Source: an uncultured Acidimicrobiales bacterium | GTDB lineage: Bacteria > Actinomycetota > Acidimicrobiia > Acidimicrobiales > CAWCAL01 | Reading direction: 5' to 3' | Assembly (NCBI GenBank): GCA_963793475.1 | Contig: CAWCAL010000003.1 | Location: 299,628 to 363,627 of the forward strand | Length of the DNA: 64,000 nucleotides | Part shown: positions 1 through 64,000 of the stretch, in pieces | Numbering within the stretch: position 1 is the stretch's first letter | Layout of the letters: each line of letters opens with the position of its first letter | Made by a program: the position numbers and the translations under genes | The notes under the pieces: generated by a model | Told to the model about the DNA's origin: nothing | The model's input: only the letters and a program-made list of their open reading frames with translations | The model's database searches: none

Positions 1-585
1 ATGCCAGACCTCGTGGTATCCGAACACCCGCGGTGACGGGTTGGGACGCCCCCTGGCCAGAATGACCGCACCGACGGTGTAGAGCAGGCCGCCGGCGATC
101 AGCAGCGAGAACCGCAGCACGCCGAGCTCGCTGAGCAACATCGGGGTGGCGACCACCGCCGCCCATCCCATCACGATGTACAGCCACGAGCCGGCTCCAC
201 CCTCCTCGGTGAGGGTCGCGACCTTCAGGCCCACGCCGGTGGCGGCGGCCGTCCAGATCACGATCAGCAGCGGGACCGACCAGGTCGCCGGGAGCACCAG
301 GCTGATGATGGGGGTGTAGGTCCCGGCGATCAGAACGAAGATCATCGAGTGATCGAGCTTGCGCAGCCACTGGCGTGTCTCGGAGGTGCGGCCCAGCAGG
401 TGATAGGCGGAACTGGCGGCGAACAGCCCGATGACACTGGCCCCGTAGACTCCGGCCGCGAGCCGCACCGTGCCGCCCTCGGCGGCCCAGAGCAGTGCGA
501 ACACGGCGGGAATCGCCACGCACAGCGCAATCAGGTGCAGTCGGCCCCGCCACACGGGCTTGTCCGCGTGGAACTGATCATGCAT
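1..585 (-). CDS. Hemolysin III / YqfA-family integral membrane protein (3' end runs off the left edge of the window)
   Basis: Absent from the ORF track because no stop codon lies in the window. Reverse translation from ATG 585..583 gives MHDQFHADKPVWRGRLHLIALCVAIPAVFALLW...SAYHLLGRTSETRQWLRKLDHSMIFVLIAGTYTP...GGLLYTVGAVILARGRPNPSPRVFGYHEVWH. This is a multi-TM protein with HlyIII-type LDHS and FGYHE-WH motifs. Confidence 0.85.
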   Translation of the reverse strand, partial: MHDQFHADKPVWRGRLHLIALCVAIPAVFALLWAAEGGTVRLAAGVYGASVIGLFAASSAYHLLGRTSETRQWLRKLDHSMIFVLIAGTYTPIISLVLPATWSVPLLIVIWTAAATGVGLKVATLTEEGGAGSWLYIVMGWAAVVATPMLLSELGVLRFSLLIAGGLLYTVGAVILARGRPNPSPRVFGYHEVWH

Positions 586-670
586 CCGTTGCACAGACTC
601 CTGCCGCTCTGCGCATGTACCGTCTTGCGGCTGGGATCAGCTGGTTGCTCGGGTCGTGCGGATGCTCTCG

Positions 671-2800
671 TCACGTTGCGTCCTGGAGCTCAGGGTCCGG
701 ATAGTGCAGCCAGGTCCCGGCGAGGGATACCTGACCTTGGCCGGGTAGTCCCAGTCGCAGGCGCCGTCGGGGAAGATCCGGGTGAGCCGTGCGGCCTGGG
801 CGTCGTCGAATGGTACGCCATAGCCACCTACGTCGACTGGTCGGAGGGTGCACTTGATGATCTGATTTGACCGAGGTGCACCGGCTGCCGTGCGTGGATC
901 GCCATGGACGGGGAACGCCTCGGTGCAGTCGTTCTGCTCCTCGTACAGCTGATCGCCCTCGAACGGCGCTCCGTTCGCTTCACAGGAGTCGGTCACGTCA
1001 TCGGGCCGGGCGGCCGCCACGGATGTGCCGTCGACGGTGCCCTCCAGCCACTCGGCGAGCATCCCGATCATCTCGACCGTCGGGAGCGGCGCCTTGACCA
1101 GGTCGGTCAGGCCCCCGCCGTCGCGGGTCCAGATCACCCGGGTGCGTGCCGCCGGGTCGCCGTCGGGACCCTCCAGCCGATCTCGGACCGAGAAGAGCCG
1201 GAACCGATCGTGGATGTCGTAGCCGAGGTCGCTGTAGAGGTCCACGTCGATGACCGGGACCTCGATGACCGCCGAGTCGCCGTGGAGGACACGACCGTGC
1301 CGATAGGCGTCCTCGATGACGTCCGGATCCGCGATCATGCGCTCCGGCGTGACGATGCCGTCCGGGTCGTAGCCGCCGATGCCCTCGTTCAGGTCGAGGA
1401 ACTGGTCGACGGTGATGGCTCCGGTCTCCAGGGCGGCTCGTCCGTACTCGACCCCGGCGTTGTCCAGGGGACGCCGACCGAAGCTGTCGTCGCCGCGGCC
1501 GAAGAGGTTGACGTTGGCGTCCTGCAGGGTGCAACGGGCGCCCCTGTCGTTGACGAAGGGGTCATAGATCAGGGTGCGGGGGACGACGGCGGCGCATCCG
1601 AGGGTGGGGTCGACGGCCGGGACGAAGGTGTCGATCCAGGCGGCGCAGAATCCCGAGACTCCCGTGGCCCTGGACGGCCAGCCGCTGCTCACCGTCGAAG
1701 GTCGATCCGGCGTCGGTGGCCCAGAACGGACTCGAGCAGGCCGCAATCGGTCACCCCGGGAGCGATCGAGACGGCGTCGGGGAACGACACCAGCGGGTTC
1801 AGGGCGTCGAGCAGTCCCGGGTAGTTCTGGGCGATGAGGTATTGCTGGATGGCTCCCCCACTGCCGCCCTGCCCGATGGTCCACCGGGGGACGCCGAACG
1901 TCTCGATGAAGTGCTCCTTGACCATCATGACGGTCTCGGCGCTGACGACGTCGTTACAGGTGGTCTGGAACGTGTTGAGCGTCGAACTGGCGACGGCATA
2001 ACCGGCGGCCAGCAGCTCGGTGTAGCCGATGGGCTCGGAACCGAGGAACGTGCCCTGCCAGTAGCCGGTACCGCATCCTCCACCGAACGTGTAGACGAGC
2101 AGGCCGTTCCAGCCTTGGGGGACGGCGAACTCGTAGACCGCCCGGTTGAGCGTGCCGATCTCGACGTCGACCACCACGGGCACGCCGGTACCGCCGGTGG
2201 AGACCTGTCGGCCGTCGATGTCGTCGTCGGATTCCACCTCGGCCCACATCCCGTCGGACTTCAGGTAGCGCTGTCGCCGGATCGGTTCGGCGTGGCAGTC
2301 CTCGTCGGGTGGACCCAGCCCGAAGCCCTCGGCGGTACAGATGTACGGCTCCTGGTGCGGCCCGGAGAAGATCGGACCCGTCACGGGGTGGACCGTCAGG
2401 TCCAGCTCGGATTCCCCACTCGGCCCGGAGATCACGACCGACGTGTCGCCGGGGACCAGGCCGGTGACCTCGATCAGTCGAGCGTCCTCCAGTCCGGCCG
2501 GCGGTCCGGCGTCGTGGGTTCGCTGCGGGGTGGCGTCGACCAGCGGCTGCTCGATTCCCCCGACGGTGAGGGAGGCAGCGTCGTCGGAACCGTGGACCGC
2601 CAACACCACCGAGTCGCCGGTGACGTACTCGGCCCGGGCGGAGACCGCTTCCATGTCGGGCGCCGGCCCGCTGGGCTCGTCGACGAGGGAGCTGGCGGTG
2701 GACGGGTCGGCGGCGGCACCGGAGTCCTCGTCTCCCGCGCAGGCACCGGCGATCAGCACGACCGCGAGTCCGGTGACCAGCAGGTTCCTCTTCCCGACGA
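671..2800 (-). pseudogene. Exported lipoprotein, DUF6351 / tannase-like alpha/beta-hydrolase type, with the frame broken at least 3 times as assembled
   Basis: Track ORFs 1689..2759, 637..1884 and 671..853 are consecutive pieces of one protein. The junctions read ...GGSGGAIQQYLIAQNYPGLLDALNPLVSFPDAVSIAPGVTDCGLLES | FWATDAGSTFDGEQRLAVQGHGSL | GFCAAWIDTFVPAVDP...IFPDGACDWDYP | GQGQVSLAGTWLHYPDPELQDAT*. Frame changes fall near 1728, 1655 and 775. A lipoprotein signal KRNLLVTGLAVVLIAGAC lies upstream of the track start at 2759, and no canonical start codon was found there. The family name is from memory only. Confidence 0.6.
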
Positions 2801-2961
2801 TTTCGTACCCCGTTTCGCGCCACGACCGGAGGTCTCGATCGCTCCGACCCTACCGGCCCCGCGCCGGGCCGTTCGAGGAGCCCGAGCCGGTCACATGTCA
2901 CACTCGATGGGTGGCCACGTCGCCGAGCACGGTGCACCTGCTGCGTCGGACGGTCGGCGCA

Positions 2962-3801
2962 ATGGCGGACCTCGCCGCCGCGGGGGTCGGGCGGAGTCTG
3001 GTGATCGGCGACGATCCGGGCCGGATCACGGCGCAGCTTGCCGCGCTTGAGATCGAACCGTCGGACCTGTTGGAGGTGCTCGATCCCACCGTCGTCGACG
3101 CCGGTCTGGCCGAGACGTTGCGGCGGCCCGAGTCGATCGGGGACCTGGCGGCGCCGTGGCGGGAAGGTGCCCGCGCCGCGGCGCAGGCCACGGGGAAGGT
3201 CTCGCAGGCGGTGCTGGCGGCGGGGACGGGCCGCTACGAGCTGGCGGCCGGGGTGCGCATCCAGCTCGACGACGTGCAGGGTCCCGACTGGTCGGCCACG
3301 CGGATGGTGGTGACGACCGGCGCAGTGCGGTTGACCGTAGGACCGGCACCGTCGATCAGATCGGCGGGCATCGACGTCGTTGCCACGGTCGGCGCCGACG
3401 ATGTGACGCGACGGCTCCAACACCTCCCGGTCGCCTCCATTCGCATCGACGAGGGATCGGTCCTGGTTCGCCCGAGTGGCCGGCTCACGCCGTTCACCAT
3501 CGGGGTGGTGCCCGGGCTGCACGCAGGGCGGGTCGTACTCGAAGGGCACACGATTGCCTGGAGAGGCGTGAAGCTCCCGCTCCCCTCCCGCGTCGCTCGT
3601 CGCTGGACCCGCTGGATCGACCCGCCGGAGTGGCTGGAGATGGACGGTCTGCGGGTCGATGCCGACACCGTCGAGATCAGGGGCCATATCGAACACTGGG
3701 CCCAACCGATCTCGGTGGGAACGATCCAGCGGCTCGCCGCGGCCGCCCGGCGGCGGGGACAGGACCTGGTGGTGCCGGGGTGGTCGGCTCCTAGCGGCTG
3801 A
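2962..3801 (+). CDS. Hypothetical protein (possibly DUF2993/LmeA-like; unverified)
   Basis: This is the 3' 280 codons of track ORF 2341..3801. The upstream part of that ORF is antisense to the DUF6351 gene. The first in-frame ATG after the divergent intergenic region is 2962 (MADLAAAGVGRSLVIGDD...), with GTG 2911 as an alternative. No motif recognised. Confidence 0.5.
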   Translation: MADLAAAGVGRSLVIGDDPGRITAQLAALEIEPSDLLEVLDPTVVDAGLAETLRRPESIGDLAAPWREGARAAAQATGKVSQAVLAAGTGRYELAAGVRIQLDDVQGPDWSATRMVVTTGAVRLTVGPAPSIRSAGIDVVATVGADDVTRRLQHLPVASIRIDEGSVLVRPSGRLTPFTIGVVPGLHAGRVVLEGHTIAWRGVKLPLPSRVARRWTRWIDPPEWLEMDGLRVDADTVEIRGHIEHWAQPISVGTIQRLAAAARRRGQDLVVPGWSAPSG

Positions 3802-5074
3802 AGCGGGCAACCACGTCGCCGGCACCGTCGAGCATCCGCAGCGCCGATGAACCGTCCGGGGCTCGGAAGTTCTCGACCGGGAGCTCGACGATCTCGTAGT
3901 CGGCGCCGCGGAGGTCCCAGCCCAGGCGAAGCGCGTCGAGCAGGGTCATCTCGTCGTCGAGCCGTAGCCCGTCTCCGGCGGCCCGACCGGCTCGGTCCAG
4001 CTCGAGGGGGTTCCAGGTCGAGGTGAGCTCGCCGAGCACCGCGGCCATGAACATCTTCTGCCGTTCGATCCGACCCAGATCCGCTCGGGGATCCTCTCGC
4101 CAGGTCCCGTCGATGAGCTCCTCGTAGTGGCGGGAGCGGACGTAGGCCAGGGCCTGTTCGCCGCTCAGCCGGACTTCACCGGCCGTCTCGATCACCAGGC
4201 CCGATTCCGTGTCGCGGGCCGGATTCGGCACTGTGATCGTGACCCCTCCGACGGCCTCGACGAGGCCCTGGAAAGACGCGAAGTCCACCTCCATGTACCG
4301 GTGGATCGGGATGCCCAGCCCGTTGATGGTGCGGATGACCGAGGCCGGACCGTCGTTGTAGGCCGCATTGACCTTGGCCTGATTCCCACCGGGATCGAGC
4401 GTCACCCACAGGTCGCGGGGGACCGAGAGCATGCTGGTGCCGGTGTCGTCCACCCGGAGGATGAGCATGGTGTCGGCTCGCTGACCACCCAGACCGTCTG
4501 CGCCTGCAGCGGCCAGGTCGCCTTCGGCGAGACCCTCTCGCGAGTCGGACCCGACGATGAGGTAGTTGGTCCCGGCACCTCCGCTGGCCAGCGCACCCTG
4601 CGTGTCGACCCGTTCGATCGCGGCGAAGCGGAACCAGGCCAGGCCGATGGCGCCGACGGCCAGGACCAGCACGACCAGGAGCGCCTTGGTGACGAACCCG
4701 CCGCGACGGCGCCGCTTGGGAGCGGTCGTCGGGGGAACGGCCGTCGGCGGTGCTTCGGCGGGGGGTGCCGGGGGTGGTGCAGCAGGTGGGACCGGTGCGG
4801 GGACGACGGGGGCCCGAGGGGTTTCGCCGGCGGGCGGCGGGGTGGGGCGGACCGAGGCCGGCGCCACCCGGGTCGGCTCGACCTCCGGACCCGCCGCCTG
4901 GGGGGGACGAACGAGCGAGTCGTCGGACTCGGGCGGGGGCTGATGCCAGTAGGCCTCGTCCTCGTGGACCGAGGTGGCATGTTCGCTGTCCTCGGGCAGT
5001 GACTGCAGGCGGTCCCAGAAGTTGGCGCTCGACGCATCGGCGGCCTCATCGGGGGCGTCCCGCTCGTCGGTCAT
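3791..5074 (-). CDS. LytR-CpsA-Psr (LCP) family cell-envelope phosphotransferase
   Basis: C-terminal 427 codons of track ORF 3791..6748, starting at ATG 5074 (MTDERDAPDE). It has a Pro-rich N-terminal region, one TM (FVTKALLVVLVLAVGAIGLAWF), then LCP motifs TNYLIVGSDSR, RADTMLILRVD, SVPRDLWV and KVNAAY. The upstream 558 codons of the track ORF are antisense to the acyl-CoA dehydrogenase gene. Confidence 0.9.
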   Translation of the reverse strand: MTDERDAPDEAADASSANFWDRLQSLPEDSEHATSVHEDEAYWHQPPPESDDSLVRPPQAAGPEVEPTRVAPASVRPTPPPAGETPRAPVVPAPVPPAAPPPAPPAEAPPTAVPPTTAPKRRRRGGFVTKALLVVLVLAVGAIGLAWFRFAAIERVDTQGALASGGAGTNYLIVGSDSREGLAEGDLAAAGADGLGGQRADTMLILRVDDTGTSMLSVPRDLWVTLDPGGNQAKVNAAYNDGPASVIRTINGLGIPIHRYMEVDFASFQGLVEAVGGVTITVPNPARDTESGLVIETAGEVRLSGEQALAYVRSRHYEELIDGTWREDPRADLGRIERQKMFMAAVLGELTSTWNPLELDRAGRAAGDGLRLDDEMTLLDALRLGWDLRGADYEIVELPVENFRAPDGSSALRMLDGAGDVVARFSR

Positions 5075-5419
5075 GGAAGCAGTCTGCCCCAGTGGCCGTG
5101 GTCGGCGCGTCCACCCTCCGGCGTCCCGGCCGGGCCGCGGTGCGTCCACCCGCTGGAGGGCACATCGGGATCCCCCAGCCCAGGGTTGCCAGGTGGCAGA
5201 GTTGTCCCAACATCGGACGTATACCGAGGTCGCCGCATGGCCGCGATCACCACATCCCGAACCGCTCCCGTCCCTGCCACCCGAAGCGGGAATGTGTCCC
5301 GTGAGCGTCGTCCTTCCAGCAGCGCGCTCCGCGGGCTGCTCCTGGCGGTCCCGGCGGGCGCCGGAATGTGGTTCGTTCTGATCTCGCTGGGACGTCTCGC
5401 CCTTTCCTAGTCTTCGTTG

Positions 5420-6658
5420 ATGGACGATCTCGCAGAACAGGTCCGTGCCTGGCTGGAAGCGCACTGGGATCCCGATCTGTCCGTCGGAGCGTGGTGGGAG
5501 CTGCTCGGTCGGTCCGGATGGGCGGTCCCCCATTGGCCGACCGACGCGTTCGGTCTCGGACTGCATCGTGACGCCGCCCGTGTCGTGGCCAACGAGATCC
5601 GGGCCGCCGGGGCGCTCTCGCCACCGGCGGGGCTCGGCCTGTTGTTGGCCGGTCCCACGATCGTCGCCCACGGAACCGACGAGCAGAAGGCGCGCTTCCT
5701 CGAGCCCATCGTGACCGGGAGGGAATCCTGGTGCCAGCTCTTCAGCGAGCCCAACGCAGGGAGTGATCTCGCCGGCCTCCAGTGCCGGGCCGACCGGGAC
5801 GGCGAGATCTGGCGCATCAACGGACAGAAGGTGTGGACCTCGGGCGGGCACATGGCCGATCTGGGGATGCTCCTCGTCCGGACCGATCCCGACGTCCCGA
5901 AACACCGTGGGATCAGCTACTTCGCCATCGAGATGGACCAACCCGGGATCGACGTCCGCCCTCTGAAGGAGATGACCGGGCACGCCCTGTTCAACGAGGT
6001 GTTCCTCGACGAGGCCGAGGCCAGGGACGACGCGCTGATCGGCGGGCTGGACAACGGTTGGGCGGTCGCCAACACGACGCTGGCAAACGAGCGAGCCGGC
6101 CTGGGTGCCGGCGGGGTCGGCGCCGCGGCTGCGGCGTCTCCGGGGAGCAAGGTCGGTCACCTCGAGCGCCGAGCCGGTGACTTCGCCGCAGGTCCGGCGC
6201 CCCAGCGGGTCATGTCCGGGACGCGCGGCATCGACCAGCTGATCGCCCTGGCCGAGCGCCAGGGCAAGATGACCGATCCCGTCCTGCGCGACGGGATGAT
6301 GCGGCTGCACTCGTATCACGAGATCGCCCGCTACACCGCGCTCCGGTCCAAGGCGGCCAAGGCGGCCGGCCGCGGTCCGGGACCCGAAGCCAACACGGCG
6401 AAGCTGGCGATGAGCCGGATCACCCGGCTGCAACGCGAGTTGAGCCTGGCCGTCCTGGGCCCCCACGGCACGCTCTTCGGCCGCAGCGCTCCCGACGGCG
6501 GGATCTCGGCCGGGATGGCCCTGTTCAGCCCGGCGGTCTCGATCTACGGCGGCAGCGACGAGATCCAACGCAACATCATCGGCGAGCGGGTGCTGGGCCT
6601 GCCGGGCGAACCCCGGGTCGACAAGGACCTCCCCTTCAGCCAGATTCCCAAGAACTGA
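5420..6658 (+). CDS. Acyl-CoA dehydrogenase family protein
   Basis: Intact ORF (the track starts at TTG 5417; ATG is at 5420). Motifs: GTDEQKARFLEPIVTGRESWCQLFSEPNAGSDLAGLQCRADRDGEIWRINGQKVWTSGG and C-terminal IYGGSDEIQRNIIGERVLGLP. Confidence 0.9.
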   Translation: MDDLAEQVRAWLEAHWDPDLSVGAWWELLGRSGWAVPHWPTDAFGLGLHRDAARVVANEIRAAGALSPPAGLGLLLAGPTIVAHGTDEQKARFLEPIVTGRESWCQLFSEPNAGSDLAGLQCRADRDGEIWRINGQKVWTSGGHMADLGMLLVRTDPDVPKHRGISYFAIEMDQPGIDVRPLKEMTGHALFNEVFLDEAEARDDALIGGLDNGWAVANTTLANERAGLGAGGVGAAAAASPGSKVGHLERRAGDFAAGPAPQRVMSGTRGIDQLIALAERQGKMTDPVLRDGMMRLHSYHEIARYTALRSKAAKAAGRGPGPEANTAKLAMSRITRLQRELSLAVLGPHGTLFGRSAPDGGISAGMALFSPAVSIYGGSDEIQRNIIGERVLGLPGEPRVDKDLPFSQIPKN

Positions 6659-6693
6659 CCGCTCCGAATCTGAGCTCGGAGATTTCTCCCGCG

Positions 6694-7326
6694 ATGTCCC
6701 CCCAGATTCCGCCGCCGACATCCTCTGTCTCGGACCCTTCCGAGGCACCGGGAGACGGCCCGCCGACCGGCGGCTCGTCGTGGTGGCCCCGACTCCGCCG
6801 CGTCATCGGGAGCGTGCTGATCGTCGGCTGGCTCTACGGGCTGGTCGCGTGGAACCTGCCCGAGTCCGACCGCCGCGACGAGCTTCGCGAGCAGATCGAA
6901 CCCGTCGTCAATGCCGCCGCCATGCGACAGGGCTGGGGGGTGTTCTCCCCCAATCCCACCCGGACCACCCACATCACCTACGCCCGCATCGTCTTCGTCG
7001 ACGGCCACGAGGAGCGGTTCGACGCCCCGCATCCCGGACCCTGGGTGGGCTCCACCCGTTCGGAGCGCTGGCGCAAGTGGGAGACCAGGGTCTTCAAGGA
7101 CACCCACACCAGCCTCCGCCTGCCGGCGGCACGCTGGGTGGCCGATCGCTACGGCGGCGCCGACGAGGTCGCCGAGGTCGAGCTCGTCCACCTGCGCAGC
7201 CCGTCACCCGACCCACGCACCGACGAGGCGCGCGTCTGGAAAGCCGACGTGTTCTTCCGCTACGACGTCGCGACCGACCGGGGCCGGAGCGTCGACGAGG
7301 ACCCGGTGGAGGTGCCCGGACCATGA
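6694..7326 (+). CDS. Hypothetical membrane-anchored protein, translationally coupled to the HTTM gene
   Basis: Intact 210-aa ORF with one TM (VIGSVLIVGWLYGLVAWNL). Its stop TGA 7324..7326 overlaps the ATG at 7323 of the next gene (ATGA). Confidence 0.6.
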   Translation: MSPQIPPPTSSVSDPSEAPGDGPPTGGSSWWPRLRRVIGSVLIVGWLYGLVAWNLPESDRRDELREQIEPVVNAAAMRQGWGVFSPNPTRTTHITYARIVFVDGHEERFDAPHPGPWVGSTRSERWRKWETRVFKDTHTSLRLPAARWVADRYGGADEVAEVELVHLRSPSPDPRTDEARVWKADVFFRYDVATDRGRSVDEDPVEVPGP

Positions 7327-8276
7327 GGGTCTGGACCCGGTTCTGGTTCCGCGAGACCGACGACGACGCCTTCGTCCTGCTCCGCACGGTCCTGGGTGCG
7401 GTGGTGCTGATCTGGGCGGCCACCCTCTTGCCCGATCTCCACGACTTCCAGGGAGCGGACGGGCTCGTGCCCGATCGCCGGATCCGGGACTGGCAGTTCA
7501 CCTTCTTCCGCTGGACGGACGGCGTCGGGTTGGCGCTGACGCTCACGTGGGCCGGACTGGTGCTGAGCGCTGTCGGGATGGTCCTCGGCCGCCTGGTCCG
7601 GCTGGCGACCCCGCTGGCGGCGCTCTGCCTCATGTCGCTCCAGCAGGACAATCCGGTCATCACCAACGCGGGTGACGACCTGCTCCGGATCACCGTCGTG
7701 TACACCGCGGTCGTCGTTGTGCTCTGCCGCGCCGATGGAGTCGGGCGTCCGCTGCTGGGGCCGAGGGTCGAGTCGCTTCGCAGCACGATGCCGGTCTGGG
7801 GTCTGCGGCTCTTCCAGTTCCAGCTGACGGCGATCTACGTGGCCACCGTGTTCAAGAAGTGGCCCGGGGACACCTGGCAGGACGGCGAAGCCGCCCTCTG
7901 GGCCCTCCAACTGGTGCGACTGGAACGGTTCCCCGTCCCGGACCTGATCGCCTCGTCCGCTGCGATGGGCAAGGCCATGACCTGGGGAGCGCTCGGACTG
8001 GAGATCCTCTTGCCGGTGCTCCTCTGGATCCCCCGAACCCGGCGCTGGGGCATCTTCCTCGGGGTCGGGATGCACGCCTCCTTCGCCTACGCCATGCGGC
8101 TCGGAGTGTTCAGCGTGGCCATGACGGTCAACTACCTCAGCTTCCTCGACGCGGAGCTCATCCGGAAGGTGCTGGGCTGGCGTCCGGGTCGGGTGGCGAC
8201 CCCCGAGTCGCAATCGGTGTCAGCGGGAGCGACGGCGGCCGGCCGAGCGGACCCGGTTACGGATCCGACCGGCTGA
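7323..8276 (+). CDS. HTTM-domain (vitamin K-dependent gamma-carboxylase-like) polytopic membrane protein
   Basis: In-frame ATG at 7323 within track ORF 6780..8276. Sequence MRVWTRFWFRETDDDAFVLLRTVLGAVVLIWAATLLPDL... followed by multiple TM segments. The pattern matches the HTTM N-terminal signature as I remember it. Confidence 0.75.
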   Translation: MRVWTRFWFRETDDDAFVLLRTVLGAVVLIWAATLLPDLHDFQGADGLVPDRRIRDWQFTFFRWTDGVGLALTLTWAGLVLSAVGMVLGRLVRLATPLAALCLMSLQQDNPVITNAGDDLLRITVVYTAVVVVLCRADGVGRPLLGPRVESLRSTMPVWGLRLFQFQLTAIYVATVFKKWPGDTWQDGEAALWALQLVRLERFPVPDLIASSAAMGKAMTWGALGLEILLPVLLWIPRTRRWGIFLGVGMHASFAYAMRLGVFSVAMTVNYLSFLDAELIRKVLGWRPGRVATPESQSVSAGATAAGRADPVTDPTG

Positions 8277-9623
8277 CCTGACCCGGCCCGACGACGAGGA
8301 CTTGGACGACGAGGACTTGGACGCCGAGGGCTTCGACGACGAGCGGCTCGACCGGGAGGACGAACCGGATCCACGCGAGCCCCGGTTGCCTTCCTCGACG
8401 GTCACCTTCCGGCGGGGCCGGCTCGACGAACCCCCGCCCAGGACGGGGCCACCGAGATCTCCTTTGCGGGAGGATCGCCGCGGTGCGGACCGGGGAGCGG
8501 GCTGCGACGTGCGGCGGCGGCTCCGGCCCCGGAAGATCGATCCGGCGGCGGCGCCGCCGATGGCAGGGCCGAGCACGTCCCACAGGCCGCTCTGCTTGCG
8601 TCCTCGCGACCGTCGGAGCACCGGTGGGACCGGCGCCGGCGGCGGTGGGCGTCGACCGGTCGGTGGCGGCGGTGGGTTCTCGCGGACAGGAACCTCGATC
8701 TGTTCCGGTGTCGGTTCCGGCGGTGGCGGTCGACCCTCGATGCGTGCCTCGACCACCTCGAGCTGCCAGGTGGCCCGACCCAGCCGCCGGATGAGCTCCT
8801 GCATCTCTGATGGGGTGGTGACGGTCCGGGACTGCTCCCCCACCTCCTGGAAGGTGTCCGACGCCTCCTCGAACAACTCCTGGACATCGCGCGGTGCTTC
8901 GGTGATCTTTTCCGAGAGCTCCCAGATGAGATCCGACGCTGCCGTCGTCTCCTCCCCCAGCTCGGCGCGGGCCGTGTCCATGTCGAGCTCGACCTGCTGC
9001 TGCTTCGCCCGCCGCGACCTCCAGAACAGGAATCCGATCAGGCCAAGGCCGCCGATGAGCAGCGCGGGCAGGAACCAGCCGATGCCGCCTCCGGATTCGC
9101 TCTCGCCGCTCGTCGCGTCCGGCGTCAAATCGGGTGTCGTGGACTCACCCGACGGCTCGGCCACGGCGAAGAACGCCCGATAGCCGTCGGCGAAGTCACC
9201 CGCGAAGAAATCGGGAGAGGACGTCTCCAACGCCGCGTCGACCGAGCCCGTCGAGTCGGTCACGGCCCACGTCTCGTCGGGGGTGACCACGACCAGGGTG
9301 TCCACCGCGGCCCCACGACGGGCCAACTCCGCGAAGGTTGCCTCGGTGAACGCCTCGAGTGACGCGTAGTCCGATACGTCGGCGCTCAGGATGACCAGCC
9401 CGCCGTCCTGTCCGCCGGCGCGGACCTGGGCCACCGCTCGGTCGACGGCGTCGATGTCAAGCGTGACGTCGTAGGCGTCCTCCACCCCCTCCTCGATGAA
9501 GACCCCGAACTCGGCGACGTCGTCGGCCACGATCCCCTCGTCCTGGGTGGGAAGTGCGGCCGCAGTCGCGGCCGGACACAGGATGATCAGGGCCACCCCG
9601 AGGGCGAGCAGTGCACGACGCAT
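8220..9623 (-). CDS. Hypothetical single-pass membrane protein with exported N-terminal domain, coiled-coil, Pro-rich segment and Ser/Arg/Lys-rich tail
   Basis: Intact 467-aa ORF. It has a signal peptide (MRRALLALGVALIILCPAATAAA), a TM (IGWFLPALLIGGLGLIGFLFW), PPPPEPTPEQ...PPPPPTGRRPPPPAP, and the tail SSSRSSRSSSKPSASKSSSSKSSSS. The last 57 nt overlap the convergent HTTM gene, so the true 3' end is uncertain. Confidence 0.6.
   Translation of the reverse strand: MRRALLALGVALIILCPAATAAALPTQDEGIVADDVAEFGVFIEEGVEDAYDVTLDIDAVDRAVAQVRAGGQDGGLVILSADVSDYASLEAFTEATFAELARRGAAVDTLVVVTPDETWAVTDSTGSVDAALETSSPDFFAGDFADGYRAFFAVAEPSGESTTPDLTPDATSGESESGGGIGWFLPALLIGGLGLIGFLFWRSRRAKQQQVELDMDTARAELGEETTAASDLIWELSEKITEAPRDVQELFEEASDTFQEVGEQSRTVTTPSEMQELIRRLGRATWQLEVVEARIEGRPPPPEPTPEQIEVPVRENPPPPPTGRRPPPPAPVPPVLRRSRGRKQSGLWDVLGPAIGGAAAGSIFRGRSRRRTSQPAPRSAPRRSSRKGDLGGPVLGGGSSSRPRRKVTVEEGNRGSRGSGSSSRSSRSSSKPSASKSSSSKSSSSGRVRSAGRIRNRVRSAGRRRSR
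8290..8364. repeat. Degenerate 15-bp periodic repeat (about 5 units; the first two are identical: gacgacgaggacttg)
   Basis: Units gacgacgaggacttg x2 (8290..8319), then gacgccgagggcttc, gacgacgagcggctc and gaccgggaggacgaa. On the minus strand this encodes the KSSSS-type pentapeptide tail of the 8220..9623 protein. Confidence 0.8.
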
Positions 9624-9772
9624 GACCAGGAGTCCTCCTCGGCAAGTGCGGCAACGAACCTAGCTGCGGAACGACTTGTGCAGAAAACGTCATCCCCGCA
9701 GCGCGGCGGTGCCGAAGAACGAGAAACCACGCCGGACACTCCGGCTCAACCCCCTGTGGAGATCCCCCAACC

Positions 9773-10435
9773 ATGCAACGTTCACGTACCTCCAAACTCC
9801 GATTCGGACTGCTTCCCCTGCTCCTCGCTTTCGCGCTGATCGCCGCCGCCTGTGGTGACGACGATGACGACGCCGGCGACGAGACCGGCGACACCGCCGC
9901 ATCGACTTCGGAGACCGAAGAGATGGCCGACACCGAAGACGAGATGGCCGACACCGAGGACGAGATGGCCGACACCGAAGACGAGATGGCCGACACCGAT
10001 GAGGCCGCCAGCGCCACCATCGTCGACGTCGCCACCGACGCGGGCACCTTCACCACGCTGATCGCTGCCGTTGATGCGGCCGGTCTGACCGAGACCCTGG
10101 TCGGCGAAGGCCCGTTCACGGTCCTGGCGCCCACCGATGAGGCGTTCGCCGCCTTGCCCGAGGGCACGGTCGAGTCACTGCTCGAAGACCCGGAAGGCGC
10201 GCTCACCGACGTCCTGAGCCTGCACGTGATCTCCGGAACCGCCGCACTCTCCACTGACGTTGTCGCCATCGGCGACGGCGGCACCCTGGACACCCTCGGT
10301 GGCCCCGTCTCCGTCAACATCGACGGCGAGGCCGTCTCCTTCGGCACCGGCGACGCTGCCCTGGTGACCGCCGATGTCGAAGCCGACAACGGCGTCATCC
10401 ACATCATCGACGGCGTGATCACCGAAGCCGGCTGA
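9773..10435 (+). CDS. Fasciclin (FAS1) domain lipoprotein
   Basis: Lipoprotein signal LLLAFALIAAACGDDDDD, an acidic repeat linker, then FAS1 motifs GPFTVLAPTDEAFAALP and NGVIHIIDGVI. Confidence 0.9.
   Translation: MQRSRTSKLRFGLLPLLLAFALIAAACGDDDDDAGDETGDTAASTSETEEMADTEDEMADTEDEMADTEDEMADTDEAASATIVDVATDAGTFTTLIAAVDAAGLTETLVGEGPFTVLAPTDEAFAALPEGTVESLLEDPEGALTDVLSLHVISGTAALSTDVVAIGDGGTLDTLGGPVSVNIDGEAVSFGTGDAALVTADVEADNGVIHIIDGVITEAG
9920..10003 (+). repeat. Tandem repeat, 4 x 21 bp (gagatggccgacaccgaRgac), in frame
   Basis: Units at 9920..9940, 9941..9961, 9962..9982 and 9983..10003 differ by 1-3 nt. They encode (EMADTED)x4 in the linker of the fasciclin lipoprotein. Confidence 0.95.
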
Positions 10436-10483
10436 TCCACCGCAATACTCGCACCGCCCCCTCCCAGGACGGGTGGCGCAACA

Positions 10484-10524
10484 GGAGAAGGCAGAGCCTC
10501 TACGATGCGGGCTCTGCCTTCTCC
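10484..10524 (+). terminator. Intrinsic-terminator-like hairpin downstream of the fasciclin gene
   Basis: Perfect 15-bp stem ggagaaggcagagcc (10484..10498) / ggctctgccttctcc (10510..10524) with an 11-nt loop, followed by gccgtttt. Confidence 0.7.
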
Positions 10525-10558
10525 GCCGTTTTGGCCGGAGCACGCTCGCTTCGCTCCC

Positions 10559-11428
10559 GTGACCTTCCACCGCTCCGTCCTCGCCGTCGCCCTCCTGGCC
10601 TGCCTGGTCCTCGCGTCGTGCGGCGATGACGATGACGCATCAGCCGAGGGCTCCGGCGGCGAGACGGCCGAAGCGGGCGAGCGGCCCGTGGACCAGCCCG
10701 ATGTGACCGTGCCCGAGAACGCGCCCGACACGCTCGTCGTCGAAGACCTCACCGAGGGGACCGGGGCGGTGGTCGGGGCCAACGACAGGGTGCGCGTCGA
10801 CTACGTCGGCGTCGCACAGTCCACCGGTGAGCAGTTCGACTCCTCGTACGGACGGGAGCCGGTCGAGTTCCCGCTCAACGGGGTGATCCCGGGGTGGAGC
10901 GAGGGCCTGCTCGGGATGAAGGAAGGGGGCCGTCGGCAGCTGATCATTCCGGCCGACATGGCCTACGGCGATGACCCACCCGACGGCTCGGGGATCGCCC
11001 CCGGCGAGGCACTCGTCTTCGTCATCGACCTGCTGGAGGTGACCGTGGCGTATACCGACAAGCCCGAGGTCGACCTTCCCGAGGAGGCTCCGGCCGAACT
11101 GCTGATCGACGACATCGTGGTCGGCGACGGGGCGGAGATCGAGGCCGTCGAGCCAGGGACCATCGTCACCGTCCAGTACGTGGGCGTGTCGCTCTCCAGC
11201 GGTGAGGAGTTCGACAGCTCGTGGGACAACGGGAGCGGACCGGCCCAGTTCGACATCACCCAGGTGATCGAGGGATGGTCCCAGGGCCTGGTGGGGATGA
11301 AGGAGGGCGGCCAGCGACGCCTGGTCATCCCTCCCGACATGGGGTTCGGCGACGAACCGCCCGAGGGCTCCCCGATCTCAGCCGGCGACACCCTGGTCTT
11401 CGTCGTGGACCTGATCTCGGTCGCCTGA
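10559..11428 (+). CDS. Tandem-domain FKBP-type peptidyl-prolyl cis-trans isomerase lipoprotein
   Basis: Two FKBP domains: FDSSYGREPVEFPLNGVIPGWSEGLLGMKEGGRRQLIIPADMAYG and FDSSWDNGSGPAQFDITQVIEGWSQGLVGMKEGGQRRLVIPPDMGFG. The track start at 10505 lies inside the terminator hairpin. GTG 10559 gives a clean lipoprotein signal (TFHRSVLAVALLACLVLASCGDDDD). Confidence 0.9.
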   Translation: MTFHRSVLAVALLACLVLASCGDDDDASAEGSGGETAEAGERPVDQPDVTVPENAPDTLVVEDLTEGTGAVVGANDRVRVDYVGVAQSTGEQFDSSYGREPVEFPLNGVIPGWSEGLLGMKEGGRRQLIIPADMAYGDDPPDGSGIAPGEALVFVIDLLEVTVAYTDKPEVDLPEEAPAELLIDDIVVGDGAEIEAVEPGTIVTVQYVGVSLSSGEEFDSSWDNGSGPAQFDITQVIEGWSQGLVGMKEGGQRRLVIPPDMGFGDEPPEGSPISAGDTLVFVVDLISVA

Positions 11429-11863
11429 CGGCCTGAGGTCCATCGTGACGTGGTCGCTGGTGTCGCCCACCAGGTCGACCAGCGAGTAGTCCCGGCGTCG
11501 GAACCGCCATGATCCGTCGACGCGCTCGAAGTCGTCGTGGTAGCGGCCGACGATGATGGGCTGAAGCGGGATCCGGTCCGTCGCCTGCAGCACCGTGTAG
11601 GCGGAGCGGGCCGAGGCACGATCCCCGTCCACGAAGATCTGGGCGTTCGTGACGACGTGCCGGGTCCTGGGCGTGCCGTCGTCGTGGAGCTTCACCATGG
11701 TGCGCCACACGTCCAGCAGGGTGGTCGAGTCGACCGGCGGAGCGGCCGGATCCAGGACGATCTCGGCGTGGGCGAACAACTCGGCGGCCGCCTCGAGCCG
11801 ACCGCCGTCGATCAGCTCGGCGTACCGGTACAGCAGGTTGGCGATCTCGGCCTCGTCGGACAC
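11378..11863 (-). CDS. SnoaL-like / NTF2-fold protein
   Basis: GTG 11863 lies 4 nt after the stop of the upstream acyl-CoA dehydrogenase. Sequence SDEAEIANLLYRYAELIDGGRLEAAAELFAHAEIV...GRYHDDFERVDGSWRFRRR is typical of SnoaL_4-type proteins. The 3' end overlaps the FKBP gene by 51 nt and may be mis-set. Confidence 0.7.
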   Translation of the reverse strand: MSDEAEIANLLYRYAELIDGGRLEAAAELFAHAEIVLDPAAPPVDSTTLLDVWRTMVKLHDDGTPRTRHVVTNAQIFVDGDRASARSAYTVLQATDRIPLQPIIVGRYHDDFERVDGSWRFRRRDYSLVDLVGDTSDHVTMDLRPSGDRDQVHDEDQGVAG

Positions 11864-11867
11864 GGTG

Positions 11868-13103
11868 TCAGATGGGGAGATCGCCGGTGGCGGCTCGCGT
11901 GCTGCCGTGGTCCTTGTAGGCCGCAATGGTGCGCTGGGCGATGCGCATCTGATGGACCTCGTCGGCGCCGTCGGCGAATCGGGCCCAGCGGGCGTGCTGA
12001 TACATGTGCGCAAGGGGCGTGTCGGTCGAGTACCCCAGGGCGCCGTGGACCTGGATGGCGCGGTCGATGATCCGGTTGAGGCTGTTGGCCACGAAGTGTT
12101 TGGCCATCGAGACCTCACTCTTGAAATCCTGCCCGGTGTCGATCTTGTGGGCCGCGTGGAGCACCATGAGCTTGCACTGGTACATCTCCATGGCCGAGTC
12201 GGCGATCATCCACTGGATCCCCTGCTTCTCGGCCAGGATCGACCCGTGGGCGAACCGGTTCAGCGAGCGGTCCACCATCATGTCCAGCGCGGTCTCGGCC
12301 TGGGCGATCCAGCGCATGCAGTGCGCCAGCCGGGCCGGCCCCAGGCGGTACTGACCCAGCAGATGGCCCTGGCCCCGCCCGCCCAGCATCCGGTCCTTGT
12401 GGACCCGCAGGTCCTCGATGACGATCTCGGAGTGTCCGGTGGAGCCGTGCATGGTCTCGATCTGGCGCACCTCGTTCCACCCGTCCTGCGGGATGTCGAC
12501 GATGAACGCGGTGTTGGCGGCCTGCGGTCGGTCGGGGGCGTCCTCGGTGCGGACGATCAGGATGGCGAAGCTGGCCCGGTGGGCATTGGAGATGAACCAC
12601 TTGTGGCCGTTGATCACCCACTCGTCGCCGTCCTCGTAGCCCTGGGTCTGGATCAGCGTCGGATCGCTGCCCGCCACCTCGGGTTCGGTCATGGCGAAGC
12701 ACGACCAGGTCGACCCCTCGCAGAGGGGCCGCAGATACTGCTCCTTCTGCTCATCGGTCGCCCAGTGCAGCAGCGTGTGCATGTTGCCCTCGTCGGGAGC
12801 CTGGCAGTTCAGCACCCAGGGTCCGTAGTAGGACCGGGCCGACTCGGCCTGCACCATTGCCAGCTCGACGTGCCCCAGCCCCATGCCGCCCCACTCTTCG
12901 GGCATGTGTGGCAGCCACAGGCCGGCCGCATGGGCCTGCTTGCGCAGGTTGATCAGCGCGCTGATGTAGGCGTCGCGATCGTGCTTCTCCAGCTGGTCGG
13001 ACTGGATCCGGTCCTCCTCCGGCTTGACCACGTCGCGGATGAAGTCGCTGACGCGAACGCGGATCTCCTCGACCTCGGGCGGAAAGCTGAAGTCGATGGC
13101 CAT
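11868..13103 (-). CDS. Acyl-CoA dehydrogenase
   Basis: Intact 411-aa ORF. Motifs: CFAMTEPEVAGSDPTLIQTQGYEDGDEWVINGHKWFISNA and RFADGADEVHQMRIA. Confidence 0.92.
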   Translation of the reverse strand: MAIDFSFPPEVEEIRVRVSDFIRDVVKPEEDRIQSDQLEKHDRDAYISALINLRKQAHAAGLWLPHMPEEWGGMGLGHVELAMVQAESARSYYGPWVLNCQAPDEGNMHTLLHWATDEQKEQYLRPLCEGSTWSCFAMTEPEVAGSDPTLIQTQGYEDGDEWVINGHKWFISNAHRASFAILIVRTEDAPDRPQAANTAFIVDIPQDGWNEVRQIETMHGSTGHSEIVIEDLRVHKDRMLGGRGQGHLLGQYRLGPARLAHCMRWIAQAETALDMMVDRSLNRFAHGSILAEKQGIQWMIADSAMEMYQCKLMVLHAAHKIDTGQDFKSEVSMAKHFVANSLNRIIDRAIQVHGALGYSTDTPLAHMYQHARWARFADGADEVHQMRIAQRTIAAYKDHGSTRAATGDLPI

Positions 13104-13206
13104 GCGCAGTCCTCTCGGGGAACCGGGTGAAGGTGGCGGCCATCATCGCGTACCGCGGACGGATCGGGCAGGCCGGTACCGTGGCGCGACCGAACGGAGG
13201 TGACGC

Positions 13207-14697
13207 ATGGGCCAGTCCCGACCCGATGACCTGCCGATCAAGCTGGGCCCCTGCTCCAACGGCGAGTTCCTCCCGCCGCCGCCCAGTGCGGTGGTGCAGG
13301 AGACCGTGCGCCGAACCCGCGCCACCGCGGATCGCCACGCCCGCCGCTTGGGGATGAGCCGGCGCCGGTTCCTGCACACGGCATGCGGCTCGGCGCTCAT
13401 GCTGCTCACCCTCGACGCCTGCAGCCGGGAGGAGGCCGCGTCCAACGGCGGGTCGGCTCCCGGCGGGTCGTTCGCGACGACGCTGCCGCCCGGGGCGGTC
13501 GAGGATCAGGACGAAGCGGCACGCGTGCTGGCGGGCGACGAGTTCATCTTCGACGTCCAGGGGCACCTGTTGGACTACGACCTGTCGGACGGGAGTCCGT
13601 ACGACGGCTCTCCCTATCTCGGGCAGGCCTTCCCGCAGAAGGACTGCGGGGAGGACGACCCTCGGGCCTGCTTCTCGATCGAGCAGTTCGCCGATCTGGT
13701 CTTCCTGCAGAGCGACACCTCCGCCGTCGTGCTCTCCGCCCTCCCGCTGTTCGGGCCGGACAACCCGCTCTCGATCGAGTCGATGGAACGGGCCAGGGCC
13801 GTCATCGACGGCCTGTGCCGTGACGAGCGCGTGTCCGCCCAGGGCCAGGCCGCACCCAACCTGGGCGACCTGGAGGCGTCCCTGGAGGCCATGAGCGCGA
13901 TGCGGGAGCAGCACGACCTGGCGGCGTGGAAGCTGTATTGCCATGCGCCCGCTGACCGGGCCTTCTTTCTCGACGACCACGATCCGTCCGCACCGCAGAT
14001 CGGTCGAGCCCTGCTGGACCACCTCACCGAGATCGGGCCGCCGATCCTCTGCGTCCACAAGGGGCTCCGAGCCGTCGGCGGCGGCGCGGAGCGATTCGCC
14101 AGTCCGGTCGACGTGGGCCCGGCCGCCGTGACCCATCCGGACCTCTCCTTCGTCGTGTACCACTCGGGGTACGAGGCCGATGTGACCGAGGGGCCGTATC
14201 AGAACGAGGGCGAGCCGGCGGGGGTCGATCGCCTGGTCCGATCGCTGGCGGACGCCGGGGTGGGTGCCGGGTCCAACGTGTACGCCGAGCTGGGCAGCAC
14301 GTGGCGGGCGGTGATGGGTGATCCCGACCAGGCGGCCCATGTGCTGGGCAAGCTCCTGGTGGCGGTCGGGCCCGATCGGCTGGTGTGGGGCACCGATTCG
14401 ATCTGGTACGGGTCGCCGCAGGACCAGATCGAGGCGCTGCGGGCCTTCGAGATCACCGAGGAGTTCCAGGAACGTTTCGGCTATCCGGCGCTGACCCCGG
14501 CCGTGAAGGAACGGATCTTCGGGCTCAATTCAGCCGAGCTGTACGGAATCGAGCCCTCGGCCGTTTCCTGCACGTTCTCCCGCGACGAGTTGGCGATCGC
14601 ACGCCAAGAGCTGGCCCTCCCGTTCTCGACGTTCGGCCCCACCACGGCCCAGCAGGTCGACCAGCTCCTGGTGGACCACGGCGCGATCCTCGCCTGA
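13207..14697 (+). CDS. Amidohydrolase-family (TIM-barrel metal hydrolase) protein with a Tat-lipoprotein-like signal
   Basis: GGAGGTG at 13196..13202 precedes ATG 13207. The twin-arginine motif MSRRRFLHTACGSALMLLTLDAC begins at internal ATG 13354, which is an alternative start. C-terminal RLVWGTDSIWYGSPQ is typical of Amidohydro_2. Confidence 0.8.
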   Translation: MGQSRPDDLPIKLGPCSNGEFLPPPPSAVVQETVRRTRATADRHARRLGMSRRRFLHTACGSALMLLTLDACSREEAASNGGSAPGGSFATTLPPGAVEDQDEAARVLAGDEFIFDVQGHLLDYDLSDGSPYDGSPYLGQAFPQKDCGEDDPRACFSIEQFADLVFLQSDTSAVVLSALPLFGPDNPLSIESMERARAVIDGLCRDERVSAQGQAAPNLGDLEASLEAMSAMREQHDLAAWKLYCHAPADRAFFLDDHDPSAPQIGRALLDHLTEIGPPILCVHKGLRAVGGGAERFASPVDVGPAAVTHPDLSFVVYHSGYEADVTEGPYQNEGEPAGVDRLVRSLADAGVGAGSNVYAELGSTWRAVMGDPDQAAHVLGKLLVAVGPDRLVWGTDSIWYGSPQDQIEALRAFEITEEFQERFGYPALTPAVKERIFGLNSAELYGIEPSAVSCTFSRDELAIARQELALPFSTFGPTTAQQVDQLLVDHGAILA

Positions 14698-14765
14698 GGC
14701 AGTTGGGCCTGTTCTCGCCGGGCGGCTCCCGTCCCGACCGGGAAGCGGCCCCCTACGATGGGACC

Positions 14766-15092
14766 GTGGATTTCACGTGTTGTGCTCCGGTGACCTCGGA
14801 GGCTCTCTCCGAGGAGGACGCCACCGAGGTGGCTGCGGTCATGAAGGCGTTGGCCGACCCGGCCCGTCTTCGCCTGTTGAGCATCATCGCCACCAGTCCG
14901 ACCGGTGAGGCCTGCTCGTGTGATCTCGTCGCACCACTCGGCCGGTCCCAGCCGACGGTCAGCCATCATCTCGGCCAACTGGTCGATGCGGGAATCCTCG
15001 AGCGCGAGCAGCGGGGCCGCTGGGCCTGGTTCAGCGTGGCGCCCGAGACGCTCACCCAGGTCTGCCGCATCCTGGGCACCACCTGCGACTGA
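14766..15092 (+). CDS. ArsR/SmtB-family metalloregulator
   Basis: In-frame GTG 14766 within track ORF 14385..15092. Motifs: ALADPARLRLLSIIATSPTGEACSCDLVAPLGRSQPTVSHHLGQLVDAGIL (wHTH plus a CxC metal site). Confidence 0.9.
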   Translation: MDFTCCAPVTSEALSEEDATEVAAVMKALADPARLRLLSIIATSPTGEACSCDLVAPLGRSQPTVSHHLGQLVDAGILEREQRGRWAWFSVAPETLTQVCRILGTTCD

Positions 15093-15123
15093 GCACTCTG
15101 GGGGTCAGGCCCCGAGCGTGCTC
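15091..15123. terminator. Bidirectional hairpin between convergent arsR-like and LLM genes
   Basis: gagcactctgggggtcaggccccgagcgtgctc. Outer stem GAGCAC/GTGCTC, inner GGGG/CCCC, apex tcagg. It starts immediately after the arsR-like stop and overlaps the LLM stop. Confidence 0.65.
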
Positions 15124-15994
15124 ACTTGACCTTCGAGATGACCTCGTCGGCGTACCACTGGATGGCGCCGACCTTCTCGTCCAATGACTGGGTGTCCTGG
15201 GCCATGGCGTAGGCGTCGCGGAACCCGACGATCACGTCGGTGATCCCCCGCGCCTCGAGCTTCTCGATCCCCTCGGGGGTGTACGCCTCGATCGAGATGA
15301 CATAGGTGGCGAACGGCGCATCCTCACGACCCAGCTCGCGGCGGTAGTCGGTGAGTTGGGCCAGCAGACCATCGAGCTGCTCGGGATCTCCGCCGGCATG
15401 GAGCCAGCCGTCCAGGCGCGCCGCACGACGCAGGGCCTTCTCGCCGTGCCCGCCGATCATGATCGGCAACGGCTCGGTGGGGACCGGACAGATCTTGGCC
15501 GACGGCACCGTGAAGATCTCCCCGTCGTAGCTGAAGTACTCCCCCGTTCCCAGGCCCTGGATGATGTCGATCATTTCGTCCATCCGCTTGCCCCGGCGCT
15601 CCCACGGCACTCCGCAGATCTCGTAGTCGTCAGGCCACGGGCTGGTGCCGACGCCGAAGTGGAAGCGGTTGTCGCTCATCACGGCGACCGAAGCAGCCGA
15701 CTTGGCCACCAGGACCGGATTCCGGATCGGGAGCTTCACCACGAAGGTCGTGAACGTCAGCCGTTCGGTCACCGCCGCCATGGCCGGGATCAGCGTGAAC
15801 GGCTCGATGAACGGCTTGTCCTCCAGGAACTCCCGGTTGCCATCGGGGGTGTAGGGGTAGGTGCTGTCCGACACCTCCGGATAGCAGATGCTGTCCGGAA
15901 CGATGAACGCGTCGAATCCGGCCGCTTCGGCCGCCTGGGCCAGCGGCAGGTAGTAGCTGGGGTCGGTCATGCTCTCGGCGAACGCGAACCGCAT
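15122..15994 (-). CDS. LLM-class (luciferase-like, probably F420-dependent) oxidoreductase
   Basis: Intact 290-aa ORF with overall LLM pattern (MRFAFAESMTDPSYYLPLAQAAEAAGFDAFIVPD..., FHFGVGTSPW, PIMIGGHGEKALRRAA). Confidence 0.85.
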   Translation of the reverse strand: MRFAFAESMTDPSYYLPLAQAAEAAGFDAFIVPDSICYPEVSDSTYPYTPDGNREFLEDKPFIEPFTLIPAMAAVTERLTFTTFVVKLPIRNPVLVAKSAASVAVMSDNRFHFGVGTSPWPDDYEICGVPWERRGKRMDEMIDIIQGLGTGEYFSYDGEIFTVPSAKICPVPTEPLPIMIGGHGEKALRRAARLDGWLHAGGDPEQLDGLLAQLTDYRRELGREDAPFATYVISIEAYTPEGIEKLEARGITDVIVGFRDAYAMAQDTQSLDEKVGAIQWYADEVISKVK

Positions 15995-16064
15995 CGGGTC
16001 TCCTCATCGCAGGCGGGGCCCGATGCTGACCCAGCAGGGGGTCGCGGCGCAATAGCCTGACGCC

Positions 16065-17169
16065 GTGCTGGAGGTGCTCGCTGTCGTCGTCGGGGTTGCG
16101 CTGGTCGTCACCGCGCTGGCCGACATGTTGAACACGTTGGTCACCACCCAGACGTCCCAGGCCCGGTGGTGGCTCACCGGGCAGATCTACCGGCGCAGCT
16201 GGACGGTGATGCGGTGGATCGCCAGCCACCTGCGCGACGAGCGGATCGCCGACCGGTTGCTGGGCACGTTCGCCCCCCTGTCGGTCCTCCTGCTGCTGAC
16301 CGCGTGGGTGGTGCAGCAAATCGTCGGGTTCGGCCTGATCTGGTGGGGCGTGGGCGGGCTCTCGGGCGCCGGCTCGTTGGGCGACGCGCTCTACTACTCG
16401 GGGGTCGTCTACTTCACACTGGGCTTCGGCGAGGTCGTGCCTGCCGAGGCGGTGCCCCGTATCGGCGCGCTCGTCGAGGCCTTCGCCGGCGTACTCACCA
16501 CCGCGATGGTCATCGGCTACCTGCCGGCCATGTACTCGGCCTACAGCGAGCGCGAGCGGAAGCTGATGACCCTCGACGCGGGGACGTCCGAGCGCATCAC
16601 TCCGACCGCATTGGTCATCTCCCGCTCACCCTCGGCCGACCCCGACGAGCTCGTCTCCTTCTTCGAGGGCTGGGAGGATTGGGTGGCCGGGGTGATCGAG
16701 ACCCATACCAGCTTCCCGATGCTCATGCTGTTCCGCTCCCAGCACCGGGGCCAGAACTGGGTCACGGCCCTCGGCCTGCTCTCCGATGCCGCACTTCAGT
16801 GTCAGATGATCCGCGGGAGCGGAGAACCGGGCGCCGTACTGGATGTTCCGCCGCTCGGTGCGCCTGTTCCGGATGCTCACCGAGGGAGCAGACCTGAGCG
16901 AGTACCGGACGCGATTCGACGAGGTCTACGCCACAGACCAGAACGAGATGTGGGCCGACCTCTACCACGAGCTCGAGGCGCACGGGTTCGACCTGGTTCC
17001 CGAGCGCGTGGCCCGCCAGCGCACGCAAGAGCTGCGACGTGAGTTCGACGCCCGGCTCGAGTTCCTCATCGACGAGCTGATGGCACCGCGAGGATTCTGG
17101 GGCCACGACGTGGCGGCCCAGGGAGAGCACGCGTCGCTGCCGACCATCCGACCCGATCGGTCAGAGTGA
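16065..17169 (+). CDS. Two-TM potassium-channel-like protein with C-terminal cytoplasmic domain (one frameshift as assembled)
   Basis: Track ORFs 16065..17042 and 16843..17169 join as ...ALQCQMIRGSGE | (N)RAPYWMFRRSVRLFRMLTEG..., with the frame change between about 16812 and 16838. The pore region YYSGVVYFTLGFGEVVP carries a TxGxGE selectivity-filter-like motif. Confidence 0.75.
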
Positions 17170-18009
17170 CGGCACGCCGCACACGATGTCGCCGCGCACG
17201 CAGGCGTTGATCTCGTGGTCGAGGGCGTCGGGTTCCCAGGTGTTGAAGAAGTCGGCGTGCGCCGTGTACGGCGACCCCGATGCCAGCACCAACATCGATG
17301 GGTCGCCCCAGAACGGGTACTGGACGATGAACTCCAACTGCGCCACCGGGACCGGATGGTCGTCGTCGCATCGGCCGCGCTCGCTGTACGACATGTGGCT
17401 CTTGTGGTCAGCCGAGTCCAGGTTGACCCCGTCCCAGCAGTCGGGGAAGACGACGTGGAGCCGGAGCGCCGCCCGCTCCGAGCATTGGGCGGGGGCGGCG
17501 GTGAGCCGGGGGTTGGCGCCACATCCCCATCCGACGATGTCGGTCGACTGCGCCTCTCGTGAGGATGCGTCGCCGGCGATGATCTTCAGTCCGTACGGCA
17601 ACGACCCGACGGTGGTGTGGTCGACCCCCGGAGCGGCGCGGTAGTACGCGTCGGAGCTGGCCGGATCGATCTTCTCGCCGTCGTGGTAGAGCGCAGGTGC
17701 CCAGTAGCTGGCACGATCCTGCTTGATCTGGCAGGTCGTGGGACCACCCTCGAGAGACTCGGCGGTGGAGAAGGCGTCGACCTCGGTGGCGCCGAAGAAG
17801 TCGTGCATGTGCGAGAACCCGGGTTGGCCGGGAAAGACGATGGGATCATCGGGCGCCGAGTGGCTGGCATGGCACTCGACGACCAGGCGACCGCGACTTC
17901 TGGCCAGCGCATCGGCCGAGTCGCTTCGGGCGCCGATGACCATGCCCGCGGCGACCAGTGCCAGCACGGCCACCGCGGCGGCGATGGCCGGACGGCGAGT
18001 GCGGCCCAC
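17161..18009 (-). CDS. DUF1996 domain-containing exported protein
   Basis: Intact 282-aa ORF with an N-terminal anchor/signal. Motifs SHMHDFFG, ASYWAPALY, RLHVVFPDCWDG and DHKSHMSY are typical of DUF1996 as I recall it. Confidence 0.75.
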   Translation of the reverse strand: MGRTRRPAIAAAVAVLALVAAGMVIGARSDSADALARSRGRLVVECHASHSAPDDPIVFPGQPGFSHMHDFFGATEVDAFSTAESLEGGPTTCQIKQDRASYWAPALYHDGEKIDPASSDAYYRAAPGVDHTTVGSLPYGLKIIAGDASSREAQSTDIVGWGCGANPRLTAAPAQCSERAALRLHVVFPDCWDGVNLDSADHKSHMSYSERGRCDDDHPVPVAQLEFIVQYPFWGDPSMLVLASGSPYTAHADFFNTWEPDALDHEINACVRGDIVCGVPSL

Positions 18010-18017
18010 GGCTCGAC

Positions 18018-19499
18018 CTACGCGTCGGCCGGCATGTCGGGGACTCCGATGCTGGCGATGTCGACGTCGATCACGATGTTGTCCGCCGGGACCGGCGGAG
18101 CGTTCAGCGGATCCTCCATGCCGGGGAGGTCGCCGATCGCGGGGTACTCGTAGGTTTCGTAGTCGGAAGAGGGCGGCCGGCCGTCGCGGTAGGCGATCTC
18201 GGCGAATCGGGCGAGTCCGACATCACCGAGCTCGGCGAGCTCACCCTCACACGGGGCCAGTGTCTCGATGTCCTCGGGGATGCTCAGCGTGTACTGATTG
18301 TCGCAGAACCGGTTGTTGTCCTCCATCGCCTGGGAGTTGATGATGTCGGCCGTTCGCGAATCGGTGATCACGTTGCCGCGCACGATGTTGTCCTTGGCCG
18401 GCCAGAGCAACGGGCTGGGCAGATCCGCGACCACGTCGTCGGGCGCGGCCTCGGCGTCGGCCAGGCAGTCGGGGTCGGGTGGATCCGGGATCTCGTTGAT
18501 CGGGTTCTCCTCGGGGAACGGAACGATCGCGACCCCTGAGATGTCATGGTCCCAGATCTGGTTTCTCTCGATCAGGTTGGCGAGGCCGCCCGGGGTCACG
18601 ACGCCGTTGCCTTGGGCCAGGATCGCGACGTCGATGGCAGGACTGTCCGCCTGATTGTTGCTGTGGATCCAATTGCCGACGATGGTCGTCTCCCGCTCGG
18701 GGGCGCACCCCTCGTACGAGCCCGAGTTGGGGACGACCCCGGCCCGGTTGAACCGGAACGTCGAGTTGATGATGTAGAGGTCGCCGCCGGAGTTGGTGCC
18801 CGAGTAGCCCAGGCCGTTGTACTCGCTGGTGAAGTCGTCGATGAGCGCATTGCACGGATAGCACTGGCCGATGTACACGCCGGCGTCGGGGCTGCCGGCC
18901 CCGTAGCTGTGCTCGAGGATGCCGTCGCGGGCGCCGAACGCGTAGATGCCGTAGTCGCCGTTGCGGGTGGCCGTCAGGTAGCTCCCGCGGTACCCCTCGA
19001 TGTCGGTGGTCCAGAAGAACCCGTTCTTGGTGTAGTTCTGCGCGGTCATGTTCTCGATCGCCACCCCGTCGGTGCCGAGCACGCGGATGCCGTTCTGCAG
19101 CTCGAACTCGCCGTCGAGGATGACCTTGTTGCGGTCGACGCCCCGGATCACGATGTTCTCCTTGGGAGCACCCGCGGTGGAGGCGACATCGACCGCTTCG
19201 TTGTAGGTGCCCTCTCCCACCAGCACGAGATCGCCGGGGACGGCCGCGTCGACGGCGGCCTGGATGGTCTCGTACTCGTCGGGGACGTTGAGGACGCCGT
19301 CATCGTCGGCCATGGCCTCGTCGTCATCGGTCTCGCCTGCGTCATCCGTGTCGGCGGCGGTCTCTCCGGTCTCGGACGCCTCGCTGGTCTCGGAGGACGG
19401 CTCGGTGGTGCTGCTTCCACCGTCGTCGTCGCCGCAGGCCACGGCGACGAGGGCGAGAACGCAGAGCAGGCCGAGCAGTCGGCGCAGGGTCGATGTCAC
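18018..19499 (-). CDS. Right-handed parallel beta-helix (NosD/pectate-lyase-fold) lipoprotein
   Basis: GTG 19499 gives the lipoprotein signal TSTLRRLLGLLCVLALVAVACGDDDGG. It has an acidic linker, then repeated beta-helix turns (NIVIRGVD..., NGIRVLGTDGVAIENMTAQN..., GDYGIYAF, IINSTFRFNRAGV, IVGNWIHSN, IERNQIWDH, IVRGNVI). The upstream 164 codons of the track ORF are antisense to the cupredoxin gene. Confidence 0.8.
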   Translation of the reverse strand: MTSTLRRLLGLLCVLALVAVACGDDDGGSSTTEPSSETSEASETGETAADTDDAGETDDDEAMADDDGVLNVPDEYETIQAAVDAAVPGDLVLVGEGTYNEAVDVASTAGAPKENIVIRGVDRNKVILDGEFELQNGIRVLGTDGVAIENMTAQNYTKNGFFWTTDIEGYRGSYLTATRNGDYGIYAFGARDGILEHSYGAGSPDAGVYIGQCYPCNALIDDFTSEYNGLGYSGTNSGGDLYIINSTFRFNRAGVVPNSGSYEGCAPERETTIVGNWIHSNNQADSPAIDVAILAQGNGVVTPGGLANLIERNQIWDHDISGVAIVPFPEENPINEIPDPPDPDCLADAEAAPDDVVADLPSPLLWPAKDNIVRGNVITDSRTADIINSQAMEDNNRFCDNQYTLSIPEDIETLAPCEGELAELGDVGLARFAEIAYRDGRPPSSDYETYEYPAIGDLPGMEDPLNAPPVPADNIVIDVDIASIGVPDMPADA

Positions 19500-19527
19500 A
19501 GGAGAACCTCCGGATAAGGGTGGTGGG

Positions 19528-19950
19528 TCACTCGACGATGAGTACGCCGGGCATCCCGATGTCGATGGTGCCGTGAATGGAGCAGTAGTAGCGATAGGTG
19601 CCCGGCTCGGTGAACCGGAACTCGGCGGAGTCGCCGGGCGCGAAGGCCTCCTCGCCGACGGCCCAGGGTGCGTCGGGGTCCTCGGGCACGATGTCGTGGT
19701 CGTTGCGACCGCGGTTCTCCCAGACCACCGTGGCGCCGGCGGGGACCGTCTGTTCTTCTGGGTTGAACGAGTTGTCGACGGCCAGGATGACGACGGTTTC
19801 GTCGCTGAGGGGTGTCGTCGTGGCCGAGCCTCCGCCCGCAGCGACGTCGGTGTCGTCGTCGCCCCCGCACGCGGTGAGGGCGAAGAGCGCAAGGATGACG
19901 GGGGCAAGCGCTCGGCGTCGCTGCGAGCGCGGATGTCCGGTGTGAAACAC
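19528..19950 (-). CDS. Cupredoxin (plastocyanin/azurin-like type-1 copper) lipoprotein
   Basis: GTG 19950 gives the signal RRRALAPVILALFALTACGGDDD. Copper ligand pattern: NDHDIVP ... YYCSIHGTIDIGMPG (H ... C-x2-H-x5-M). Confidence 0.85.
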   Translation of the reverse strand: MFHTGHPRSQRRRALAPVILALFALTACGGDDDTDVAAGGGSATTTPLSDETVVILAVDNSFNPEEQTVPAGATVVWENRGRNDHDIVPEDPDAPWAVGEEAFAPGDSAEFRFTEPGTYRYYCSIHGTIDIGMPGVLIVE

Positions 19951-20008
19951 GTCGGGAAGGTAGCCGACCGCGCGTCCTGCGTCACGATCATCCGAGGGTT
20001 GTCTGTGC

Positions 20009-20915
20009 TTGACTCTCGTGATGACGCGCTCTCCCGACATCGGACCGATCGGCCTCTGGTACTTCACCGAGACCATGACTGCGGCCGAGGCGGCCGAGTT
20101 CGCCCGACGGGTCGAGGCCCTCGGGTACGGCGCCCTGTGGATCCCGGAGACGTTCGGTCGGGACCCGATGGCCCATGCCGCGTGGCTGCTCGCCAACACC
20201 GACCAGCTGGTCGTCGCCACCGGCATCGCCAACATCCACCACCGCCATCCCGGCGCCATGCGCCAAGCCCAGTTGACCCTGGCCGAGCAGTCCGGCAATC
20301 GGTTCATCCTGGGCATGGGGGTGTCGCACGCTCCCATCGTCGAGGGGATCCGGAAGATCACCTATGAGAAGCCGGTGGCCACGATGCGGGCGTACCTCGA
20401 AGCGATGGAGGCCTCTCCCTATCTGGCGATCGAACCGAGCGAACCGACGCCCACGCTCCTGGCGGCGCTGGGACCGAAGATGCTCGAGTTGGCCGGGACC
20501 GCCGCCGACGGGGCCCACCCGTACTGGACCACACCGGAGCACACCGCCACGGCCCGAGCGGTGCTGGGCCCGGACCCGTGGCTCTGCGTCGAGCAGAAGA
20601 TCGTGATGACCACCGATGCGGACGCCGCTCGTGCCGCCGCCCAGCGGCGCGTTGGGCATCTACGCCGACCTGCCCAACTATCGCAACAACTGGCTGCGGC
20701 TCGGGTTCACCGACGCGGACATCGACGACGGTGGCACCGACGACTTCATCGACGCACTGGTGGCCTGGGGCGACGAGAGCGCCATCCGGGATCGGATCCG
20801 CGCCCATTGGGATGCCGGGGCCGACCACGTCTGCCTCCAGCCCCTGCATCCTTCGGGCGAGATGGGTGCCGTCGACTGGAACGCGCTCGAGGCGCTCGCT
20901 CCCAACCGAGCCTGA
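20009..20915 (+). CDS. LLM-class F420-dependent oxidoreductase (one frameshift as assembled)
   Basis: Track ORFs 20009..21361 and 20616..20915 join as ...TDADAARAAAQR | ALGIYADLPNYRNNWLRLGF..., with the frame change near 20645..20652. Past that point the 20009 ORF is out-of-frame read-through. Confidence 0.8.
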
Positions 20916-21001
20916 CCCTCGGAACGGCCAACTTCGGAGGATTCTCCCCACCCCCTGGTCCTCATCTCCCCGAAGTTCGAGGAGGTGGCGTCGGCGCGGG
21001 G

Positions 21002-22180
21002 TCAGCGGGCGGCCGGCAGGTCGCTCAGCGGGAGGAGACGGGCGGTCACCTCGGGGGTGCCTTCGGGGCGAACGAAGCGCAGGCCCATCACGCCGTGATC
21101 GTGGTCGGCGGGGTCGACCCAGTTGCCGATCCCCGGGTCCTCGTGCGCCACCACGATGCGGACGATGCCGTCGGATTCGATGGTTGCCCCTTCCATGGAG
21201 AGGTAGCCCTGTCCGGTGAGGTAGTTGGCCAGGTTCTCCATCCAGTGGTTGCAGAGCTGGAAGTTCCAGTGCTGGCAGGTCGGCGGGTCGAACTCGACCA
21301 CCAGCGCCTCGTCCGCGGCCACCCGCCAGTACCCGAACTCGAAGTGCCGGTCGTCGGGTGAGCCTCCGATGCGGCGGTAGGCCTCCTCGGTGAACTCCAG
21401 GTCGTTTTCGAAACCCAACAGCTCCCGGGTCCACTCGCCGTAGTCCGTCTGGAGCCCGAGGATCATCTGCGCGGCGATGGCGAGGCGGGCCGACATCTCG
21501 GCTGGCTCAGGTGTGTCCGGCTGGTCGTGGGGGTCGAGGCACTCGATGGTCAACCGCGGCGCTTTCTGGGTGGACCGGTCGTCGTAGACGAGGCGCATCA
21601 TCAGCTCGCGGGTCTGCTCGACGATGGGGAACCAGTTGCCCTCCTGCTCCTCGACCGCCAGGACGAAATCGACATTGCCGTCGTCGTCGGTGTAGTCGTC
21701 CAGTGCGGCCGTGTGGGGGGTGGCGGCGCGGTTGGGATTGAAGGTGGGCAGCAGCTCCTCGGCGTCGAGCCCGGTCGGGAACGCCCCCACGTCGTCGGGC
21801 ACGGGCGGCGACCAGGCCGACATGTGGACGTACGGCACCGAACCTCGCTGGCCGGTGACGCGATAGCGGTAGCGCGGGTCGACCGGTTGCACGACATGGT
21901 CCTGGTTGGGCGACTGCACGCCGATCCCGCCCTTCAGGGGCGGCGGGATGATCATGAGGTTCTGCGGTCCGGTGGGCGGGGTGCGCTCGATGCAGCGCAT
22001 CGAGGACATGAGCATCATCCGGGTCAGGTAGCGAAAGCCCTCGACGCGGTCCTGAGGGTTGCCGTCGGGCGTTTCACGGATGGCGACGCGCCCGGCCAGC
22101 TTCAGGGTGTCGCAGAAGTCGTCCCAGGCTGCGCCGCTCAGCAAGCGCTCCGCAGCTCGATCGTGTGCTTCTGAATCCAT
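21002..22180 (-). CDS. DUF1214-like protein
   Basis: ATG 22180 ([16 protein letters not shown]...), 392 aa, in frame with track ORF 21002..22369. Sequence [10 protein letters not shown] and the overall pattern resemble DUF1214/DUF1254-type proteins. This is from memory only. Confidence 0.6.
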
Positions 22181-22218
22181 CGGCGATCCCTCGGTCTTTG
22201 CTCCCCTACGCTCCCACA

Positions 22219-23724
22219 ATGGCACACCCCAACATCCTGTTGATCGTGTCCGACGAGGAGCGGCGCAACGGCTGGCTGAGCGGAAAGGTTGCTCTGCCGG
22301 CGCACCGGCGGCTCGCCGCCGACGGGTTGAGCTTCGACCGGCACTACACGCACGCCTCGCCCTGTTCACCGTCCCGGGCCAGCCTCTACAGCGGTCGCTA
22401 CCTGGCCGAACACGCAGTCGTGAACAACGTGAGCTTCCCCACGCACGTGGCGCTCGACCCGGAGATCCCCACCACGGGCAGCCTGCTGCGTGAGGTGGGC
22501 TACGAGAGCGGCTACGTGGGCAAGTGGCACCTCAGTCACTCACCCACGCCCGAGATGTCCGACTACGGCTACAGCGGGTGGACGGGCAACGACAAACACT
22601 TCACGGGAAACCCGTGGACCGGGCGCCACTTCGACCCGATCATCGCGGCCGACGCGCAGCGCTGGCTCGCCGAGCACGCCGGGGGCGCCGCCCCCTGGTT
22701 CCTGACCGTGGCGCTGGTGAATCCCCACGACATCATGTGGTTCCCGATCGATCAGCCGGACTATCAGGACGCCCATCCCGAGCAGCTCGAGATCTTCCGC
22801 TTCATCCAGCAGTACATCCTTGGTGACGAGGTTCGGCCGGATCCGGCGCCGACCGACTACCCCCGGCTCTTCGACGAGCTGCCGGCCAACTTCCACGACG
22901 ATCTCCACACCAAGCCGGAGATCCAGCGGGCCTGGCGGTATGTGCGCAACCACGAGCACATGGTGGGCACGCTCGACCACGACGACCACGACGCCTGGCT
23001 GCGGCAGCTGGACTACTACGCCTGGCTCCACCAGCGACTCGACGACACGCTGACCGGCCTGCTCGGCACGCTGGACGACCTAGGGATCTACGACGACACG
23101 ACCGTGATCTACACCAGCGACCACGGCGACGCCTGCGGGTCGCACGGCCTACGGGCCAAGCTCCCGTGCGTCTACGAGGAGGTCATGGGCGTGCCGCTGA
23201 TCATGAAGAGCCCCGGCGTGGAAGCCGGTTCGACCACCGACGCCCTGAGCACGCACGTCGATCTGGCGCACACCATCGTGAGCCTGGGGGGCGGCGACAC
23301 GGGTGCGTTGTCCGGAGTGTCGCTGGAGCCTGCCCTGGCCGATCCCACTGCTCGGCCCCGCGACGCGGTCTTCTTCGCCCAGGACTCGGCCCAGTCACCA
23401 CACCTGGCCGGCACCCGCTATGCCGTGCGGGGCTTCTACGACGGGGAGACCAAGTACGCCCGGTACTACGGCGTGGGGGGCGGCATCCGCCGGGACGGGA
23501 CGGTCGACGAGGCGGGCAAGACGTTCGACGTCGACGCCGACTTCGACGACCAGGACCACGAGTGGTACGAGACCGCCGAGGATCCGCACGAGCTGAACAA
23601 TCTGGCCCACGACCGCGGCCGCCGCAACGAGCTGCGCGGGTTGTTCGACCGACTCAAGGCGATGGAAGCCACCGAGATGGTCACGCCGTCGGGCGGGTGC
23701 CGACGATGCTGGCTCGTTCCATGA
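22219..23724 (+). CDS. Cys-type sulfatase (arylsulfatase family)
   Basis: ATG 22219 ([18 protein letters not shown]). Formylglycine motif [14 protein letters not shown], plus GKWHL and IYTSDHGD. The 3' end overlaps the convergent dioxygenase gene by 44 nt. Confidence 0.9.
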
Positions 23725-24643
23725 CCCGCACGTGGGGCCAGTAGTCGCTGGCGGCGTAGTGCTGGACGGCCAGGTTGTCCCAGAACGCCACGGCGTCGTC
23801 GGTCCAGCGGAAGCGGCACTGGTACTCGAGGACGTCCGCCTGGGAGCACAGGAGCTGGAGCAGGGCACGACCCTCGTCCACCGGGAGACCGACGAGGTGG
23901 TCGGTGAAGATCCGATTCACGTAGAGCGCCCTGCGGCCCGAGTCGGGATGGCGCACGACGACCGGGTGCTCGACCGGTGGGTACTCCCGGCGCATCTCGG
24001 CCATGGCGTCGGCGTCCAGGCCGTAGCCGAACGCCCGGGCGTAGTCGTGGACGGCGACCATTCCCTCGATCCGTGCCTTGGTGGACTCGTCGAGCCCGTC
24101 GTACGCCGCGTACATGTCGGAGAACAGCGTGTCGCCACCGACCGCCGGCACCGAGAGCGCGTGCAGGATGGCCGCCCGGGAAGGCACGGCTCGCCAGGTG
24201 ACGTCGTGGTGCCAGGCGTTCTCGTACCCTCCGGTGTCGGCCGACTTCTCGAACCGGACCAGCTCGGGGTGCTGCTCGTTGCCCGGGATGAACGGATGCA
24301 CTTCGAGCTCACCGAACCGGGCGGCGAAGGCAACGTGCTGCTCGGCGTCGAGGGGCTGGTCCCGGAAGAACAGGACCTTGTACTCGGTGAGCGCCCGCCG
24401 GATCTCGTCGATGACATCGTCGTCGAGCTCGTCGGCGAGCGAGACCCCGCTGATCTCCGCCCCCAGGGACACGCCGACCGGGTCGACGCTCAGGTGGGTC
24501 CAGTCGAGCTCGTCGAGCCGCGCTCGCTCCATCGAGAGGTGGGCGACCGGACCGACGCTGGCGTCCGAGTCCGGAAGGCGGAACCGCTTCGCCTGCAGGC
24601 TGGCACCCGGGTCCTCGGTTGCCACCACCTTCGTCTTCGTCAT
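23681..24643 (-). CDS. TauD/TfdA-family Fe(II)/2-oxoglutarate-dependent dioxygenase
   Basis: Intact 320-aa ORF. Motifs: YKVLFFRDQPLDAEQHVAFAARFG, WHHDVTW (HxD), GGDTLFSDMYAAYDGL, HPVVVRHPDSGRRALYVN and WDNLAVQHYA. Confidence 0.9.
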   Translation of the reverse strand: MTKTKVVATEDPGASLQAKRFRLPDSDASVGPVAHLSMERARLDELDWTHLSVDPVGVSLGAEISGVSLADELDDDVIDEIRRALTEYKVLFFRDQPLDAEQHVAFAARFGELEVHPFIPGNEQHPELVRFEKSADTGGYENAWHHDVTWRAVPSRAAILHALSVPAVGGDTLFSDMYAAYDGLDESTKARIEGMVAVHDYARAFGYGLDADAMAEMRREYPPVEHPVVVRHPDSGRRALYVNRIFTDHLVGLPVDEGRALLQLLCSQADVLEYQCRFRWTDDAVAFWDNLAVQHYAASDYWPHVRVMERASIVGTRPTA

Positions 24644-24711
24644 GAATCGGGTCCTCTCGTCAGATCACGCCGGCGGCGGGGCTTCCAGCGTGACCCGGTG
24701 CCCTCGTATCC

Positions 24712-24874
24712 GCAACCGGTTGTCCGGTTCGACTTCGCGTCGTTCCACCACGGACACCGGGTCGCGGTGCGGGACATCACGCTGGCGATCCGAGCCGGGA
24801 CGTCGGTGGCGTTTCTGGGCCCCAACGGGTCCGGCAAGTGGCACGGGGGTTCCGGATGGTCGTCACCTGTGTGA
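24712..24874 (+). pseudogene. Relic of an ABC-transporter ATP-binding protein (N-terminal roughly 55 codons only)
   Basis: The tail of track ORF 23732..24874 reads VVRFDFASFHHGHRVAVRDITLAIRAGTSVAFLGPNGSGK, which is the ABC N-terminus through Walker A, then WHGGSGWSSPV*. No frame continues with Q-loop or signature motifs. Confidence 0.5.
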
Positions 24875-24884
24875 CACTGCACGC

Positions 24885-25157
24885 ATGAGCGACGAAGCTC
24901 CTGGCGCGATCAGGGCGGAGTTGTACTGGCCGATGGTCGTGGTCGTCATGATGTTCGGGTGGTGGGCACGGGCGACCTACGGCGTCGGGCTGACCGCCAT
25001 CATCCTGGGTGTATGGCTGCTGATGGGATCGGTGGCGGGAGCGACCTGGATCGTGAACCGGTGGAATCGTTGGTGGGTCTGGGGCGCAGTGTCGGTGGGC
25101 TTCGTGATCCTCGCGGCGGTGGCTCTGGAATCCATCACCATCGTGGAAGAGTTCTAG
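24885..25157 (+). CDS. Small hypothetical membrane protein (90 aa, 3 predicted TM)
   Basis: In-frame ATG 24885 within track ORF 24078..25157. Sequence MSDEAPGAIRAELYWPMVVVVMMFGWWARATYGVGLTAIILGVWLLMGSVAGATWIVNRWNRWWVWGAVSVGFVILAAVALE... Confidence 0.5.
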   Translation: MSDEAPGAIRAELYWPMVVVVMMFGWWARATYGVGLTAIILGVWLLMGSVAGATWIVNRWNRWWVWGAVSVGFVILAAVALESITIVEEF

Positions 25158-25179
25158 CCATCTGGGGGCCAGGCGCCGG

Positions 25180-25656
25180 ATGACGGGCGCCGCCGACCCG
25201 GTCAACCGCCGTCCTGTCCAGGTTGCGTTCGAGGGTTCGGTCATCGTCTCGTGCCCGCCATCGCAGGCCTTCGCCATTGCGGACATGGCGACTCTTGCTC
25301 AGTGGAACCCTGCCGTCGCCCGATCGGAGTTGGTGAGCGGCCAGCCACTGGTCGAAGGGGCTGAGTACGCCTGCACGATGGCGAGGGGGCCGTGGAAGCT
25401 GACGGTCCACCCGGTGCTGGTCGAGGTCAGGCAAAACACGCTGGTTCGCTACGCAGGAACATTCGGATTCGCGCCCAGCGAGGACTCGATCGGATTCGCG
25501 CCCGAGGGGGACGGCACACGGCTCACCTTCCGCAACCTTTCGAGGCTGCCCGGCTGGACCCGACCACTTCGGTGGGCCATCACCAAGGCCTTCCGCCGGC
25601 AAGCTGACCGCTCCATCCGTGGAGCCGCCCGGTATCTCGAGTCCGTCGGTCCTTGA
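25180..25656 (+). CDS. SRPBCC (START/polyketide cyclase-like) family protein
   Basis: Intact 158-aa ORF. Its size and pattern (VIVSCPPSQAFAIADMATLAQWNPAV... TRLTF) are consistent with the SRPBCC fold. Confidence 0.65.
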   Translation: MTGAADPVNRRPVQVAFEGSVIVSCPPSQAFAIADMATLAQWNPAVARSELVSGQPLVEGAEYACTMARGPWKLTVHPVLVEVRQNTLVRYAGTFGFAPSEDSIGFAPEGDGTRLTFRNLSRLPGWTRPLRWAITKAFRRQADRSIRGAARYLESVGP

Positions 25657-25695
25657 CGCTCGAACGTGGTGTCGCCCTGAGCGGCGTTGCCGCCG

Positions 25696-27144
25696 TCAGC
25701 CCGCGACGCGTGTCGCCTCGGCTGCGTACGCCTCCCTGATCTCGACCCCGGTGGTGCCCGACGTCGGTTCGATGGTCTCGCCCGACCCGAGACTCCACCG
25801 GGCCGCGAGAGCGGCGGAACTCCTGCCCGAGCCGATCGCAGCTGCCTGCAGCGCCGCTCCGGTCGCGACCGCCTCGTCGGCGTCGGGGACCACGATGGGG
25901 CGCCGCGCAGGTCGGCACAGCGCTGGCGGTAGGCGCCCGATCGGGCTCCCCCGCCGATGAGGTGCACCCGACCGCTCGTGTCGACGCCGGCGCCGCCCAA
26001 GGCGTCGAGCCCGGCAAGGAGACCGCACAGCACGCCATCGTGGGCGGCACGCGCCAGTTCGTCACGGGTCGTGCTCGTCCGAAGTCCCGCTATCGAGCCG
26101 GATGCGTCCGGGAGGTTGGGGGTCCGTTCGCCGTCGAAGTACGGGACCAGCACGGTGCCGCCGAACTTGGAAGGCGCCTGCAGCGCCAATTCGCTCAAGC
26201 CCGGAGCGTCCGTCCCCATCCAGGCGGCCACCGTGTCGGTCACCTTCGTTGCGTTGAGGGTGCAGACGAGCGGCAGGAACGCCCCGGCTGCGTCGGCGAA
26301 GCCGGCCACCAGGCCCGACGGGTCGGCCGTGCGCCACCGGGGACACGGCGTAGACGGTCCCCGAGGTGCCGAGCGAGAGCGCCAGGTCACCGGTCCGGAG
26401 GCCCAGTCCCAGTGCCGCAGCCATGTTGTCGCCGGTGCCCGGTCCCACGGGGATGCCCGCCGGAAGACCGAGCACGTCGGCCGCGTCGGTGGTCAGCTCG
26501 CCCGCCGGCGTATCGGGGCCCAGCACCTCGGGTAGCCGCTCCAGCCACGCATCGGCGTCGTCCACGGCCGCTCCCAACAGCTCGGGTCGGTAGCGATTCT
26601 CCGAGGGATCGAACCAGCCGGTACCCGAGGCGTCGCCCCGATCGGTGACGTGCCGACCGGTCAGCCGCCAGGTCAGGTAGTCGTGGGGAAGCATCACCCT
26701 CCGAACCCGGGCCAGCGCGTCGGGTTCGTGCCGGGCAACCCAGGCCAGTTTGCTCACGGTGAACGCGGCGACGGGCACACTCCCGCACCCGCCGGCCCAT
26801 GCCGGCGCGCCCATCTCCTGGACCAGCTCGGTCGCCGAGCCTGCCGAGGTGGTGTCGTTCCAGAGCTTGGCCGGCCGCACCGGCTGCCCGGCGTCGTTCA
26901 GGAGCACCAGCCCGTGCTGCTGCCCTGCGACAGCGACAGCGGACACCTCGACGCGGTGCTCGCCCAGCTGACTCATCGCCGAGACCAGGGCGTCCCACCA
27001 CGCGGCCGGATCCTGCTCGGATACCGGCGGTTCGGTGGACGGGTGGGCCGCGGCACCCCGCGCCACCACGGCACCGGTCTCCAGATCGCGAGCCTCGACC
27101 TTGGTGGACTGGGTCGACGAGTCGACCCCGACGACCAGCGCCAT
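25696..27144 (-). CDS. xylB: Xylulokinase-like FGGY kinase (two frameshifts as assembled)
   Basis: Pieces from track ORFs 26062..27693, 25449..26390 and 25696..26028 join into one protein. The sequence runs MALVVGVDSSTQSTKVEARD...GTGDNMAAALGLG...LGTSGTVYAVSP | TADPSGLVAGFADAAGAFLPLVCTLNATKV...LIGGGARSGAYRQRCADLRGAP | IVVPDADEAVATGAALQAA. Frame changes fall near 26330 and at the G-run 25897..25900. ATG 27144 overlaps the stop of the upstream lyase gene (TGATG). Confidence 0.85.
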
Positions 27145-28556
27145 CAGGCCGGAGCGGCTGCGTCGGCCCCCGGGGGCACGTCCTGCATCGTGTCCATCAT
27201 CCCCTCCATGATCCCCCGGATGAACTCGTCCGCCTCGTCGGTGAGGCCGCCCGCGACGCCTCCGTAGATGGCGGCGCTGAACGGATCTTCTCCCTTGTGC
27301 TCGTGGCCGTAGGCCACCGCCTCGGCCAGGTCCTCTCGGAACGCATCGGCGACCCCGTCCTGGGTCTGCGGCCGGGTGACGGCCATGTGGATGGCGTTGG
27401 GGTACTGCTGGCCGTTGAAGCGCCAGCCCTTCTTCCGCATGAAGTCGTTGACGTGGTAGATGTCGAACTCGTCGCTGGTGAAACTGAAGCAGAAGGTCGG
27501 GTCGCCCATGATCCGCAGCGAGTCGTGGGACCGTACCGCCTCCTTCATGGCGTCGGCGGTGGCGAAGATCTTCTCGGCGTACCCGAGGTAGCCGTCGCGA
27601 CCCAGGCTGACCATGGCCGCCCACGTCGCAGCCAGCAGGCCGCCCGACCGGGAGCCGTCGATCCCGGGCGAGAAGTACTTTCCGCCGGTCCAATCGGTCA
27701 GGTAGAAGTACTGGCCGTTGCGCAGGGCCCGGTTGCGGAAGGCGAGCACGGAGGTGCCCTTGAATCCGTAGGCGTACTTGTGGGTGTCGGCGGAGATGGA
27801 CGTGACCCCCGGCACCGAGAAGTCGAACGGTTCGATCGGGTACCCGAGCTCGCGTCCCCAGGGCAGGATGAACCCTCCGAGGCAGCCGTCGACGTGCAGG
27901 CCGATCTCGCGTTCCAGCGCCAGCGCGCCCATGTCGGTGATGGGGTCGACGGTGCCGTAGCCGTAGTTGCAGGCCGATCCGACCATGGCGATCGTCTGGT
28001 CGTCGACCAACGCGGCGACGGCATCGAGGTCGGCCTTCGTGGTCTCCGGATCGACGGGCGCCCGCCGCATCTCGACACCCAGCAGGTGGCAGGCCTTGTC
28101 GAACGCCGGGTGCCCCGTCTCGGGCTTGACGAAGTTGGGCCGCTCGACGCCGCGGGCGGTGGCCTCTTCCCGGTAGGCCAACAGGGCGTGCAGGATGCTG
28201 CCGCTGCCGCCCGAGGTGACCATGCCGACCGGATCGGACTCGGGTCCCGCCTGTGCGGCTCCCAGCATGTCCAGGGTCATGGAGATGATCTCACCCTCGA
28301 ACCGCGTCGCGCTGGGACACATGTCCCGCTGGAGGACGTTGACGTGACCGAAGAGGCCGTACGCCTCGGTCATGAAGTCGTAGTGATCGTGATCCCCGCA
28401 GTACATGGTCCCCGAGCAGCGTCCGGTCTCCCAGAACTCGTCCTCGGCGGCGGCGATGGTGGAGAGCTCGGCGGTGATCTCGTCGCGACTCCGACCGTGC
28501 TCGGGCATGCCCCGGTTCACCGGGTACCGATCGGCGTACGGATAGTCGTTGCTCAT
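27144..28556 (-). CDS. PLP-dependent lyase/decarboxylase (group II), sphingosine-1-phosphate-lyase-like
   Basis: ATG 28556 (MSNDYPYADRY), 470 aa. Motifs: GMVTSGGSGSILHALLAYRE, HVDGCLGGFILPW and the PLP-lysine motif SADTHKYAYGFKGTS. Confidence 0.8.
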   Translation of the reverse strand: MSNDYPYADRYPVNRGMPEHGRSRDEITAELSTIAAAEDEFWETGRCSGTMYCGDHDHYDFMTEAYGLFGHVNVLQRDMCPSATRFEGEIISMTLDMLGAAQAGPESDPVGMVTSGGSGSILHALLAYREEATARGVERPNFVKPETGHPAFDKACHLLGVEMRRAPVDPETTKADLDAVAALVDDQTIAMVGSACNYGYGTVDPITDMGALALEREIGLHVDGCLGGFILPWGRELGYPIEPFDFSVPGVTSISADTHKYAYGFKGTSVLAFRNRALRNGQYFYLTDWTGGKYFSPGIDGSRSGGLLAATWAAMVSLGRDGYLGYAEKIFATADAMKEAVRSHDSLRIMGDPTFCFSFTSDEFDIYHVNDFMRKKGWRFNGQQYPNAIHMAVTRPQTQDGVADAFREDLAEAVAYGHEHKGEDPFSAAIYGGVAGGLTDEADEFIRGIMEGMMDTMQDVPPGADAAAPA

Positions 28557-28581
28557 GGAGGCTCCCCGTGGATGGCGGTGG

Positions 28582-30123
28582 TCAGGGCTTCGGCGTGCTG
28601 GCGAGCTCGGCGACGATGGGCCGGACGGCGTCGAAGGCCGCCTCGAACTGACCGTGCCGATGTTCGTACAGCCCCCGGAGCGATGGGTCCGGTTCAAAGG
28701 TTCGGTCGTGGTCGACCAGTTCGCCAAGTTCGTGTCGGTCCAGGACCCCCTGGTGGTGCCAGGCCAGCAGTGCCGCGCCGCGGGCGACGGCCTGCTCTGG
28801 AGGCGAGATCCGGTGCACCGGACGGTGCACGACGTCGGCCAGGATCTGGCACCACTGGTCGGACCGAGCCGCGCCGCCGACGAAGCCGGCGTCCACGATG
28901 GGTTCCTCGACGAACGAATCGACGTGCGGGAGCAGCCAGCGCAGGTTGTGTGCGGTCGCCTCCACCGCCGCTCGAACCAGGTCGGTGCGCGTCGTCTCGA
29001 GGGACACGTTCAGGAACCCGCCCCGCATCGACGGATCGCTCTGGGGCGCGAGCGAGCCGTGGAACCACGGCAGGCACATCGCCCCGTTGGCGCCGGGTGG
29101 CGACGTGGCGATCGCGGTGTCCAGCAGGGCGAACGGCCGCTCGCGCCCGTCGGCTCCCAACGCGTCGTCGGTCTGGAACAGCGAGGCCAGGACCTGCTGG
29201 ACGACGCGGCCGCCCAGCCCGTTCTCGGCCCACACGAGGTACTGGTCGAGGAACGGTCCGGGCATGGACAGGATCTCGTGGTCCAGGTCGACCTTCATCG
29301 ACTCGACCGTGTCGACCAGGACGCTGGTGGTGCCGATGGCCAGACCGCACCGACCCTCCGCCAGGGCGCCGGTGGCGACCGCGTCGGTGGACGTGTCGTT
29401 GGTTCCGGCGGAGACCTCGGCCCGGGCGGGGACACCGAGCCGCTCGGCGACATCGGGCCGGACGGTGCCGACCGTGCTGCCGACCGGGACCAGCGGCGGC
29501 AGGCGCGCTGGATCCACGGCGGCCATCTCGATCAGCTCGGCGTCGTAGGTGGTCACCCCGAGCGAACGGTTGTCACACAGCTGCGACATGAACATGGAGT
29601 GCTGCGTGGCCGAGATCGTGCCGGTGAAGCGGGCCACGACGTAGTCCATGGCCTCGAGGTATGCGGTCGTGGCACCACGGACTGCTTCACCCTCCAGCAC
29701 CAGCAGGTGCCCCAGGGCCAGGCCCCCGCCGACGGGCGGGATCCCGTGACGTTCGACCCAGCGGACGAAGGCGTCGGGGTGCCGTTCCATGATGGCGAAC
29801 GACGGCGTCGTGCCGCGGCGGTCCTGCCACATGACCATCGGCCCGACCGGCAGGCCCTTGGGACCGACGGGAACGATCGAAGAGTACTGCGAGCAGACCC
29901 CGATCGAGCCGACCGACGCCGCGATGGTCGGCGACGACCGTGTGAGGAACAGGATCGCGGCCTCGACCTGCTCCCACAGGTGGCCGGCGTCCTGGGTGAC
30001 CGACTCGCCCCGCACGATGGTCTGGAGCGGGCGGGTCGTCGACGCCTGGATCCCGCCGTCCCCGTCGATCAGGACGGCCTTCACGTTGGTGGTGCCGACG
30101 TCGATCCCCAGTGCGGCCGTCAT
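28582..30123 (-). CDS. FGGY-family carbohydrate kinase
   Basis: Intact 513-aa ORF. Motifs: ALGIDVGTTNVKAVLID, GTNDTSTDAVATG, GLAIGTTSV and FVGGAARSDQWCQILADV. Confidence 0.85.
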   Translation of the reverse strand: MTAALGIDVGTTNVKAVLIDGDGGIQASTTRPLQTIVRGESVTQDAGHLWEQVEAAILFLTRSSPTIAASVGSIGVCSQYSSIVPVGPKGLPVGPMVMWQDRRGTTPSFAIMERHPDAFVRWVERHGIPPVGGGLALGHLLVLEGEAVRGATTAYLEAMDYVVARFTGTISATQHSMFMSQLCDNRSLGVTTYDAELIEMAAVDPARLPPLVPVGSTVGTVRPDVAERLGVPARAEVSAGTNDTSTDAVATGALAEGRCGLAIGTTSVLVDTVESMKVDLDHEILSMPGPFLDQYLVWAENGLGGRVVQQVLASLFQTDDALGADGRERPFALLDTAIATSPPGANGAMCLPWFHGSLAPQSDPSMRGGFLNVSLETTRTDLVRAAVEATAHNLRWLLPHVDSFVEEPIVDAGFVGGAARSDQWCQILADVVHRPVHRISPPEQAVARGAALLAWHHQGVLDRHELGELVDHDRTFEPDPSLRGLYEHRHGQFEAAFDAVRPIVAELASTPKP

Positions 30124-30178
30124 GGTTCCTCACCATAGGTCTGTTGTGCTCGACTACAGGCCTGGCCATTCCGCGCCG

Positions 30179-32320
30179 ATGGGAGCGACGATGCGCAGCG
30201 TCTTCTCCACGTTCCTGTTGATCCTCACGGGTCTCGTGGCGACCGCGCCCGTCGCGTCCGCGCAGGCGGAGGGTCCGGGCGACGATCCCAACGGAGACGG
30301 CCTTCGGTTCGTCGGCGCTACGACGTTCCGGCCCGAGCCCGATCGCGGCGTCGTCGTGGTGACCGCCGAGCTGGACCTGACCAACGTCCAAGCCGACGAG
30401 CGAACCGCGGACGGCGTCCTCGAGTACTTCTTCCCCGGCGTGATCCTCCCGGTCATCGACTCGGCCCGGGACGTCCGAGCCATCTCGAACGGCACCGAGA
30501 TGGACGTTGCGATCACCGAACAGGACGGGGCCACCGACGCCGCCGAGGTCACCTTCCCCAGCAACCTCCGGTTCGGTCAGGAGCGCCGGGTCGTCGTCTC
30601 CTACGAGGTGCCTTCCGCCCCGGCCAGGAGCGAGGACGTCACCCGGGTCAACCCCGCCTACGTCGCATTTCCCGCCTTCGCGGTCGGTGACCGCGGCCTC
30701 GCCTCGGTCACCGTCGAGCTCCCGGTCGGCTATCAGCCCGACATCGTGGGATCGGACCCCGAGTTCGGCGTCACCGAGGGGACGGTCTTCACCGCCCCCG
30801 ACATCGAGGACCCCGAGAGCTGGTGGTCCATCGTCACCGCCCAGGACGACGATCGTCTGGCCGACCTGACGATCGAGCAGCCGGGACGCTCGTTCAACAT
30901 CCGGTCCTGGCCCGGCGACGACGAGTGGGCCGCGTTCGTGGCGGGGTACACCGGCGATCCTCTGGACGAGATGGCCCGGCTGGTGGGCGAACCCTGGACC
31001 GACGGGGAGCCCTACGACATCGTCGAGGCCTACAGCCCCTACCTGTACGGCTATTCCGGCTGGTTCGAACCGACCGAGCGGCGGATCGTGATCGGCGAGG
31101 ACCTGGACCCGACGGTCGTGCTTCACGAACTGGCCCACGGATGGTTCAACGGGGACCACATCAGCCAGCGCTGGATCAACGAGGGGTTGGCCAACGAGTT
31201 CGCGGCGCGGACGCTGGACGCGATCGGCGAGACCAGCGACGTCGTCGTGTTGAGCCCGGACGAGATCATGTTTCCACTGGCCACGTGGGACGACGCTCTG
31301 ACCGATGCGGGTGGCGACGATGTCGCGGCCGTCGAGGAGTACGGGTACGACCGCGCCTGGTACGTGATCCATGCGATCACTGCGGACATCGGCCTCGACG
31401 GGATGCAGCTCGTTCTCGACGCCGTCTTCGATCGGGCGCCCGCTTACGCAGGAGACGGGCCCGAGACCCTGACCTCCGCCGCGGTCGACGACCGGCGCTT
31501 CCTGGATCTGCTGGAACGGGTCGGAGGGTCGGAGACCGCCGACGTCCTGCTCGAGCGGTACGTGATGACCGGGACCGACGCCGATCTGCTGGAGGACCGG
31601 GCCGCTGCGGGCGCCCGGTACGACGAGCTCGACGCCGCCGGTGGCGAGTGGGCGGTGCCCCTCGGTATCCGCCGGGCGATGGAGGGGTGGAGCTTCGAGC
31701 GGGCCGACGAGGGGATCGATGCCGCGATGGTGATCCTCGACCGACGACAGGAACTGACCGACCTCGCCGCCGACCTCGATCTGGCGATGCCGGAGGGGAT
31801 CGAACCCGCCTACGAGGATGCCCGCCTGCCGCTCGATGGCCTCGCCGACCGTATGGGGGCGCAGATCGGTGCGGCACGGGAGATCGAACGGATCACCGAC
31901 GCCTCGCGCGGCGTGCCCGGACTGATCGCCCGCATCGGGCTGCTGGGGACCGCCCTCGATCCGTTGGTCGACCAGGCCCGGGCCGCGTTCGAGGCCGGCG
32001 ATCTCAGCAGCGTCGACGACGCGGTCCAGGCGTTCGACGAGGCCCACAGCGAGGCGGAAGGTGAGGGCTGGGCCCGCATCGGCGCCGTGGTGCTGGCGCT
32101 CGCAGCGCTGGCCGGCGTCTCGCTGCTCGCGGCTCGGCTGCGGCGAGGTCGCTCGCACCCGTTCGACGACACTCACCTGGCGCTGGACACGCCGCCCGAC
32201 GATCCTCCCGAGGTCGAGGACATCTACGCACCGCCGGTGCCCTACGACCCGTCGGCGGGACACCCCCCTCCGGAGGCCGACGCCGAACTGCCGCGACGGG
32301 AACCGTCGGTCCAGGCCTGA
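30179..32320 (+). CDS. Secreted, C-terminally membrane-anchored gluzincin-like metallopeptidase (HExxH...E)
   Basis: In-frame ATG 30179 or 30191. Signal peptide MRSVFSTFLLILTGLVATAPVASAQA, the zinc motif VVLHELAHGWF followed by WINEGLANEF, and a C-terminal TM (IGAVVLALAALAGVSLLAA). Confidence 0.7.
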   Translation: MGATMRSVFSTFLLILTGLVATAPVASAQAEGPGDDPNGDGLRFVGATTFRPEPDRGVVVVTAELDLTNVQADERTADGVLEYFFPGVILPVIDSARDVRAISNGTEMDVAITEQDGATDAAEVTFPSNLRFGQERRVVVSYEVPSAPARSEDVTRVNPAYVAFPAFAVGDRGLASVTVELPVGYQPDIVGSDPEFGVTEGTVFTAPDIEDPESWWSIVTAQDDDRLADLTIEQPGRSFNIRSWPGDDEWAAFVAGYTGDPLDEMARLVGEPWTDGEPYDIVEAYSPYLYGYSGWFEPTERRIVIGEDLDPTVVLHELAHGWFNGDHISQRWINEGLANEFAARTLDAIGETSDVVVLSPDEIMFPLATWDDALTDAGGDDVAAVEEYGYDRAWYVIHAITADIGLDGMQLVLDAVFDRAPAYAGDGPETLTSAAVDDRRFLDLLERVGGSETADVLLERYVMTGTDADLLEDRAAAGARYDELDAAGGEWAVPLGIRRAMEGWSFERADEGIDAAMVILDRRQELTDLAADLDLAMPEGIEPAYEDARLPLDGLADRMGAQIGAAREIERITDASRGVPGLIARIGLLGTALDPLVDQARAAFEAGDLSSVDDAVQAFDEAHSEAEGEGWARIGAVVLALAALAGVSLLAARLRRGRSHPFDDTHLALDTPPDDPPEVEDIYAPPVPYDPSAGHPPPEADAELPRREPSVQA

Positions 32321-32338
32321 CCGGTACGCTCCATTCCC

Positions 32339-32620
32339 ATGGTCGGCTACTCGCTCAGCAAGGACGACTACCTGGCCCGGCTCCGCCGGATCGAGGGCCA
32401 GGTGCGCGGCCTGCAACGCATGGTCGAGCAGGACACCTACTGCATCGACGTGCTCACACAGATCAGCTCGGTCACCAAGGCGCTCCAGGGCGTGGGCCTG
32501 GGGTTGGTCGACGAGCACGTACGCCATTGCGTGCGTGACGCCGCCGACGTCGACCGTGAGGCGGGCGACGAGAAGGTCGACGAAGCGGTGGCCGCCATCG
32601 AACGACTCCTGCGTTCCTGA
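32339..32620 (+). CDS. csoR: CsoR/RcnR-family metal-sensing repressor
   Basis: 93-aa ORF. Sequence LRRIEGQVRGLQRMVEQDTYCIDVLTQISSVTKALQGVGLGLVDEHVRHCV carries the C...H...C ligand pattern. Confidence 0.85.
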   Translation: MVGYSLSKDDYLARLRRIEGQVRGLQRMVEQDTYCIDVLTQISSVTKALQGVGLGLVDEHVRHCVRDAADVDREAGDEKVDEAVAAIERLLRS

Positions 32621-32635
32621 CCCCGAGGTGAACCC

Positions 32636-33439
32636 GTGAGCTACGCATCTCTCGCCCGTCCGGCCGACGGTGTCGGCGTGATCACCCTCGATCGGGAGGA
32701 GCGGCTCAACTCGCTCAGCTTCGATCTGGTCGTTCCCCTCATCGAACGGCTGGACGAAGCCATCGATGACCGCACCATCGAGTGCATCATCCTCACCGGG
32801 AAGGGCCGGGCGTTCTGTTCGGGCGCCGACGTACAGGACAGCGAACCGCCCCCCGACATCGACGGTCTCACCATCAATCAGATCGCCACCAAGGCGATGG
32901 ACATGCTCGTCGGCATCATTCGCACCATGCGTCACGCGCCCAAGCCGGTCATCGCCGCCGTCAACGGACCCGCCATCGGTGGAGGGTTGTGCCTGGCGCT
33001 CGGCACCGACATCCGGATCGTGGCCCAGTCTGCGTACTTCCGCGCTGCGGGGATCAACAACGGGCTGACTGCCCTCGAGCTGGGCCTGAGCTACACCCTT
33101 CCCCGCGCCGTCGGCACGTCACGGGCGTTCGAGATGGCGCTGACCGGCCGGGACGTGGGCGCGGACGAGGCGACCCAGATGGGTCTCATCTCCCGCGCCG
33201 TGCCCGACGAGCAGTTGATGGACGAGGCCATCGCCATGGCGAAGCAGATCCTGGGCTGGTCGACCAACGGCGTCGTCCACACCAAGCGGCTGCTGTGGGC
33301 CGGCCTCGAGTCGGGCAGCATCGAGAACGCGTTCGAGCTGGAGTCCACGGCCCAGCTGTTCATGCGGATGACCACCGAGAACTTCGAAGAGGCCATGCGG
33401 GCCCGCAAGGAAGGCCGCTCTCCCACCTTCAACGACTGA
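32636..33439 (+). CDS. Enoyl-CoA hydratase/isomerase (crotonase) family protein
   Basis: GTG start. Motifs: ILTGKGRAFCSGADV and AAVNGPAIGGGLCLALGTDIRI. Confidence 0.9.
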   Translation: MSYASLARPADGVGVITLDREERLNSLSFDLVVPLIERLDEAIDDRTIECIILTGKGRAFCSGADVQDSEPPPDIDGLTINQIATKAMDMLVGIIRTMRHAPKPVIAAVNGPAIGGGLCLALGTDIRIVAQSAYFRAAGINNGLTALELGLSYTLPRAVGTSRAFEMALTGRDVGADEATQMGLISRAVPDEQLMDEAIAMAKQILGWSTNGVVHTKRLLWAGLESGSIENAFELESTAQLFMRMTTENFEEAMRARKEGRSPTFND

Positions 33440-33480
33440 AACGAGCAAATCCGGGGTCTGACCCCGCGTTTGCTCGTTAC
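33440..33480. terminator. Nested hairpin element (copy 1) at a convergent gene junction
   Basis: aacgagcaaatccggggtctgaccccgcgtttgctcgttac. The outer 10-bp stem aacgagcaaa/tttgctcgtt encloses cggggtc/gaccccg. It starts right after the TGA of the crotonase gene. Confidence 0.7.
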
Positions 33481-33797
33481 GGGTGGGGTTCGTCGTCGGC
33501 CAGGAGCTCTTCGGGTTCGATGAGATCGCCGGCGGCCGCCAGGGCGCTGGCCAACGTGACCGCCCGGTCGTACACGGCCACGAAGTAGTGCTCGGCCAAC
33601 GTGTCCTGGCCTCCCATGGGCGGGCGGCCCAGGGACCGCACCACCGCCGAGGTGTCCTTGGCGATGCGGATGTCGTGCTGCGGGCGCGGCACGGCGTCGG
33701 CCTCACCCCAGAACTCCTTGATCGCCTTCGGGGAAACGGTCTTCTTCCTGGACCGCCCCCCTCGCTTCTTGTTGCCCCGACGTCGTCCTGCGTTCAC
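33477..33797 (-). CDS. Small hypothetical protein with strongly basic N-terminus, translationally coupled to the SNF2 helicase
   Basis: The ATG at 33797 overlaps the helicase stop at 33794..33796 (ATGA). Sequence MNAGRRRGNKKRGGRSRKKTVSPKAIKEFWGE... No family recognised. Confidence 0.5.
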   Translation of the reverse strand: MNAGRRRGNKKRGGRSRKKTVSPKAIKEFWGEADAVPRPQHDIRIAKDTSAVVRSLGRPPMGGQDTLAEHYFVAVYDRAVTLASALAAAGDLIEPEELLADDEPHP

Positions 33798-36700
33798 GAG
33801 AGAATCTCCACGAGCTCGGTGTCGTCCTCCGCCATGACGGCGTCGGCGTCGATGCCCAGAGCGCGCTGCAGCTGCTCGGCGTCGAGGTCACCGATGGAGC
33901 TGGACTTGGGCAGCACCATGTCGGCGATCTGTCGTTTGCCGGCGACGACCTCTTCGACCCGCTCGTCGACCGTGCCCGGGCACACCAACCGGTGACAGAT
34001 GACGGTGCTGGTCTGGCCGATACGCCAGACCCGGTCCCGGGCCTGATCCTCGACCGCCGGATTCCACCAGCGGTCGTAGAGCACCACGTGGCTTGCCGCC
34101 GTCAGGTTCAGTCCGGTCCCACCCGCCTTGAGCGACAGCACCATCGCTCCCGGGCCCGTTCCATTCTGGAACTCCTCGACCAACCGGTCTCGGGCCGTGC
34201 GCCCGAGACCACCGTGATAGCAGGCGATGTCGATGCCGGTGCGCTCGGTGAGGTACTCGGCCAGGCGCTCGCCCCACGAGGCGAAGTGGGTGAACACCAG
34301 CATCCGCTCGCCGGAGGCGAAGACCGAGTCGACGATCTCGTTGAGGCGGGCCAGCTTGCCCGAGCGGCCGTCCAGCGGCAGCTCGTCGGCCTCGTAGTTG
34401 ACCGGGTGGTTGCAGATCTGCTTCAGCGCCGTGATGGCGGCCAGGACGGCGCCCTTCTTCTGCGGCGTGTTGTCCGAATCGGCCGTCTCGACCACCAGCT
34501 TGTCCAGGACCGCCTGGTAGAGACCGATCTGCTCGGTGGTCATCGCGCAGTGGTCCAGCTCGTCGATGCGATCGGGCAGTTCGGCGGCGATGGCGGGTTC
34601 GGCTTTGGTGCGGCGGAAGACGAGGATGCCGTTGAGCGCCCGCAGCGCCCGTTCCGGGCCGCTCCCCGAGCCGTTGCCCGACTTGGAGAGTTGGGCGATG
34701 AAGGAGGGGCGCGGTCCCACCAGTCCGGGGTTCGCGAACTCCATGATCGCCCAGAGATCCCCCAGGCCGTTCTCGATGGGCGTCCCGGTCAGGGCGATGC
34801 GCCCGCCCGCTTCCAGCCGCTTCAGCTGTTGCGCGGTCTCACTGGCCGGGTTCTTGATGGCCTGGGCCTCGTCGAGCACCACCTTGTTCCAGGTGACCTC
34901 GCTGAGCGCATCCATGTCGCGCACGGCCGTGCCGTAGGTCGTGATGATCACGTCGGCCTCGTTGGCCAGGGCCTCGAGCCGGTCCGGTCCTGCCCGGTTC
35001 GGACCGTGATGGACCCGGACGTCGAGGCCGGGGGTGAAGCGGGCCGCCTCGGCGGCCCAGTTCCCGACGACGGCAGGCGGCGCCACGACCAGCGAGGCGT
35101 GCGCGTTGCCGGCCTGATGCAGGTGGGCCAGCAGCGTCGGGGTCTTGCCCAGGCCCATGTCCAGCGCCAGGCACCCACCCAGGCCGGCCCCGTGGAGGAA
35201 CCCGAGCCAGACCAGCGCCTCGGCCTGGTAGCTGCGGAGCTCGCCCTCGAATCCCTCGGGCGTGGTGTCGGGGTGCTCGGGCACGTCCTCGGCGCTGGCC
35301 AGGAGCTCGGCGGCCCAGTTGTCGCCTGCCAGCGTGATGCCACCCAGCGGCGTCCCCTCGAGGCCCAGCGCGTGGCGCAACATGTCGGCGCCGGTGAGCT
35401 GGGTCGTGTCGGCCCGTTCGGCGAGCGCAGCGGCCGCTTCGGCCAGGTCGGCATGGTCGAGCTCGACCCACTGCCCGCGTGATCGCACCAGCGGCTTGGC
35501 CTCGCGGGCCAGCCGTTGCACGTCCTCGCCGGTGAGCTCGATGTCGTCGAAGACCGCACTCCACCGCACGTTGGCCAGCTGCTGGGCTCCCACGACGGAC
35601 TCGGTGGTGTCCTCCGAGGTGAGCCGCAGCTCGGGTGTGGGTTTGCGGCGGGAGAGCGAGGGGACCCGGACGTCGAACCCGGCGGCCGCCAACGCCTCGC
35701 CCTTGACGGTCATCAGGTCCCAGGCCTCATCCTGGCTGAGGATGACCTCACCCCGCCGGCGAGCGCCGGGTCGGAGCAGTTCGGGGAAGATCCGTTCCAG
35801 CCGCTTCAGCTGGTCCTGCACCTCTTTGCTGCGGGTGTTGGACGAGGTGACCAGCGCGGTCTCGACCGGCTCGAGGCCCCCCTCGTTGCCAGGCGCCAGG
35901 ACCGACAGATACCACGCACCCACGTCGTCGGGCGGGTCGAGCTGGACGACCAGCGTGACCTTGGCGGGCCCCGAGATCGGACGGGCCCACTGGTCGAGTC
36001 GGCGACCGAGCTCGCCCCCCAGGCGCCCGGGAGCGACGAACGCTTCACCACCGAGGCGTCCCAGCATGGCTTCGCCGACTTCGGCCTTGCTGCGCGGGTC
36101 CGGCGGCGGAGCCGGCACCTCGAGCCGATCGGCCGCTTCCCCGGAGATGGCGCTGACCAGGTCGGTCAGGACGGACATGGTGAACGCGCGCGGGTCCTGC
36201 CGGTTCTGGAGCGCTCCGGCCGAACCCGGCCGGGAGTCGACCAGCCCGGCGAGCACGTCGGCGTTGATCAGTGCCGGCACCCACCGCACCTCGAACGAGC
36301 TGAACCCGTTGGGCAGGCTGCCCTCAACCGCGGGGCGCCGGGCCTTCTTCAGGGTTGGGATCATGCGGCCCTGGGCGGCCAGTCGAACGGCCAGGGCCGC
36401 GACGGACCCCAACCATCGGGCGCTGGCGCCCGTCGTCTCGTCGGGCTCGGCGGTGCCCAGCGCCACCAACCAGCCGAGGCAGGTGCCGATGGGGGCGGCG
36501 ACGGTGTCGACGCGGGACCCCTCGGGCAGCCGAATCCGTTGGTGGGTCTCCCAACCGACGGATGCACCGCCGGCGCCTTCCAGACGCGCCAGGAGCTGTT
36601 CGTGCGGCTCGGAGGCGCCGCCTCGATTGGCCGACCAGGCGATGATGCGTCCCGGTGTCCAGGAGAGCTGGAGTTGTGGGGGCAGGTCGGCGCCGTCGGA

Positions 36701-37012
36701 GGCCTCGGCCGCCTTCGGTTCGGGGCCCTTGGGAGCCGGCTCGGCCGGTCCGATCAGCGCCGTGAGCACCTCGTCGATCCGGCTGCGTTCCTCCTCGAAA
36801 TCGGCGACGACCAGATCGCGCTCGGCGCCCGACAAGCGATGGCGCAGATCATCGAGGGCCTGGTCGGTCTCGTCCAACCGCCGGAGCAGCACCCGCGCCC
36901 AGTCGTTGCTGCGGGTGCCCAGGATCTCTTCCGCGCCGGGACCTGCGACCCCGTCCAGGTGGGCCTGGACCAGATCCTCGAAGTCCCGGAGTGTCAGAGA
37001 AGGTGTCGACAT
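33794..37012 (-). CDS. SNF2/RAD54-family helicase (HelZ-like) with long N-terminal region
   Basis: ATG 37012 ([14 protein letters not shown]), 1072 aa. Motifs: [10 protein letters not shown] (I), LDEAQAIKN (II), LTGTPIEN (III), [41 protein letters not shown] (V-VI). Confidence 0.9.
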   Translation of the reverse strand: [1072 protein letters not shown]

Positions 37013-37297
37013 GGCGTGGGGAACGCTCGGCCTTTCGGTCAAAGCTCGGTTGCAGCGCACGTTGGGTCACGCCTGGTGGATGCCCCCTCCGGGCCACCGA
37101 CCGGTGGACACGAGTCCGCTGTTGCACTGATCCCCTCAGTCCAACGGGCCGCCGATGCCGCATGAGCGTTTCGGGCGGCAGACTCGCGCAGTGGCGTTGC
37201 GCCTGGACAGCACCATAGCGGCTCGGGCGCCCCGCACCCACCCTCCCGGCCCGGGGCGCCCTTTGAGCCGCCCCATTCCATCGGATAGCAAGGGAGG

Positions 37298-38548
37298 ATG
37301 GATCTTCCAGCGCAGGGCCGCCCGGTCGCCGATGTTCTTGCCGATCTCGAGTCGAAGCGCCGCGACGACGTCGCCTGGTCGGAGGGTCGCACCTTCGGCA
37401 TGGTCTACGACGGGGGCCCGTCGGTCCACGAGGTGATCGACGGGGCGGCGCGGATGTTCCTGCACGACAACGCGCTCAACACGCAGGCGTTTCCCTCGTT
37501 GGGCGCCATCCAGTCCGAGGTGGTGGGCTGGACCGCACGCCTGCTGCACGGGCCCGAGACCGCGGCAGGGTTCCTGACCAGTGGTGGAACCGAGTCCATC
37601 CTGTGCGCCGTGCTGGCCGCCCGAGAACGCGCCGAGAAGGAACGCCGCGTCGACCAGCCCGAGATGGTCGTGGCCGAGAGTGCGCACGCCGCGTTTCACA
37701 AGGCGGCTCATCTCTTCGGGATCACCCTGCACAAGACTGCGGTCGGCCCCGACTGGCGCGTCGATCTCGACGCCATGGCCGACGCCGTCAACGACAACAC
37801 GATCCTGGTGGTCGGGTCGGCCCCCCAGTACCCGCAGGGTGTCGTGGATCCCATCCCCGAGATCGCGGCGCTCGCCGCATCGGTCGGCGCCAACTGCCAT
37901 GTCGATGCGTGCATGGGGGGCTTCGTGCTGCCCTTCGCCGAGATGCTCGGGCGCGAGGTGCCACCATGGGACTTCCGCGTCGATGGCGTCACCTCGATCT
38001 CGGCCGACATCCACAAGCTGGGGTACGCCCCCAAGGGCGTGTCGGTGGTGCTCCATCGCACCAAGGAGCTGCGGCGGTTCCAGACGTTCGTCTTCGATGG
38101 CTGGTTGGGTGGGTTCTACGCCTCCCCGAACCTGCAGGGCACCCGATCGGGCCTGCCCATGGCCAGCGCATGGGCGGTCATGCAACACCTGGGGACCGAC
38201 GGGTACTGCGACCTGACCCGCGTCACCCTCGACGCGGCCGATCGGCTCAGGGCCGGCATTGCCGAGCTCGACCGCGTGCGGGTGCTCGGCGACGGCGGGT
38301 ACCACCTGATTGCGCTGGCGGCGGCGGACGACGATCGGCCGCTCGACATGTTCGCCGTCGGCGACGCTCTGGCTGAGCACGGCTGGTTCCACGATCGGCA
38401 GACCCCGCCCGATTCGCTCCACTCGACGGTGAGCAACGGCAACGCTCCCCATGTCGACGACTACCTTGCCACCCTACGGTCCTGTATCGCGGCCGTCGGC
38501 GCCGACCAGGCCGACGATCGCAGCACCAACTACGCAACCCTGGAGTAG
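37298..38548 (+). CDS. PLP-dependent lyase/decarboxylase, sphingosine-1-phosphate-lyase-like (second paralog)
   Basis: Intact 416-aa ORF. Motifs: GFLTSGGTESILCAVLAARE, HVDACMGGFVLPF and the PLP-lysine motif SADIHKLGYAPKGVS. Confidence 0.8.
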   Translation: MDLPAQGRPVADVLADLESKRRDDVAWSEGRTFGMVYDGGPSVHEVIDGAARMFLHDNALNTQAFPSLGAIQSEVVGWTARLLHGPETAAGFLTSGGTESILCAVLAARERAEKERRVDQPEMVVAESAHAAFHKAAHLFGITLHKTAVGPDWRVDLDAMADAVNDNTILVVGSAPQYPQGVVDPIPEIAALAASVGANCHVDACMGGFVLPFAEMLGREVPPWDFRVDGVTSISADIHKLGYAPKGVSVVLHRTKELRRFQTFVFDGWLGGFYASPNLQGTRSGLPMASAWAVMQHLGTDGYCDLTRVTLDAADRLRAGIAELDRVRVLGDGGYHLIALAAADDDRPLDMFAVGDALAEHGWFHDRQTPPDSLHSTVSNGNAPHVDDYLATLRSCIAAVGADQADDRSTNYATLE

Positions 38549-38556
38549 ACCCGACC

Positions 38557-39684
38557 ATGCGCACCCCGATCTGTGATCGACTCGGCATCGAGTTCCCGAT
38601 CTTCGCGTTCACCCACTGCCGCGACGTCGTCGCCGCCGTGTCGAACGCGGGCGGCATGGGTGTGCTCGGTGCGGTGGGTTTCTCGCCCGAGCAGCTGGCG
38701 GTCGAGCTCGAATGGCTCGACGAGCACGTCGCCGACGGCAAGACCTACGGCGTCGATGTCGTCATCCCTGAGAAGTACGAGGGCATGGATGAGATCGATC
38801 CCGCGCAGCTCGAGGCCGACCTGGCCGAGATGATCCCTGAGGAGACCCGCGCCTTCGCCGAGAAACTGCTGGCCGACGCGGGCGTGCCCGAGATCCCCGA
38901 GGACGAGCGCGACTTCGCCGAGCTCCTGGGCTTCGGTGCGCTGATGGCGCAGCCGCTGATCGAGGAGGCCCTCTCCCACGAGAAGTGCAGCTTGATCGCC
39001 AATGCGCTGGGGACCCCACCCGAGGACATCGTCACGCTGGTGCAGGAGTCCGGCCGAGCGATCGGCGCCCTGTGCGGGTCGGCCAAACATGCGCTCGCCC
39101 ACAAGGAGGCCGGCCTGGACTTCGCCGTGTGCCAGGGCGGCGAGGGCGGCGGCCATACCGGAGATGTGGGCTCGATCGTCCTGTGGCCCGAGGTCATCGA
39201 CGCGGTCGGGCCGGACCTGCCGGTGCTGGCCGCGGGGGGCATCGGCAACGGGCGTCAGATGGCCGCGGCCATGGCCATGGGAGCGCAGGGGGTGTGGACC
39301 GGCTCGCTCTGGCTCACCGTCGAGGAAGCCGATGTTCCGCCGGGCCAGATGCAGAAGTACCTGGAAGCAGGCACTCGCGACACCGTGCGCTCCCGGTCGT
39401 GGACCGGCAAGCCCGCCCGGATGCTGCGCAACAAGTGGACCGACGCCTGGGACGATCCCGAGACGCCGGCGCCGCTGGGTATGCCGCTGCAGACGATGGT
39501 CACCGTCGACGCCATGGCGCGCGGCCACCGCTACCCCGAGCAGGCCGTCGACGTGAACTTCTATCCCGCCGGCCAGGTCATCGGGCTGACCGACAGGCCG
39601 CGCCGCACGGCCGATGTGATCTACAGCCTGGTCGAGGAGTTCATCGACGCCACCCAGCGCCTGCAGCGCCTCCTGGAGGCGTAG
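38557..39684 (+). CDS. Nitronate monooxygenase (NMO / 2-nitropropane dioxygenase-like FMN enzyme)
   Basis: Intact 375-aa ORF. Motifs: LGIEFPIFAFTHCRDVVAAVSNAGGMGVLG, CQGGEGGGHTG and LAAGGIGNGRQMAAAMAMGAQGVWTGS. Confidence 0.88.
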   Translation: MRTPICDRLGIEFPIFAFTHCRDVVAAVSNAGGMGVLGAVGFSPEQLAVELEWLDEHVADGKTYGVDVVIPEKYEGMDEIDPAQLEADLAEMIPEETRAFAEKLLADAGVPEIPEDERDFAELLGFGALMAQPLIEEALSHEKCSLIANALGTPPEDIVTLVQESGRAIGALCGSAKHALAHKEAGLDFAVCQGGEGGGHTGDVGSIVLWPEVIDAVGPDLPVLAAGGIGNGRQMAAAMAMGAQGVWTGSLWLTVEEADVPPGQMQKYLEAGTRDTVRSRSWTGKPARMLRNKWTDAWDDPETPAPLGMPLQTMVTVDAMARGHRYPEQAVDVNFYPAGQVIGLTDRPRRTADVIYSLVEEFIDATQRLQRLLEA

Positions 39685-39715
39685 GGGGCGGAGAGCCGTG
39701 GTGGGCGACTCGGCC

Positions 39716-40352
39716 TCAGGTCCCGAACCAGGAGGCTCCGGAGAGCTCGTCCCACCCTCTCGGGTCGGCCAGCACACGCTCGACCTCGTTGACGCCCAGG
39801 ACTGAAGAACCGCCCGAGGCGCTCCACCCGTTGCCGTCGACCACGGTGATCGTGCGGTCGCCCTTGCGAAGCAGGCGTCACGTTCCGGACACGATGCTGC
39901 TGAACCACGAATCCAGGTTGTCCCTGTGAGCCAATGTCGCAGGCGTCGCATCCACAGTCGGGCAACCAGGTGACGCAGACGGCCGGATCGCCGAAACCGA
40001 GGGTTACCCCGGCATCGGCAACGTCCTCGAGGCGGCTCCTGGCGACCACGATGGGGAGCGCACCGGCGGCCTCGGGGATGGCGCGATCGGTTGCTGACAC
40101 CAGCGTGGTCGGCGATTGGCGCCACTCGACCGAGACACCCCGGTCGACGGTGGCGAGCCCGGCGTCCACCAGGGCGCCGAGCCAAGCTTCGGCTCGGGCC
40201 CCGATGATCCGGTACCTCGCCGGATCGGTCACGCGCGAGTACTCGTCCTGCGCAGGAGATGACTCAAGATGGGGATCCGGCCACGATGCGAGGCCGCGTC
40301 CGGTCACGTCGAAGGCCGCGTCCACGGCGTTGATGAGGCGTACTGCGTCCAT
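39716..40352 (-). pseudogene. Conserved hypothetical (DUF6226-like, CGCDACD motif) with one frameshift and one in-frame TGA
   Basis: The ATG at 40352 opens MDAVRLINAVDAAFDVTG...WLPDCGCDACDIGSQ. The frame then shifts at the C-run 39922..39924 to DNLDSWFSSIVSGT. TGA at 39880..39878 sits where Trp fits, followed by RLLRKGDRTITVVDGNGWSASG...SWFGT*. Confidence 0.6.
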
Positions 40353-40437
40353 CGCCCAAGTCTCTCCGCGCTGCTCCGCCTGAACCACCGAATAGGAGCA
40401 GGGAGCGCTGGCACTCGACTGCCCGGAGGGGCTGCGG

Positions 40438-41109
40438 CTATCCGGTCGAGACGAGGATTCGCTCGGACGCATAGGAGCCGACACCGACGTGAGCGCCGTC
40501 GATCTCGACCGTGATGGTCCCCTCAGGGGAGATGGCCGTGACCGTGCCACGATTGCCGGGCAGGATCGACGAGCGCTCCAGGAACTCGAGCATGCCGTCT
40601 CGGAACTCGAGCTCCTCGGGGATCCGCCGCACCACGAAGTGTGAACCGGCGGTGAGCTCGTTGAGCGCCGTGGCGTCCCGCGGGGCGGTGTACTCCGAGC
40701 CGGGGATGGGATTGCCGTGGGGGCAGGTGGTGGGATCGTCCAGCACCCGCATCAGCGCCTCTTCCACCTGAGGGGAGATCACGTGCTCCCACTTGCCCGC
40801 CTCGTGATGGGCGGTGGTCCACGAGAGGCCGAGGACGTCGGTGAGGAACCGTTCGGCGATGCGGTGACGCCGCACGACGCTGATTGCGAGCGCCGTGCCG
40901 TCGGCCGTGAGCCTGATCACGTTGCCGTCGACGGCAACCAAGCCCTCGCTGTCGAGGCGCCGGATCATCTCGGACACGGCCGGTCGGGACACCTCGAGCC
41001 GCTCCGCGATCCGCGCTTGGATGACTTCGACGGAGTCCTCGGCCAGCTCGAAGATCGTCTCGCAGTACTCCTCGAAGGCCGGGTGGAACTCGGGGACTAC
41101 GTAGGCCAT
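40438..41109 (-). CDS. DtxR/IdeR/MntR-family metal-dependent transcriptional regulator with C-terminal FeoA/SH3-like domain
   Basis: Intact 223-aa ORF. Motifs: ARIAERLEVSRPAVSEMIRRLDSEGLV (wHTH), RRHRIAERFLTDVLG, HHEAGKWEHVIS and CPHGNPIP. Confidence 0.9.
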   Translation of the reverse strand: MAYVVPEFHPAFEEYCETIFELAEDSVEVIQARIAERLEVSRPAVSEMIRRLDSEGLVAVDGNVIRLTADGTALAISVVRRHRIAERFLTDVLGLSWTTAHHEAGKWEHVISPQVEEALMRVLDDPTTCPHGNPIPGSEYTAPRDATALNELTAGSHFVVRRIPEELEFRDGMLEFLERSSILPGNRGTVTAISPEGTITVEIDGAHVGVGSYASERILVSTG

Positions 41110-41118
41110 CGCCAGAGT

Positions 41119-41385
41119 CTACCGAGGAGCGTCGCCCGATCCCGGGGGAACGTCGGATGAGTTCGCAGCGTCGGCCACGTCCGCGACGTCGTAGCCCGCT
41201 TCGTCGATGGCGGCTCGGATGGCAGCGTCGTCCCCTCCCGACACCGTGACCGAGGTGGCCGCGACATCGACCACTGCGGTCGTGACACCATCGACGGCCC
41301 GCACCTCGGTCTCGATGGCGGCCTTGCAGTGGTCACACGAGATGTCGGGAACCAGGTAGCGGCGAGTGGGAACGGTGGTGGTCAT
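41119..41385 (-). CDS. copZ: Heavy-metal-associated (HMA) copper chaperone
   Basis: 88-aa ORF. Sequence [19 protein letters not shown] carries the CxxC metal site. Its ATG at 41385 overlaps the copA stop (ATGA). Confidence 0.85.
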
Positions 41386-43564
41386 GGGGAGCTCCGTTGC
41401 AGGGACGGGGTCGGCGATGCTGTCGGCGTGACGTCGGAGCGCGACCGGAACCCACGAAAGCGACGCAGCCGCAGCGAGTTCGTGACGACGAACAGCGAGG
41501 AGAACCCCATGGCCGCCGACGCGATCATCGGGCTGAGCACCCCGAACACGGCCAGCGGGATGGCCGCGACGTTGTACGCGAAGGCCCAGAAGAGGTTGCC
41601 CTTGATGGTGGTGAGCGTGCGCCGAGAGAGCGCGACGGCGTCGGCGGCAGCTCGCAGATCGCCCGAGACCAGGGTGAGATCGGAGGCTTCGATCGCCACG
41701 TCGGCGCCCGTGCCCAGCGCGATGCCCAGATCGGCCCGAGCCAGCGCCGGCCCGTCGTTGATGCCGTCGCCGACCATGGCCACCACCCGACCCTCGGACT
41801 GGAGTCGTGCGATCTCGGCTTCCTTTTCGTCGGGCAGCACGCCCGCGATGACCCGGGGAATGCCGACCGAGGCGGCGACCGCTTCAGCGGTCGTTCGGTG
41901 ATCACCGGTGAGCAGCGTGACCTCGAGGCCGAGCCGGCCGAAGTCGGCCACCGCGTCGGCCGAGGTGGCCTTCACCCGGTCGGCCACCACCAGAACCGCC
42001 TCGGCCCGTCCGTCCCGACCGGCCAGGACGGCGGTCCGGCCCCGCGATTCGGCGGTCGACGCCGCCGTCTCGATCGAGTCCGGAACGTCGTCGAACAGCG
42101 AGCGGCGCCCGACGCTGAGGGCGCTGCCGCCGACGCGACCGACCACACCATGGCCGGCCCGGTTCTCGAAGTGGTCCACCGGGAGGACCTCGGTGCTGGA
42201 CGCGGCGATCGCTGCAGCGATCGGGTGCTCGGACCGCGACTCGAGCGAGGCGGCCAGGGCCAGGAGTCGGGAGCCATCGGCCTCGGGGGCGACGACGTCG
42301 ACCAGTTCCATCCGGCCCTCGGTGACCGTGCCGGTCTTGTCCAACACGAGCGTGTCGACCCGGCGGCTGTCCTCGAGCACCTCGCCGCCCTTGATGATGA
42401 TGCCCAGCTGAGCGCCCCGGCCGGTCCCCACCATGATCGCCAGCGGCGTGGCGAGACCGAGGGCGCAGGGGCAGGCGATCACCAGGACGGCGACGGCGGC
42501 GGTGAAGGCCTCGTGCGCGGCATGCCCGGTCACGAGCCAGCCGACGAGCGTGAGGAGGGCGATGCCGATGGCGGTGGGCACGAAGACGGCGGCGACGCGG
42601 TCGGCCAGCCGCTGGACCGGAGCCCGGCTGCCCTGGGCCTGCGTCACCAGGTCCATGATCTGGGCCAGAGCCGTCTCGGAACCGACCCGGGTGGCCTCGA
42701 CGACGAGAAAGCCGTGGGTGTTGATCGTGGCGCCGATGACGTCGTCGCCGACGGTCACCTCGACGGGAACCGGTTCGCCCGTGACCATCGCGGCGTCCAC
42801 CGCCGAGTGACCCTCGACCACGGTGCCGTCGGTGGCGATCTTCTCCCCGGGCCGGACGGTGAAGCGCATGCCCACCTCGAGGGCGTCGATGGGGATCTCG
42901 TCGCCGCTCTCGAGTCGAGCGGTTCCGGCCCCGAGTTCGGCCAGCGCACGGATGGCGTCACCCGACCGCCGGGTGGCGCGCGCTCGAGCCACTTGCCCAG
43001 CAGGACGAGCGTGATGATCACCGCGCCGGTCTCGAAGTACAGATGGCCACCGGAGACGTCGGCCAGGAGCACCACCATGGACCAGGTCCACGACGACAGC
43101 GTGCCCATCGACACCAGCGTGTCCATCGTGGTCGTGCCGTGCCGGGCGTTGATGAAGGCCGCCCGATGGAAGATCCACCCGGACCACCACGTGACAGGCG
43201 TGGCCATGGCGGCCACGACCCACTCCCAGCCTGCGAACTGCAGTGCGCCGACCATCGACAGCACCATCGTGGGGACACCCAGAGCGACGGCGACGATCAA
43301 GCGGCGGCGAAGATCGTCCTCCCGGGAGGACGCACCGTCGTCCACGTCGTCGCTGCCGACCGCGTAGCCGAGCGCCTCGACCACGTCGCGGATCGTGTCC
43401 TCGTCGACCGACCCGTCGTGTGAGACGGTGGCTCGCCCGGTGGCGAAGTTGACGTTGGCTTCCTCGACGCCGTCCAGCCGCCCGAGCTTCCGCTCGATGC
43501 GACCGGCGCAGGCCGTGCAGGTCATGCCTTCGACAGGCAGATCGGCACGGGTGTCGGTGGCCAT
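41382..43564 (-). CDS. copA: Copper-translocating P1B-type ATPase (one frameshift as assembled)
   Basis: Track ORFs 42755..43564 and 41382..43223 join as ...[13 protein letters not shown] | [18 protein letters not shown]..., with the frame change near 42975..42985. Motifs: [12 protein letters not shown] (HMA), [23 protein letters not shown] and [10 protein letters not shown]. Confidence 0.92.
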
Positions 43565-43637
43565 TCCGTCACTCTAGCGCCGATACCCCTCCCCCCTAAC
43601 CCTAGATCGACCCCAAGCCCTCGAAGTCGGGAGGATC

Positions 43638-43656
43638 TTGACCAGGGGGTGGTCAA
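43638..43656. promoter_or_regulatory. Perfect 7-5-7 inverted repeat TTGACCAgggggTGGTCAA upstream of copA (candidate operator, or terminator of the sulfatase gene)
   Basis: Read directly from the sequence. It lies 74..92 nt upstream of the copA ATG and 37 nt downstream of the sulfatase stop. Repeats of this size are expected by chance in 64 kb, so only the location is suggestive. Confidence 0.25.
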
Positions 43657-43692
43657 AATCCCCCCGAGTTCGTTGCGGGCGGGCGGGTCTGG

Positions 43693-45266
43693 TCAGGTGA
43701 GGCCGAGGCGTTCGAGTTGCTCGGCCGGTGCCTCCACCTCGACCAGCGCCGTCCGGAGGAGCTCGGCCATGTCGTGCTCGGCCTGCTCCCCCGCCCGGTT
43801 CTCCTGCTCGTCGGGGTCGAGGTCGAGCCGGTACACGTGGTGCTGGTCGACCTGGTGGCCCAGGGCCCAGATCGGCAGCGGATCGCCGGCCTCGAAGGGC
43901 TGACGGAGCACGGGCACCTCGGTGCCGGGCATGGTGTCGAGCCAGGCTCGCCGGTCGGGCGCCGGCATCCCGACGACGCCGTCGATGTGGGTGGGCATGG
44001 TCGACCACCGATTGGACCAGGCCGACAGCGGGTAGTTGTCGGTGACCGGCGCCCGGGCGTACTTCGTGGCTCCGTCGGTGACCTGGACCCAGTTGCCCCA
44101 CACGCCTCCGATCGCCCAGTCCCGCACCGAGTCGGTGGTGCCGTCGAGGAGTGGGGCGAGCGAGACCCCGTGCGTGGTGTGGTCCACCCCTACGTCGAAC
44201 GCGTCGGCGATGGTGGCGAACAGATCGACGTTGGTGGTGAGTGCGTCGCAGGTTCCGCCGCCCTCCACCCCCGGCCAGTGAATGAGCAACGGCGTGTGGC
44301 CGAGCGGCTCGTACTGCGGCACGTTGGGCTTCCCCCAGATGTCCCGACCGGCACGCTCGTCACCCAGGTAGTGGCCGTGATCGGTGCAGAGGATCAACGC
44401 GGTGTCGTCCCACAGGTCCTGCTGGTCGAACGCGTCCAGGATTCGCCCGAACCAGTCGTCGATCATCGAGAGCTTGGCGCCGTAGTTGGCACGGATGTGT
44501 CGCCCTTCGGCTTCGGTCAGGAGGCCGTTGGCGACGGCACCGTCCGCATACGGCGGCCAGATGATCCATTCGTCGTCCCACGGGCCGTCCTGGTAGCGGT
44601 CGACCCACGGCTCAGGGGTGTCGAACGGCTCGTGGGGGTCGAACTCGTCGACGAAGAGGAACCAGCGGTCGTGGTGGGGGGTGGCGTCGGTGAGGAACCG
44701 CGCCGCCTCGGTCATCGTGCGCGGACCGGGGTAGTCGGCTTCGGCCCGGAAGAACGTCCGACTTCGGTCGTATCCGCGGTCGATGACGTCGGCGCCGAAG
44801 ATCTTCTCGAAGAACCACCCGCCCCGTACTGCTGGCCGGGCGGGAGCGCCGACCCATGACGGGTCTCGGTAGGTGCGCCACGGGTCGCCCTCGTGACCGC
44901 GGCAGATAGTCCCATCCGTTGAAGTCGGTGTGGTAGTTCTCGCCGCCACTCTCGAACAGGTGGGGATGATCGGTGGCCAGGAAACTGGTGACCCCCTGGT
45001 GGCGGAGCACGCGGCGTGATGGGCTGCTCCCACGCCTCGATCGAACCCCAGGGCTTCCAGAGGAAGTCGAGCGCACCGCAGAGGATGTCGTGGCGGGCCG
45101 GCATACACGGCAGCGACCCCGTGACGTGGCGGGTGAAGCGGGTGGCGTGTCGGGCGGCGAATCGGTCCAGATTCGGCGTGGTGAACTCGGTCCCGCCGTA
45201 CGAGCCCAGCAGATGGCGGTTCAAGGAGTCGAGCAGGACCACGCAGACGTTGCTGGGCTTCGCCAT
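43693..45266 (-). CDS. Cys-type sulfatase (two frameshifts as assembled)
   Basis: Three track ORFs (44712..45266, 44612..45076, 43693..45270) join into one protein. The sequence runs MAKPSNVCVVLLDSLNRHLLG...SLPCMPARHDILCG...GSIEAWEQPIT | RVLRHQGVTSFLATDHPHLFESGGENYHTDFNGWDYL | RGHEGDPWRTYRDPSW...ILCTDHGHYLGD... Frame changes fall near 45022 and 44900. Confidence 0.85.
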
Positions 45267-45302
45267 GCACGAACCCTAGATTGCTCCAGTACGGTTTCGG
45301 GC

Positions 45303-46535
45303 ATGAGTGACGAAGTGACGCCCGCAGAATCCGATCTCCCCCTCATCATCTCGGTCGACGACCACGTGATGGAGCCGAAGGACCTCTGGCAGACCGAGTT
45401 GCCGGCCAGTCTCCGCGACCGTGGACCGCGCGTCGTGCAGGAGAAGGTCCGGCTCGTCTTCGAGGGCGGACACTATGGATTCGAGCGCAACGATCCGGAC
45501 GGGCAGCTCTGCGACCTCTGGCTCTACGACGACCTGGTGATGCCCACCGGGTTCCTGCACGGACCGGCCGGGGTGCCCCGCGAAGAGCAACGGAACGTGG
45601 CCGCCACCTACGAGGACATGCGTCCGGGTACCTACGACCAGCACGAGCGCCTGGCCGACATGACGCTCAACCACGTACAGGCCGGCATCAACTACCCCAA
45701 CATCTTCCCCCGCTTCTGCGGCCAGGGGTTCCTCGAGCGCGACGACAAGGACCTCGCCCTCCAGTGCCTGCGCATCTACAACGACTGGATGATCGACGAC
45801 TGGTGCGGCGGCGAGGGCAAGGGTCGCCTCATCCCGCTGACGGTCGTGCCGCTCTGGGACCCGAAGCTTGCGGCCGAAGAGGTCCAGCGCTGCGCCGACA
45901 AGGGCAGCTTCGCCATCAGCTTCTCCGAGAACCCGTCCAAGCTCGGCTGCCCCACCATGTACAGCGGCGACTGGGACGTGCTGTGGCAGGTCTGCCAGGA
46001 CACCGACACCACCGTGTCGATGCACATCGGGTCGTCGTCGTCCATGCCGTCCACGTCGCCGGATGCTCCGTTGGCCACGTCGATGTCGCTGTACGCACAG
46101 AACGCCGAAGGGTCGATGGTCGACTGGGTCTTCTCGGGAACCCTCGGTCGGTTCCCCGAGCTCAAGATCGCCTACGCCGAGAGCCAGGTCGGTTGGATGC
46201 CGTTCACCTTCGAGCGCATGGACTCGGTCTGGCGTGAGGGCCGCGGCGGCGTCGGCGGCGCCGGCACGCAGCTGCCCAGCGAGCAGGCCCGGGGCCGGGC
46301 CTACGGGTGTGTGTTCGACGATCTGTTCGGGCTCAAGAGCCGCCACGAGGTCGGAGTGGGCCAGATCCTCTTCGAGACCGACTACCCGCACTCCGACGGC
46401 ACCTTCCCCCACTCGCGCAAGGTGGCCCACGAGCTGTTTCTCGAGGCCGGTATGAACGCCGACGAGTGCTACCGGGTCATCCGCGGCAACGCCATCGAGG
46501 CCTACGGCCTGCAGCGCTTCGGCATCACCGAGTAA
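45303..46535 (+). CDS. Amidohydrolase-family (Amidohydro_2 / ACMSD-like) protein
   Basis: In-frame ATG 45303 within track ORF 44973..46535. Motifs: LPLIISVDDHVMEP, RIYNDWMIDDW and ILFETDYPHSDGTFP. Confidence 0.85.
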   Translation: MSDEVTPAESDLPLIISVDDHVMEPKDLWQTELPASLRDRGPRVVQEKVRLVFEGGHYGFERNDPDGQLCDLWLYDDLVMPTGFLHGPAGVPREEQRNVAATYEDMRPGTYDQHERLADMTLNHVQAGINYPNIFPRFCGQGFLERDDKDLALQCLRIYNDWMIDDWCGGEGKGRLIPLTVVPLWDPKLAAEEVQRCADKGSFAISFSENPSKLGCPTMYSGDWDVLWQVCQDTDTTVSMHIGSSSSMPSTSPDAPLATSMSLYAQNAEGSMVDWVFSGTLGRFPELKIAYAESQVGWMPFTFERMDSVWREGRGGVGGAGTQLPSEQARGRAYGCVFDDLFGLKSRHEVGVGQILFETDYPHSDGTFPHSRKVAHELFLEAGMNADECYRVIRGNAIEAYGLQRFGITE

Positions 46536-46574
46536 CGAGCAAGCACGGGGTCAGGCACCGGTCTTGCTCGCTAC
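46534..46574. terminator. Hairpin element (copy 2) at a convergent gene junction
   Basis: aacgagcaagcacggggtcaggcaccggtcttgctcgctac. The 8-bp stem is cgagcaag/cttgctcg. It is 31/41 identical, ungapped, to the element at 33440..33480, and it begins within the TAA stop of the amidohydrolase gene. Confidence 0.65.
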
Positions 46575-46582
46575 CGCAGGTC

Positions 46583-47851
46583 TCAGATGATGAGCGGGGG
46601 GCGTTCGTCGGCGACGATGGGCTCGAACTCCTGCTTGAACTCGTCCACCGACAGCCCTGCGATCTCGGCGAACGACGCCACCGTCTCGGGGTGCTCGAAA
46701 TCGTCCCGGCGGAGCCGGATCATGTACCGCCGCGCGATGGAGTACCGGGTCGAGTCCACGTCCACCACCCGAACCCTGGTCTTGCCGGTCTCGGGGTCGA
46801 GCATGGTGTCGAACGGCACCGGCACGAACTGTCCGGCCTGCATCGTGACCATGGCGCCGCTCCCGCCGGAGATGAGGTACTTGGCCGCGCAGTAGCCCAG
46901 GTCGCGGGTGTACTCCATGTCGAGGGGGATCGGATCGGCGCACCGCAGCTCGTACCCAACGTCCTTGGCCACGATGGTGGTCTTCAAGCCGAACTCGGCC
47001 AATCGCGCCCGCACCGCCTTCTTCAGGATGTCCCCGATGTCGATCTCGGCGATGCGGACGTGGCCGTGATCGTCCCGCTCCGCGTCGTCGAGCTCGGCCA
47101 GATCGCTCTCGTCGATGTTGAGCACCACGCCTTCGGCGATGACCGCCACGCCGTCGCGGCGCCCCTCGGCCCGGCGCTTGATGATCGCGCCGACCAGGGT
47201 GTCGACGATCTCCTTCAGCTTGATCGTCTCACCGAACTCCTCGGGGATCAGCGTCAGCGTGGCGCCCGCCGCCTTCCCCATCCCGAGGGCCAGATGGCCG
47301 GCCTTCCGCCCCATGGCGATGATGAAGTACCACCGGGAGGTGGTGTGCGCGTCGACCATGAGGTTCTCGACGATCTCGACGCCGACGTGTCGCGCCGTCT
47401 GGAACCCGAACGTGTTGACGTACGCGGGGAGGTCGAGGTCGTTGTCGATCGTCTTGGGCACGTGGACGACCTGCACCTTGCCGTGGGCGACCTCGGCCAG
47501 CCGGTTGGCCGAGTAGGCGGTGTCGTCACCGCCGATCGTGATGAGCTTGGTGATGCCGAGGCGCTCGAGCGATTCGACCGAGGTCGTGAGGTCCTTCGGG
47601 TCCTTGGTCGGGTTGGCCCGCGACGTGCCGATCAGCGAACCGCCCCGGAAGTGCATGCGACTGACGTCGTGGATCGTCAACGGCTTCGTGTGCTCGATGT
47701 CGCCCTGCATGATCCACTCGAACCCGTCGCGCAGACCGATCACCTCGACACCCTCGAGGTGGGCCCGGATGGAGGCGGCGCCGATGACGCTGTTGATGCC
47801 GGGGGCTGGCCCACCGCCGACGAGAATGCCGAGCTTGCCGTGCTGATTCAT
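46583..47851 (-). CDS. pfp: 6-phosphofructokinase, probably pyrophosphate-dependent (PPi-PFK)
   Basis: Intact 422-aa ORF. Motifs: GGGPAPGINSVI, IGGDDTAYSA, PKTIDNDL and MGRKAGHLAL. The Asp in GGDD and the Lys in PKTIDND replace the Gly residues of ATP-dependent PFKs. Confidence 0.88.
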   Translation of the reverse strand: MNQHGKLGILVGGGPAPGINSVIGAASIRAHLEGVEVIGLRDGFEWIMQGDIEHTKPLTIHDVSRMHFRGGSLIGTSRANPTKDPKDLTTSVESLERLGITKLITIGGDDTAYSANRLAEVAHGKVQVVHVPKTIDNDLDLPAYVNTFGFQTARHVGVEIVENLMVDAHTTSRWYFIIAMGRKAGHLALGMGKAAGATLTLIPEEFGETIKLKEIVDTLVGAIIKRRAEGRRDGVAVIAEGVVLNIDESDLAELDDAERDDHGHVRIAEIDIGDILKKAVRARLAEFGLKTTIVAKDVGYELRCADPIPLDMEYTRDLGYCAAKYLISGGSGAMVTMQAGQFVPVPFDTMLDPETGKTRVRVVDVDSTRYSIARRYMIRLRRDDFEHPETVASFAEIAGLSVDEFKQEFEPIVADERPPLII

Positions 47852-47903
47852 CGCGAGGTCCTGAGGGATCGAGAGCAGGTGCCCCGTTTCTACCAGCCGT
47901 CGC

Positions 47904-49442
47904 TCAGGATGTGACCACGTCCGCGTAGGCGGTCGAGTGCGTGATCATCTCGTCGAGATCCACCGGAGGTCGAAGCGACAGGAACAGCTGGTAGCTGAAC
48001 GCTCGCGTCGAGCACTTGATGGCCAGCCGGTTGGCGGCCAGCGCTGCCGAGGCCAGCGGTCCCGGCCCGAAGGCCAGCGGGAACGGCACGGGCAGACCGA
48101 AGCTCTCGTCCACCTGGAATCCCGCCTGGCGGAACAGGCGCTCGATCGTCCGCTTCGTGAACAGCCTCGTGTGGGTCATGTCGAGAATGCCGCGGGGCCC
48201 GTAGTTGAACTGGCCCAGCGCCAGCATGACCCGCTGGACGGCGAACGCGACGTTGCCGGTGGACGCCAGAACCTGGCGGACCCCGTGGTCACGACAGAAC
48301 CGGGCCAGCTCGGTACAGAAGTCCTCAGGTGATCGGAGGTGCTCGACGATGTCCATCAGCAGCACGACGTCGACGTCGTCCTCGATCGGCGGGAGGCCGT
48401 CGTCGAGGTTCCACTGGATGAACTTGTCCAGGTGCGCGATGTCGAGAGGCTCCTCGAGATCGACGCCGATCACGCGACAGCCCCGGCTGCGGAGGATCTC
48501 GGCCAGGTGCCCGTCCGAGCACCCCAGGTCCAGCACGGTCGAATGGGGCACGACCCGGGCCAGCGCCGCGGTGGTGGGGCTCAGGAAGTCGGCCTTCGAT
48601 TCGTAGAGCCCGACCCGGCTGACGACGTCGAACTTGCGCTCGTAGAAGAGCCCCTTGTCGTGGAGCTTGGACCGGAAGGTCTGCGAGACCACGTGCCGGG
48701 CGTAGGACAGACCGTTCACCCGGCACTGTTCGTCGCCGTAGTGCGTCGGGATGGCGATCTCGCCGATGGCGATCCCGGCCCGGGTGCACTGGATGAAGAT
48801 CTCGGTGTCGAAGTGGAAGCCGTTCGAGTTGAGGTCGAACGGGATCCGCCGGAGCGTGTCGACCCGATAGGCACGAAAGCCCGAGTGGAACTCGGTCAGC
48901 TCGGTCTCGAGCAACCGGTTCTGCAAGCGGGTGAGGATCCGGTTGCCGACGTACTTGTAGCGGGGCATCCCACCCTTGATCGCCGCCTTGCGGGTGGCGA
49001 ACCGGCTGCCGAAGGCGGCGCCGTTCTCCAACGCGGTCCGAGCGAGGTCGGCGACGGACTCGGGCGGGTACTGGCCGTCGCCGTGGACCATGACGACCAC
49101 GTCGAACCGCTCGGCGATCGCGTACTGATACCCCATCTTCTGGTTCCCGCCGTAGCCCTGGTTGCGCGGGTTGGCCAGGACCGACCAGCGATACGGCAGG
49201 TCAGAACGGTCGAGCGCCCGCTGGGCGTAGGCGGCGGTGCCGTCCGAGGAGGCATCGTCGACGATCAGCAGCTCGACCTCGAAGTCCTCGTCGAGATCCC
49301 TCGGGATCCGGTCCACCACCCACTCGATGTGCCGGGCCGCTTCGAAGGCCGGGACGAAGACGAGCAGGCGCGGCCGACCGTCGGGTCCGACGTCGCGCAG
49401 GGCGGGCTTCGCCGGCGGTGGGGTCTCGTCGCAGTTCAGCAC
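47904..49442 (-). CDS. Fusion protein: family-2 glycosyltransferase (N-terminal) and class I SAM-dependent methyltransferase (C-terminal)
   Basis: Intact 512-aa ORF. GT2 part: LLIVDDASSDGT and VVMVHGDGQY. Methyltransferase part: VLDLGCSDGHLA and VVLLMDIVEHL. Confidence 0.85.
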   Translation of the reverse strand: MLNCDETPPPAKPALRDVGPDGRPRLLVFVPAFEAARHIEWVVDRIPRDLDEDFEVELLIVDDASSDGTAAYAQRALDRSDLPYRWSVLANPRNQGYGGNQKMGYQYAIAERFDVVVMVHGDGQYPPESVADLARTALENGAAFGSRFATRKAAIKGGMPRYKYVGNRILTRLQNRLLETELTEFHSGFRAYRVDTLRRIPFDLNSNGFHFDTEIFIQCTRAGIAIGEIAIPTHYGDEQCRVNGLSYARHVVSQTFRSKLHDKGLFYERKFDVVSRVGLYESKADFLSPTTAALARVVPHSTVLDLGCSDGHLAEILRSRGCRVIGVDLEEPLDIAHLDKFIQWNLDDGLPPIEDDVDVVLLMDIVEHLRSPEDFCTELARFCRDHGVRQVLASTGNVAFAVQRVMLALGQFNYGPRGILDMTHTRLFTKRTIERLFRQAGFQVDESFGLPVPFPLAFGPGPLASAALAANRLAIKCSTRAFSYQLFLSLRPPVDLDEMITHSTAYADVVTS

Positions 49443-49532
49443 TGCGTCTCCATCGGCGAGCGGGGTGGCGCTCTTGAGCGGTCGGCAGATGCCGACTCGC
49501 CTCTTCCGCCGCAGCGATCGCGGCGATCGGAG

Positions 49533-50561
49533 TCAGTCCTGAGGGTGGATCACGATCCGGGTGTGGCGCTCGGTCTCGGTCGAATCGGTGAAGGCCTCGA
49601 CCGCTTCTCCAAGCGGAGCGGAGCCTGTGAGCCATGGCTCGACCAGGATCTCGCCCGAGGTGATCGCCCCCAGGGCGTCGCTGTAGTCCCGCGGGTCCGG
49701 CATGCCGCCGAATTGCACGTTCAGACCCTTGGTGTGGGCCGACGCGGTGAAGAGGGTGTCGTCGTCCAGGTTCTGACCCGCCACGATCACCCGGGACATC
49801 CAGGGTGCGTCGTCGAAGATCCCGTTGAGGATGCCGGGGGCGCCCACACACTCGAAGACGACACAGCGGCCGCCTCCGGCTGCTCGCTGCCACGCCGCGA
49901 ATGGTGGTTCCTCGGCCGGGTCGACGACGACGTCGGCGCCGGCCGCTTCGGCCGCCTGGCGGCGCATGGGCGAGAGGTCGCTGGCGACGATCGGCCCGAT
50001 GCCGCGCCAGCGCAACGCCGACACCACGGCCAGGCCGATGGCGCCGCACCCGATGACCAGAGGAATCTCGCCGGGTTCGAGTGCCGCCACCCGGGTGTAG
50101 AGCATCCCCACCGAGAGCGGCTCCATCAGGGCGGCCTGATCGGTCGGTGTGGCGTCCGGGACGGCCAGGACCGACGACTCGCTGAGCACGAGCAACTCCC
50201 CGAATCCGCCGGGGTAGTCGTTGCTGTAGCCGACGATGGCCATGCCGTGATCGTGCAGGATCATCGGACCGCTCACGACCCGCTCGCCGATCGGGATCGT
50301 GCCCTGGGTGTCCGGGCCGTACTCGACCACCTCGGCACAGAGCTCGTGGCCCAGCACCAGATCCTCGTCGGCGTCGAAGTCGAACGGACCTCCGGCGGCC
50401 CTGGACCACTCGGAGAGGCGGTGTCCGTGCCGGACCATGTGCAGGTCGCTGGCGCAGATGGTGCACGCCAGTGACCGGGCCAGAAGCTGACCCGAACCCG
50501 GCTCGGGATCGGGAACGTCGTCGACCCGGAGGTCTCCGGACTTCAACACCAGTGCTCGCAT
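49533..50561 (-). CDS. Zinc-dependent medium-chain alcohol/polyol dehydrogenase
   Basis: ATG 50561 (MRALVLKSGDLRV), 342 aa. Motifs: CTICASDLH, LGHELCAEV and LVIGCGAIGLAVV (Rossmann fold). Confidence 0.85.
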   Translation of the reverse strand: MRALVLKSGDLRVDDVPDPEPGSGQLLARSLACTICASDLHMVRHGHRLSEWSRAAGGPFDFDADEDLVLGHELCAEVVEYGPDTQGTIPIGERVVSGPMILHDHGMAIVGYSNDYPGGFGELLVLSESSVLAVPDATPTDQAALMEPLSVGMLYTRVAALEPGEIPLVIGCGAIGLAVVSALRWRGIGPIVASDLSPMRRQAAEAAGADVVVDPAEEPPFAAWQRAAGGGRCVVFECVGAPGILNGIFDDAPWMSRVIVAGQNLDDDTLFTASAHTKGLNVQFGGMPDPRDYSDALGAITSGEILVEPWLTGSAPLGEAVEAFTDSTETERHTRIVIHPQD

Positions 50562-50698
50562 CGGTGGCCTCTCGCACGATCGGACCGGGACGGACCTGCA
50601 GTCTGACCCGCCCACCGCACCGGCATCCAGACGGCGTCGCGTGGGCCGGGAATTCCTCGGCGGGGCCGCCGATGTTCCGTCGACCCTGCGGAGCGGGC

Positions 50699-51073
50699 AT
50701 GCTTGGGGGCGTGAATCCCAATGAGACACTTCTCGAAGGAGCGCCGGAGGAGACGGCCGCACCCGGCGACGCTGCGCCGCAGGGCGACCCGGCCACCAAG
50801 GCCTTCAGCGTCTCCATCCTGATCTCCGGTATCCGCTGCGTGCTGACCTACGTGATCTTCCCGTGGGTGCTGCCCCTGCTGGGGTTTGCCGGCGGGGTCG
50901 GCCCCGCGGTCGGGCTCGTGGTCGGAACGATCGCCATCGGCTTCAACTTGGCCAGCATTCGTCGCTTCTGGGTCGCCGATCACCGTTGGAAGTGGCCGAT
51001 CACCGTGCTCAACAGCTCGGTCATCGTGTTGCTCCTCATCCTGTTGGGTCTCGACCTCGCCGAGCTGGTCTGA
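50699..51073 (+). CDS. Small hypothetical membrane protein
   Basis: In-frame ATG 50699 within track ORF 50471..51073. It has about 3 TM segments (FSVSILISGIRCVLTYVIFPWVLPLLGF..., VGLVVGTIAIGFNL, VLNSSVIVLLLILLGL). Confidence 0.5.
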   Translation: MLGGVNPNETLLEGAPEETAAPGDAAPQGDPATKAFSVSILISGIRCVLTYVIFPWVLPLLGFAGGVGPAVGLVVGTIAIGFNLASIRRFWVADHRWKWPITVLNSSVIVLLLILLGLDLAELV

Positions 51074-51098
51074 TCGGTCCGGGACCGGCCTCCACTCC

Positions 51099-53190
51099 TC
51101 ACAAGAGCGCAGCGTCCACGATCTGGTCCTCTGACAACAACACGTGCGCTGCGGCCGCGCCGAGGGGGATCGGCGAGTCGAGGCCGCAGACCCGACGGAT
51201 CTCGCCGGAGAAACCCTCGGTGACCAGTGCGGTGATGATCGCCTCACCCACTCCCCCGGTGGGACGGGTCTCGTCGGCCACCAGGACCCGGCCGGTGGCC
51301 GCAGCGTCGCGGAGGAGATCCTCGACGGGAAGTGGTGCCAGCCAGCGCAGGTCGACGACCCGGGCGTCGACCCCGGCCTCGGCCAACCGGCGCTGCGCGC
51401 GCAACGAGAGGAAGAGCCCGTTCGCCCAGGTGACGATCGTCAGATCCCGGCCGACACCGTGCGTGCGGGCGCGCCCGAGCGGCACGTGGCCGTCATGGGG
51501 TGCCGCCGTCCACAGCCCGTCGCCCTCCTCGTGCAGATCGACGGTGTGGTAGCGAGCGATCGGTTCGAGGAAGGCGCAGACCGCTCCGTCGACACCGGCC
51601 GCTGCGAGGCAGGTGCGCAACATCGGCCCCGCGTCGTCGGGGTGGCCCGGCGACGCGATCACCAGTCCGGGGATGTCCCGCAGGACCGCGACCGAGTTGT
51701 CGTTGTGAAAATGGCCGCCGAATCCCCTCTGGTGGGCGTAGGCAGCGATGCGCACCACCATCGGGTTGCGGTACTGCCCCTGCGAGAAGAACGACAGGGT
51801 GGCCGCCTCGCCCCGCAGCTGGTCCTCGGCGTTGTGCAGGTACGCCAGATACTGGATCTCGGGAACCGGAAGGAACCCGTTGACCGCGCTTCCCAGCGCA
51901 AGGCCCAGGATCGACTGCTCGTCCAGTTCGGTGTCGAAGACCTGCTGCGATCCGTGGCGTCGCTGGAGGCCGCGCGTCACGCCGTAGACGCCGCCCTTGC
52001 CCCCGACGTCCTCACCGAAGACCAGCACGCCCGGATCGGCGGCGAGGGCCGCGTCCAATGTGTGGTTGATCGTCTGCGCCAACGTCCGGGGCGTGTTGTC
52101 GTCGGACGCGTGACCCGCCAGCTCCCGAGCCGCATCCGCGACCCTCTCGGGGTGGCGCACGGCGAGCGGGCCGATGATCGTCTGCGCCGAGGTGAGCTCG
52201 GGCTCGGCGAGCAGCGAGCTTGCCCGTGAACGGATCTCGGTTCGCAGGTCGAGATACCAGCTGACCAGATCGTCGGGCCGAGCCTCGCCGCACCCGACGA
52301 GCAGCCGCGCCGTGGCCAGGATGGGGTCGCGAGCGCGGTCAGCTCGCACCGCAGCCGGATCCCGGTACGCCGATTCGGCGTCGCTCCCGGCGTGCCCGAG
52401 GAACCGAACCGTCCGGAGGTGCAGGAACGCAGGAGTGCCGTCGCGCCGCGCCGCACCGACTAGCTCGGCGGTGGTCTCGAGCACACCGGTGGGATCGGTG
52501 CCGTCGGCCGCGGCCCAGCGCAGCCCGGGGCGAGCCGAGGTGGAGCGCTCGACCCACTCGGGTGGGGTGGGCACGCTGATGCCGAGACCGTTGTCCTCGC
52601 ACACGAACAGGATCGGGCATCGTTCGCCGACGTGGGCGGCGAGTGCAGCCCGATTGAGGGCCCCCTGGGCGGTCGAGTGGTTCAGCGAGGCGTCGCCGAA
52701 ACTGCAGGTCACGACCGAGTCGGCCGGCCAGGTCGTCCCGGCTTCCGGAGCGGCGCGCTCGAGGCTGAGGGCGAGGCCGACCGCACGAGGGAGGTGGGAC
52801 GCAATGGTCGAGGTCTGCGGGATGACGGACAGCTCACGCCGACCGAACACCTTGTGACGTCCGCCGGCCATGGGCTCGGTGGAGCGGGCCAGCAGACCGC
52901 GCAGGACGTCGTCGACCGGGTCCACGCCCGGGACCGTTCCGGCGCGCGGCGACGTAGAACCCGCCCGACCGGTAGTGGAGCAATGCGGGGTCGGACGGCC
53001 CCAGCACCATGGCGACTGCCGCATTGGCCTCATGACCGGCCGACGCGATCGTGTAGTAGCCGTGGCCCCCCGCTCGGAGCCATCGGGCCGTGTGGTCGAG
53101 CAGGCGGCTGGTGACCTGCGCCTCGAGGAGCAGGTCGAGCGCCAGCGGATCGAAGGTCGCACTCGGCCAGGCCGTTCCATCCGGCACCAA
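51099..53190 (-). CDS. Fused alpha/beta TPP-dependent 2-oxoacid dehydrogenase E1 component (one frameshift as assembled)
   Basis: Track ORFs 52834..53190 and 51099..53279 join as ...ASAGHEANAAVAMVLGPSDPALLHYRSGGFYVA | ...GTVPGVDPVDDVLRGLLARSTEPMAGGRHKVFG..., with the frame change near 52940..52950. The alpha part carries GDASLNHSTAQGALN. The beta part carries VFGEDVGGKGGVYGVT and DTELDEQSILGLALG. The start is uncertain (GTG 53190 or TTG 53193; the in-frame stop is at about 53245). Confidence 0.85.
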
Positions 53191-53248
53191 CGAGACGACG
53201 CCGTCGAGCAGCGCGGCTTCGAGCGGGTCGAGGTCGTCGGGCAGATCG

Positions 53249-54310
53249 ATGCGTCACTCTTGCGCCGTCCTTCCGGCACCGCAACAGTGGGTCATCGCCC
53301 ATTCCGAATCCTCCGACCCGGTCGAGCCCACGCGTGCGATCGACCCTCGGGAACCCGTCGACCCGGAACCGCGACCGGTCCTGGTCATCCACGGTGTCGC
53401 TCATCGCGACCGTGCCGCGTTCGAGAAGGAAGTCGCCACCCTCGGTGCCGCGCTCGGGCCCGGGTGTCGACTGGTGCCCGTCTACTGGGGAGACTTCGCC
53501 CGCCGGGCCGACTCGGTGGATCAGGTCCTGCCCTACCTGGATTGGGCGTCCTCCGCCGGCGACGACGTCCTGGGCGAGGTCGAATCGTCCTCCCTTCGCG
53601 GTGCGCTGGCCGACCGCGACATGGCCCAGGCCTTCGGCTCACTGACCAGCGGATGGAAACGTCGCAGCGCTTCCTCGCGCCGCAAGGTGATCGGCGTCTT
53701 CTACGCAATCATCCGGCGCCAGTACCTGCGGGCGTCGGCGCAGTTCACGGGCGACCTCATCCTGTACCAGCGGCGAAAGGTCGAGCTCCACGCGGTGATC
53801 TGGGAGACGGTCATGCGCCACGCACCCGGGTACGGGATCCGGGAACGGCCGATCGATGTCATCGCCCACTCGTTGGGCGCCACGATGATGTTCGATCTCG
53901 CCGTTGAAGGGCACCCCGCGCTCCACATCGACCACCTCATCACCTGCGCCAGCCAGACCGGGTTCTTCCACGCGATCGGTGCCTCGCCGTCGCCGCTCGA
54001 CCGCGTCGACCCCGACGACCTGGTCGACCTCCCACCCACGATCCGATCGTGGGCCAATCTCTACGTGCCGCTGGATCCGTGGGCCTTCCTCACGGCTCCG
54101 GTGTTCCGGTTGCACGACGCCAGCGAGCCCGATGACATCGAGGTGTACGCGGGCGAGCGGGGCGACCGCATCCTGACCCACGCCGCCAGCCACTATTGGA
54201 CCCACCCGGTCGTGCTCGAAACCATCCGACGCGAGCTCGGGCTCCCACCTCCGGATCCGGCTGTCGATAGCCTGCAGCCGGCCCCGACGACCGACGAGGA
54301 GGTGACATGA
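53249..54310 (+). CDS. Alpha/beta-hydrolase-like protein of unknown family, translationally coupled to selD
   Basis: In-frame ATG 53249 within track ORF 53090..54310. Sequence PVLVIHGVAHRD, the nucleophile-elbow-like DVIAHSLGATMMFDL (xHSxG), then later NLYVPLDPWAF and THAASHYWTHP. Its stop at 54308..54310 overlaps the selD ATG at 54307 (ATGA). Confidence 0.6.
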   Translation: MRHSCAVLPAPQQWVIAHSESSDPVEPTRAIDPREPVDPEPRPVLVIHGVAHRDRAAFEKEVATLGAALGPGCRLVPVYWGDFARRADSVDQVLPYLDWASSAGDDVLGEVESSSLRGALADRDMAQAFGSLTSGWKRRSASSRRKVIGVFYAIIRRQYLRASAQFTGDLILYQRRKVELHAVIWETVMRHAPGYGIRERPIDVIAHSLGATMMFDLAVEGHPALHIDHLITCASQTGFFHAIGASPSPLDRVDPDDLVDLPPTIRSWANLYVPLDPWAFLTAPVFRLHDASEPDDIEVYAGERGDRILTHAASHYWTHPVVLETIRRELGLPPPDPAVDSLQPAPTTDEEVT

Positions 54311-55347
54311 GCGACACGAATCCACCCCGACTGACCCAGTTCAGCCACGGCGCCGGTTGAGGCTGCAAGCTCGCCCCGGGCGAGTTGGCGCAGGTGCTGC
54401 GCCGGATGCAGACCGACCCACCGGAGAATCTTCTCGTCGGCACCGCAACGGGTGACGACGCAGCGGTCTGGCGGATCGACGCCGATCGAGCGCTCATCTC
54501 CACCGTCGACTTCATCACGCCGGTGGTGGACGACGCGCGCACCTGGGGCCGCGTCGCCGCGGCCAACAGCGTCTCGGATGTGTACGCCATGGGAGGTCGA
54601 CCGCTGTTCGCCCTCAATCTGGTGGGTTGGAACACCGACGTCCTGTCGACGGAACTGCTCGGGGAGCTTCTGGCCGGTGGCCAGGACATCGCGACCGACG
54701 GTGGCTTCGCCGTTGTCGGTGGCCACACGATCGACGACCCCGAACCCAAGTACGGGCTGTCGGTCGTCGGCGAGGTCCACCCCGACCGCATCCTGACCAA
54801 CGCCGGACTTCGGCCGGACCAGGACCTGATCCTGACCAAGCCGCTGGGCATCGGGGTCATCACCACCGCGATCAAGTCCGGCGACGCACCGGAGCCGGTC
54901 ATGGACGCCGCGGTGGCGTCGATGACCAGGCTCAACGATGAGGCATCCCGAGTGGCGCTCGCCTCGGGTGCCTCGGGGTGCACCGACGTCACCGGGTTCG
55001 GGCTGCTGGGTCACCTGGGCCGGATGGCGCTCGAGTCGGGGGTGCAGGCGACCATCGAGGTTGCGTCGGTGCCCCAGCTGCCGGGGAGCCGCGACCTCGC
55101 TGCGCAGGGCGCGATCCCGGGCGGAAGCCGGCGCAACCTCGCGTGGAGCGAGTCCTTCCTGGACGCCGGAGGCCACGACGAGCTGACGCGCCTGCTGCTC
55201 GCCGATGCGCAGACGTCCGGCGGGCTCGTGTTCGGCGTTCCGCCGGTCCGGACCGACGATGCACTGGCCCGGCTGGCCGATGGCGGCCACACCGCCGCCC
55301 GCATCGGCCGGACCAGCTCCGGCCCCGCCGGGATCGCGCTCCGGTAG
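54307..55347 (+). CDS. selD: Selenide, water dikinase (selenophosphate synthetase) with in-frame UGA = selenocysteine
   Basis: The track ORF starts at internal Met 54385 because of TGA 54358..54360. Reading from ATG 54307 gives MSDTNPPRLTQFSHGAG-U-GCKLAPGELAQVLRRM..., which is the SelD N-terminal GAG(C/U)GCK active-site loop. Downstream motifs: GDDAAV, DFITPVVDD, NSVSDVYAMGG and GGHTIDD. Confidence 0.9.
54367..54386 (+). promoter_or_regulatory. Candidate SECIS-like hairpin 7 nt after the selD UGA
   Basis: aagctcgccccgggcgagtt. AA(g)CTCGCC pairs with GGCGAGTT with one bulged G and a 3-5 nt apical loop. A second hairpin, ggcgcag-gtg-ctgcgcc, follows at 54387..54403. Not validated against any SECIS model. 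Confidence 0.35.
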
Positions 55348-55479
55348 CGGTCCGAGCCCCCCTGGTGTGGACGGGAGAAACCTCGTCGGCAGAGGACCTT
55401 CGGCCCTCCCGCGATCACCTCGGGTCGTGGTGTGATCGGAGGAAGAGCAGGACCGAGCGGAAGGATCGCGACCGTGGCC

Positions 55480-56052
55480 ATGAGAAGCGCCAGCCTGGTG
55501 GATGACCAGCTTGCGGCCCAGATCGACGTGGCCGAAGCGCGCCTCGCGGCCTTTCTGACCTGTCTCGACGAGGTGTCCGACCAGTCGATCCGCCGCCGAC
55601 TCACGGTGCGGGCCGAAGGGGTCGACCGGCGCTGCTCGACCCTCCGGGCCACCGTGGGCGAGCCCACTCCCATCCCGATCGGGACACCGACGGCGGTCGA
55701 AGACCTCGGAGCGACGATGGACACGCTCGAAGCCGATCTGGACGCTGCGACCCAGGTCGAGGCCGGCCCCTACAAGGCGGCCGCCGATCGGCAGGCTCGG
55801 GCGTGGCGGGGCCGCACCGACCGGCTCCGGGTGCAGGCGGCGCTGGGTGTCATGGAACTGAAGGACGACCTGGAGGGTCTGGCCCGTCGGCTCGACCACG
55901 TACGGGCTTCGGCCCTCGTGGAACTGCGTGAAGCGGTCAGCGATGCCAGGGATGGCGTCGAGGACGTTCGGGGCGACATGGAGGAGGTGCTCGGCGACCT
56001 GCGCCGAGCCGTCGACCGAGCGGTCGGGGCGATCGGCGACCCGGCGCCATGA
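55480..56052 (+). CDS. Hypothetical all-helical acidic/basic protein, translationally coupled to the radical SAM gene
   Basis: In-frame ATG 55480 within track ORF 55432..56052. Sequence MRSASLVDDQLAAQIDVAEARLAAFL...LKDDLEGLARRLDHVRASALVELREAVSDARDGVEDVRGDMEEVLGDLRRAVDRAV. Its stop overlaps the ATG at 56049 of the next gene (ATGA). Confidence 0.55.
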   Translation: MRSASLVDDQLAAQIDVAEARLAAFLTCLDEVSDQSIRRRLTVRAEGVDRRCSTLRATVGEPTPIPIGTPTAVEDLGATMDTLEADLDAATQVEAGPYKAAADRQARAWRGRTDRLRVQAALGVMELKDDLEGLARRLDHVRASALVELREAVSDARDGVEDVRGDMEEVLGDLRRAVDRAVGAIGDPAP

Positions 56053-57141
56053 CGGCGGTGGCCACCCGCTACTGGCACACCCTGGATGACGGGCGGGTCC
56101 AGTGCGATGTGTGCCCTCGAGCCTGCAAGCTGCGCGACGGGCAGAAGGGCGTGTGCTTCGTGCGCGGTCGGGTCGGTGACGGCATCGTCCTCCACACGTA
56201 CGGCCGCTCGAGCGGGTTCTGCGTCGACCCGATCGAGAAGAAGCCGCTCAACCACGTCCTCCCCGGCTCGACCACCTTCTCCTTCGGCACGGCCGGCTGC
56301 AATCTCGCCTGCCGGTTCTGCCAGAACTGGGACATCTCCAAGTCCAAGGAGATCGACACCCTCGCCGCCTCGGCCACCCCCGAGATGATCGCCGGAGCTG
56401 CGGACGACCTGGGGTGCCGCAGCGTGGCGTTCACCTACAACGATCCGACCATCTTCCTCGAGTACGCCATCGATGTCGCCGAGCGCGTGTCACGCTCGGG
56501 GCCTCCGGACCGTTGCCGTCACCGCCGGCTACATCTGTCCGGAGCCGCGAGCCGACTTCTATCGCCACCTCGATGCGGCCAATGTCGACCTGAAGGGGTT
56601 CAGCGAGGACTTCTACCGGCACACATGCGGGGCCGAGCTCGGCGCGGTCCTGGACACGCTGCGATACCTCGACGAAACCGACGTCTGGGTCGAGCTCACC
56701 ACCCTGTTGATCCCCGGACTCAACGACAGCGACGCCGAGCTGGACGCCATGACTGCGTGGGTCGTCGACCACCTCGGCCCTGACGTGCCCATGCACTTCT
56801 CGGCCTTCCACCCCGACTACCGGATGCTGGACCGACCGCCGACACCGCCCGAGACGCTCAGCCACGCCCGGTCCAGAGCACTCGCCAACGGCGTGCGCTA
56901 CGCCTACACCGGCAATGTCCACGACCGCGCCGGGCAGTGCACGGCCTGCGCCGCCTGCGGCGAGGTGGTGATCGACCGCGACTGGTACCGGCTGGGTCGC
57001 TACGAGCTGGACGACTCCGGCCATTGCCGGTCGTGCGGTGCGAGGATCCCCGGCATCTTCGACGGACCCTGCGGCGACGGCATCGCCACGAGTCGCCCGG
57101 TCACGCTGCACTCACCACCCGACCGGGAGCCGACCCCATGA
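56049..57141 (+). CDS. AmmeMemoRadiSam system radical SAM enzyme (one frameshift as assembled)
   Basis: Track ORFs 56049..56783 and 56473..57141 join as ...IFLEYAIDVAER | CHARGLRTVAVTAGYICPE..., with the frame change near 56484..56488. Motifs: N-terminal CDVCPRACKLRDGQKGVC, the radical SAM site GTAGCNLACRFCQNW, and a C-terminal 4-Cys ribbon CTACAACG...CRSCG. Confidence 0.85.
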
Positions 57142-57944
57142 GTACCACGCCGCGCACCGTCCGTCCTCCCGCCGTGGCCGGCACGTTCTACCCGGCCCAA
57201 CCCAGCGTGTTGCGCAGCGCGCTCCGGCGAGCCTTCGCTCGCGCCGAGCGGCCCCGCGCCGGAGCGCCCACCCCCCGAGCGCTGGTCGTCCCGCATGCCG
57301 GGTACGTGTACTCCGGAGCGGTCGCCGCCGGCGGATACCTTCGCTTGCGGCGAGCGACGCCGACCATCGAGCGGGTGGTCCTGCTCGGCCCCAGCCACTT
57401 CGTCCCCCTGGACGGTGTCGGCGTCTCCGGAGCCGACGCGTTCGCCACACCGCTGGCCGACGTGATCGTCGACGACGAGGCCCGGTCCAGGGTGCTCTCG
57501 CTTCCGGGCGTCGGGTTGAACGATGAAGCACACGAGCAGGAACACAGCTTGGAAGTGCAGCTCCCGTTCCTCCAGACCGTCCTCGACGGCTTCACCCTGC
57601 TTCCCCTTGTGGTCGGTCGGGCCGATCCCGACGATGTCGCCCGGCTCATCGACTCGTTCTGGGACGAGCCGGGGACGGTCATCGTGGTCAGCACCGATCT
57701 CTCCCACTATCACCGCTACGCCGACGCGGTTCGGCTGGACGCCCGGACCGCCGCCGCCATCGTCGCCGGGCGGGCCGACGCGATCGGCGACGCCGATGCC
57801 TGCGGGGCACGACCGCTGAGGGGGCTCCTCATCGCCGGAGGTCGCCGAGCGTGCCGGGTCGAGCGGATCGACCTCCGCAACTCGGGTGACACCACGGGGG
57901 ATCGGCAACGAGTGGTCGGGTATGGAACCTTTGCCGTCGCCTGA
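57138..57944 (+). CDS. AmmeMemoRadiSam system protein B (MEMO1 family)
   Basis: ATG 57138 overlaps the preceding stop (ATGA). Motifs: AGTFYP, VVPHAGYVYSG, LLGPSH, EHSLEVQLPFLQ and STDLSHYH. Confidence 0.85.
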   Translation: MSTTPRTVRPPAVAGTFYPAQPSVLRSALRRAFARAERPRAGAPTPRALVVPHAGYVYSGAVAAGGYLRLRRATPTIERVVLLGPSHFVPLDGVGVSGADAFATPLADVIVDDEARSRVLSLPGVGLNDEAHEQEHSLEVQLPFLQTVLDGFTLLPLVVGRADPDDVARLIDSFWDEPGTVIVVSTDLSHYHRYADAVRLDARTAAAIVAGRADAIGDADACGARPLRGLLIAGGRRACRVERIDLRNSGDTTGDRQRVVGYGTFAVA

Positions 57945-58555
57945 CCCCGTCCTCCTCACCGAGGAGGTCGACCGGCTGTTCGACGACGCACTCGAGGCCA
58001 TCGTCGGGGGTCTGGACGGTCGGCCACCGACCCTCCGGCCGCTGTCGACCCTTCCCGCCGGGCTCCGTTCCTCGATCGGGTCCTTCGTGAGCCTGTACGT
58101 CGACGACGAGCTGAACGGGTGCATCGGCACCGTCGAGCGGGTCGAACCGCTCGGTCGGGCGGTCCCACGGCTGGCGTGGTCCGCAGCATTCGGCGACCCA
58201 CGGCTTCCCCGCTGCTGCGGTCGTCCGGGATCGACCGGCTCACCATCGAGATCTCCCTGCTGTCCGCGCTCGCACCGATCGGTGCCGACTCGTCGAGACG
58301 CTGATCGAGCTCGTACTGCCTCGATGCGACGGTGTGGTCGTCCGGGCCGGCGGGCGGCAGGGATTGTTCCTGCCGAGCGTGTGGGGGCAGCTACCCGACC
58401 CCGACGCCTTCGTCGCCCAGCTCTTCCACAAGGCGGGTCTGACGCCCGGATCCTGGCCGGTCGGGACGCAGGCCCACCGCTTCACGACCACGACCTACCG
58501 GCGGGGCCCGAGCCGCCGGCCGGCCGACCCGGCCGGGATCAGAGCTTCCCGATGA
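57922..58555 (+). CDS. AmmeMemoRadiSam system protein A (AMMECR1 domain; two frameshifts as assembled)
   Basis: Three track ORFs (57886..58665, 58119..58304, 58334..58555) join into one protein. The sequence runs MEPLPSPDPV...GSFVSLYVDDELNGCIGTVE...AAFGDPRLP | PLLRSSGIDRLTIEISLLSALAPIGADS | VETLIELVLPRCDGVVVRAGGRQGLFLPSVWGQLPD... Frame changes fall at the C-run 58207..58210 and near 58290. Confidence 0.8.
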
Positions 58556-59012
58556 TCTCCTCGGCGTGCGCCGCGGTCTTCGGCCGCTTGAAGACATGCT
58601 GGATGACACCGTCCTCGTCGATGAGGAACGTCGTGCGCTGCAGTCCCGTGAACGTCTTTCCGTAGTTCTTCCGCTCGCCCCAGACGCCGTACTGCTCGAT
58701 GATGGTCCGGTCGGGATCGGCCACCAGCGGGAACGTCAGGTCGTGCTGCTCGGTGAACCGCTCGTGGCTGCTGTCGTCGTCCGGCGAGATGCCGATGACG
58801 GCGATCCCGTGCTCCTCCAGGAGTGCGAGATTGTCCCGGAGGTTGCAGGCCTGTGCGGTACAGCCCGGGGTGTTGTCCTTCGGGTAGAAGTACACCACCA
58901 CCTTTCGGCCCCGAAGCTCGGCGAGGTCGATGACCGTTCCGGTGTGGGTGGTGGCGGTGAACAGGGGCGCCGGTTGTCCGGCGTTCAGCGGGTCGGGTTT
59001 CGCGGCCATCAA
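58539..59012 (-). CDS. bcp: Peroxiredoxin Bcp (thioredoxin-dependent thiol peroxidase)
   Basis: Intact 157-aa ORF. Sequence VVVYFYPKDNTPGCTAQACNLRD carries the CxxxxC pair, followed by FPLVADPD. Confidence 0.9.
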   Translation of the reverse strand: MMAAKPDPLNAGQPAPLFTATTHTGTVIDLAELRGRKVVVYFYPKDNTPGCTAQACNLRDNLALLEEHGIAVIGISPDDDSSHERFTEQHDLTFPLVADPDRTIIEQYGVWGERKNYGKTFTGLQRTTFLIDEDGVIQHVFKRPKTAAHAEEIIGKL

Positions 59013-59136
59013 CGGCTCCTTGTCGATCGGCTCGTGATGCTAGGGCACGCTTGACAGGGGACCGCGACGACGGGAAAGATGCCCGGTCGGCGCTGCGACG
59101 CCGAATCCTCCGCCTCTCTATGCGAAAGCTGACCCC

Positions 59137-59538
59137 ATGTTCCTCGCTGCTGAATTCGGAACCGGCCAGGTGCTCTGGTCGATCTTCTACTTCTTCCTGA
59201 TCTTCCTGTGGATCTGGTTGGTCATCACCGTGTTCGTCGACATCATCCGGAGCGACGACCTCTCGGGCGGCGTGAAGGCGCTCTGGGCCGTGGTCATCAT
59301 CTTCCTCCCCTACCTCGGCATCTTCATCTATCTCATCGCTCGCGGTGGCAGCATGGCCGACCGCCAGGTCCAGGACGCCCAGGCGGCCGACGAGGCGAGA
59401 AGGGCCTACATCCGTGAGACCGCGGGCGGCTCCAGCGCAGCCGATCAGCTCGCGAAGCTCTCCGAGATGCACTCCAACGGCAAGCTGGACGACGCCGAGT
59501 ACGCCCAGGCGAAGGCGAAGGTGCTCGGGCCGACGTGA
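59137..59538 (+). CDS. PLDc_N-type small membrane protein with C-terminal SHOCT domain
   Basis: Intact 133-aa ORF. Two TMs end in KALWAVVIIFLPYLGIFIYLIARG. The C-terminus ADQLAKLSEMHSNGKLDDAEYAQAKAKVLG is a SHOCT motif. Confidence 0.75.
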   Translation: MFLAAEFGTGQVLWSIFYFFLIFLWIWLVITVFVDIIRSDDLSGGVKALWAVVIIFLPYLGIFIYLIARGGSMADRQVQDAQAADEARRAYIRETAGGSSAADQLAKLSEMHSNGKLDDAEYAQAKAKVLGPT

Positions 59539-60085
59539 GTCGCGAGGTACCGGACTGGGTCGCCGCGGCCCGTTCCGGGTGGTCCCACACTGGTCGCTCG
59601 CGGCCCGACTTCGCCGACGAACCGGGTCCGGGCCAGGAGTCGGTCTGGGATTATCCGCGGCCGCCGGTCATCGTCGCCGACCCGCGGCGGGTCGTCGTCG
59701 GGCCCCCCGACGCGCCGATCGCGGCCACCACGGCGGCCGTGCGGGTGTTGGAGACCGCCAGCCCTCCCACCTTCTACCTCCCGCCGGGCGATGTGGACCG
59801 GGACCGGCTGGTTCCGGCCGACGGGTCCTCGTTGTGCGAGTGGAAGGGCACGGCCCGGTACTGGGCCGATCGCGACCGTCCCGGGGAGCCGATCGGCTGG
59901 GAGTATCCCTCCCCGTTCGACGATTTCGCGACGCTGGCCGGCTTCCTGTCGTTCTATCCGGCCCGAGTGCCGTGTCGGGTCGACGACGAGGTCGTCCGAC
60001 CACAGGGCGGTGGCTTCTACGGGGCTGGGTGACCGACGAGATCGTCGGGCCCTTCAAGGGCGAGTCCGGGACCCAGGGCTGGTGA
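59535..60085 (+). CDS. DUF427 domain protein (one frameshift near the 3' end as assembled)
   Basis: GTG 59535 overlaps the preceding stop (GTGA). Sequence ESVWDYPRPP...TFYLPPGDV...CEWKGTARYW...VRPQGGGFYG | GWVTDEIVGPFKGESGTQGW*. The frame change is at the G-run 60021..60024, and the track ORF stops early at 60032. Confidence 0.75.
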
Positions 60086-61901
60086 GCAGCGGGGGCGCCG
60101 CTCCTACGGAGGCCGACTCGAACACCGCATCGGGGATCGGGGACCTGACGGGCTCGCAGCCACTCACCGAGGGCCTTGGCCTGCGCGTCCTGCCGCGTCG
60201 ACGCGGCCACCCCTTCGTCCAGCAGGCCTCGGATGACGAAGTTGAGTGACCGGATCGCCGGGAACCGGAATCGCTCGGTGACGAGTGGCGCCGTCTCGGG
60301 GAGCAGCTCGTGGAGCCGCTGGACGGTCAACATCGTCGTCCAACCACGCCCACGCCAGATCGGTCCGGGCGAACACGCCGAGATTGGCGTCGCCGCCCTT
60401 GTCGCCGGAACGGGCGCCGAGCACCGTGCCCAGCGCCGCCACCGTCGTCGGGCCGCCCGGCAACGGCTGTGGCGGTGCGACGTCGCGGAGCGATCGGGTC
60501 CCCCGGCGGGACCACAGACTCGACCATGACGGTGGCCGGCTGATCGCCGTCGTTCAGCATGTGCACGTACTGCGGCACCAGCTCGGCCGGCACGGTGGCC
60601 GGGCGGTAGACGCCGTAGGGCGTCGCCGCTCCCGGACCGCCTCCGAGGCCGTACATGCCGGGGATCCCGGCGAGCGCGGTGTGGACCATGGCGTCGGAGA
60701 AGGCCCGACCGACCTTGCGCTCGTCCGGGTCCTTCACCGTGAGCCGCCAGATGGCCGTCGCCTCCTCCTGGGTGGCCGGATCGGGCTTGTCCGTGCGCAC
60801 GACCCGGCTGACCGTCGAGTCGAAGTCGTCCGGCCCGTACGGGCAGGCGTCCCAGAACGCGGCCTGGGCGAAGGCGGCCTTCTCGTCGATGTCGAGCCCG
60901 GTGAGCGCGACGGTGAACGAGTTCCGGAACCCGCCCAGCTCGTTCATGGCGACCTTGAGCGTCGCGGGGGGGGCCTGGCCCCGGGTCCCGGCGACGCGGA
61001 CCCGGTCGGGACCGACCTGGTCCAGCTGGACCGTGTCGAAGCGCGCCGTCACGTCGGGCCCGAGGTAGTCCGGTCCGCCGATCTCGTACAGGAGCTGCGA
61101 CGTGACCGTCCCGACCGTGACCGCTCCCCCGGTCTCGTCGTGCTTTCCGATGACCGACGATCCGTCCTCCGCCACCTCGGCCCACGGAAACCCCAGCCGG
61201 GCGCGGCCGCCGACCTGGTCGGTCCCCTGGATCTCGTGGAAGAACGAGTAGTTGCCTCCCGTCGCCTGGGCGCTGCACTCGATGATGTGGCCGGCGACGA
61301 CCCCGCCCGCCAGGCGATCCCAGTCGTCGCGTGCCCAGCCGTGATGCCAGGCCGCCGGACCGCACGCCACCGCGGCGTCCGTGACCCGGCCGGTGATGAC
61401 GATGTCGGCGCCGCGGTCGAGCGCCTCGACGATGCCCCAACATCCGAGGTACGCGTTGGCGGTGAGGTACGCGGACGGGTCGCCCAGGTCCCCCGCAGGG
61501 CCGAAGGGCTGCAGGTGGCCGCCGTCGGCCAGCTCGACCACCCGGGGCATCAGGTCGTCGCCGCTGACGTAGGCGATCGTCGGGGCGAGGCCGAGCCCCG
61601 CCGCGACCTCGGCCACCGCGTCGGCGCACCCGTCGGGATCGAGTCCACCCGCGTTCGACACCACCTTGATGTTGCGGTCAAGGCAGGTCCCCATGACCTG
61701 TTCCATCTGCCGGACGAAGGTGCGGGCGTAGCCGCCGGCCGGATGTTTGGCCCTGATCCGGGCCAGGATCAACATGGTCAATTCGGCCAGCCAGTCGCCG
61801 GTCAGCACGTCGATCGGACCGCCCTCGACCATTTCGGTCGCGGCACTGGGGCGATCGCCGAAGAAGCCCGAGCAATTGGCGATGCGGATGGGGTCGCTCA
61901 C
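60054..61901 (-). pseudogene. AtuA-like acyclic terpene utilisation family protein (DUF1446), with about 3 frameshifts as assembled
   Basis: The GTG at 61901 overlaps the stop of the carboxylase alpha gene (GTGA). The joined sequence is given next. SDPIRIANCSGFFGDRPSAATEMVEGG...HIIECSAQATGGNYSFF...MVESVVPPG | TRSLRDVAPPQPLPGGPTTVAALGTVLGARSGDKGGDANLGVFARTDLAWAWLDDD | LTVQRLHELLPETAPLVTERFRFPAIRSLNFVIRGLLDEGVAASTRQDAQAKALGEWLRARQV | PIPDAVFES... Frame changes fall at the C-run 60500..60504, near 60330, and at the G-run 60139..60142. The 3' end is uncertain. Confidence 0.75.
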
Positions 61902-63920
61902 GAGCCGTCGGGGGCGTCGGCCGCCTCGAGCGCCACGAGAAGGTCACCGGTGTCGACGCGGTCGCCGACCGCAAAGGGCACGTCAGCGACCACCGCCGAG
62001 CCGACCGCCGTGATCCTGTGTTCCATCTTCATCGCCTCGACGACCATCAGGAGCTGGCCGTCGGCCACGCGGTCGCCGGCGTCGACGTGGACGGCGATCA
62101 CCGTGCCCGGAAGAGGGCAGATCGGTCCCCCGCCGGCCGATTCCGCCTCGTGATCCTCGAAGCGGGGGGCCCGCTGCCATGTGAGGGTGCCGGCCCGACT
62201 GCCGGTGATCGCAGTGGGGCCGTCCAGCCGGACCTCGATCACTCGCCGTAGACCGTCGAGCTCGATGACCTGGCGACCGGGAGCACGGGCCAGGAGCCGG
62301 ACCACCGCCGTTCGTCGTTCGTCAGGGGCGAGCGTGCCGTCCTCGGTGATCTCGGGCCAGGGACCGACCTTGACCGCCGCGACCTCGTCCTCGAGGACGT
62401 ATTCGAGCGGTTGGGGCACACCGTCGACGAGCCAGACCTCGCGTCGGCCCTGGGTGCGGAGATTGCGCCAGCCCGATGGGGCGAACCCGGTGACCGGGTC
62501 GGCGGCACGATCGGCGCGGTCGGACTCGAACACCGCCCCCAGCAGGAGTGCCAGCCGGTCGTCACCGGCCGGGCCGCCGCCACCGAGCGTCTCAGGGTGG
62601 CTGTCGAGGTAGGAGGTGGGCGTCCGCGCCGCGCCGAAATCGTCCTCGTCGAGAATCGCCACCAGGCTGGCCAGGTTGGTCCGGACGCCGGAGACACATG
62701 CGGTCCGCAGGGCGCGGGAGAGCCGCCGAACGGCCTCGTCCCGGGTGGGAGCGTGGGCGATGACCTTGGCCAGCAGGGAGTCGTAGTCGGGCGTGACCTC
62801 GGTCCCGGCGCGTACCCCGGCGTCGACGCGGACGTGATCGCCGATCCGGAACGCGCCGAGCCGGCCGGTGGAGGGCATCCAGTCGCGCGGCCGGGTCTTC
62901 CGCCACGAGTCGGACCTCGACGGCATGACCATCGGTGACGATCTCGTCCTGTGAGACGGGCAGGGGTTCGCCCGCCGCCACCCGCAACTGCAGCTCGACC
63001 AGATCGAGCCCGGTGACCGCCTCGGTGACCGGGTGTTCCACCTGGAGGCGGGTATTCACCTCGAGGAAGTTCACCCGTCCGTCGTCGGCGACGAGGAACT
63101 CGACCGTGCCGGCGTTCTCGTACCCGACGCTGCGGGCCAGGGCCACGGCCCCATCGCACAGAGCCCGGCGCGTGCTCTCGTCGATACCGGCCGACGGGGC
63201 CTCCTCGACGACCTTCTGATTGCGACGCTGGATCGAGCACTCCCGCTCGCCGAGATGGAGGACGCCGCCATGGGCATCGCCCATGATCTGCACCTCGATG
63301 TGCCGGCCGTGCTCGAGGTAGGGCTCGATGAAAACGGTGCCGTCCCCGAACGCCGACGCTGCCTCGCGCGACGCCGACTCGACGGCGTCGGCCAGCTCGT
63401 CCGCCTGCCGAACGATGCGCATGCCGCGACCGCCGCCGCCCGCAGCCGCCTTGACCAGGGCGGGCATGGCCACGTCGTCGGGAATGGCTCCCGGCGCGGC
63501 GGCGAGCGCCGGCGTCGTGGGCACTCCTGCGTCGACGGCGGCCTGTTTGGCCGCCACCTTGTCGCCGAGCAGGGCGATCTGGTCGGCGGTCGGTCCGACC
63601 CAGATGATCCCGGCATCGATCACGGTTCGGGCGAAGGTCGCGTTCTCGGCCAGGAATCCGTAGCCGGGGTGGATGGCCTGACAGCCGGTGTCCAGCGCGG
63701 CCTGCACGATCAGCTCGCCCCGGAGGTACGACTCGGCGGGCGAGGCGCCACCCAGCGCAACGGCCAGGTCGACCGTGTCGACGTGGAGCGCATCGGCGTC
63801 GGGCTCGGCGTAGACCCCGACCGTCCCCATACCCAGTCGGTGCGCGGTTCGGGCGATGCGCACTGCGATCTCGCCTCGGTTGGCGATGAGCAGCCGGGAG
63901 ATGGGACGGGCCGGTGCCAT
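61898..63920 (-). CDS. Biotin-dependent acyl-CoA carboxylase alpha subunit (biotin carboxylase + BCCP; MCC/geranyl-CoA carboxylase type; one frameshift as assembled)
   Basis: Track ORFs 62592..63920 and 61898..62932 join as ...GHAVEVRLVAEDPAA | (R)DWMPSTGRLGAFRI..., with the frame change near 62884..62890. Motifs: LLIANRGEIAVRI, KAAAGGGGRGMR, NTRLQVEHPVTE and the biotinylation site VVEAMKMEH. Confidence 0.9.
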
Positions 63921-64000
63921 CAGTGCCGCCAGACCCCGTACTCGGTTGCGCCTTGAACCACATTGCTGTGCGCGGCCGAGAGCGCCATGCCCAGCACCGT
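63920..64000 (-). CDS. Carboxyltransferase (beta) subunit of the acyl-CoA carboxylase, C-terminal 26 codons only (5' part beyond the window)
   Basis: Reverse translation gives ...TVLGMALSAAHSNVVQGATEYGVWRH*, which resembles the ...FGVFRM C-terminus of MCC/PCC beta subunits. Its stop overlaps the alpha-subunit ATG (TGATG). Confidence 0.6.
   Translation of the reverse strand, partial: TVLGMALSAAHSNVVQGATEYGVWRH

Follow-up and report, generated by a model that had tools for sequence, protein, structure and literature searches.

Results

Genes of the window and location of the frame breaks

The window, the 64-kb stretch of an uncultured Acidimicrobiales contig that was analysed here, holds ~55-60 genes, of which 14 are interrupted by a total of 21 frameshifts and one TGA codon (Table 1). 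The breaks were examined using a six-frame codon-usage Viterbi scan, for which 11 long ORFs of the window served as the training set, Pfam analysis of frame-joined proteins and alignment of the window with about five to six related loci. The frame breaks noted in a preliminary description of the sequence were re-located to within about 30 nt of the reported sites. That description had counted about 20 frameshifts and one nonsense codon in at least 13 conserved genes and had held that the conserved protein continues in another frame at each listed locus; the count rose slightly, and the Viterbi scan, the Pfam matches and the alignments with relatives agreed on the change of frame.

Table 1. Interrupted genes of the window. 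Positions are those of the window; inserted bases are in square brackets where the context is given, as is the missing base of DUF427. Viterbi switches are same-strand frame switches without an intergenic gap. The last two columns give the relatives against which the break is private and the length of the repaired product against that of the ortholog.
Gene	Position	Strand	Lesions	Viterbi switches	Private against	Repaired/ortholog (aa)
DUF6351 (tannase-like), three breaks	671..2759	-	insertions C 1727 and T 1651; deletion ~746-748	724/5, 1643/4, 1725/6	L085, L086 (1727, 1651)	
K-channel-like (Ion_trans_2)	16065..17169	+	1-nt insertion C 16814 (CCG[C]GGG)	16816/7	L085, L086	367/367, 90% identical, ungapped
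Cupredoxin-like	19528..19991	-	1-nt deletion 19979/19980, codon 5			154/154
Luciferase-like monooxygenase (LLM)	20021..20915	+	1-nt insertion 20643	20625/6	L085	297/296, 95% identical
FGGY sugar kinase (xylB-like)	25696..27144	-	1-nt insertion 26333; 1-nt deletion 25896/7	25896/7, 26325/6	L001, L002	482, stop-free
DUF6226-like	39716..40352	-	frameshift ~39925-39935; TGA 39878-39880			
copA P-type ATPase	41382..43564	-	1-nt deletion 42982-42984	42975/6	L001, L002	727/727, 90% identical, ungapped
Sulfatase	43693..45266	-	1-nt insertions 45013 and 44901	44894/5, 45015/6	L001, L002	523/523
Fused E1 alpha/beta dehydrogenase	51099..53190	-	1-nt insertion 52947 (GCG[C]GGC)	52933/4	L003, L004	696/696
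AmmeMemoRadiSam radical SAM enzyme	56049..57141	+	1-nt insertion 56484 (GAG[C]GCG)	56488/9	L003, L004	363/363
AMMECR1	57922..58557	+	2-nt insertion 58213-58214 (or equivalent 1-nt deletion); 1-nt deletion 58293	58197/8, 58287/8		210/210
DUF427	59535..60085	+	1-nt deletion 60022, A of GG[A]GG missing	60020/1	L003, L004	183/183
AtuA	60054..61901	-	1-nt insertions 60486, 60334 and 60139	60332/3, 60489/90	L003, L004	614/608, 89% identical, stop-free
Biotin carboxylase / acyl-CoA carboxylase alpha	61898..63920	-	1-nt insertion 62886 (TCG[C]GCG)	62883/4	L003, L004	673/673

Single HMM stretches bridged the junctions in DUF6351 (profile positions 2-651 of 655, over the first two junctions), FGGY_C (both junctions), Sulfatase (2-301 of 301, both insertions), E1_dh, Radical_SAM, AMMECR1 (both events), AtuA_ferredoxin, Biotin_carb_C and DUF6226. 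The positions of the insertions and deletions outside the DUF6226-like gene were given by multi-way alignment with the relatives. The C-terminal deletion of the DUF6351 gene was deduced from the C-terminus of the L085 protein (WDAPGQGQ..GTWLRYPDPE). The break in the cupredoxin-like gene was absent from the preliminary description: the relatives begin MIVT(S/P)GP..YLP, and the window protein reads MIVT before the frame changes. At the DUF427 site the G4 run arises because the A of GG[A]GG has been lost.

Three parts of the window (1-670, 21.5-25.7 kb and 45.9-51.1 kb) are not covered by the relatives, and the Viterbi scan alone gave no same-gene frame switch in them. Between 6672 and 14697 the comparison with the relatives gave no private 1-nt indel in the window. 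Several candidates were set aside. Viterbi switches at 7312/3 and 8206/7 are ordinary gene boundaries, laid out alike in L086 and L005. Apparent private 1-nt indels at 2886, 16013, 28579, 32333, 32621, 59012 and 59115 are intergenic and were left uncounted. The same applies to 14747, where the aligner divided a 36-nt in-frame difference in two, and to 30197, which falls within an in-frame difference of 3 nt at the start of a gene. Scans of the window for tRNAs and Rfam families gave no matches.

The preliminary description had also suggested that four unusually long convergent 3' overlaps might be the same artefact. Three of these (8220-8276, 11378-11428 and 60054-60085) were found in the gene calls of the relatives with similar lengths (57 and 51 nt in L086, 32 nt in L003 and L004), with no window-specific indel, and are therefore genuine, conserved features; the fourth, 23681-23724, lies outside the coverage of the relatives.

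Privacy, repair and coding constraint

Compared with at least two relatives that agree with one another and are in frame, the window alone carries 18 of the 21 breaks, and two further breaks (about 747 and 20643) are private against one relative; for the latter, pairwise alignment gave an intact L085 gene. No polarity could be assigned to the lesions of the DUF6226-like gene, which neither covering relative has at this locus, the stretch 39685-40437 being missing from L001 and L002. The reported frameshift and TGA are supported by a DUF6226 Pfam stretch (11-183) that covers both lesions and by an alignment with 11 homologs, in which the TGA falls on a conserved aromatic residue (F/Y). The gene is the sole candidate for a true pseudogene in the window.

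Repair was performed by removing the extra base or by adding one N. The claim that small changes would mend the breaks held in 12 genes, where 1-2 nt repairs produced ORFs with no internal stop, and the repaired length equalled that of the ortholog exactly in nine of the 12, the other three differing by 1-6 aa. Amino acid identity to the relatives was broadly alike before and after or between the shifts, at 86.6% then 91.6% in copA and 92.9/97.3/92.5% across the three sulfatase segments, with lower identity in a few C-terminal stretches. Past the first break, window-specific substitution rates at repaired codon positions 1, 2 and 3 were 0.048, 0.038 and 0.175 per site, compared with 0.042, 0.028 and 0.168 per site in unaffected coding sequence. 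The codon-position bias is thus normal downstream of the breaks, which argues that the genes have not decayed.

Spectrum and distribution of the indels

Insertions outnumber deletions 15:6; nearly all events are of 1 nt and none exceeds 2 nt, with a single nonsense codon. No larger out-of-frame deletions or IS insertions were found in the hit genes. The classic failure mode of Nanopore sequencing is the homopolymer length error, and several events had initially been placed in G or C homopolymers. This placement was not upheld: by chance 48% of the private 1-nt insertions should lengthen a run, but only 3 of 16 do so, and most are C or G insertions outside homopolymers, often a C that splits a short G run. 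Half of the coding insertions (6/12) are of the G[C]G or C[G]C type compared to an expected 7.4% (p=1e-4). The same odd GG to GCG signature is found in L002, with 11 of 26 insertions (p=1e-6), and was not seen in contig_43791 (3/29); the error process thus differs between assemblies.

An even, random-like interspersion of broken and intact genes had been described as well. The events are instead clustered, with 6 of the 20 gaps shorter than 200 nt (P=0.0007), and a patchy indel pattern is also present in L085.

Indel load and provenance of the related assemblies

The density of private indels of a length other than a multiple of three was 0.51 per kb in the window, compared with 0.05 in L001, 0.21 in L086 and 0.41 in L004, and higher values of 1.5, 1.55 and 1.8 per kb in L085, L002 and L003, respectively. 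In L002 some 20 such indels fall within 4.4 kb, where the gene calls collapse, while L003 and L004 have E1, carboxylase or AMMECR1 breaks of their own at sites other than those of the window. The best-assembled relative, contig_43789, has essentially no private frameshifts in 39 kb.

The window's own proteins were found in NCBI and ENA on a 474,121-bp contig, and exact-protein look-ups using these proteins did not find a second copy of the strain. L005 is the MAG MFD09964.bin.1.195 of Microflora Danica, and the relatives in ENA carry Flye-style names (contig_N). The long-read catalogue of that project is Nanopore-only, assembled by Flye with --meta --nano-hq and one Medaka round, with no short-read polishing (PMC12313526), and the same group reported that R10.4 bins below ~40x coverage are still in need of short-read polishing (Sereika et al., 2022, PMC9262707). 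The closest relatives look like products of Nanopore-only, apparently Flye/Medaka, metagenome assemblies, and we infer that the sequencing and assembly provenance of the window is the same.

Discussion

On the evidence of the assembled sequences the breaks are, with a probability of roughly 0.88, errors in the consensus sequence of a long-read metagenome assembly and not real gene loss. The preliminary description had proposed the same, namely intact conserved genes carrying 1-nt indels that were most likely assembly error, and this core reading is supported by the privacy of the breaks, their clean repair, the retained constraint, the indel spectrum and the loads of the sister assemblies. The organism, an uncultured soil member of the Acidimicrobiales, would carry intact genes, and the consensus would retain about 0.3-0.5 indel errors per kb. 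The errors would be mostly spurious single C or G insertions in a GC-rich, non-homopolymer context, lying in patches of poor local consensus. Because each error would shift the frame, gene callers would report fragments, and the reads would be expected to contradict the consensus at the break sites.

The pattern resembles the indels of Nanopore-only MAGs recorded by truncation tests of the IDEEL type (PMC9262707; PMC12313526), in which 1-base indels fragment otherwise intact conserved genes and the load differs between contigs of one project. The classic form of these indels is an error in the length of long homopolymers, whereas the window has C or G insertions, often a C within a G run of 2-4 nt (GG to GCG), in a genome of 70% G+C. 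That most events differ from homopolymer length errors is a point against the assembly-error reading; others are the lack of the GG to GCG signature in contig_43791, the lack of a clearly essential gene among those hit, and that several hits in one gene are also expected of a truly dead gene.

Genuine and very recent large-scale pseudogenisation, with about 20 real frameshifts in accessory metabolic genes that arose, for example, in a mutator phase or under relaxed selection, is considered very unlikely. Such an origin would be consistent with the presence of the indels in the deposited sequence and their derivation on the branch of the window, with the multiple hits per gene (three each in DUF6351 and AtuA), with the additional nonsense codon of the DUF6226-like gene and with the fact that no clearly essential gene is among those hit. 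Some real local gene loss is also indicated by the truncated ABC ATPase remnant at 24678-24844. Many interrupted conserved genes, some with several lesions, are likewise a feature of decay of the type seen in Mycobacterium leprae, Rickettsia, Shigella and Yersinia pestis. The window differs from such reductive genomes: it lacks a deletional bias, its hit genes have neither larger deletions nor IS insertions, nonsense codons are nearly absent, codon-position constraint is retained, and every lesion is confined to a single assembly. Bacterial pseudogenes show a deletional bias, and the 15:6 excess of insertions is the opposite. The single nonsense codon compares with ~8 expected per 20 frameshifts, by our own rough estimate for a normal mutation spectrum. 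Codon-position constraint is not relaxed past the breaks and all 12 repaired ORFs lack internal stops. Private frameshifts reach 1.8 per kb in the sister assemblies, and no living genome could bear the densities of 1.5-1.8 per kb seen in some of these contigs, so there they cannot be biological; contig_43789 has essentially none.

Slightly less probable again is a consensus mosaic, in which co-assembled close strains would have been collapsed into one contig and their haplotypes mixed by the polisher; the breaks would still be artefacts, but would stem from strain mixing and not from base-calling at low depth. The sample ERZ25039514 does contain two collinear relatives, contig_43789 and contig_43791, the errors are patchy, and L085 has a 1.6-kb tract 98.5% identical to the window against a background of ~85%. 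The relatives are, however, ~14-19% apart in DNA, which is too distant for collapse by an assembler. The odd insertion signature could also be read as the trace of real indels from an insertion-biased GG to GCG mutator episode, but this would have about one quarter of the genes of the region frameshifted before any other sign of decay was added by selection or drift, and it is given a lower probability still.

Least probable is decoding of the shifts by the cell through programmed ribosomal frameshifting or transcriptional slippage. E. coli copA uses a programmed -1 frameshift and, as in prfB and dnaX, the frame changes by a single nucleotide inside a functional gene, but this explanation is effectively refuted by the orthologs of the relatives, all of which keep their frame at these sites, and against it stand also the GC-rich sites with no slippery heptamer or A/T run, the implausible number of 21 sites over 14 unrelated genes, and the position of the window copA site, which is the wrong one for a programmed shift, at aa 195 in the membrane domain and not past the first metal-binding domain.

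For those polishing Nanopore assemblies of high G+C content, the assembly-error reading draws attention to patchy C or G insertions that split short G or C runs and are not of the textbook homopolymer type. If reads proved the indels real, the window would represent a striking and very recent mass inactivation of genes; nothing here points that way. The main value of the result is as a caveat, since about one quarter of the genes of the window are mis-called as fragments. Inferences from this contig on absent functions, on pseudogenes, on fused or split genes and on odd short ORFs should be drawn only after repair of the frames at the coordinates given in Table 1.

Frame breaks in the window

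The window, with a G+C content of about 69–70% along its entire length, was decoded with a six-frame-plus-noncoding Viterbi procedure, using a codon-usage model trained on 11 long ORFs taken from it. Same-strand frame switches without an intergenic gap were recovered at positions that essentially match the frame breaks listed in the preliminary description (see table). Additional switches at 7312 and 8206 were rejected as frameshifts, being ordinary gene boundaries. Proteins made by joining the frames at the switches contained no internal stops, and a single Pfam stretch spanned the junctions for DUF6351 (profile 2–651 of 655), FGGY_C, Sulfatase, E1_dh, Radical_SAM, AMMECR1, AtuA_ferredoxin and Biotin_carb_C; in copA one frame carried the HMA domain and the other the ATPase.

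Multi-way MAFFT alignments, in which pairs of related loci (DNA identity 81–88%) were set against 51 kb of the window, located the breaks to the base and identified the odd-one-out sequence at each. An indel was termed private when one aligned sequence carried it and the relatives were in frame; those at ~747 and 20643 were polarised by one relative. The deletion at 19979 is a new event, where the cupredoxin-like protein starts MIVT(S/P)GP..YLP in the relatives, and MIVT followed by a frame jump in the window. With the unpolarised DUF6226-like frameshift included, there were 21 frameshifts and one TGA across 14 genes, which confirms and slightly extends the original observation and upholds its density of about one event per 3 kb.

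Frame breaks, window-private indels (1 nt unless stated) and protein lengths after repair
Gene	Viterbi switch	Insertion	Deletion	Repaired (aa)	Ortholog (aa)
DUF6351	724/5, 1643/4, 1725/6	1651, 1727	~747		
K-channel-like	16816/7	16814		367	367
Cupredoxin-like			19979	154	154
LLM oxidoreductase	20625/6	20643		297	296
xylB-like kinase	25896/7, 26325/6	26333	25896/7	482	486
copA	42975/6		42982–4	727	727
Sulfatase	44894/5, 45015/6	44901, 45013		523	523
E1 alpha/beta	52933/4	52947		696	696
Radical SAM	56488/9	56484		363	363
AMMECR1	58197/8, 58287/8	58213–58214 (2 nt)	58293	210	210
DUF427	60020/1		60022	183	183
AtuA	60332/3, 60489/90	60139, 60334, 60486		614	608
Carboxylase alpha	62883/4	62886		673	673

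Repair and coding constraint

Deleting the inserted bases and placing one N at each deletion gave 12 ORFs with no internal stops that aligned end to end with their orthologs. Identity to the orthologs was mostly similar before, between and after the shifts (sulfatase 92.9/97.3/92.5%, copA 86.6% then 91.6%), dropping in a handful of C-terminal segments, for example to 62.7% over the final 67 residues of xylB. Past the first break, window-specific substitutions in the repaired frame occurred at 0.048/0.038/0.175 per site at codon positions 1/2/3, compared with 0.042/0.028/0.168 in unaffected window coding sequence, so that the codon-position bias typical of constrained genes was kept.

The lesions comprised 15 insertions and 6 deletions, every event being 1–2 nt, and the hit genes contained no larger out-of-frame deletions and one nonsense codon. 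Bacterial pseudogenes usually show a deletional bias and mixed lesion types. Genuine, very recent pseudogenisation is therefore very unlikely, as the codon-position rates, insertion/deletion balance and lesion types of the hit genes gave no sign of real decay.

The DUF6226-like gene could carry two more errors or be a genuine pseudogene. One Pfam stretch spans both its frameshift and its TGA (39878–39880). Alignment with 11 homologs placed the TGA, one base from TGG, at a conserved F/Y preceding a conserved R, and the frameshift immediately past a CGCDACD motif. The stretch (39685–40437) separates the window's NMO gene from its Fe-dependent repressor gene; the related loci L001 and L002 lack it there, and its nearest homologs are less than 62% identical.

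Indel signature and related assemblies

The proposed link to homopolymers was not borne out, run extension being under-represented: 3 of the 16 private 1-nt insertions lengthened a run, where chance predicts 48%. At DUF427 the reported G run (60021–60024) is present, and arose by loss of A from GG[A]GG; a deletion does lie at the reported xylB site, where the lost base adjoins the 4-nt run without belonging to it. In 6 of 12 window coding insertions the added base was a C flanked by Gs or a G flanked by Cs (7.4% expected, p=1e-4), typically splitting a G run of 2–4 nt (CCGGGG to CCG[C]GGG). This pattern was shared by L002 (11/26 insertions, p=1e-6) and absent from L003 and L085 (3/29). The window's events were also clustered rather than evenly interspersed: 6 of 20 gaps measured less than 200 nt (P=0.0007 if placement were uniform).

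For the SNF2 helicase (33794–37060), the best relatives were 84–95% identical and came in every case from metagenomic Acidimicrobiia. The related loci were taken from ENA ERZ25039514 contig_43789 (L001, L086) and contig_43791 (L003, L085), the latter collinear with the window at all sampled stretches (670–21495; 48.9–64 kb), from ERZ25039499 contig_59147 (L002) and ERZ25039600 contig_70258 (L004), and from GenBank CAVONU010000003.1, 'MAG: uncultured Acidimicrobiales bacterium isolate MFD09964.bin.1.195' (L005), which agreed with L086 at every indel within the 8-kb block aligned for both. MFD denotes the Microflora Danica long-read catalogue, assembled from Nanopore reads only with Flye --meta --nano-hq and one Medaka round (PMC12313526). 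The same group reported that R10.4 bins below ~40x coverage still require polishing with short reads, and that indels in the consensus lead to frameshifts in the called genes (PMC9262707).

Private indels of non-3n length per kb of aligned sequence numbered 0.05 (L001), 0.21 (L086), 0.41 (L004), 0.51 (window), 1.5 (L085), 1.55 (L002) and 1.8 (L003). In L002 about 20 private insertions fell within 4.4 kb, in three consecutive genes, where gene calls degrade to ORFs without a Pfam match. E1 and carboxylase are fragmented in L003, and AMMECR1 is broken in L004, at sites other than those of the window. Clean and dirty stretches alternate along one and the same contig, and indel densities as high as the 1.5–1.8 per kb of L085, L002 and L003 cannot be biological. 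Within patches of these public contigs (L002 17–21.4 kb, L003 2.3–4.2 kb, L085 6.8–9.8 kb), private 1-nt indels reach densities of about 1 per 200 nt and ruin the calling of genes that include FGGY kinases, pyridoxal decarboxylase and E1 dehydrogenase.

Overlaps and other locus differences

Convergent 3' overlaps at 8220–8276, 11378–11428 and 60054–60085 had been suspected as artefacts. Gene calls in the relatives show the same overlaps (57 and 51 nt in L086, 32 nt in L003/L004); a fourth suspected overlap, at 23681–23724, lies outside the relatives' coverage. The first two fall within 6672–14697, which held no window-private 1-nt indels in the alignment with relatives, and are thus conserved features or shared gene-calling effects rather than assembly artefacts. 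Window-private in-frame insertions at 8314 and 9980 (21 nt each) and 41174 and 60086 (18 nt each), judged against two or three relatives per site, were taken as ordinary coding length variation, not artefacts.

A tract of 1.6 kb (10281–11884), comprising an FKBP isomerase and part of a SnoaL_4 gene, is ~98.5% identical to L085 against a background of ~85%, with L086 and L005 at 80–86%, which suggests that lineages recombined recently or that the consensus is a mosaic. At 24678–24844 (+) the sequence resembles an ABC-transporter ATPase N-terminal remnant (...ITLAIRAGTSVAFLGPNGSGK) that stops directly past the Walker A motif, with no continuation in any other frame, followed by a small membrane-protein ORF (24883–25153) and an SRPBCC-like ORF (25180–25656). 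An ABC_tran gene (260-aa product) lies near the matching position in L002, and the remnant appears to result from real truncation or from rearrangement, not from a 1-nt error. In L001 and L002 a cytochrome P450 and a TetR gene separate pyridoxal decarboxylase from the SNF2 helicase; the window (36990–37298) has neither. Radical SAM, Memo and AMMECR1 make up a complete AmmeMemoRadiSam operon at 56049–58557 (+). The indels hit the first and last of these three genes and leave Memo (within ORF 56937–57944), the middle one, intact; its product matches a database protein at 100% identity. That protein is encoded on a 474,121-bp contig that also carries a 307-aa FKBP, equal in length to the FKBP ORF of the window.

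Origin of the frameshifts

Assembly indel error, as originally proposed, accounts for the window frameshifts with a probability of roughly 0.88, supported by the private indels, the clean repair, the constraint kept and the relatives likewise affected. A strain-mixing artefact is very unlikely, and programmed frameshifting can practically be dismissed. Protein databases drawing on these related assemblies will hold many spurious fragments.

What the first reader, a model, noticed from the sequence alone, without database searches (positions are those of the whole stretch)
25696..30123. Operon pairing two FGGY kinases with a sphingosine-1-phosphate-lyase-like PLP enzyme
The gene order on the minus strand is FGGY kinase (30123..28582), then a 25-nt gap, then an S1P-lyase-like PLP enzyme (28556..27144), then a xylulokinase-like kinase whose ATG overlaps the lyase stop. 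Characterised S1P lyases cleave a phosphorylated 2-amino-1,3-diol into an aldehyde plus phosphoethanolamine, and FGGY kinases phosphorylate sugars and polyols. Tight coupling of a lyase of this type to two sugar-type kinases is not a pathway I know. One idea is phosphorylation-dependent retro-aldol catabolism of an amino-polyol or sphingoid-like compound. The family also contains plain decarboxylases, so the chemistry is open. xylB has two apparent frameshifts.
Basis: inference. Interest (0 to 1): 0.6.

Follow-up and report, generated by a model that had tools for sequence, protein, structure and literature searches.

The report
Kinase–lyase pair for sphingoid-base breakdown
A sugar-kinase-like gene sits next to a sphingosine-1-phosphate-lyase gene here and in more than 100 loci from bacteria of several phyla, which suggests it is the unidentified bacterial kinase that primes sphingoid bases (or similar 2-amino-1,3-diols) for cleavage; the third gene, xylulokinase, is a local passenger.

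Summary

The three genes are not a conserved trio. xylB follows the lyase only here and in the closest relative, where it is intact. Its indels resemble other single-base indels in this window, so they are probably assembly errors.

The first kinase (K1) belongs to a distinct FGGY subfamily that scores below every curated specificity model. In 57 of 57 informative metagenomic loci a K1-type gene lies beside a lyase of this clade on the same strand. The same pairing occurs in Acidimicrobiia, Mycobacterium, Binatia, Hydrogenedentes and Burkholderia, including beside the characterised B. pseudomallei/thailandensis S1P lyases.

The lyase keeps every PLP-binding and substrate-phosphate residue of solved S1P lyases and is far from the decarboxylases.

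Recurrent extra genes are a histidinol-phosphatase-like phosphatase, aldehyde dehydrogenase, acyl-CoA synthetase, N-acyl amidase, a lipid-linked envelope system and γ-glutamyl-ethanolamine genes.

Most likely mechanism (inferred): K1 phosphorylates C1-OH of a sphingoid base, and the lyase yields a fatty aldehyde plus phosphoethanolamine. I found no paper linking the two families.

The parts
28582..30123 (-). K1: FGGY-family kinase of the lyase-associated subfamily, 513 aa. Predicted kinase for the C1 hydroxyl of a 2-amino-1,3-diol (sphingoid base).
   Evidence: It has FGGY_N and FGGY_C domains and scores below every NCBIfam specificity model; the best is XylB at 176 bits against a cutoff of 380. 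The DxGT(T/S) motif, the catalytic Asp (GTNDT, D243) and GGAARS are conserved in the family alignment A2. It is 34-56% identical to other lyase-adjacent FGGY kinases but only 25-29% identical to xylB or glycerol-kinase-like genes.
27144..28556 (-). S1P-lyase-family PLP enzyme, 470 aa, soluble form without an N-terminal membrane segment.
   Evidence: PDB matches: 5k1r (B. pseudomallei S1PL2021) 575 bits, StSPL 414, human and yeast SPL about 300, glutamate decarboxylase 72. Conserved residues are the Schiff-base K260; D223, C225, H149 and H259; the substrate-phosphate residues Y52, N73, Q76, K266 and T50; and Y431 (residue roles from PMC6148460 Table 3 and PMC5234717).
25696..27144 (-). xylB (xylulokinase), start overlapping the lyase stop, interrupted by two 1-bp indels. 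A lineage-specific addition to the operon.
   Evidence: The fragments score 285 and 115 bits to TIGR01312. The intact orthologue L085:4227-5669 scores 451 bits, above the 380 cutoff. tblastn shows frames -2, -3 and -2 at 82-91% identity with no internal stops.
26333..26333 (-). First xylB frameshift: one extra C relative to L085 (GGTGG[C]GCACGG).
   Evidence: Pairwise alignment.
25897..25897 (-). Second xylB frameshift: one missing G relative to L085 (GCGCCCC[-]ATCG). It restores the original frame.
   Evidence: Pairwise alignment.
30124..30178 (.). 55-bp divergent intergenic region between K1 and the metallopeptidase gene. It includes the K1 ribosome-binding site (30126..30134) and is the presumed promoter region.
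   Evidence: Sequence read. The neighbour's start was placed by homology to L084. The sigma-70 consensus scan found nothing.
25180..25656 (+). Convergent SRPBCC/Polyketide_cyc2 gene. It marks the downstream end of the operon and is not part of the module.
   Evidence: Pfam PF10604, 64.5 bits.

Best explanation
The core feature is a conserved two-gene catabolic module.

1. K1, a specialised FGGY-family kinase, uses ATP to phosphorylate the primary (C1) hydroxyl of a 2-amino-1,3-diol. The substrate is most likely a sphingoid long-chain base (sphinganine, sphingosine or phytosphingosine) freed from ceramide-type lipids.
2. The adjacent S1P-lyase-family PLP enzyme binds this phospho-amino-diol as an external aldimine. 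It cleaves the C2-C3 bond by retro-aldol chemistry, giving a (fatty) aldehyde plus phosphoethanolamine.
3. In other genomes the same module carries genes for the remaining steps:
   - an N-acyl amidase or lipases upstream of the kinase step;
   - aldehyde dehydrogenase and acyl-CoA synthetase for the aldehyde;
   - a histidinol-phosphatase-like enzyme that would dephosphorylate phosphoethanolamine;
   - glutamine-synthetase-like, dehydrogenase and gamma-glutamyl-hydrolase genes that would assimilate the ethanolamine.

This would be the bacterial counterpart of the eukaryotic sphingosine kinase, S1P lyase and fatty aldehyde dehydrogenase route, with a kinase that is not homologous to eukaryotic sphingosine kinases.

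xylB is an ordinary xylulokinase that joined the operon only in this lineage. Its two frameshifts are most likely assembly indels.

Shown here: gene anatomy, family placement, active-site conservation, and obligate K1-to-lyase linkage across phyla. Inferred: the kinase substrate, the direction of flux, and the lipid nature of the substrate.
For: Linkage:
- From the lyase side, 41 of 82 genome loci have a K1-type kinase immediately upstream (about 27) or downstream (about 14).
- From the kinase side, 57 of 80 metagenome loci have the lyase adjacent on the same strand. The other 23 are too short on one or both sides, and no locus with at least 1.2 kb on both sides lacks the lyase.
- The loci span 47-75% GC.
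- Named hosts are Acidimicrobiia, Mycobacterium and Binatia, B. thailandensis, P. oxyphila, B. paludis and Hydrogenedentes. The lyase clade itself is also found in MAGs assigned to Rhizomicrobium and Steroidobacteraceae, where adjacency was not examined.
- Lyase-adjacent kinases form one subfamily (230-540 bits to each other) and are distant from xylB and glycerol-kinase-like genes (35-99 bits).
- Lyases without an adjacent kinase are concentrated in one clade, 24 of 38.

Chemistry:
- The substrate-phosphate residues Y52 and N73 are invariant in all 137 lyases of these loci, K266 in all, and Q76 in all but one. The Schiff-base Lys is kept.
- The closest characterised enzymes, S1PL2021 and S1PL2025 (about 60% identical), cleave S1P in vitro with a Km of about 48 uM (PMC5234717). 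Their B. thailandensis orthologues lie directly downstream of a K1-family kinase.

Lipid context:
- B. paludis operon: K1, HisN-like phosphatase, DUF1329, DUF1302, RND, BNR, lyase, MFS, acyl-CoA synthetase.
- The DUF1302/DUF1329/BNR/RND set has fitness phenotypes on fatty esters (bioRxiv 10.1101/2020.07.04.188060; 10.1101/072470).
- A penicillin-amidase-family acylase follows the lyase in L041, L053 and L172.
- PAF-acetylhydrolase-like lipases lie upstream in L081, and an acyltransferase and an alpha/beta-hydrolase lie in L041.
- Aldehyde dehydrogenase lies between lyase and kinase in L099 and L102.
- Wax-ester synthase (WS/DGAT) genes lie nearby in 4 loci.

Fate of phosphoethanolamine:
- A HisN-like phosphatase (248 bits to the histidinol-phosphatase model) is present in at least 10 loci.
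- GS-like, SDR, aldehyde dehydrogenase and C26 hydrolase genes occur in L003, L010, L013, L045 and L071. They mirror the gamma-glutamyl-ethanolamide pathway (PMC9397018).
Against: - No FGGY kinase is known to act on a lipid or an amino alcohol. K1 shows no extra domain or membrane-binding segment.
- The in-vitro kcat of the Burkholderia enzymes on S1P is very low (0.015 per s, PMC5234717), so S1P may not be their native substrate.
- In most Acidimicrobiia-type lyases, including this one, one tunnel-lining position (St L344) is a conserved Lys (K293). It is hydrophobic in the Burkholderia type.
- Accessory lipid genes occur in only a minority of loci, and most loci carry just the pair.
- Here and in L003 the extra genes are sugar or polyol kinases (xylB; a glycerol-kinase-like gene plus a GlcD-like oxidase), which could point to a polar product.
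- About half of the lyase genes have no K1 within 8 kb.
- The Burkholderia lyases have been described as secreted virulence factors (title of Custodio et al. 2016, cited in PMC6712060). That sits awkwardly with an ATP-dependent cytoplasmic partner.
Confidence: 0.55

Rival explanations
1. Same kinase-then-lyase logic, but the substrate is a small soluble 2-amino-1,3-diol or amino-polyol (serinol, 2-amino-butanetriol, an amino-deoxy-alditol). The aldehyde product would be a sugar-like compound that enters central metabolism through sugar or polyol kinases such as xylB.
For: - All characterised FGGY kinases act on soluble sugars or polyols (NCBIfam models).
- K1 and the lyase are soluble proteins without membrane segments.
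- xylB is translationally coupled here and in L085.
- L003 has a glycerol-kinase-like gene and a GlcD-like oxidase after the lyase.
- Lys at tunnel position 293.
- Low kcat of the Burkholderia enzymes on S1P (PMC5234717).
Against: - xylB is adjacent in 1 of 102 other loci, and the glycerol-kinase-like gene in one.
- Recurrent accessory genes are lipid-related: Ntn acylase, lipases, acyl-CoA synthetase, DUF1302/DUF1329/RND/BNR, WS/DGAT.
- No sugar isomerase, aldolase or sugar ABC transporter recurs.
- Members of this lyase clade do cleave S1P and complement yeast lacking S1P lyase (PMC5234717, PMC6148460).
- No abundant natural source of such amino-polyols is known (my knowledge).
Confidence: 0.22
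2. Biosynthetic direction. K1 makes phosphoethanolamine (or another phospho-amino-alcohol). The lyase runs as an aldolase, condensing it with an aldehyde. The HisN-like phosphatase then releases a free sphingoid-like amino-diol. This would be a serine-palmitoyltransferase-independent route to such lipids.
For: - The retro-aldol step is reversible in principle (PMC6148460).
- A HisN-like phosphatase sits between kinase and lyase in several loci, reminiscent of histidinol-phosphate to histidinol.
- An acyltransferase and WS/DGAT lie nearby in some loci.
Against: - No reverse reaction has been observed for any S1P lyase (PMC6148460).
- Aldehyde dehydrogenase, acyl-CoA synthetase, N-acyl amidase and ethanolamine-assimilation genes all fit breakdown, not synthesis.
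- Known ethanolamine kinases belong to another family (my knowledge).
Confidence: 0.07
3. Functionally unrelated neighbours. The PLP enzyme is a decarboxylase or a secreted host-directed S1P lyase, and the FGGY genes are ordinary sugar kinases that happen to share an operon.
For: - Database names are 'decarboxylase' and 'xylulokinase'.
- The Burkholderia and Legionella lyases are discussed as virulence factors (PMC6712060).
- xylB really is an ordinary xylulokinase.
Against: - 57 of 57 informative K1 loci carry the lyase, on the same strand and often with overlapping stop and start codons.
- K1 fails every sugar-kinase equivalog cutoff.
- The lyase retains the phosphate-binding residues of S1P lyases and scores only about 72 bits to decarboxylases.
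- The hosts are mostly free-living soil and water bacteria.
Confidence: 0.04

Closest known systems
Burkholderia pseudomallei/thailandensis S1P lyases S1PL2021 and S1PL2025 (BPSS2021/BPSS2025; BTH_II0309/0311; PDB 5K1R)
   Same: - Same lyase clade: 575 bits, about 60% identity.
- Same short soluble architecture without an N-terminal membrane domain.
- Same active-site set, including Gln in place of the His129 of StSPL.
- The B. thailandensis locus has a K1-family FGGY kinase directly upstream.
   Different: - Burkholderia has two tandem lyase copies.
- The published papers treat them as host-directed virulence factors. The kinase goes unmentioned in the one primary paper I could read in full (the word 'kinase' occurs 0 times in PMC5234717).
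- Tunnel position 293 is Val in Burkholderia and Lys here.
- There is no xylB in Burkholderia.
Eukaryotic sphingoid-base degradation: sphingosine/LCB kinase (DAGK family), S1P lyase (SGPL1/Dpl1p), fatty aldehyde dehydrogenase, acyl-CoA synthetase
   Same: - Same predicted order of reactions.
- The lyase is homologous (about 300 bits to the human and yeast enzymes).
- Aldehyde dehydrogenase and acyl-CoA synthetase appear in some bacterial loci.
   Different: - The kinase is an FGGY-fold enzyme, unrelated to DAGK-type sphingosine kinases (PMC6148460 for the latter).
- The enzymes are soluble and operon-encoded.
- Phosphoethanolamine appears to be dephosphorylated and assimilated as nitrogen rather than fed into phospholipid synthesis.
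FGGY carbohydrate kinases of known specificity (XylB, GlpK, GntK, AraB, LsrK, FucK, RhaB)
   Same: Same two-domain fold, ATP-binding motifs and catalytic Asp.
   Different: - K1 scores far below all curated cutoffs: the best is 176 bits against 380.
- The sugar-binding motif region is replaced by a family-specific SQYSS(I/T)VP motif.
- It is linked obligately to a PLP lyase rather than to sugar isomerases or transporters.
Actinobacterial amino-alcohol catabolism by kinase plus PLP phospho-lyase, and the gamma-glutamyl-ethanolamide pathway (GlnA4)
   Same: - The logic of activating an amino alcohol by phosphorylation before a PLP enzyme acts (the first system is recalled from my knowledge, not tested here).
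- GS-like, dehydrogenase, aldehyde dehydrogenase and amidohydrolase genes accompany the module in 5 loci (PMC9397018).
   Different: - Here the PLP step is C-C cleavage by an S1P-lyase homologue, not phosphate elimination by a class-III aminotransferase homologue.
- The kinase is FGGY, not the APH/choline-kinase type.

Membership tests
Sphingosine-1-phosphate lyase family (EC 4.1.2.27; group II decarboxylase fold) | Fold-type I PLP domain of the group II decarboxylase type | tested here: met
   PF00282, 64 bits, above the cutoff of 27.
Sphingosine-1-phosphate lyase family (EC 4.1.2.27; group II decarboxylase fold) | Closer to characterised S1P lyases than to GAD, MfnA or other decarboxylases | tested here: met
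   575, 414 and about 300 bits to bacterial, human and yeast S1P lyases, against 72 bits or less to GAD and 57 to MfnA structures. It is below the MfnA and GAD NCBIfam cutoffs.
Sphingosine-1-phosphate lyase family (EC 4.1.2.27; group II decarboxylase fold) | Schiff-base Lys and the PLP cup/sandwich residues (St K311, H310, D, C276, H201, G168/T169, S353) | tested here: met
   K260, H259, D257, D223, C225, H149, G117/S118 and S302. Residue list from PMC5234717 and PMC6148460.
Sphingosine-1-phosphate lyase family (EC 4.1.2.27; group II decarboxylase fold) | Substrate-phosphate pocket (St Y105, N126, H129, K317, A103) and the C-terminal Tyr (St Y482) | tested here: met
   Y52, N73, Q76 (Gln as in BpS1PL2021), K266, T50 and Y431. 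Y52, N73 and K266 are invariant and Q76 nearly so (one Arg) across 137 related lyases.
Sphingosine-1-phosphate lyase family (EC 4.1.2.27; group II decarboxylase fold) | Cleavage of a long-chain base 1-phosphate to aldehyde plus phosphoethanolamine | not testable with these tools
   Demonstrated only for the homologues S1PL2021/2025 at about 60% identity (PMC5234717).
Sphingosine-1-phosphate lyase family (EC 4.1.2.27; group II decarboxylase fold) | Hydrophobic substrate tunnel | tested here: inconclusive
   Of the four positions mutated to humanise StSPL, three are aromatic or hydrophobic here (Y198, F295, M450) and one is Lys (K293).
FGGY carbohydrate kinase superfamily (K1) | FGGY_N and FGGY_C domains with the phosphate-binding DxGT motif, catalytic Asp and GGxA adenine motif | tested here: met
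   PF00370 at 79.7 bits and PF02782 at 83.2 bits. D8, G10 and T11, D243 in GTNDT, and G416/G417 are conserved in A2.
Xylulokinase XylB (TIGR01312), as K1-family proteins are often named | Score at or above the curated equivalog cutoff | tested here: not met
   K1 scores 176 bits against a cutoff of 380, and the B. thailandensis K1-type kinase scores 225. K1 should not be called xylulokinase.
Xylulokinase XylB (TIGR01312), third gene | Score at or above the curated equivalog cutoff; intact reading frame | tested here: inconclusive
   The intact orthologue in L085 scores 451.5 bits, above 380. The window copy is split by two 1-bp indels, with fragments of 285 and 115 bits. Reads are needed to tell assembly error from pseudogene.
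Eukaryotic-type sphingosine/LCB kinase (DAGK catalytic domain) | DAGK_cat domain | tested here: not met
   Only FGGY domains are found in K1. K1 may work like an LCB kinase but is not a member of that family.
Lyase-associated FGGY subfamily (defined here) | Mutual similarity well above that to other FGGY kinases; SQYSS(I/T)VP motif; adjacency to an S1P-lyase gene | tested here: met
   34-56% identity within the subfamily against 25-29% to xylB and K2. The motif served as the search pattern. Adjacency holds in 57 of 57 informative loci.

The most novel reading that the evidence does not exclude
The K1 subfamily is the missing bacterial sphingoid-base (long-chain-base) kinase: a 'sugar kinase' fold recruited to phosphorylate a lipid amino alcohol. 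K1 plus lyase would then define a widespread, previously unrecognised cytoplasmic pathway by which soil and water bacteria, including Burkholderia pseudomallei/thailandensis, consume sphingolipids for carbon and nitrogen. That would recast the Burkholderia 'virulence' S1P lyases as parts of a catabolic operon.
Probability: 0.5. Interest if true: 0.78.

Novelty: new variant of a known kind. Interest (0 to 1): 0.66.

Why it matters
- Bacterial S1P lyases have been studied as isolated enzymes or as effectors that attack host S1P. The source of their substrate in free-living bacteria has not been explained. In the papers I could search, FGGY kinases and S1P lyases are never linked.
- An obligately linked kinase gives a concrete, testable candidate for the first committed step of bacterial sphingoid-base catabolism.
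- It would extend the FGGY family to amino-alcohol or lipid substrates.
- It would correct widespread 'xylulokinase' and 'decarboxylase' annotations.
- It suggests that abundant uncultured Acidimicrobiia take part in sphingolipid turnover in soil.
- It offers a new angle on the Burkholderia enzymes, including a second drug target in the same operon.

Tried and rejected
- Trio synteny: rejected. xylB is found only in L085, and a different second FGGY (glycerol-kinase-like) only in L003.
- Decarboxylase reading: rejected on PDB scores and active-site residues.
- xylB as a pathway member through a pentose product: no xylA or other xylose genes appeared among the window ORFs I annotated, and it does not recur elsewhere.
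- xylB as a decaying pseudogene: not supported. The out-of-frame middle segment is 91% identical at protein level to the intact orthologue, without stops. Similar single-base indels break two unrelated genes.
- Plasmid collection search for annotated orthologues found only the short (about 400 aa) paralogue family at about 35% identity, which did not inform the question.
- De novo clustering of neighbours across about 100 loci found no further universally conserved partner.
- Promoter and terminator consensus scans found nothing.
- The divergent 713-aa neighbour is a secreted gluzincin peptidase, conserved only in the closest relatives, and is not part of the module.
- A look-up of the window's own contig through the 100%-identical kinase failed.
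- Custodio et al. 2016 could not be read.
- I did not run structure prediction. Without coordinates it could not discriminate between substrates.

Full report
**1. Observation**

The window is about 69% G+C. Its best protein matches are to Acidimicrobiales/Acidimicrobiia MAGs.

On the minus strand I confirm the following:
- An FGGY kinase, here called K1, at 28582..30123. It is 513 aa, with FGGY_N and FGGY_C domains.
- A 25-nt spacer containing a GGGGAG ribosome-binding site.
- A 470-aa PLP enzyme at 27144..28556.
- A third gene whose ATG (27144..27142) overlaps the lyase TGA by one base.

The third gene matches xylulokinase but runs through frames 1, 2 and 1. Aligned to the intact orthologue of the closest relative (L085, lyase 94% identical), it has one extra C near 26333 and one missing G near 25897.

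A convergent SRPBCC gene (25180..25656) ends the operon. A divergently transcribed gene for a secreted, C-terminally anchored gluzincin peptidase starts 55 bp upstream of K1.

**2. What the three proteins are**

*The PLP enzyme.*
- It lies firmly inside the S1P-lyase clade. It scores 575 bits to B. pseudomallei S1PL2021 (5K1R), 414 to Symbiobacterium StSPL and about 300 to the human and yeast enzymes. It scores only about 72 bits to glutamate decarboxylase and about 57 to MfnA.
- I used the residue roles tabulated in PMC6148460 (Table 3) and PMC5234717.
- The window protein keeps the Schiff-base Lys (K260) and the PLP cup and sandwich residues (H259, D257, D223, C225, H149, G117/S118, S302).
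- It also keeps the substrate-phosphate pocket: Y52, N73, Q76, K266 and T50, with Gln at 76 as in the Burkholderia enzyme. The C-terminal Tyr (Y431) is present too.
- Across 137 related lyases from the loci collected here, Y52, N73, K266 and the Schiff-base Lys are invariant apart from one unreadable residue, and Q76 varies once.
- The enzyme is therefore built to bind a phospho-amino-alcohol head group. It is a lyase, not a decarboxylase.

*K1.*
- It has the FGGY catalytic apparatus: DxGT, GTNDT with the catalytic Asp, and GGAARS.
- It falls far below every curated specificity model. The best is XylB at 176 bits against a cutoff of 380.

*The third gene.*
- It is an ordinary xylulokinase. The intact L085 orthologue scores 451.5 bits against the same cutoff.

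**3. Synteny: the decisive evidence**

*From the lyase side.* A degenerate-pattern scan of one genome per species returned 80 loci, nearly all Acidimicrobiia. With loci from exact-protein look-ups this gave 82 distinct loci.
- A K1-type kinase lies immediately upstream of the lyase in about 27 loci.
- A more divergent K1-type kinase lies immediately downstream in about 14.
- About 41 have none within the flank.
- On a neighbour-joining tree of the lyases, built on the full pooled set of genome and metagenome loci, arrangement follows clade. Of the 38 lyases without an adjacent kinase in that set, 24 form a single clade.

*From the kinase side.* A metagenome scan with a K1-family alignment returned 80 loci at 30-56% identity to K1.
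- 57 have the lyase adjacent on the same strand. Of these, 30 are kinase then lyase and 21 are lyase then kinase. Four have a phosphatase gene in between, and two have an aldehyde dehydrogenase in between.
- 12 contigs are too short to judge, and 11 cover only one side.
- No locus with at least 1.2 kb on both sides lacks the lyase.
- The pooled loci span 47-75% G+C.

*Named organisms with the pair:*
- B. thailandensis: FGGY kinase, then lyase, then two small reverse genes, then a second lyase. These are the orthologues of the characterised BPSS2021/2025.
- Paraburkholderia oxyphila.
- B. paludis.
- A Hydrogenedentes MAG.
- A Mycobacterium MAG and a Binatia MAG.

*One kinase subfamily.* All lyase-adjacent kinases belong together. 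They score 230-540 bits and are 34-56% identical to each other, against 35-99 bits and 25-29% identity to xylB or to the glycerol-kinase-like gene of L003.

*xylB is not part of it.* Among 102 non-redundant kinase+lyase loci, xylB follows the lyase only in L085.

The K1-lyase pair passes it about as strongly as a gene pair can. The asymmetry is what one expects if K1 exists to feed the lyase: the lyase sometimes occurs without K1 nearby, but K1 never occurs without the lyase.

**4. What accompanies the pair**

Most loci contain only the pair, but the recurring extras are coherent.

| Extra gene(s) | Where |
|---|---|
| Inositol-monophosphatase-fold phosphatase, best model histidinol-phosphatase HisN (248 bits, cutoff 275) | At least 10 loci, between or beside kinase and lyase |
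| Aldehyde dehydrogenase | L099, L102, L133, P. oxyphila, L013/L045 |
| Acyl-CoA synthetase and MFS transporter | B. paludis (P. oxyphila has the MFS and an aldehyde dehydrogenase) |
| DUF1329, DUF1302, RND and BNR | Embedded in the B. paludis operon; DUF1329/DUF1302 after the P. oxyphila kinase |
| Penicillin-amidase-family Ntn acylase directly after the lyase | Two Acidimicrobiales loci (411 and 357 bits) and the Hydrogenedentes locus |
| PAF-acetylhydrolase-like lipases, alpha/beta-hydrolase, acyltransferase, WS/DGAT | L081, L041, L003, L086, L117, L166 |
| GS-like ligase, short-chain dehydrogenase, aldehyde dehydrogenase, C26 gamma-glutamyl hydrolase | L003, L010, L013, L045, L071 |

- Histidinol phosphate is itself a 2-amino-alkyl phosphate. 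A phosphoethanolamine phosphatase is therefore a natural reading for the HisN-like enzyme.
- A phosphatase acting on the kinase's own product would instead create a futile cycle.
- The DUF1329/DUF1302/RND/BNR four-gene envelope system is cofit in several bacteria. It is required on the fatty esters Tween 20 and butyl stearate in Pseudomonas putida (bioRxiv 10.1101/072470; 10.1101/2020.07.04.188060).
- The Ntn acylase family includes long-chain N-acyl amidases (my knowledge), so a ceramidase-like deacylation step is plausible.
- The GS-like set has the same enzyme types as the gamma-glutamyl-ethanolamide route to glycine plus glutamate described for Streptomyces (PMC9397018).

**5. Mechanism proposed**

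*Shown:* family membership, active-site conservation and obligate linkage.

*Inferred:*
1. K1 phosphorylates the C1 hydroxyl of a 2-amino-1,3-diol.
2. The lyase forms the external aldimine and cleaves C2-C3, giving an aldehyde plus phosphoethanolamine.
3. The aldehyde is oxidised and activated to acyl-CoA.
4. Phosphoethanolamine is dephosphorylated, and the ethanolamine is assimilated.

*Why I favour long-chain sphingoid bases as the substrate:*
- The only characterised members of exactly this lyase clade cleave S1P (Km about 48 uM). They complement yeast lacking S1P lyase (PMC5234717, PMC6148460).
- Those enzymes sit beside a K1-family kinase.
- The accessory genes are lipid-oriented.

*Cautions:*
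- No FGGY kinase is known to use a lipid or amino alcohol.
- The Burkholderia kcat on S1P is only 0.015 per s (PMC5234717).
- One tunnel-lining position is a conserved Lys in the Acidimicrobiia-type enzymes. This is St L344, one of four positions changed to 'humanise' StSPL, as inferred by comparing the 3MAD and 5EUD sequences. It is hydrophobic in the Burkholderia type.
- The substrate tail may therefore be shorter, hydroxylated or otherwise more polar than sphingosine in this lineage.
- A soluble amino-polyol remains a live rival, which I put at about 0.2.

**6. The frameshifts**

- The two xylB indels cancel each other.
- The out-of-frame middle segment still encodes XylB at 91% identity, without stops.
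- Two unrelated genes in the window carry similar isolated single-base insertions relative to L001. One is a luciferase-like monooxygenase near 20632, and the other is an ion-channel gene near 16818.
- K1, the lyase and about 12 kb of neighbouring genes are intact.
- Long-read consensus error is the simplest explanation, but only the reads can settle it.

**7. Comparison with what is known, and novelty**

- The lyase is a new member of a known family.
- The pathway logic matches the eukaryotic route from sphingosine kinase through S1P lyase to fatty aldehyde dehydrogenase. The kinase, however, is not homologous to DAGK-type sphingosine kinases (PMC6148460).
- Full-text searches for FGGY together with S1P lyase, sphingosine kinase, sphingoid base, phosphoethanolamine, serinol or amino alcohol found no paper connecting them.
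- The detailed Burkholderia enzymology paper never mentions a kinase.
- Public annotations call K1-type proteins 'xylulokinase' or 'carbohydrate kinase', and the lyase 'decarboxylase' or 'aminotransferase'.
- I rate this a new variant of a known kind: a known catabolic logic with a non-orthologous, uncharacterised kinase family. It is supported by comparative genomics only.

**8. Verdict**

| Item | Verdict |
|---|---|
| Observation | Confirmed |
| Functional coupling of K1 and the lyase | About 0.9 |
| K1 supplies the lyase substrate | About 0.7 |
| The substrate is a sphingoid long-chain base | About 0.5-0.55 |
| Interest | 0.66 |

Noticed in passing
window 37298..38548 (+), with 38557..39684 (+): A second S1P-lyase-family paralogue of 416 aa lies 9 kb from the first. 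It scores 330 bits to StSPL and 283 to BpS1PL2021. It keeps the Schiff-base Lys and the Y/N/K phosphate residues but lacks the C-terminal extension that carries St Y482. A nitronate-monooxygenase-like gene follows it. The same short family (about 35% identical to the main lyase) occurs on Sinorhizobium, Rhizobium and B. gladioli plasmids. Its function is unknown.
   Followed up: partly
window ~20632 (luciferase-like monooxygenase 20033..20903) and ~16818 (ion-channel gene 16113..17166): Single-base insertions relative to the orthologues in L001 break two further genes. Together with the two xylB indels this suggests scattered consensus errors in the assembly. The sulfatase at 43693..45270 also lacks its N-terminal domain part in frame.
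   Followed up: partly
window 30179..32320 (+): A 713-aa protein is transcribed divergently from K1. It has a signal peptide, a HELAH-x18-E gluzincin motif and a C-terminal membrane anchor, and no sequence relative in the PDB. It is conserved next to K1 only in the closest relatives (L001, L084, L085).
   Followed up: partly
L041:9401-11860, L053:8274-10445, L172:9586-11745: A penicillin-amidase-family (Ntn) acylase lies directly after the lyase in two Acidimicrobiales loci and one Hydrogenedentes locus. In L053 its start overlaps the lyase stop. It is a candidate ceramide or N-acyl-amino-alcohol deacylase.
   Followed up: partly
L171 (Burkholderia paludis JPGL01000008.1), whole locus: A long operon reads: K1-type kinase, HisN-like phosphatase, DUF1329, DUF1302, RND/MMPL, BNR protein, lyase, MFS, acyl-CoA synthetase. 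The poorly understood DUF1302/DUF1329/BNR/RND envelope system is embedded inside the kinase-lyase module, which may help assign it a substrate class.
   Followed up: partly
L087/L088 (B. thailandensis chromosome 2), 5175-11422: The two characterised Burkholderia S1P-lyase genes lie directly downstream of a 549-aa K1-family FGGY kinase. In addition, lyases of this clade occur in B. paludis, B. pseudomultivorans, Paraburkholderia oxyphila, Rhizomicrobium and Steroidobacteraceae. [quoted passage not shown]
   Followed up: yes
window lyase residue K293 (codon at about 27678..27680, minus strand); alignment of 137 lyases: The position equivalent to the StSPL tunnel residue L344 is Lys in 115 of 137 lyases of these loci. 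It is hydrophobic in the Burkholderia-type subset. This may mark a different tail specificity.
   Followed up: partly
L003:3649-12270: One Acidimicrobiia genome has an extended operon: GS-like ligase, C26 gamma-glutamyl hydrolase, SDR, K1, lyase, GlcD-like FAD oxidase, glycerol-kinase-like FGGY. An alpha/beta-hydrolase and WS/DGAT follow. The roles of the oxidase and the second kinase are unexplained.
   Followed up: no
window 22165..24643 and 43693..45270: The region also contains two sulfatase genes and a TauD-family dioxygenase close to the operon, an AtuA-family gene at 60327..61901 and several acyl-CoA dehydrogenases. I saw no evident link to the kinase-lyase module.
   Followed up: no

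Follow-up and report, generated by a model that had tools for sequence, protein, structure and literature searches.

Two selenoproteins are the most widespread in bacteria, and one of them is the form of selenide water dikinase (selenophosphate synthetase, SelD) that contains selenocysteine (Sec) (PMC1794560; PMC13188914). The catalogued Sec-containing SelDs belong to the TIGR00476 family and carry Sec in a glycine-rich loop, and in their genes the UGA is directly followed by a stem-loop within the coding region (PMC1794560; PMC13188914). The criteria used in this study for a bSECIS element are an apical loop of 3–9 nt on a stem of 4–16 bp, a G within the first two loop positions, a distance of 16–37 nt from the UGA and a minimum free energy (MFE) of −7.5 kcal/mol or lower (PMC13188914, Fig. 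2 legend). A second described system is the sen cluster for selenoneine biosynthesis, senA-senB-senC, in which the selD homolog has senA (EgtB-like) and senB (TIGR04348) as neighbors; senB was uncovered by the criterion that it overlaps selD (bioRxiv 10.1101/2022.04.13.486033).

The window analyzed here, a 64-kb stretch of DNA from an uncultured Acidimicrobiales bacterium, contains a selD gene that is similar to the catalogued ones in its family, in the position of its Sec codon within the glycine-rich loop and in the coding-region stem-loop directly after the UGA. It differs from them in having two stacked hairpins rather than one and in its uncultured, Acidimicrobiales-type host; nothing essential differs. 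The features of selD, as identified by translation, profile scores, related loci, folding and alignment, are as follows.

54307-55347, + strand: selD, 346 codons including one Sec codon (translation and profile scores).
54358-54360, + strand: UGA codon 18, read as Sec in the loop HGAG-U-GCK (translation and related loci).
54368-54386, + strand: hairpin 1, 7–8 bp with loop CCG, a conserved lower or auxiliary helix (folding and alignment).
54387-54403, + strand: hairpin 2, GGCGCAG-GUG-CUGCGCC, bSECIS-type and predicted to bind SelB (folding, covariation and comparison of TGA with Cys loci).

The translation of selD was interrupted by a single internal stop, the TGA at codon 18, in the context MSDTNPPRLTQFSHGAG*GCKL. 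Codons 13–22, SHGAG-U-GCKL, correspond to the catalytic Cys/Sec site of SelD, with the Lys three residues on. When Cys was put at the stop, the protein scored 373.7 bits against TIGR00476 (cutoff 125) and 358.9 bits against NF002098 (cutoff 299) in profile searches, and its Pfam domains were AIRS (PF00586, 9.4e-25) and AIRS_C (PF02769, 1.4e-15). The TGA was shared with four independent related assemblies (L003, L004, L005, and L006) and was found in 62 of 72 metagenomic relatives of SelD. Among the motif-bearing loci, 68 of 78 had TGA at the Sec site and the other 10 had TGC or TGT, which encode Cys. An in-frame UGA aligned with the Cys of homologs, as expected of a bacterial selenoprotein gene, thus marks selD as a predicted selenoprotein gene. 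The initial annotation had placed a TGA in the catalytic loop of selD and had attributed to it the truncated ORF that starts at 54385. Both statements agree with the translation, the related loci and the ORF list, in which the selD region is represented by just a 320-aa ORF from TTG 54385. Sec in SelD is not unusual, as it is the majority state in the lineage of the window and is documented as widespread (PMC1794560; PMC13188914). Gene callers cut selD at the Sec codon, as they do almost all close relatives, which yields proteins of 313–320 aa vs. about 346. The significance of this selD is mainly one of annotation: truncation at the Sec codon hides the true N-terminus of SelD as well as the overlap with the upstream gene.

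Both hairpins folded as initially described, with energies of −10.9 kcal/mol (z −3.0) for hairpin 1 and −11.3 kcal/mol (z −3.1) for hairpin 2. Hairpin 2 agrees with all four bSECIS criteria: its stem is 7 bp, its 3-nt loop GUG has G and U at positions 1 and 2, the apical GUN loop begins 33 nt past the UGA, and its folding energy is below the limit. Hairpin 1, with its loop CCG and a spacing of 15 nt, departs from the rules for the loop G and the distance. The earlier proposal of a SECIS-compatible hairpin after the UGA, for which bacterial SECIS scoring had been suggested, therefore holds for hairpin 2, which also covaries and is absent from the Cys-type relatives, but not for hairpin 1. The spacing of hairpin 2 is near the upper limit of the 16–37 nt range because hairpin 1, which is also conserved, separates this SelB-type hairpin from the UGA.

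Conservation and covariation of the hairpins were directly observed among 58 distinct related sequences. Over both hairpins, 94.8% of cells were paired, compared with 30–41% when the partners were slid, and compensatory double changes occurred in 9 of 15 pairs; none of 500 shuffles reached the observed values. For hairpin 1, 92.2% of cells were paired and 5 of 8 pairs showed compensatory changes, and the corresponding values for hairpin 2 were 97.8% and 4 of 7 pairs. For instance, 25 sequences had GC at pair 42-46 of hairpin 2, whereas 20 had CG. Moreover, at least six of the seven pairs of hairpin 2 were present in 58 of 60 TGA loci but in none of the 10 Cys loci, with means of 6.70 and 3.00 pairs, respectively, and the loop was GUN in 59 of the 60 TGA loci. 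The alignment thus points to a structure that is kept by compensatory change and is tied to the UGA. The apical part of hairpin 2 in the relatives, GCAGGUCCUGC, resembles the apex of the E. coli fdhF SECIS. Rfam offers no family for these hairpins: the whole window had no match at the gathering threshold, and with E up to 10 the SECIS region was unmatched in a search of 54300–54460, where the lone match, a chance one of 12 bits to a viral frameshift element, was on the wrong strand. A cleanly covarying two-hairpin SECIS of selD in Acidimicrobiia-type genomes could be used to train selenoprotein finders.

The gene upstream of selD and its junction with selD have the following features.

53249-54310, + strand: uncharacterized alpha/beta-hydrolase-like gene, 353 aa (translation, alignment and AF2 model).
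53870-53872, 54074-54076, and 54179-54181, + strand: candidate triad Ser208, Asp276, and His311, respectively (50-sequence alignment and model).
54291-54310, + strand: hydrolase/selD junction, a Shine-Dalgarno-like GAGGAGGTG in the last hydrolase codons, then ATGA (read from the sequence).

As had been noted before, the selD ATG (54307-54309) overlaps the stop codon of the 353-aa ORF (TGA, 54308-54310), the four shared bases being the ATGA at 54307-54310. The overlap was also found in L003, L004, L005, and L006, and the purine-rich stretch 5' of it was kept in L003, L004, and L005. Over the five distinct loci the overlap was maintained at protein identities of 72–100%. Such an arrangement would be consistent with co-transcription and translational coupling of the hydrolase gene and selD. 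A promoter and terminator consensus scan of 52900–56200 gave zero sites on both strands, a result that is uninformative for an actinobacterium with 69% GC.

Triad conservation in the hydrolase was directly observed: in the alignment of 50 homologs, H207, S208, L209, G210, D276, H311, and H319 were invariant. The first four residues form the HSLG elbow (residues 207–210, 53867-53878). The protein also contains an oxyanion-type HG at residues 48–49 and a long helical insert at about 89–191. The AF2 model had a pLDDT of 76, with a confident alpha/beta core and strands at residues 42–48, 73–78, 202–207, 227–233, 265–272, and 295–298. S208 directly followed strand 202–207, D276 followed strand 265–272 and H311 followed strand 295–298, which gives the order beta-Ser-helix, beta-Asp, and beta-His. 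In the model, the protein thus has the predicted hallmarks of an alpha/beta-hydrolase, which are the core, a nucleophile elbow of the type G/A/H-x-S-x-G after a strand, then an acid and then a His. The initial description of a 353-aa protein with an HSLG elbow and candidate Asp and His was confirmed, and the protein belongs to no named family. The window protein matched nothing in Pfam and NCBIfam with E up to 1, including DDHD (PF02862) and the lipase Pfam models. Searches of the 50 members against curated models gave sub-threshold matches only, to families of the alpha/beta-hydrolase clan, of which Thioesterase (2.2e-4) was the best, followed by Abhydrolase_1 (3.7e-3); the others included Hydrolase_4, Tle3, DUF676, and PGAP1. 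A sequence-profile search of the PDB with the family alignment returned only noise.

Foldseek searches with the hydrolase model identified the DDHD-type NirD domain of Nir2 (PDB 9C37; E 5.7e-6) and lipases with E of 2e-3 to about 0.1, including the A. fulgidus lipase (2ZYR) and Bacillus LipA. The TM-scores of these matches were only 0.25–0.48 and the sequence identities 9–15%. DDHD lipases and NirD as well as the minimal lipases LipA and 2ZYR share the alpha/beta core and the GxSxG elbow with the hydrolase model. In NirD the catalytic Ser is no longer present (bioRxiv 10.64898/2026.06.03.729928; PMC12582312), whereas the family of the window keeps Ser, Asp, and His invariant. The hydrolase is a member of a small, unclassified alpha/beta-hydrolase family, of which 445 cluster representatives were found among 1.84 billion at E up to 1e-10, and DDHD-type and minimal lipases come nearest to its predicted fold. 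Fold and motifs suggest an esterase or lipase activity. As a small family that lacks a model, has an intact candidate triad and shows a DDHD/lipase-like fold, it would be of modest interest to the search for new enzymes.

The distribution of the adjacency was observed directly in the related loci. selD follows the hydrolase gene in the window and in L003, L005, L006, and L004 (= L007), which are the closest relatives, with identities of at least 72%. These loci also share synteny for PFK, GT, ADH, E1, and radical SAM/Memo/AMMECR1 genes. No selD was found within 1.6–10 kb of the hydrolase gene in 17 other hydrolase loci (L001 = L009, L002 = L018, L008, L010–L017, and L019–L024), which include members with identities as high as 73% (L008) and 70% (L001 = L009). 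Conversely, the hydrolase gene was missing from every one of the 80 SelD-relative loci. The genes 5' of selD fell into 38 different clusters over 63 loci and elsewhere included those for SenA/SenB, SelA, an ACT-domain protein, an MFS protein, and a peroxiredoxin. Members of this SelD clade from other lineages adjoin senA-senB, selA or unrelated genes, and in a different hydrolase sub-clade it is PutA and a WS/DGAT acyltransferase that recur as neighbors rather than selenium genes. The hydrolase gene does not share a conserved neighborhood with selD across divergent lineages: the adjacency is restricted to a single narrow lineage and does not point to any new function in selenium metabolism.

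The locus thus most probably holds a standard Sec-containing selD of an uncultured Acidimicrobiales-type actinobacterium, next to which the hydrolase is an incidental, lineage-specific neighbor. SelB and Sec-tRNA(Sec) would decode UGA codon 18 as Sec and may be recruited via the GUN-loop hairpin at 54387-54403, stacked on the second conserved helix at 54368-54386. Sec insertion at codon 18, which we infer, would give a selenophosphate-making SelD whose N-terminal glycine-rich loop carries the catalytic Sec. Transcription of selD is most likely from the promoter of the upstream hydrolase gene, and selD also has a strong Shine-Dalgarno sequence of its own inside the last hydrolase codons. The hydrolase is predicted to be a cytoplasmic serine hydrolase (Ser208-Asp276-His311) with a lipase/esterase-like fold that probably acts on a lipid or a different carboxylic ester. 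Its juxtaposition with selD would be recent, limited to one lineage and part of a longer syntenic block, and the two proteins would share no selenium pathway.

A different role of SelD, in which it feeds mainly or additionally a small-molecule pathway, as a SenC-like protein in selenoneine synthesis, and not only Sec-tRNA, with consumer genes elsewhere in the genome, is rather unlikely. Relatives of SelD with identities of 64–74% (L025–L028 and L048), which have the Sec codon, are divergent to the SenA and SenB genes. The SenA proteins of such loci scored 430 and 423 bits (cutoff 420), and SenB scored 301.8 bits (cutoff 300) and, in L025, 293.4 bits. SelD of the window is thus similar to the sen cluster in that it belongs to the same clade, in which the 64–74% relatives are SenC, and the reasoning that a gene overlapping selD is its partner is taken from the work on that cluster (bioRxiv 10.1101/2022.04.13.486033). 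Different from the sen cluster, however, neither the 64-kb window nor any of the hydrolase-linked loci contained a gene for SenA, SenB or FGE-sulfatase/DinB_2, a tblastn search with the L028 proteins SenA and SenB gave nothing in the window or in L003–L007, and the overlapping gene encodes an alpha/beta-hydrolase that is unlinked to selD outside a narrow clade. Moreover, a Sec-containing SelD requires the Sec pathway in any case, and Sec-tRNA synthesis must therefore be one consumer. Regarding the genes of the Sec pathway, the 64-kb window contained no tRNA and no tRNA-Sec in a tRNA scan, no selA by Pfam or tblastn, and no selB, as judged by Pfam on the ORFs of 1–40 kb and 62,955–63,953 and by reading translations for 40–63 kb. 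No other selenoprotein candidates were found in the window: besides that of selD, two in-frame TGAs were flanked by coding-like sequence, at 32318 and 49533, and both are ordinary gene boundaries.

A genuine functional partnership between the hydrolase and SelD in this clade, with the two genes forming a dedicated operon and the hydrolase perhaps being a new selenium-related enzyme, is very unlikely. Such an enzyme could, for instance, release selenide or a selenol from a selenium compound that is acylated or esterified, or it could process a selenophosphate-derived metabolite. The 4-base ATGA overlap and the gene order kept in the five distinct loci are in line with a partnership, ORF overlap with selD has been predictive of selenium genes (bioRxiv 10.1101/2022.04.13.486033), and the question of what supplies SelD with selenium in vivo has yet to be settled (PMC13188914). 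The 17 hydrolase loci without selD, two of them at 73 and 70% identity, the lack of the hydrolase gene in all 80 loci of SelD relatives and the PutA and WS/DGAT acyltransferase neighbors in the other sub-clade argue against it, however, and published surveys of selenium-linked genes contain no hydrolase, esterase or lipase (PMC5322559). In addition, the conserved adjacency is explained by recent common ancestry, because it lies inside the longer syntenic block common to the same relatives. The new selenium-related role that the initial annotation had considered for the hydrolase is thus unsupported, and at the level of gene neighborhood the family shows no phylogenetic association with selD, the result that the annotation itself had named as speaking against such a role. 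In its most specific form, a lipase-like hydrolase recruited to the selenium pathway in an Acidimicrobiales sub-clade, translationally coupled to SelD and with an activity unlike those of SelA, SelU, SenB, and YqeB/YqeC, the proposal is, if anything, even less probable. A hydrolase so recruited might cleave a carrier of the ester or thioester type to liberate a selenol or selenide, or its substrate might be a metabolite derived from selenophosphate, and, if real, it would represent a new class of selenium-pathway enzyme.

The reading of the TGA as a true stop, due to a sequencing error, to a pseudogene or to a split gene with TTG 54385 as the start of its real product, draws on apparent frameshifts in genes neighboring selD in the same assembly and on gene callers that begin the protein after the TGA. 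It is effectively refuted by the recurrence of the TGA across many independent samples, in which 68 of 78 related loci have it, by the 17 codons 5' of it, which encode the conserved SelD N-terminus and glycine-rich loop, and by a covarying hairpin found only where the selD codon is TGA. A sequencing error, considered since the neighbors are frameshifted, was ruled out by the independent assemblies and by the type of the neighboring errors, which are indels and not substitutions.

Finally, the C-terminal tail of the hydrolase was considered as a by-product of a fusion with selD; this was rejected because a member unlinked to selD (P0007/L008) is also long-tailed.

The selD gene (selenophosphate synthetase) was represented in the mechanical ORF list by just its 320-aa remainder, starting with TTG at 54385. 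The GC content of the window was 69%. With Cys substituted at the internal stop, SelD exceeded the cutoffs of the NCBIfam equivalog TIGR00476 selD (373.7 bits, cutoff 125) and of NF002098 (358.9 bits, cutoff 299), and possessed the AIRS and AIRS_C domains. The features of selD and of its junction with the upstream gene for an alpha/beta-hydrolase-like protein, hereafter the hydrolase, were as follows.

53249-54310, plus strand, hydrolase ORF, 353 aa (translation)
54307-55347, plus strand, selD, 346 codons with one internal stop (translation)
54307-54309 and 54308-54310, plus strand, selD ATG and hydrolase stop TGA, forming an ATGA overlap (sequence reading)
A few bases 5' of the selD ATG, plus strand, Shine-Dalgarno-like GAGGAGGTG within the last hydrolase codons (sequence reading)
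54358-54360, plus strand, in-frame TGA of selD, context MSDTNPPRLTQFSHGAG*GCKLAPGELAQVLRR

The coordinates of the initial annotation, which had described a selenocysteine (Sec)-encoding selD coupled to the hydrolase gene, were all right within one base by translation and sequence reading. The 120 SelD homologs listed as closest in the protein database (P0121-P0240) nearly all had called lengths of 313-320 aa, which is the signature of the same truncation. These called proteins start past the Sec codon, and their records lack the N-terminal catalytic loop. Upstream partners of Sec-type selD would go unseen in neighbourhood screens that require annotated ORFs to overlap selD. The selD locus is chiefly useful as a clean example of a covarying SECIS and as a reminder of gene-caller truncation in the SelD family.

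Compared with intact relatives in the related loci L006 and L003, three neighbouring genes were broken by apparent single-base insertions.

51099-53190, minus strand, fused E1 2-oxoacid dehydrogenase, frameshifted near 52926-52948
56049-57141, plus strand, AmmeMemoRadiSam radical SAM enzyme, frameshifted near 56484
57886-58665, plus strand, AMMECR1-like gene, frameshifted after about 58170-58213

These shifts look like indel errors in a MAG assembled from long reads; alternatively, the genes may be true pseudogenes. Unlike these neighbours, the hydrolase gene and selD were themselves intact. Because adjacent genes look frameshifted, an assembly error was also considered for the selD TGA. The identical TGA, its HGAG-U-GCK context and the ATGA overlap were found in four independent related assemblies (L003, L005, L006, and L004, whose contig is also that of L007). 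Moreover, an HGAG-[C/U]-GCK-type motif was recovered in 72 of 80 metagenomic loci encoding SelD relatives (49-76% identity), and the codon at the Sec site was TGA in 62 of these 72 and TGC or TGT in the other 10. A sequencing error was rejected given this recurrence, which bears out the Sec-encoding selD of the initial annotation. The recurrence in related assemblies and in the majority of SelD relatives suggests that Sec is the rule at this codon within the lineage, in agreement with the literature. This part of the observation is correct and well supported, and is already known biology.

As RNA, positions 54355-54420 folded into two adjacent hairpins inside an outer closing helix (-36.1 kcal/mol, z -2.66).

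54368-54386, plus strand, hairpin 1, -10.9 kcal/mol folded alone, z about -3
54387-54403, plus strand, hairpin 2, GGCGCAG-GUG-CUGCGCC, -11.3 kcal/mol folded alone, z about -3

No shuffled sequence folded as well as either hairpin alone. The bSECIS model comprises an apical loop of 3-9 nt on a stem of 4-16 bp, a G among the two opening loop nucleotides (as a rule G then G/U), a UGA-to-loop distance of 16-37 nt, and MFE <= -7.5 kcal/mol (PMC13188914, Fig. 2 legend). Hairpin 2 agreed with this model on 4 of 4 points (loop GUG, 7 bp, 33 nt, -11.3 kcal/mol), and hairpin 1, with a CCG loop at 15 nt, fell outside it. In a gap-free alignment of the SECIS region with 58 distinct sequences, the two-hairpin structure paired in 94.8% of cells, compared with 30-41% when the 3' partners were slid by 1-3 columns, and 9 of 15 pairs had changes on both sides. 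None of 500 shuffles reached any of the observed measures. As an internal control, at least six of the seven hairpin 2 pairs were found in 58 of 60 TGA loci vs 0 of 10 Cys-codon loci (means of 6.70 and 3.00 pairs, respectively), and the loop of hairpin 2 was GUN in 59 of 60 TGA loci. The SECIS-compatible hairpin noted earlier after the UGA is supported, with hairpin 2 as the one that fits the model. The comparative evidence for a functional SECIS is strong, and Sec would be inserted at the selD UGA.

The loop-closing pair of hairpin 2 (within 54391-54399; alignment columns 40-48) occurred as G-C 25 times and as C-G 20 times among the aligned sequences. Read in frame, the switch couples two amino-acid changes in SelD, Gln-Leu becoming His-Val at residues 29 and 31; the RNA structure thus constrains the protein sequence and drives correlated substitutions at these two residues.

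ARAGORN found no tRNA in the window. Pfam searches, which covered coding-like ORFs between 1 and 40 kb plus one ORF at 62,955-63,953, identified no SelA, SelB, SelU, YqeB/C, FdhA, SenA, or SenB, and ORFs of 40-63 kb were judged by reading translations only. SenA, SenB, and SelA from related loci, used as tblastn queries, found nothing in the window. A window scan for further in-frame TGAs flanked by coding-like sequence returned only two, both ordinary gene boundaries. Thus, the Sec machinery would be encoded outside the window, on the rest of the 474-kb contig or genome.

Neither Pfam nor NCBIfam had a model that matched the hydrolase. Its close homologs in a database search numbered about 60, with 43-85% identity and lengths of about 290-350 aa; almost every one came from Acidimicrobiia/Actinomycetota metagenomes or MAGs. 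Proteins of 380-420 aa in Streptomyces and others formed a more distant group. Members of both sets were all annotated as hypothetical or generic alpha/beta hydrolase. The family is small: when 1.84 billion cluster representatives were searched with a profile, 445 matched at E up to 1e-10. In an alignment of 50 sequences, H207-S208-L209-G210, D276, H311, and H319 were invariant and H48-G49 nearly so. A relaxed Pfam scan of all 50 members gave only sub-threshold matches, all within the alpha/beta-hydrolase clan (Thioesterase, Hydrolase_4, Abhydrolase_1/6, Tle3 phospholipase, DUF676, and PGAP1). The AlphaFold model (m6c8de882a90b; mean pLDDT 76, core above 90) had the canonical order of strand-Ser-helix, strand-Asp and strand-His, and a long helical insert at residues ~89-191 would form a cap. 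In the best-supported reading, the hydrolase would be an active serine esterase/lipase whose family is unclassified.

The top Foldseek PDB match of this model was the NirD domain of Nir2 (9C37, E 5.7e-6), with A. fulgidus lipase and numerous entries for Bacillus lipase A next; a eukaryotic DDHD-type domain thus ranked ahead of bacterial lipases. NirD contains a DDHD region that is homologous to DDHD1/2 lipases but no longer has the catalytic serine (bioRxiv 10.64898/2026.06.03.729928; PMC12582312). Different from NirD, the hydrolase family retains Ser, Asp, and His. No DDHD match was found at the sequence level. Judged from the model, the hydrolase may be a bacterial relative of DDHD intracellular lipases with an intact Ser-Asp-His triad.

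A new selenium-related role had been speculated for the hydrolase. Among the contexts of 22 distinct hydrolase loci, selD directly followed the hydrolase gene in five: the window, L003, L005, and L006 (83-86% identity) and L004, identical to L007 (72-73%). These loci share the flanks of the window, with PFK, glycosyltransferase, ADH, and E1 genes upstream and radical SAM, Memo, AMMECR1, and peroxiredoxin genes downstream; therefore, the adjacency belongs to a block inherited from a recent shared ancestor. The remaining 17 loci, including L008 (73%), L001 (identical to L009; 70%), and all members of 33-58% identity, had neither selD within the available 1.2-10 kb nor shared flanks. In a neighbour-joining tree, the selD-linked hydrolases lay in one sub-clade, with the two unlinked members branching inside or beside it. 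In the reverse test, none of the 80 SelD-relative loci had a hydrolase homolog within 4 kb. Across 63 loci, the gene directly upstream of selD belonged to 38 different clusters, and ACT-domain, MFS, amidohydrolase, and peroxiredoxin genes were also among the neighbours. The speculated role found no support from gene neighbourhood in either test, and a functional connection between the hydrolase and SelD is very improbable. ATGA overlaps of 4 bases are frequent between unrelated neighbours in compact high-GC genomes. The hydrolase/selD overlap is real and conserved over a short evolutionary distance only. In the simplest account, selD would have come to sit straight behind the hydrolase gene in one Acidimicrobiales sub-lineage, where it would be expressed together with the hydrolase gene; selD also has a strong ribosome-binding site of its own. 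Searches for selenium-linked genes, one of them by ORF overlap with selD, recovered selA, senB, selU, yedF, and DUF3343, and no hydrolase was reported (bioRxiv 10.1101/2022.04.13.486033; PMC5322559).

Recurrent neighbours of the 52-58% identity hydrolase group were a convergent PutA gene and, a few kb off, a wax-ester synthase/DGAT gene. The bifunctional PutA (Pro_dh and Aldedh, about 1130 aa) was convergent with the hydrolase gene in L010-L014 and L017 (about 10870-14400 and about 4270-7360, minus strand), and a wax-ester synthase/diacylglycerol acyltransferase gene lay within ~5 kb in five loci of this branch. As these MAGs are related, the loci are not independent observations; they give a faint hint of lipid metabolism, which has nothing to do with selenium.

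Directly 3' of selD, the window contained the following ORF, without Pfam or NCBIfam match.

55432-56049, plus strand, 206-aa ORF with coding-like GC3

Just its first ~90 residues matched a short ORF preceding the radical SAM gene in L003. In L003 and L004, the place after selD was instead taken by a minus-strand gene of 207 aa and a BTAD regulator; thus, the region 3' of selD is variable. The AmmeMemoRadiSam system just 3' of selD was complete (radical SAM, Memo-like, and AMMECR1; 56049-58500, plus strand) and was syntenic in L003 and L006.

SelD relatives of 64-74% identity neighboured SenA and SenB in five marine metagenome loci (L025-L028 and L048), where senB-senA was divergent from selD/senC.

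L025, 1603-5035, senB-senA divergent from selD/senC
L028, 1608-5041, senB-senA divergent from selD/senC, as also in L026, L027, and L048

The NCBIfam equivalog scores were 430 and 423 bits for SenA (cutoff 420) and 293-302 bits for SenB, including 301.8 (cutoff 300). As in the window, the selD/senC genes had the Sec codon together with the SECIS hairpins. These loci are predicted selenoneine clusters in which the enzyme making selenophosphate is a selenoprotein as well. By analogy, SelD of the window might also supply a selenoneine pathway encoded elsewhere, which is unlikely and would not exclude other roles. Sec-type selD genes had varied, mostly unrelated neighbours. SelA adjoined selD in L052 and was elsewhere beside mostly Cys-type selD; selA was also near selD in L091, where the motif search did not recover the selD codon. 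The selD genes directly beside selA were Cys-type (TGC/TGT) in L050, L052, L099, and L104, at about 750 in L050 and about 4000 in the other three.

Follow-up and report, generated by a model that had tools for sequence, protein, structure and literature searches.

An AmmeMemoRadiSam operon led by a stress-protein gene and a candidate DevR/OsdR-like box in an uncultured Acidimicrobiales bacterium

AmmeMemoRadiSam is a widely distributed three-gene system whose human homologues are MEMO1 and AMMECR1. Genes for Usp, HSP20, CBS and ribosome hibernation factor proteins and for P-type ATPases are known classes of the DosR regulon, and to our knowledge AmmeMemoRadiSam genes have not been counted among the members of DevR, DosR or OsdR regulons. 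The association of the AmmeMemoRadiSam genes was first noted by Balaji and Aravind in 2007 (PMC2034487). The published prediction is that the radical SAM enzyme (rSAM), the Memo-type dioxygenase-fold protein and the AMMECR1 cysteine protein carry out an RNA-base or similar modification; our search of the literature for a newly found function of the system returned none. The rSAM family is large (at least 7983 clusters at E<=1e-100), and its nearest characterised radical SAM relatives are the glycyl-radical enzyme activases (PFL-AE family). Another described family that bears on the present locus is that of Sll1863, a top salt-induced general stress protein in Synechocystis (PMC8670252).

The window analysed here is a stretch of 64,000 nt from an uncultured Acidimicrobiales bacterium. 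Its positions 55384-58555 hold a four-gene operon, of which the last three genes are the standard AmmeMemoRadiSam trio (Table 1). An earlier note on this DNA had described four ORFs chained by overlaps, and these ORFs and overlaps were found again: ATGA joins the helical ORF to the rSAM gene (56049/56052) and the rSAM gene to the Memo gene (57138/57141), while the Memo end at 57944 and the AMMECR1 start at 57922 give a 23-nt overlap. The identity of the trio was also borne out, as all three proteins passed their NCBIfam models. With base 56484 removed, the rSAM scored 604.8 bits on TIGR04337 (cut-off 220), and its unrepaired fragments each passed alone (271 and 317 bits). Protein B scored 245.3 bits on TIGR04336 (cut-off 26), with a Pfam Memo match at E = 2.8e-49. 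Protein A reached 143.9 bits on TIGR04335 (cut-off 99) once its frames were repaired, its unrepaired fragments (49.6 and 59.4 bits) staying under the cut-off. The rSAM cluster motif CNLACRFC (CxxxCxxC) and the GCIG motif of protein A are both present.

Table 1. Features of the operon and of the genes upstream of it, in positions of the window.
Feature	Position	Strand	Remarks
Uncharacterised alpha/beta-hydrolase-like gene, separate upstream unit	53249..54310	+	ATGA overlap with selD
Sec-type selD, upstream neighbour outside the system	54307..55347	+	TGA at 54358-54360; TIGR00476
Conserved upstream region (putative promoter and 5' leader)	55384..55473	+	includes ribosome-binding site GGAAGGA, 55459-55465
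DevR/OsdR-like box AGGACCTTCGGCCCT (candidate)	55393..55407	+	81 nt before the start codon, in an invariant 23-nt block, 55389-55411
Helical ORF, divergent sll1863-like stress protein, operon leader gene	55474..56052	+	192 aa from the more likely GTG start
AmmeMemoRadiSam radical SAM enzyme	56049..57141	+	frame split by one extra base, 56484
AmmeMemoRadiSam protein B (MEMO1-like)	57138..57944	+	intact; TIGR04336
AmmeMemoRadiSam protein A (AMMECR1-like)	57922..58555	+	frame breaks at ~58209-58214 and ~58292-58294

As in other AmmeMemoRadiSam systems, the genes of the trio lie side by side on one strand, overlap, and follow the common order rSAM-Memo-AMMECR1; the same layout was found in the related locus L001 and in 32 of 80 related loci. 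In contrast to those systems, a stress-protein gene translationally coupled to the trio stands in front of it here, together with the promoter region of that gene, an arrangement limited to a handful of close relatives. Two other relationships of the rSAM were considered and set aside. It matched PFLA and other activase models weakly, far under their cut-offs (47.8 bits on TIGR02493 against 231.75; 47.7 on TIGR02494 against 174.35), and unlike the PFL-AE family it has no glycyl-radical enzyme gene nearby. A BFN-domain gene, as an alternative conserved partner, adjoins the rSAM gene in only one of the 80 loci (L010) and in L106. We consider it likely that the whole is best explained as an ordinary trio standing behind a dispensable stress gene and a stress-type promoter, with selD incidental and the frameshifts being assembly errors.

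The upstream region of about 90 nt aligns with its counterparts in L001, L006, L104 and L105, whichever gene stands further upstream, and in L104 it precedes the rSAM gene directly. The 19-mer at its candidate box occurs once in the window, where chance alone would give 0.04 matches. The candidate box shares with those of DevR/DosR (Mycobacterium tuberculosis) and OsdR (Streptomyces coelicolor) the pentamer-N4-pentamer layout GGGAC-N4-GKCCC, a placement at about -80 to -150 and frequent pairing; it differs from them in its central bases, which are CTTS here as opposed to TWWA or GATC. The OsdR consensus used for this comparison was AGGGCCGATCGGCCCT (PMC5069765).

Similar boxes stand at -59 to -152 upstream of most independent members of the helical family. 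Counted by locus, the helical ORF is preceded by a box in the clade of the window and in five of eight independent distant loci, against a background of ~0.07 per 300 nt. Across the 21 kb of L104, the two strongest boxes both fall in the 220-nt intergenic region between HSP20 and rSAM genes, and five of the seven sites in L003 are intergenic, where intergenic DNA makes up ~6% of the sequence. The motif recurs in both orientations, often paired, upstream of Usp, CBS, HSP20 and helical genes, and the box-associated genes as a set (Usp, HSP20, CBS, ribosome hibernation factor, P-type ATPase) match those of the DosR regulon. Overall counts of the box pattern showed no enrichment in L003 or in the window, and neither a DevR-type regulator nor a Usp gene was seen among the ~40 ORFs scanned in the window. 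At loci that lack the helical gene, DevR-like boxes occurred upstream of the rSAM gene at the background rate (4/76). Thus, the stress wiring is not general to AmmeMemoRadiSam.

The resemblance of the motif, together with the gene context, suggests that the candidate box places the operon under stress or hypoxia control. It is unlikely, though a reading of some weight, that a different regulator binds at the upstream element or that the element acts within the leader RNA. The left half-site, AGGAC, is an imperfect one, agreement with the DevR and OsdR consensus is limited to the core half-sites and does not extend to the central bases, and a short hairpin could form from the sequence. In an unbiased enumeration of 5-N4-5 patterns the motif ranked top, being present in seven of nine upstream regions, yet the result was borderline, with random segments doing equally well in 10 of 200 draws (~5%). 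On the other side, the gap between selD and the operon, which contains the leader, folded no better than shuffled sequences (z = 0.26), and an Rfam scan of the window gave no match, as a tRNA scan gave none. Recurrence in both orientations, frequently in pairs and beside stress genes, is typical of a DNA operator.

The arrangement probably arose as follows. In one narrow clade, the trio came to stand directly behind a stress gene, and it would now be expressed from the upstream region of that gene, with the candidate DevR/DosR/OsdR-type box ~80 nt before the start codon. Most likely it would then be switched on alongside stress, hypoxia or dormancy genes, and such expression would suit an oxygen-sensitive radical SAM enzyme. 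That the trio has been captured in this way by a stress, hypoxia or dormancy promoter, first behind the sll1863-like gene and in L104 by fusion to its start codon, is quite possible, and we put it forward tentatively. If true, the trio would serve a dormancy- or hypoxia-induced function in these Acidimicrobiia, which would provide the first physiological condition under which to seek the substrate of a widespread uncharacterised system. The likeness of the promoter region to dormancy-regulon operators, which it shares with Usp- and HSP20-type genes, suggests hypoxia or stress as the condition of expression.

Whether the trio is functional in this organism depends on how the frameshifts are read. 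The earlier note had counted one in the rSAM gene and two in the AMMECR1 gene, and these counts were right; the breaks were located by tblastn and alignment to an intact relative (Table 1). At least six further frame breaks were found in five unrelated genes of the window, those for AtuA (two), biotin carboxylase, DUF427, P-type ATPase and xylulokinase, and four breaks share the signature of an extra C before G. The dN/dS values before and after the shifts are equal (0.113/0.123 for rSAM; 0.340/0.341 for AMMECR1), and the broken genes contain no premature stops besides those that the shifts create. Relatives from similar 'contig_N' assemblies are broken in different places, in selD and E1 dehydrogenase in L001 and in AMMECR1 in L104. 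Because of the breaks in unrelated genes, the shared C-before-G signature and the equal dN/dS, the three frameshifts are probably assembly errors and the genes intact. It is improbable that they are real, with rSAM and AMMECR1 being pseudogenes and the system dead in the organism, as the earlier note had allowed. That reading would draw on the clustering of three indels in 1.7 kb, next to Memo, helical, selD and hydrolase-like genes whose frames are whole, and on the search of the protein collection, which yielded no intact rSAM 100% identical to that of the window; exact-match look-ups of the Memo and hydrolase-like proteins returned no identical copy. Gene decay should not be concluded from frameshifts in assemblies of long-read metagenomes. 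Separately, locus L008, a contig from run ERR11523668, is identical to the window and ends 110 nt into the rSAM gene.

The gene that leads the operon is genuine and conserved. Its dN/dS against L001 is 0.24, indicating purifying selection, and homologues, whose absence had been raised earlier as a possibility, were found in 10 clusters among 5.8 billion proteins; a profile search of 1.84 billion representatives gave 18 matches at E<=1e-30. The ORF had been described as 190 aa from ATG 55480. Its end at 56052 stands, and the start is more likely GTG 55474, which lies 8 nt behind the ribosome-binding site and lines up with the homologues' start codons. All 10 of the family members examined matched the NF052504 (sll1863_fam) model (best E = 2e-11). 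The window protein itself scored 20.8 bits (E = 3e-4), under the cut-off of 35, which more distant relatives exceed. By profile comparison it is a divergent relative of the sll1863 family and not a curated member.

With the sll1863 family the helical protein has in common its C-terminal half (residues ~98-182), which aligns with the 93-residue domain, and a stress-related gene context. It differs in carrying an extra N-terminal helical hairpin of ~95 residues and in coming from an actinobacterial rather than a cyanobacterial lineage. An AF2 model of the protein has five helices at moderate confidence (pLDDT 66), and a Foldseek search of the PDB with this model gave nothing at E < 1. Fusions of the helical family with Usp domains exist, and a non-helical loop, IGTPTAVEDL, is conserved among its members.

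The earlier note had proposed that the helical protein might be a substrate, scaffold or fourth component of the system. Its coupling to the rSAM gene, seen there, was upheld: the ATGA overlap is kept in all four full-length lineages (the window, L001/L002, L006/L007 and L089) and also in the truncated ORF of L105. Against the proposal, not one of the 80 nearest rSAM loci, at 63-78% identity, carries the helical ORF, and upstream sequence of 1 kb or more is available for 69 of them, so that a survey of gene neighbourhoods confines the linkage to a narrow clade. Distant members of the helical family (41-64% identity) are found without the trio and without a downstream rSAM gene; those with enough flanking sequence neighbour Usp, CBS, HPF, P-type ATPase, GroEL and Gmad2 genes. 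In the clade itself, the operon of L006/L007 and L104 has a divergent HSP20 gene beside it.

The most direct evidence on this question comes from two natural deletions. In L104, which has the closest rSAM relative (90% identical) and the same synteny, the helical ORF has been precisely deleted and the trio kept; codons 1-9 of the helical ORF run in frame straight into codon 2 of the rSAM gene, and the upstream region is retained. In L105 (rSAM 87% identical), an in-frame internal deletion has cut the helical ORF to 88 aa, again with the trio kept. Since sister lineages removed helical coding sequence while keeping the promoter, start codon and trio, the helical protein appears dispensable to the trio, and these natural deletions point to selection that keeps the promoter and not the leader protein.

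Judged from gene content across these loci, the helical ORF is not an AmmeMemoRadiSam component. That it is nevertheless a true lineage-specific fourth component, acting as substrate, scaffold or rSAM chaperone, is very improbable. The conserved overlap, the purifying selection and the IGTPTAVEDL loop, in principle a possible modification site, speak for it, but the loop is equally present in members unlinked to the trio, most of the family stands in Usp-rich stress loci without it, and the Usp fusions suggest another functional partner. The conserved ATGA coupling may still leave room for a lineage-specific functional tie between the helical ORF and the rSAM. A real fourth component, or a link to selenium, would have been a valuable handle on the substrate; the evidence is against both.

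The selenium link had been suggested by the position of selD, with which the earlier note had joined the hydrolase-like gene and the four downstream genes (53249..58555) in one possible six-gene unit connecting selenophosphate to the radical SAM enzyme. Such a unit is extremely improbable: although the six genes share one strand, only a short gap separates the two groups, no terminator is predicted and the selD neighbourhood is syntenic within the clade, selD occurs within 10 kb of the rSAM gene in 0 of 80 loci, opposite-strand genes (HSP20 in L006/L007 and L104; a 207-aa gene and a BTAD gene in L001 and L105) separate it from the operon in relatives, the operon has retained a conserved upstream region and a start site of its own, and hydrolase-like homologues at 70% and 51% identity are not beside selD. 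The same strand had been reported correctly, and the gap of 132 nt given for ATG 55480 becomes 126 nt from the GTG start. A scan for sigma-70 promoters and intrinsic terminators over 53000-59200, which is poorly suited to high-GC actinobacteria, found nothing; since the stretch from selD to the operon showed no terminator, read-through from selD is possible in this genome.

It thus looks as though selD and the hydrolase-like gene coupled to it form a separate upstream unit, and their adjacency to the operon is a local accident of gene order. The hydrolase-like gene has no Pfam or NCBIfam match; a few of its 187 homologues are named alpha/beta hydrolase. Other in-frame TGA codons between same-frame ORFs of the window, at 10433, 32318, 32618 and 49533, were considered as signs of hidden selenoproteins and proved to be ordinary gene ends. 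The product of selD scored 336.5 bits on its model, and its in-frame TGA, which begins at 54358, occupies the Cys/Sec position of a GAG-U-GCK motif and is conserved in L001 and L006. A hairpin that follows this TGA, conserved in the window, L001 and L006, is a candidate SECIS element.

The association of the AmmeMemoRadiSam genes has been known since 2007, and a role in RNA base modification was predicted for it (PMC2034487); no function for the system was found in the literature searched. In the window (G+C, ~70%), four ORFs had been described in an earlier note as an overlapping chain, in which a helical protein precedes the radical SAM enzyme (rSAM), the MEMO1-like protein B and the AMMECR1-like protein A. 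The ORF coordinates bore out this arrangement, and the identity of the last three genes was confirmed by matches in both Pfam and NCBIfam: Radical_SAM/TIGR04337, Memo/TIGR04336 and AMMECR1/TIGR04335, respectively. The frame-repaired rSAM scored 604.8 bits against TIGR04337 (cut-off, 220), and frame-repaired protein A scored 143.9 bits against TIGR04335 (cut-off, 99). The three genes make up a canonical AmmeMemoRadiSam system. The start codon of the helical ORF is probably a GTG that aligns with the start codons of its homologues and is preceded by GGAAGGA, ending 8 nt before. At the other end of the operon, AMMECR1 and the Bcp peroxiredoxin gene share the last 17 nt of their 3' ends (58539-58555). 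Bcp adjoins the trio in the related loci L001 and L104 as well, and L105 retains only frame-broken Bcp fragments.

Genes of the operon region and frame breaks in other genes of the window
Feature	Position	Strand	Remark
Uncharacterised alpha/beta-hydrolase-like gene, 353 aa	53249-54310	+	ATGA overlap with selD
selD	54307-55347	+	short gap before helical ORF
Helical ORF	55474 (GTG, probable start)-56052	+	
rSAM	56049-57141	+	ATGA overlap with helical ORF
Memo	57138-57944	+	ATGA overlap with rSAM
AMMECR1	57922-58555	+	23-nt overlap with Memo
Bcp peroxiredoxin gene	58539-59012	-	convergent with AMMECR1
Frame breaks, AtuA	60334 and 60486		tblastn with L001 proteins
Frame break, biotin carboxylase	62886		tblastn with L001 proteins
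Frame break, DUF427 gene	~60023		tblastn with L001 proteins
Frame break, heavy-metal P-type ATPase	~42914		HMA part and ATPase part in different frames
Frame break, xylulokinase	26062-26390		gene split across frames

Comparison with the intact relative L001 reproduced the earlier count of frameshifts, placing a single extra base in rSAM (56484) and two breaks in AMMECR1 (~58209-58214 and ~58292-58294). Further breaks in neighboring genes were located by a tblastn search of the window with L001 proteins. At four breaks, a single extra C stands before G (gag[C]gcg, cat[C]gtc, tcg[C]gga and tcg[C]gcg), which is a systematic signature. Breaks in unrelated genes, several of them with this extra C, suggest systematic indel errors in the assembly. 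Related "contig_N" contigs break in other genes, namely selD and the E1 dehydrogenase gene in L001 and AMMECR1 in L104. The dN/dS relative to L001 was the same on either side of the shifts, at 0.113 before and 0.123 after for rSAM and at 0.340 before and 0.341 after for AMMECR1. Judged from these comparisons, the window frameshifts are very probably assembly indels. A GC3 frame model flagged additional candidate breaks at ~17987, ~20616 and ~33775.

The helical ORF had been suggested as a possible fourth component of the system. We surveyed the 80 nearest rSAM loci among GTDB species representatives (63-78% identity), the best matches being from Acidimicrobiales and Ilumatobacteraceae MAGs. 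A helical-family ORF was found in none of the 80, of which 69 had 1 kb or more of sequence upstream, and Memo lay near rSAM in 48. Among the closest rSAM relatives, the genes 5' of rSAM were heterogeneous. Homologues of the helical protein do exist; their linkage to the trio is confined to a few close relatives, with rSAM downstream only in the window (identical to L008), L001/L002, L006/L007 and L089, and in no family member of 64% identity or less. Elsewhere, helical genes are surrounded by about ten Usp genes (L003-5/L095) or adjoin genes for Usp, ribosome hibernation factor, P-type ATPases, GroEL, Gmad2/Germane and CBS proteins (L092, L096, L090 and L099).

Decisive evidence on this link is provided by two natural deletions. 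L104, whose rSAM is 90% identical to that of the window, has the gene order of the window clade (E1 dehydrogenase, hydrolase-like gene, selD, HSP20 on the minus strand, trio, Bcp) and an intact operon upstream region, and lacks the helical ORF; its rSAM begins VSTSTDRLV/TTVPTKYWH, the first nine helical codons being joined in frame to codon 2 of rSAM. In L105, a JGI metagenome contig with an rSAM of 87% identity, an in-frame deletion of residues ~77-180 has cut the helical ORF to 88 aa, and the ATGA overlap with rSAM is kept. Thus, the trio is maintained without the helical protein.

The helical ORF is a real gene, as indicated by a dN/dS of 0.24 and clear conserved blocks in the family alignment. 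The family is tiny: a search of 5.8 billion proteins gave 10 clusters, and its profile found 18 matches at E<=1e-30 and 136 at E<=1e-3 among 1.84 billion representatives, as compared to at least 7983 clusters at E<=1e-100 for the rSAM family. All 10 members matched NCBIfam sll1863_fam through their C-terminal half (best E = 2e-11), the window protein scoring 20.8 bits, under the cut-off of 35, and the shorter distant matches are sll1863-type proteins. Synechocystis Sll1863 is a general stress protein, strongly salt-induced, whose mutant has no phenotype (PMC8670252). The AF2 model of the helical protein has five helices (pLDDT 66), and a structural search with it returned no significant match. 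Two homologues (P0018 and P0063) are fused to Usp domains and one (P0013) to a bifunctional nuclease (BFN) domain. A BFN gene also lies next downstream of the helical ORF in L102 (853-1044), and directly 5' of rSAM in two related lineages (L106, 9361-9993; L010, 9389-9976). These placements may reflect an older helical-BFN-rSAM gene order, or they may be coincidental.

A link to selenophosphate through a six-gene unit with selD fared no better. In the window selD, an in-frame TGA occupies the catalytic position of the GAG-U-GCK motif; it is conserved in L001, L006, L104 and L105, with a hairpin after it in the window, L001 and L006. The pairing of selD with the alpha/beta-hydrolase-like upstream gene, which has an AHSLGA motif and no Pfam or NCBIfam match, is conserved in the same four loci; hydrolase-like homologues at 70% and 51% identity do not adjoin selD. 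We saw no selA, selB or tRNA-Sec in the window, and selD lay within 10 kb of rSAM in none of the 80 loci. Within the clade, other genes intervene between selD and the operon: an opposite-strand HSP20 gene in L006/L007 and L104, and an opposite-strand 207-aa gene together with a BTAD gene in L001 and L105. The window has none of these inserts. No terminator was evident at this junction, so selD read-through into the operon may occur in this genome. No evidence of a functional selD-trio link was found among the 80 loci or in the window clade, and the fourth-component and selenium-link framing is not supported.

The operon does appear to have a promoter region of its own. The window shares a conserved stretch of ~90 nt, leading up to the start codon (55384-55473), with L001, L006, L104 and L105, whether selD, the BTAD gene or the divergent HSP20 gene is next upstream. 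This stretch contains an invariant block, CAGAGGACCTTCGGCCCTCCCGC (55389-55411), whose 19-nt core AGAGGACCTTCGGCCCTCC (55391-55409) occurs once in the window (chance expectation, 0.04 matches). Its center, AGGAC-CTTC-GGCCC, has the pentamer-N4-pentamer layout of the M. tuberculosis DevR and S. coelicolor OsdR operators. The DevR box is TTSGGGACTWWAGTCCCSAA. The OsdR box is AGGGCCGATCGGCCCT, located at -81 and -100 (PMC5069765).

Using the pattern GGGAC-N4-GKCCC with at most one mismatch, we found boxes at -81 to -154 before the helical ORF, both in the window clade and in 5 of the 8 independent distant loci, against a background of ~0.07 per 300 nt; many loci have two. By a hand estimate that varies with the assumed background rate, the probability of this recurrence is ~1e-2 to 1e-4. 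De novo enumeration ranked the motif first (7 of 9 upstream regions), a count also reached in 10 of 200 random-segment draws. Total pattern counts were not enriched, and rSAM loci without a helical gene had the box at background rate only (4/76). In L104, both best matches in 21 kb fall within the 220-nt HSP20-rSAM intergenic region, and in L003, 5 of 7 sites are intergenic, intergenic DNA being ~6% of that sequence. Given this recurrence and its statistical caveats, regulation of the operon by a DevR/OsdR-like factor is reasonable but unproven. The locus represents a known system and is ordinary apart from a regulatory context specific to its lineage; what is new locally is that a leader stress gene is being lost and a putative stress-type promoter region is being kept, a modest, testable hint on the timing of AmmeMemoRadiSam expression.

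The L104 boxes (9865-9934) are near-perfect, GGGACCTTGGGCCCT on the minus strand and AGGACCTTCGGCCCT on the plus strand, 55 nt apart between divergent HSP20 and rSAM, a layout that recalls dormancy-regulon promoters. The 20-kb L003 locus (1-20579), with its Usp genes, genes for CBS, Gmad2, a rhodanese-thioredoxin fusion and DsbB, and DevR-like boxes in several intergenic regions, resembles a dormancy or stress island of an uncultured actinobacterium. In the window, a perfect palindrome, GGGACACATGTCCC (28314-28327), matches the DevR-type core exactly; it apparently falls within a minus-strand PLP-dependent decarboxylase gene or at its 5' end.
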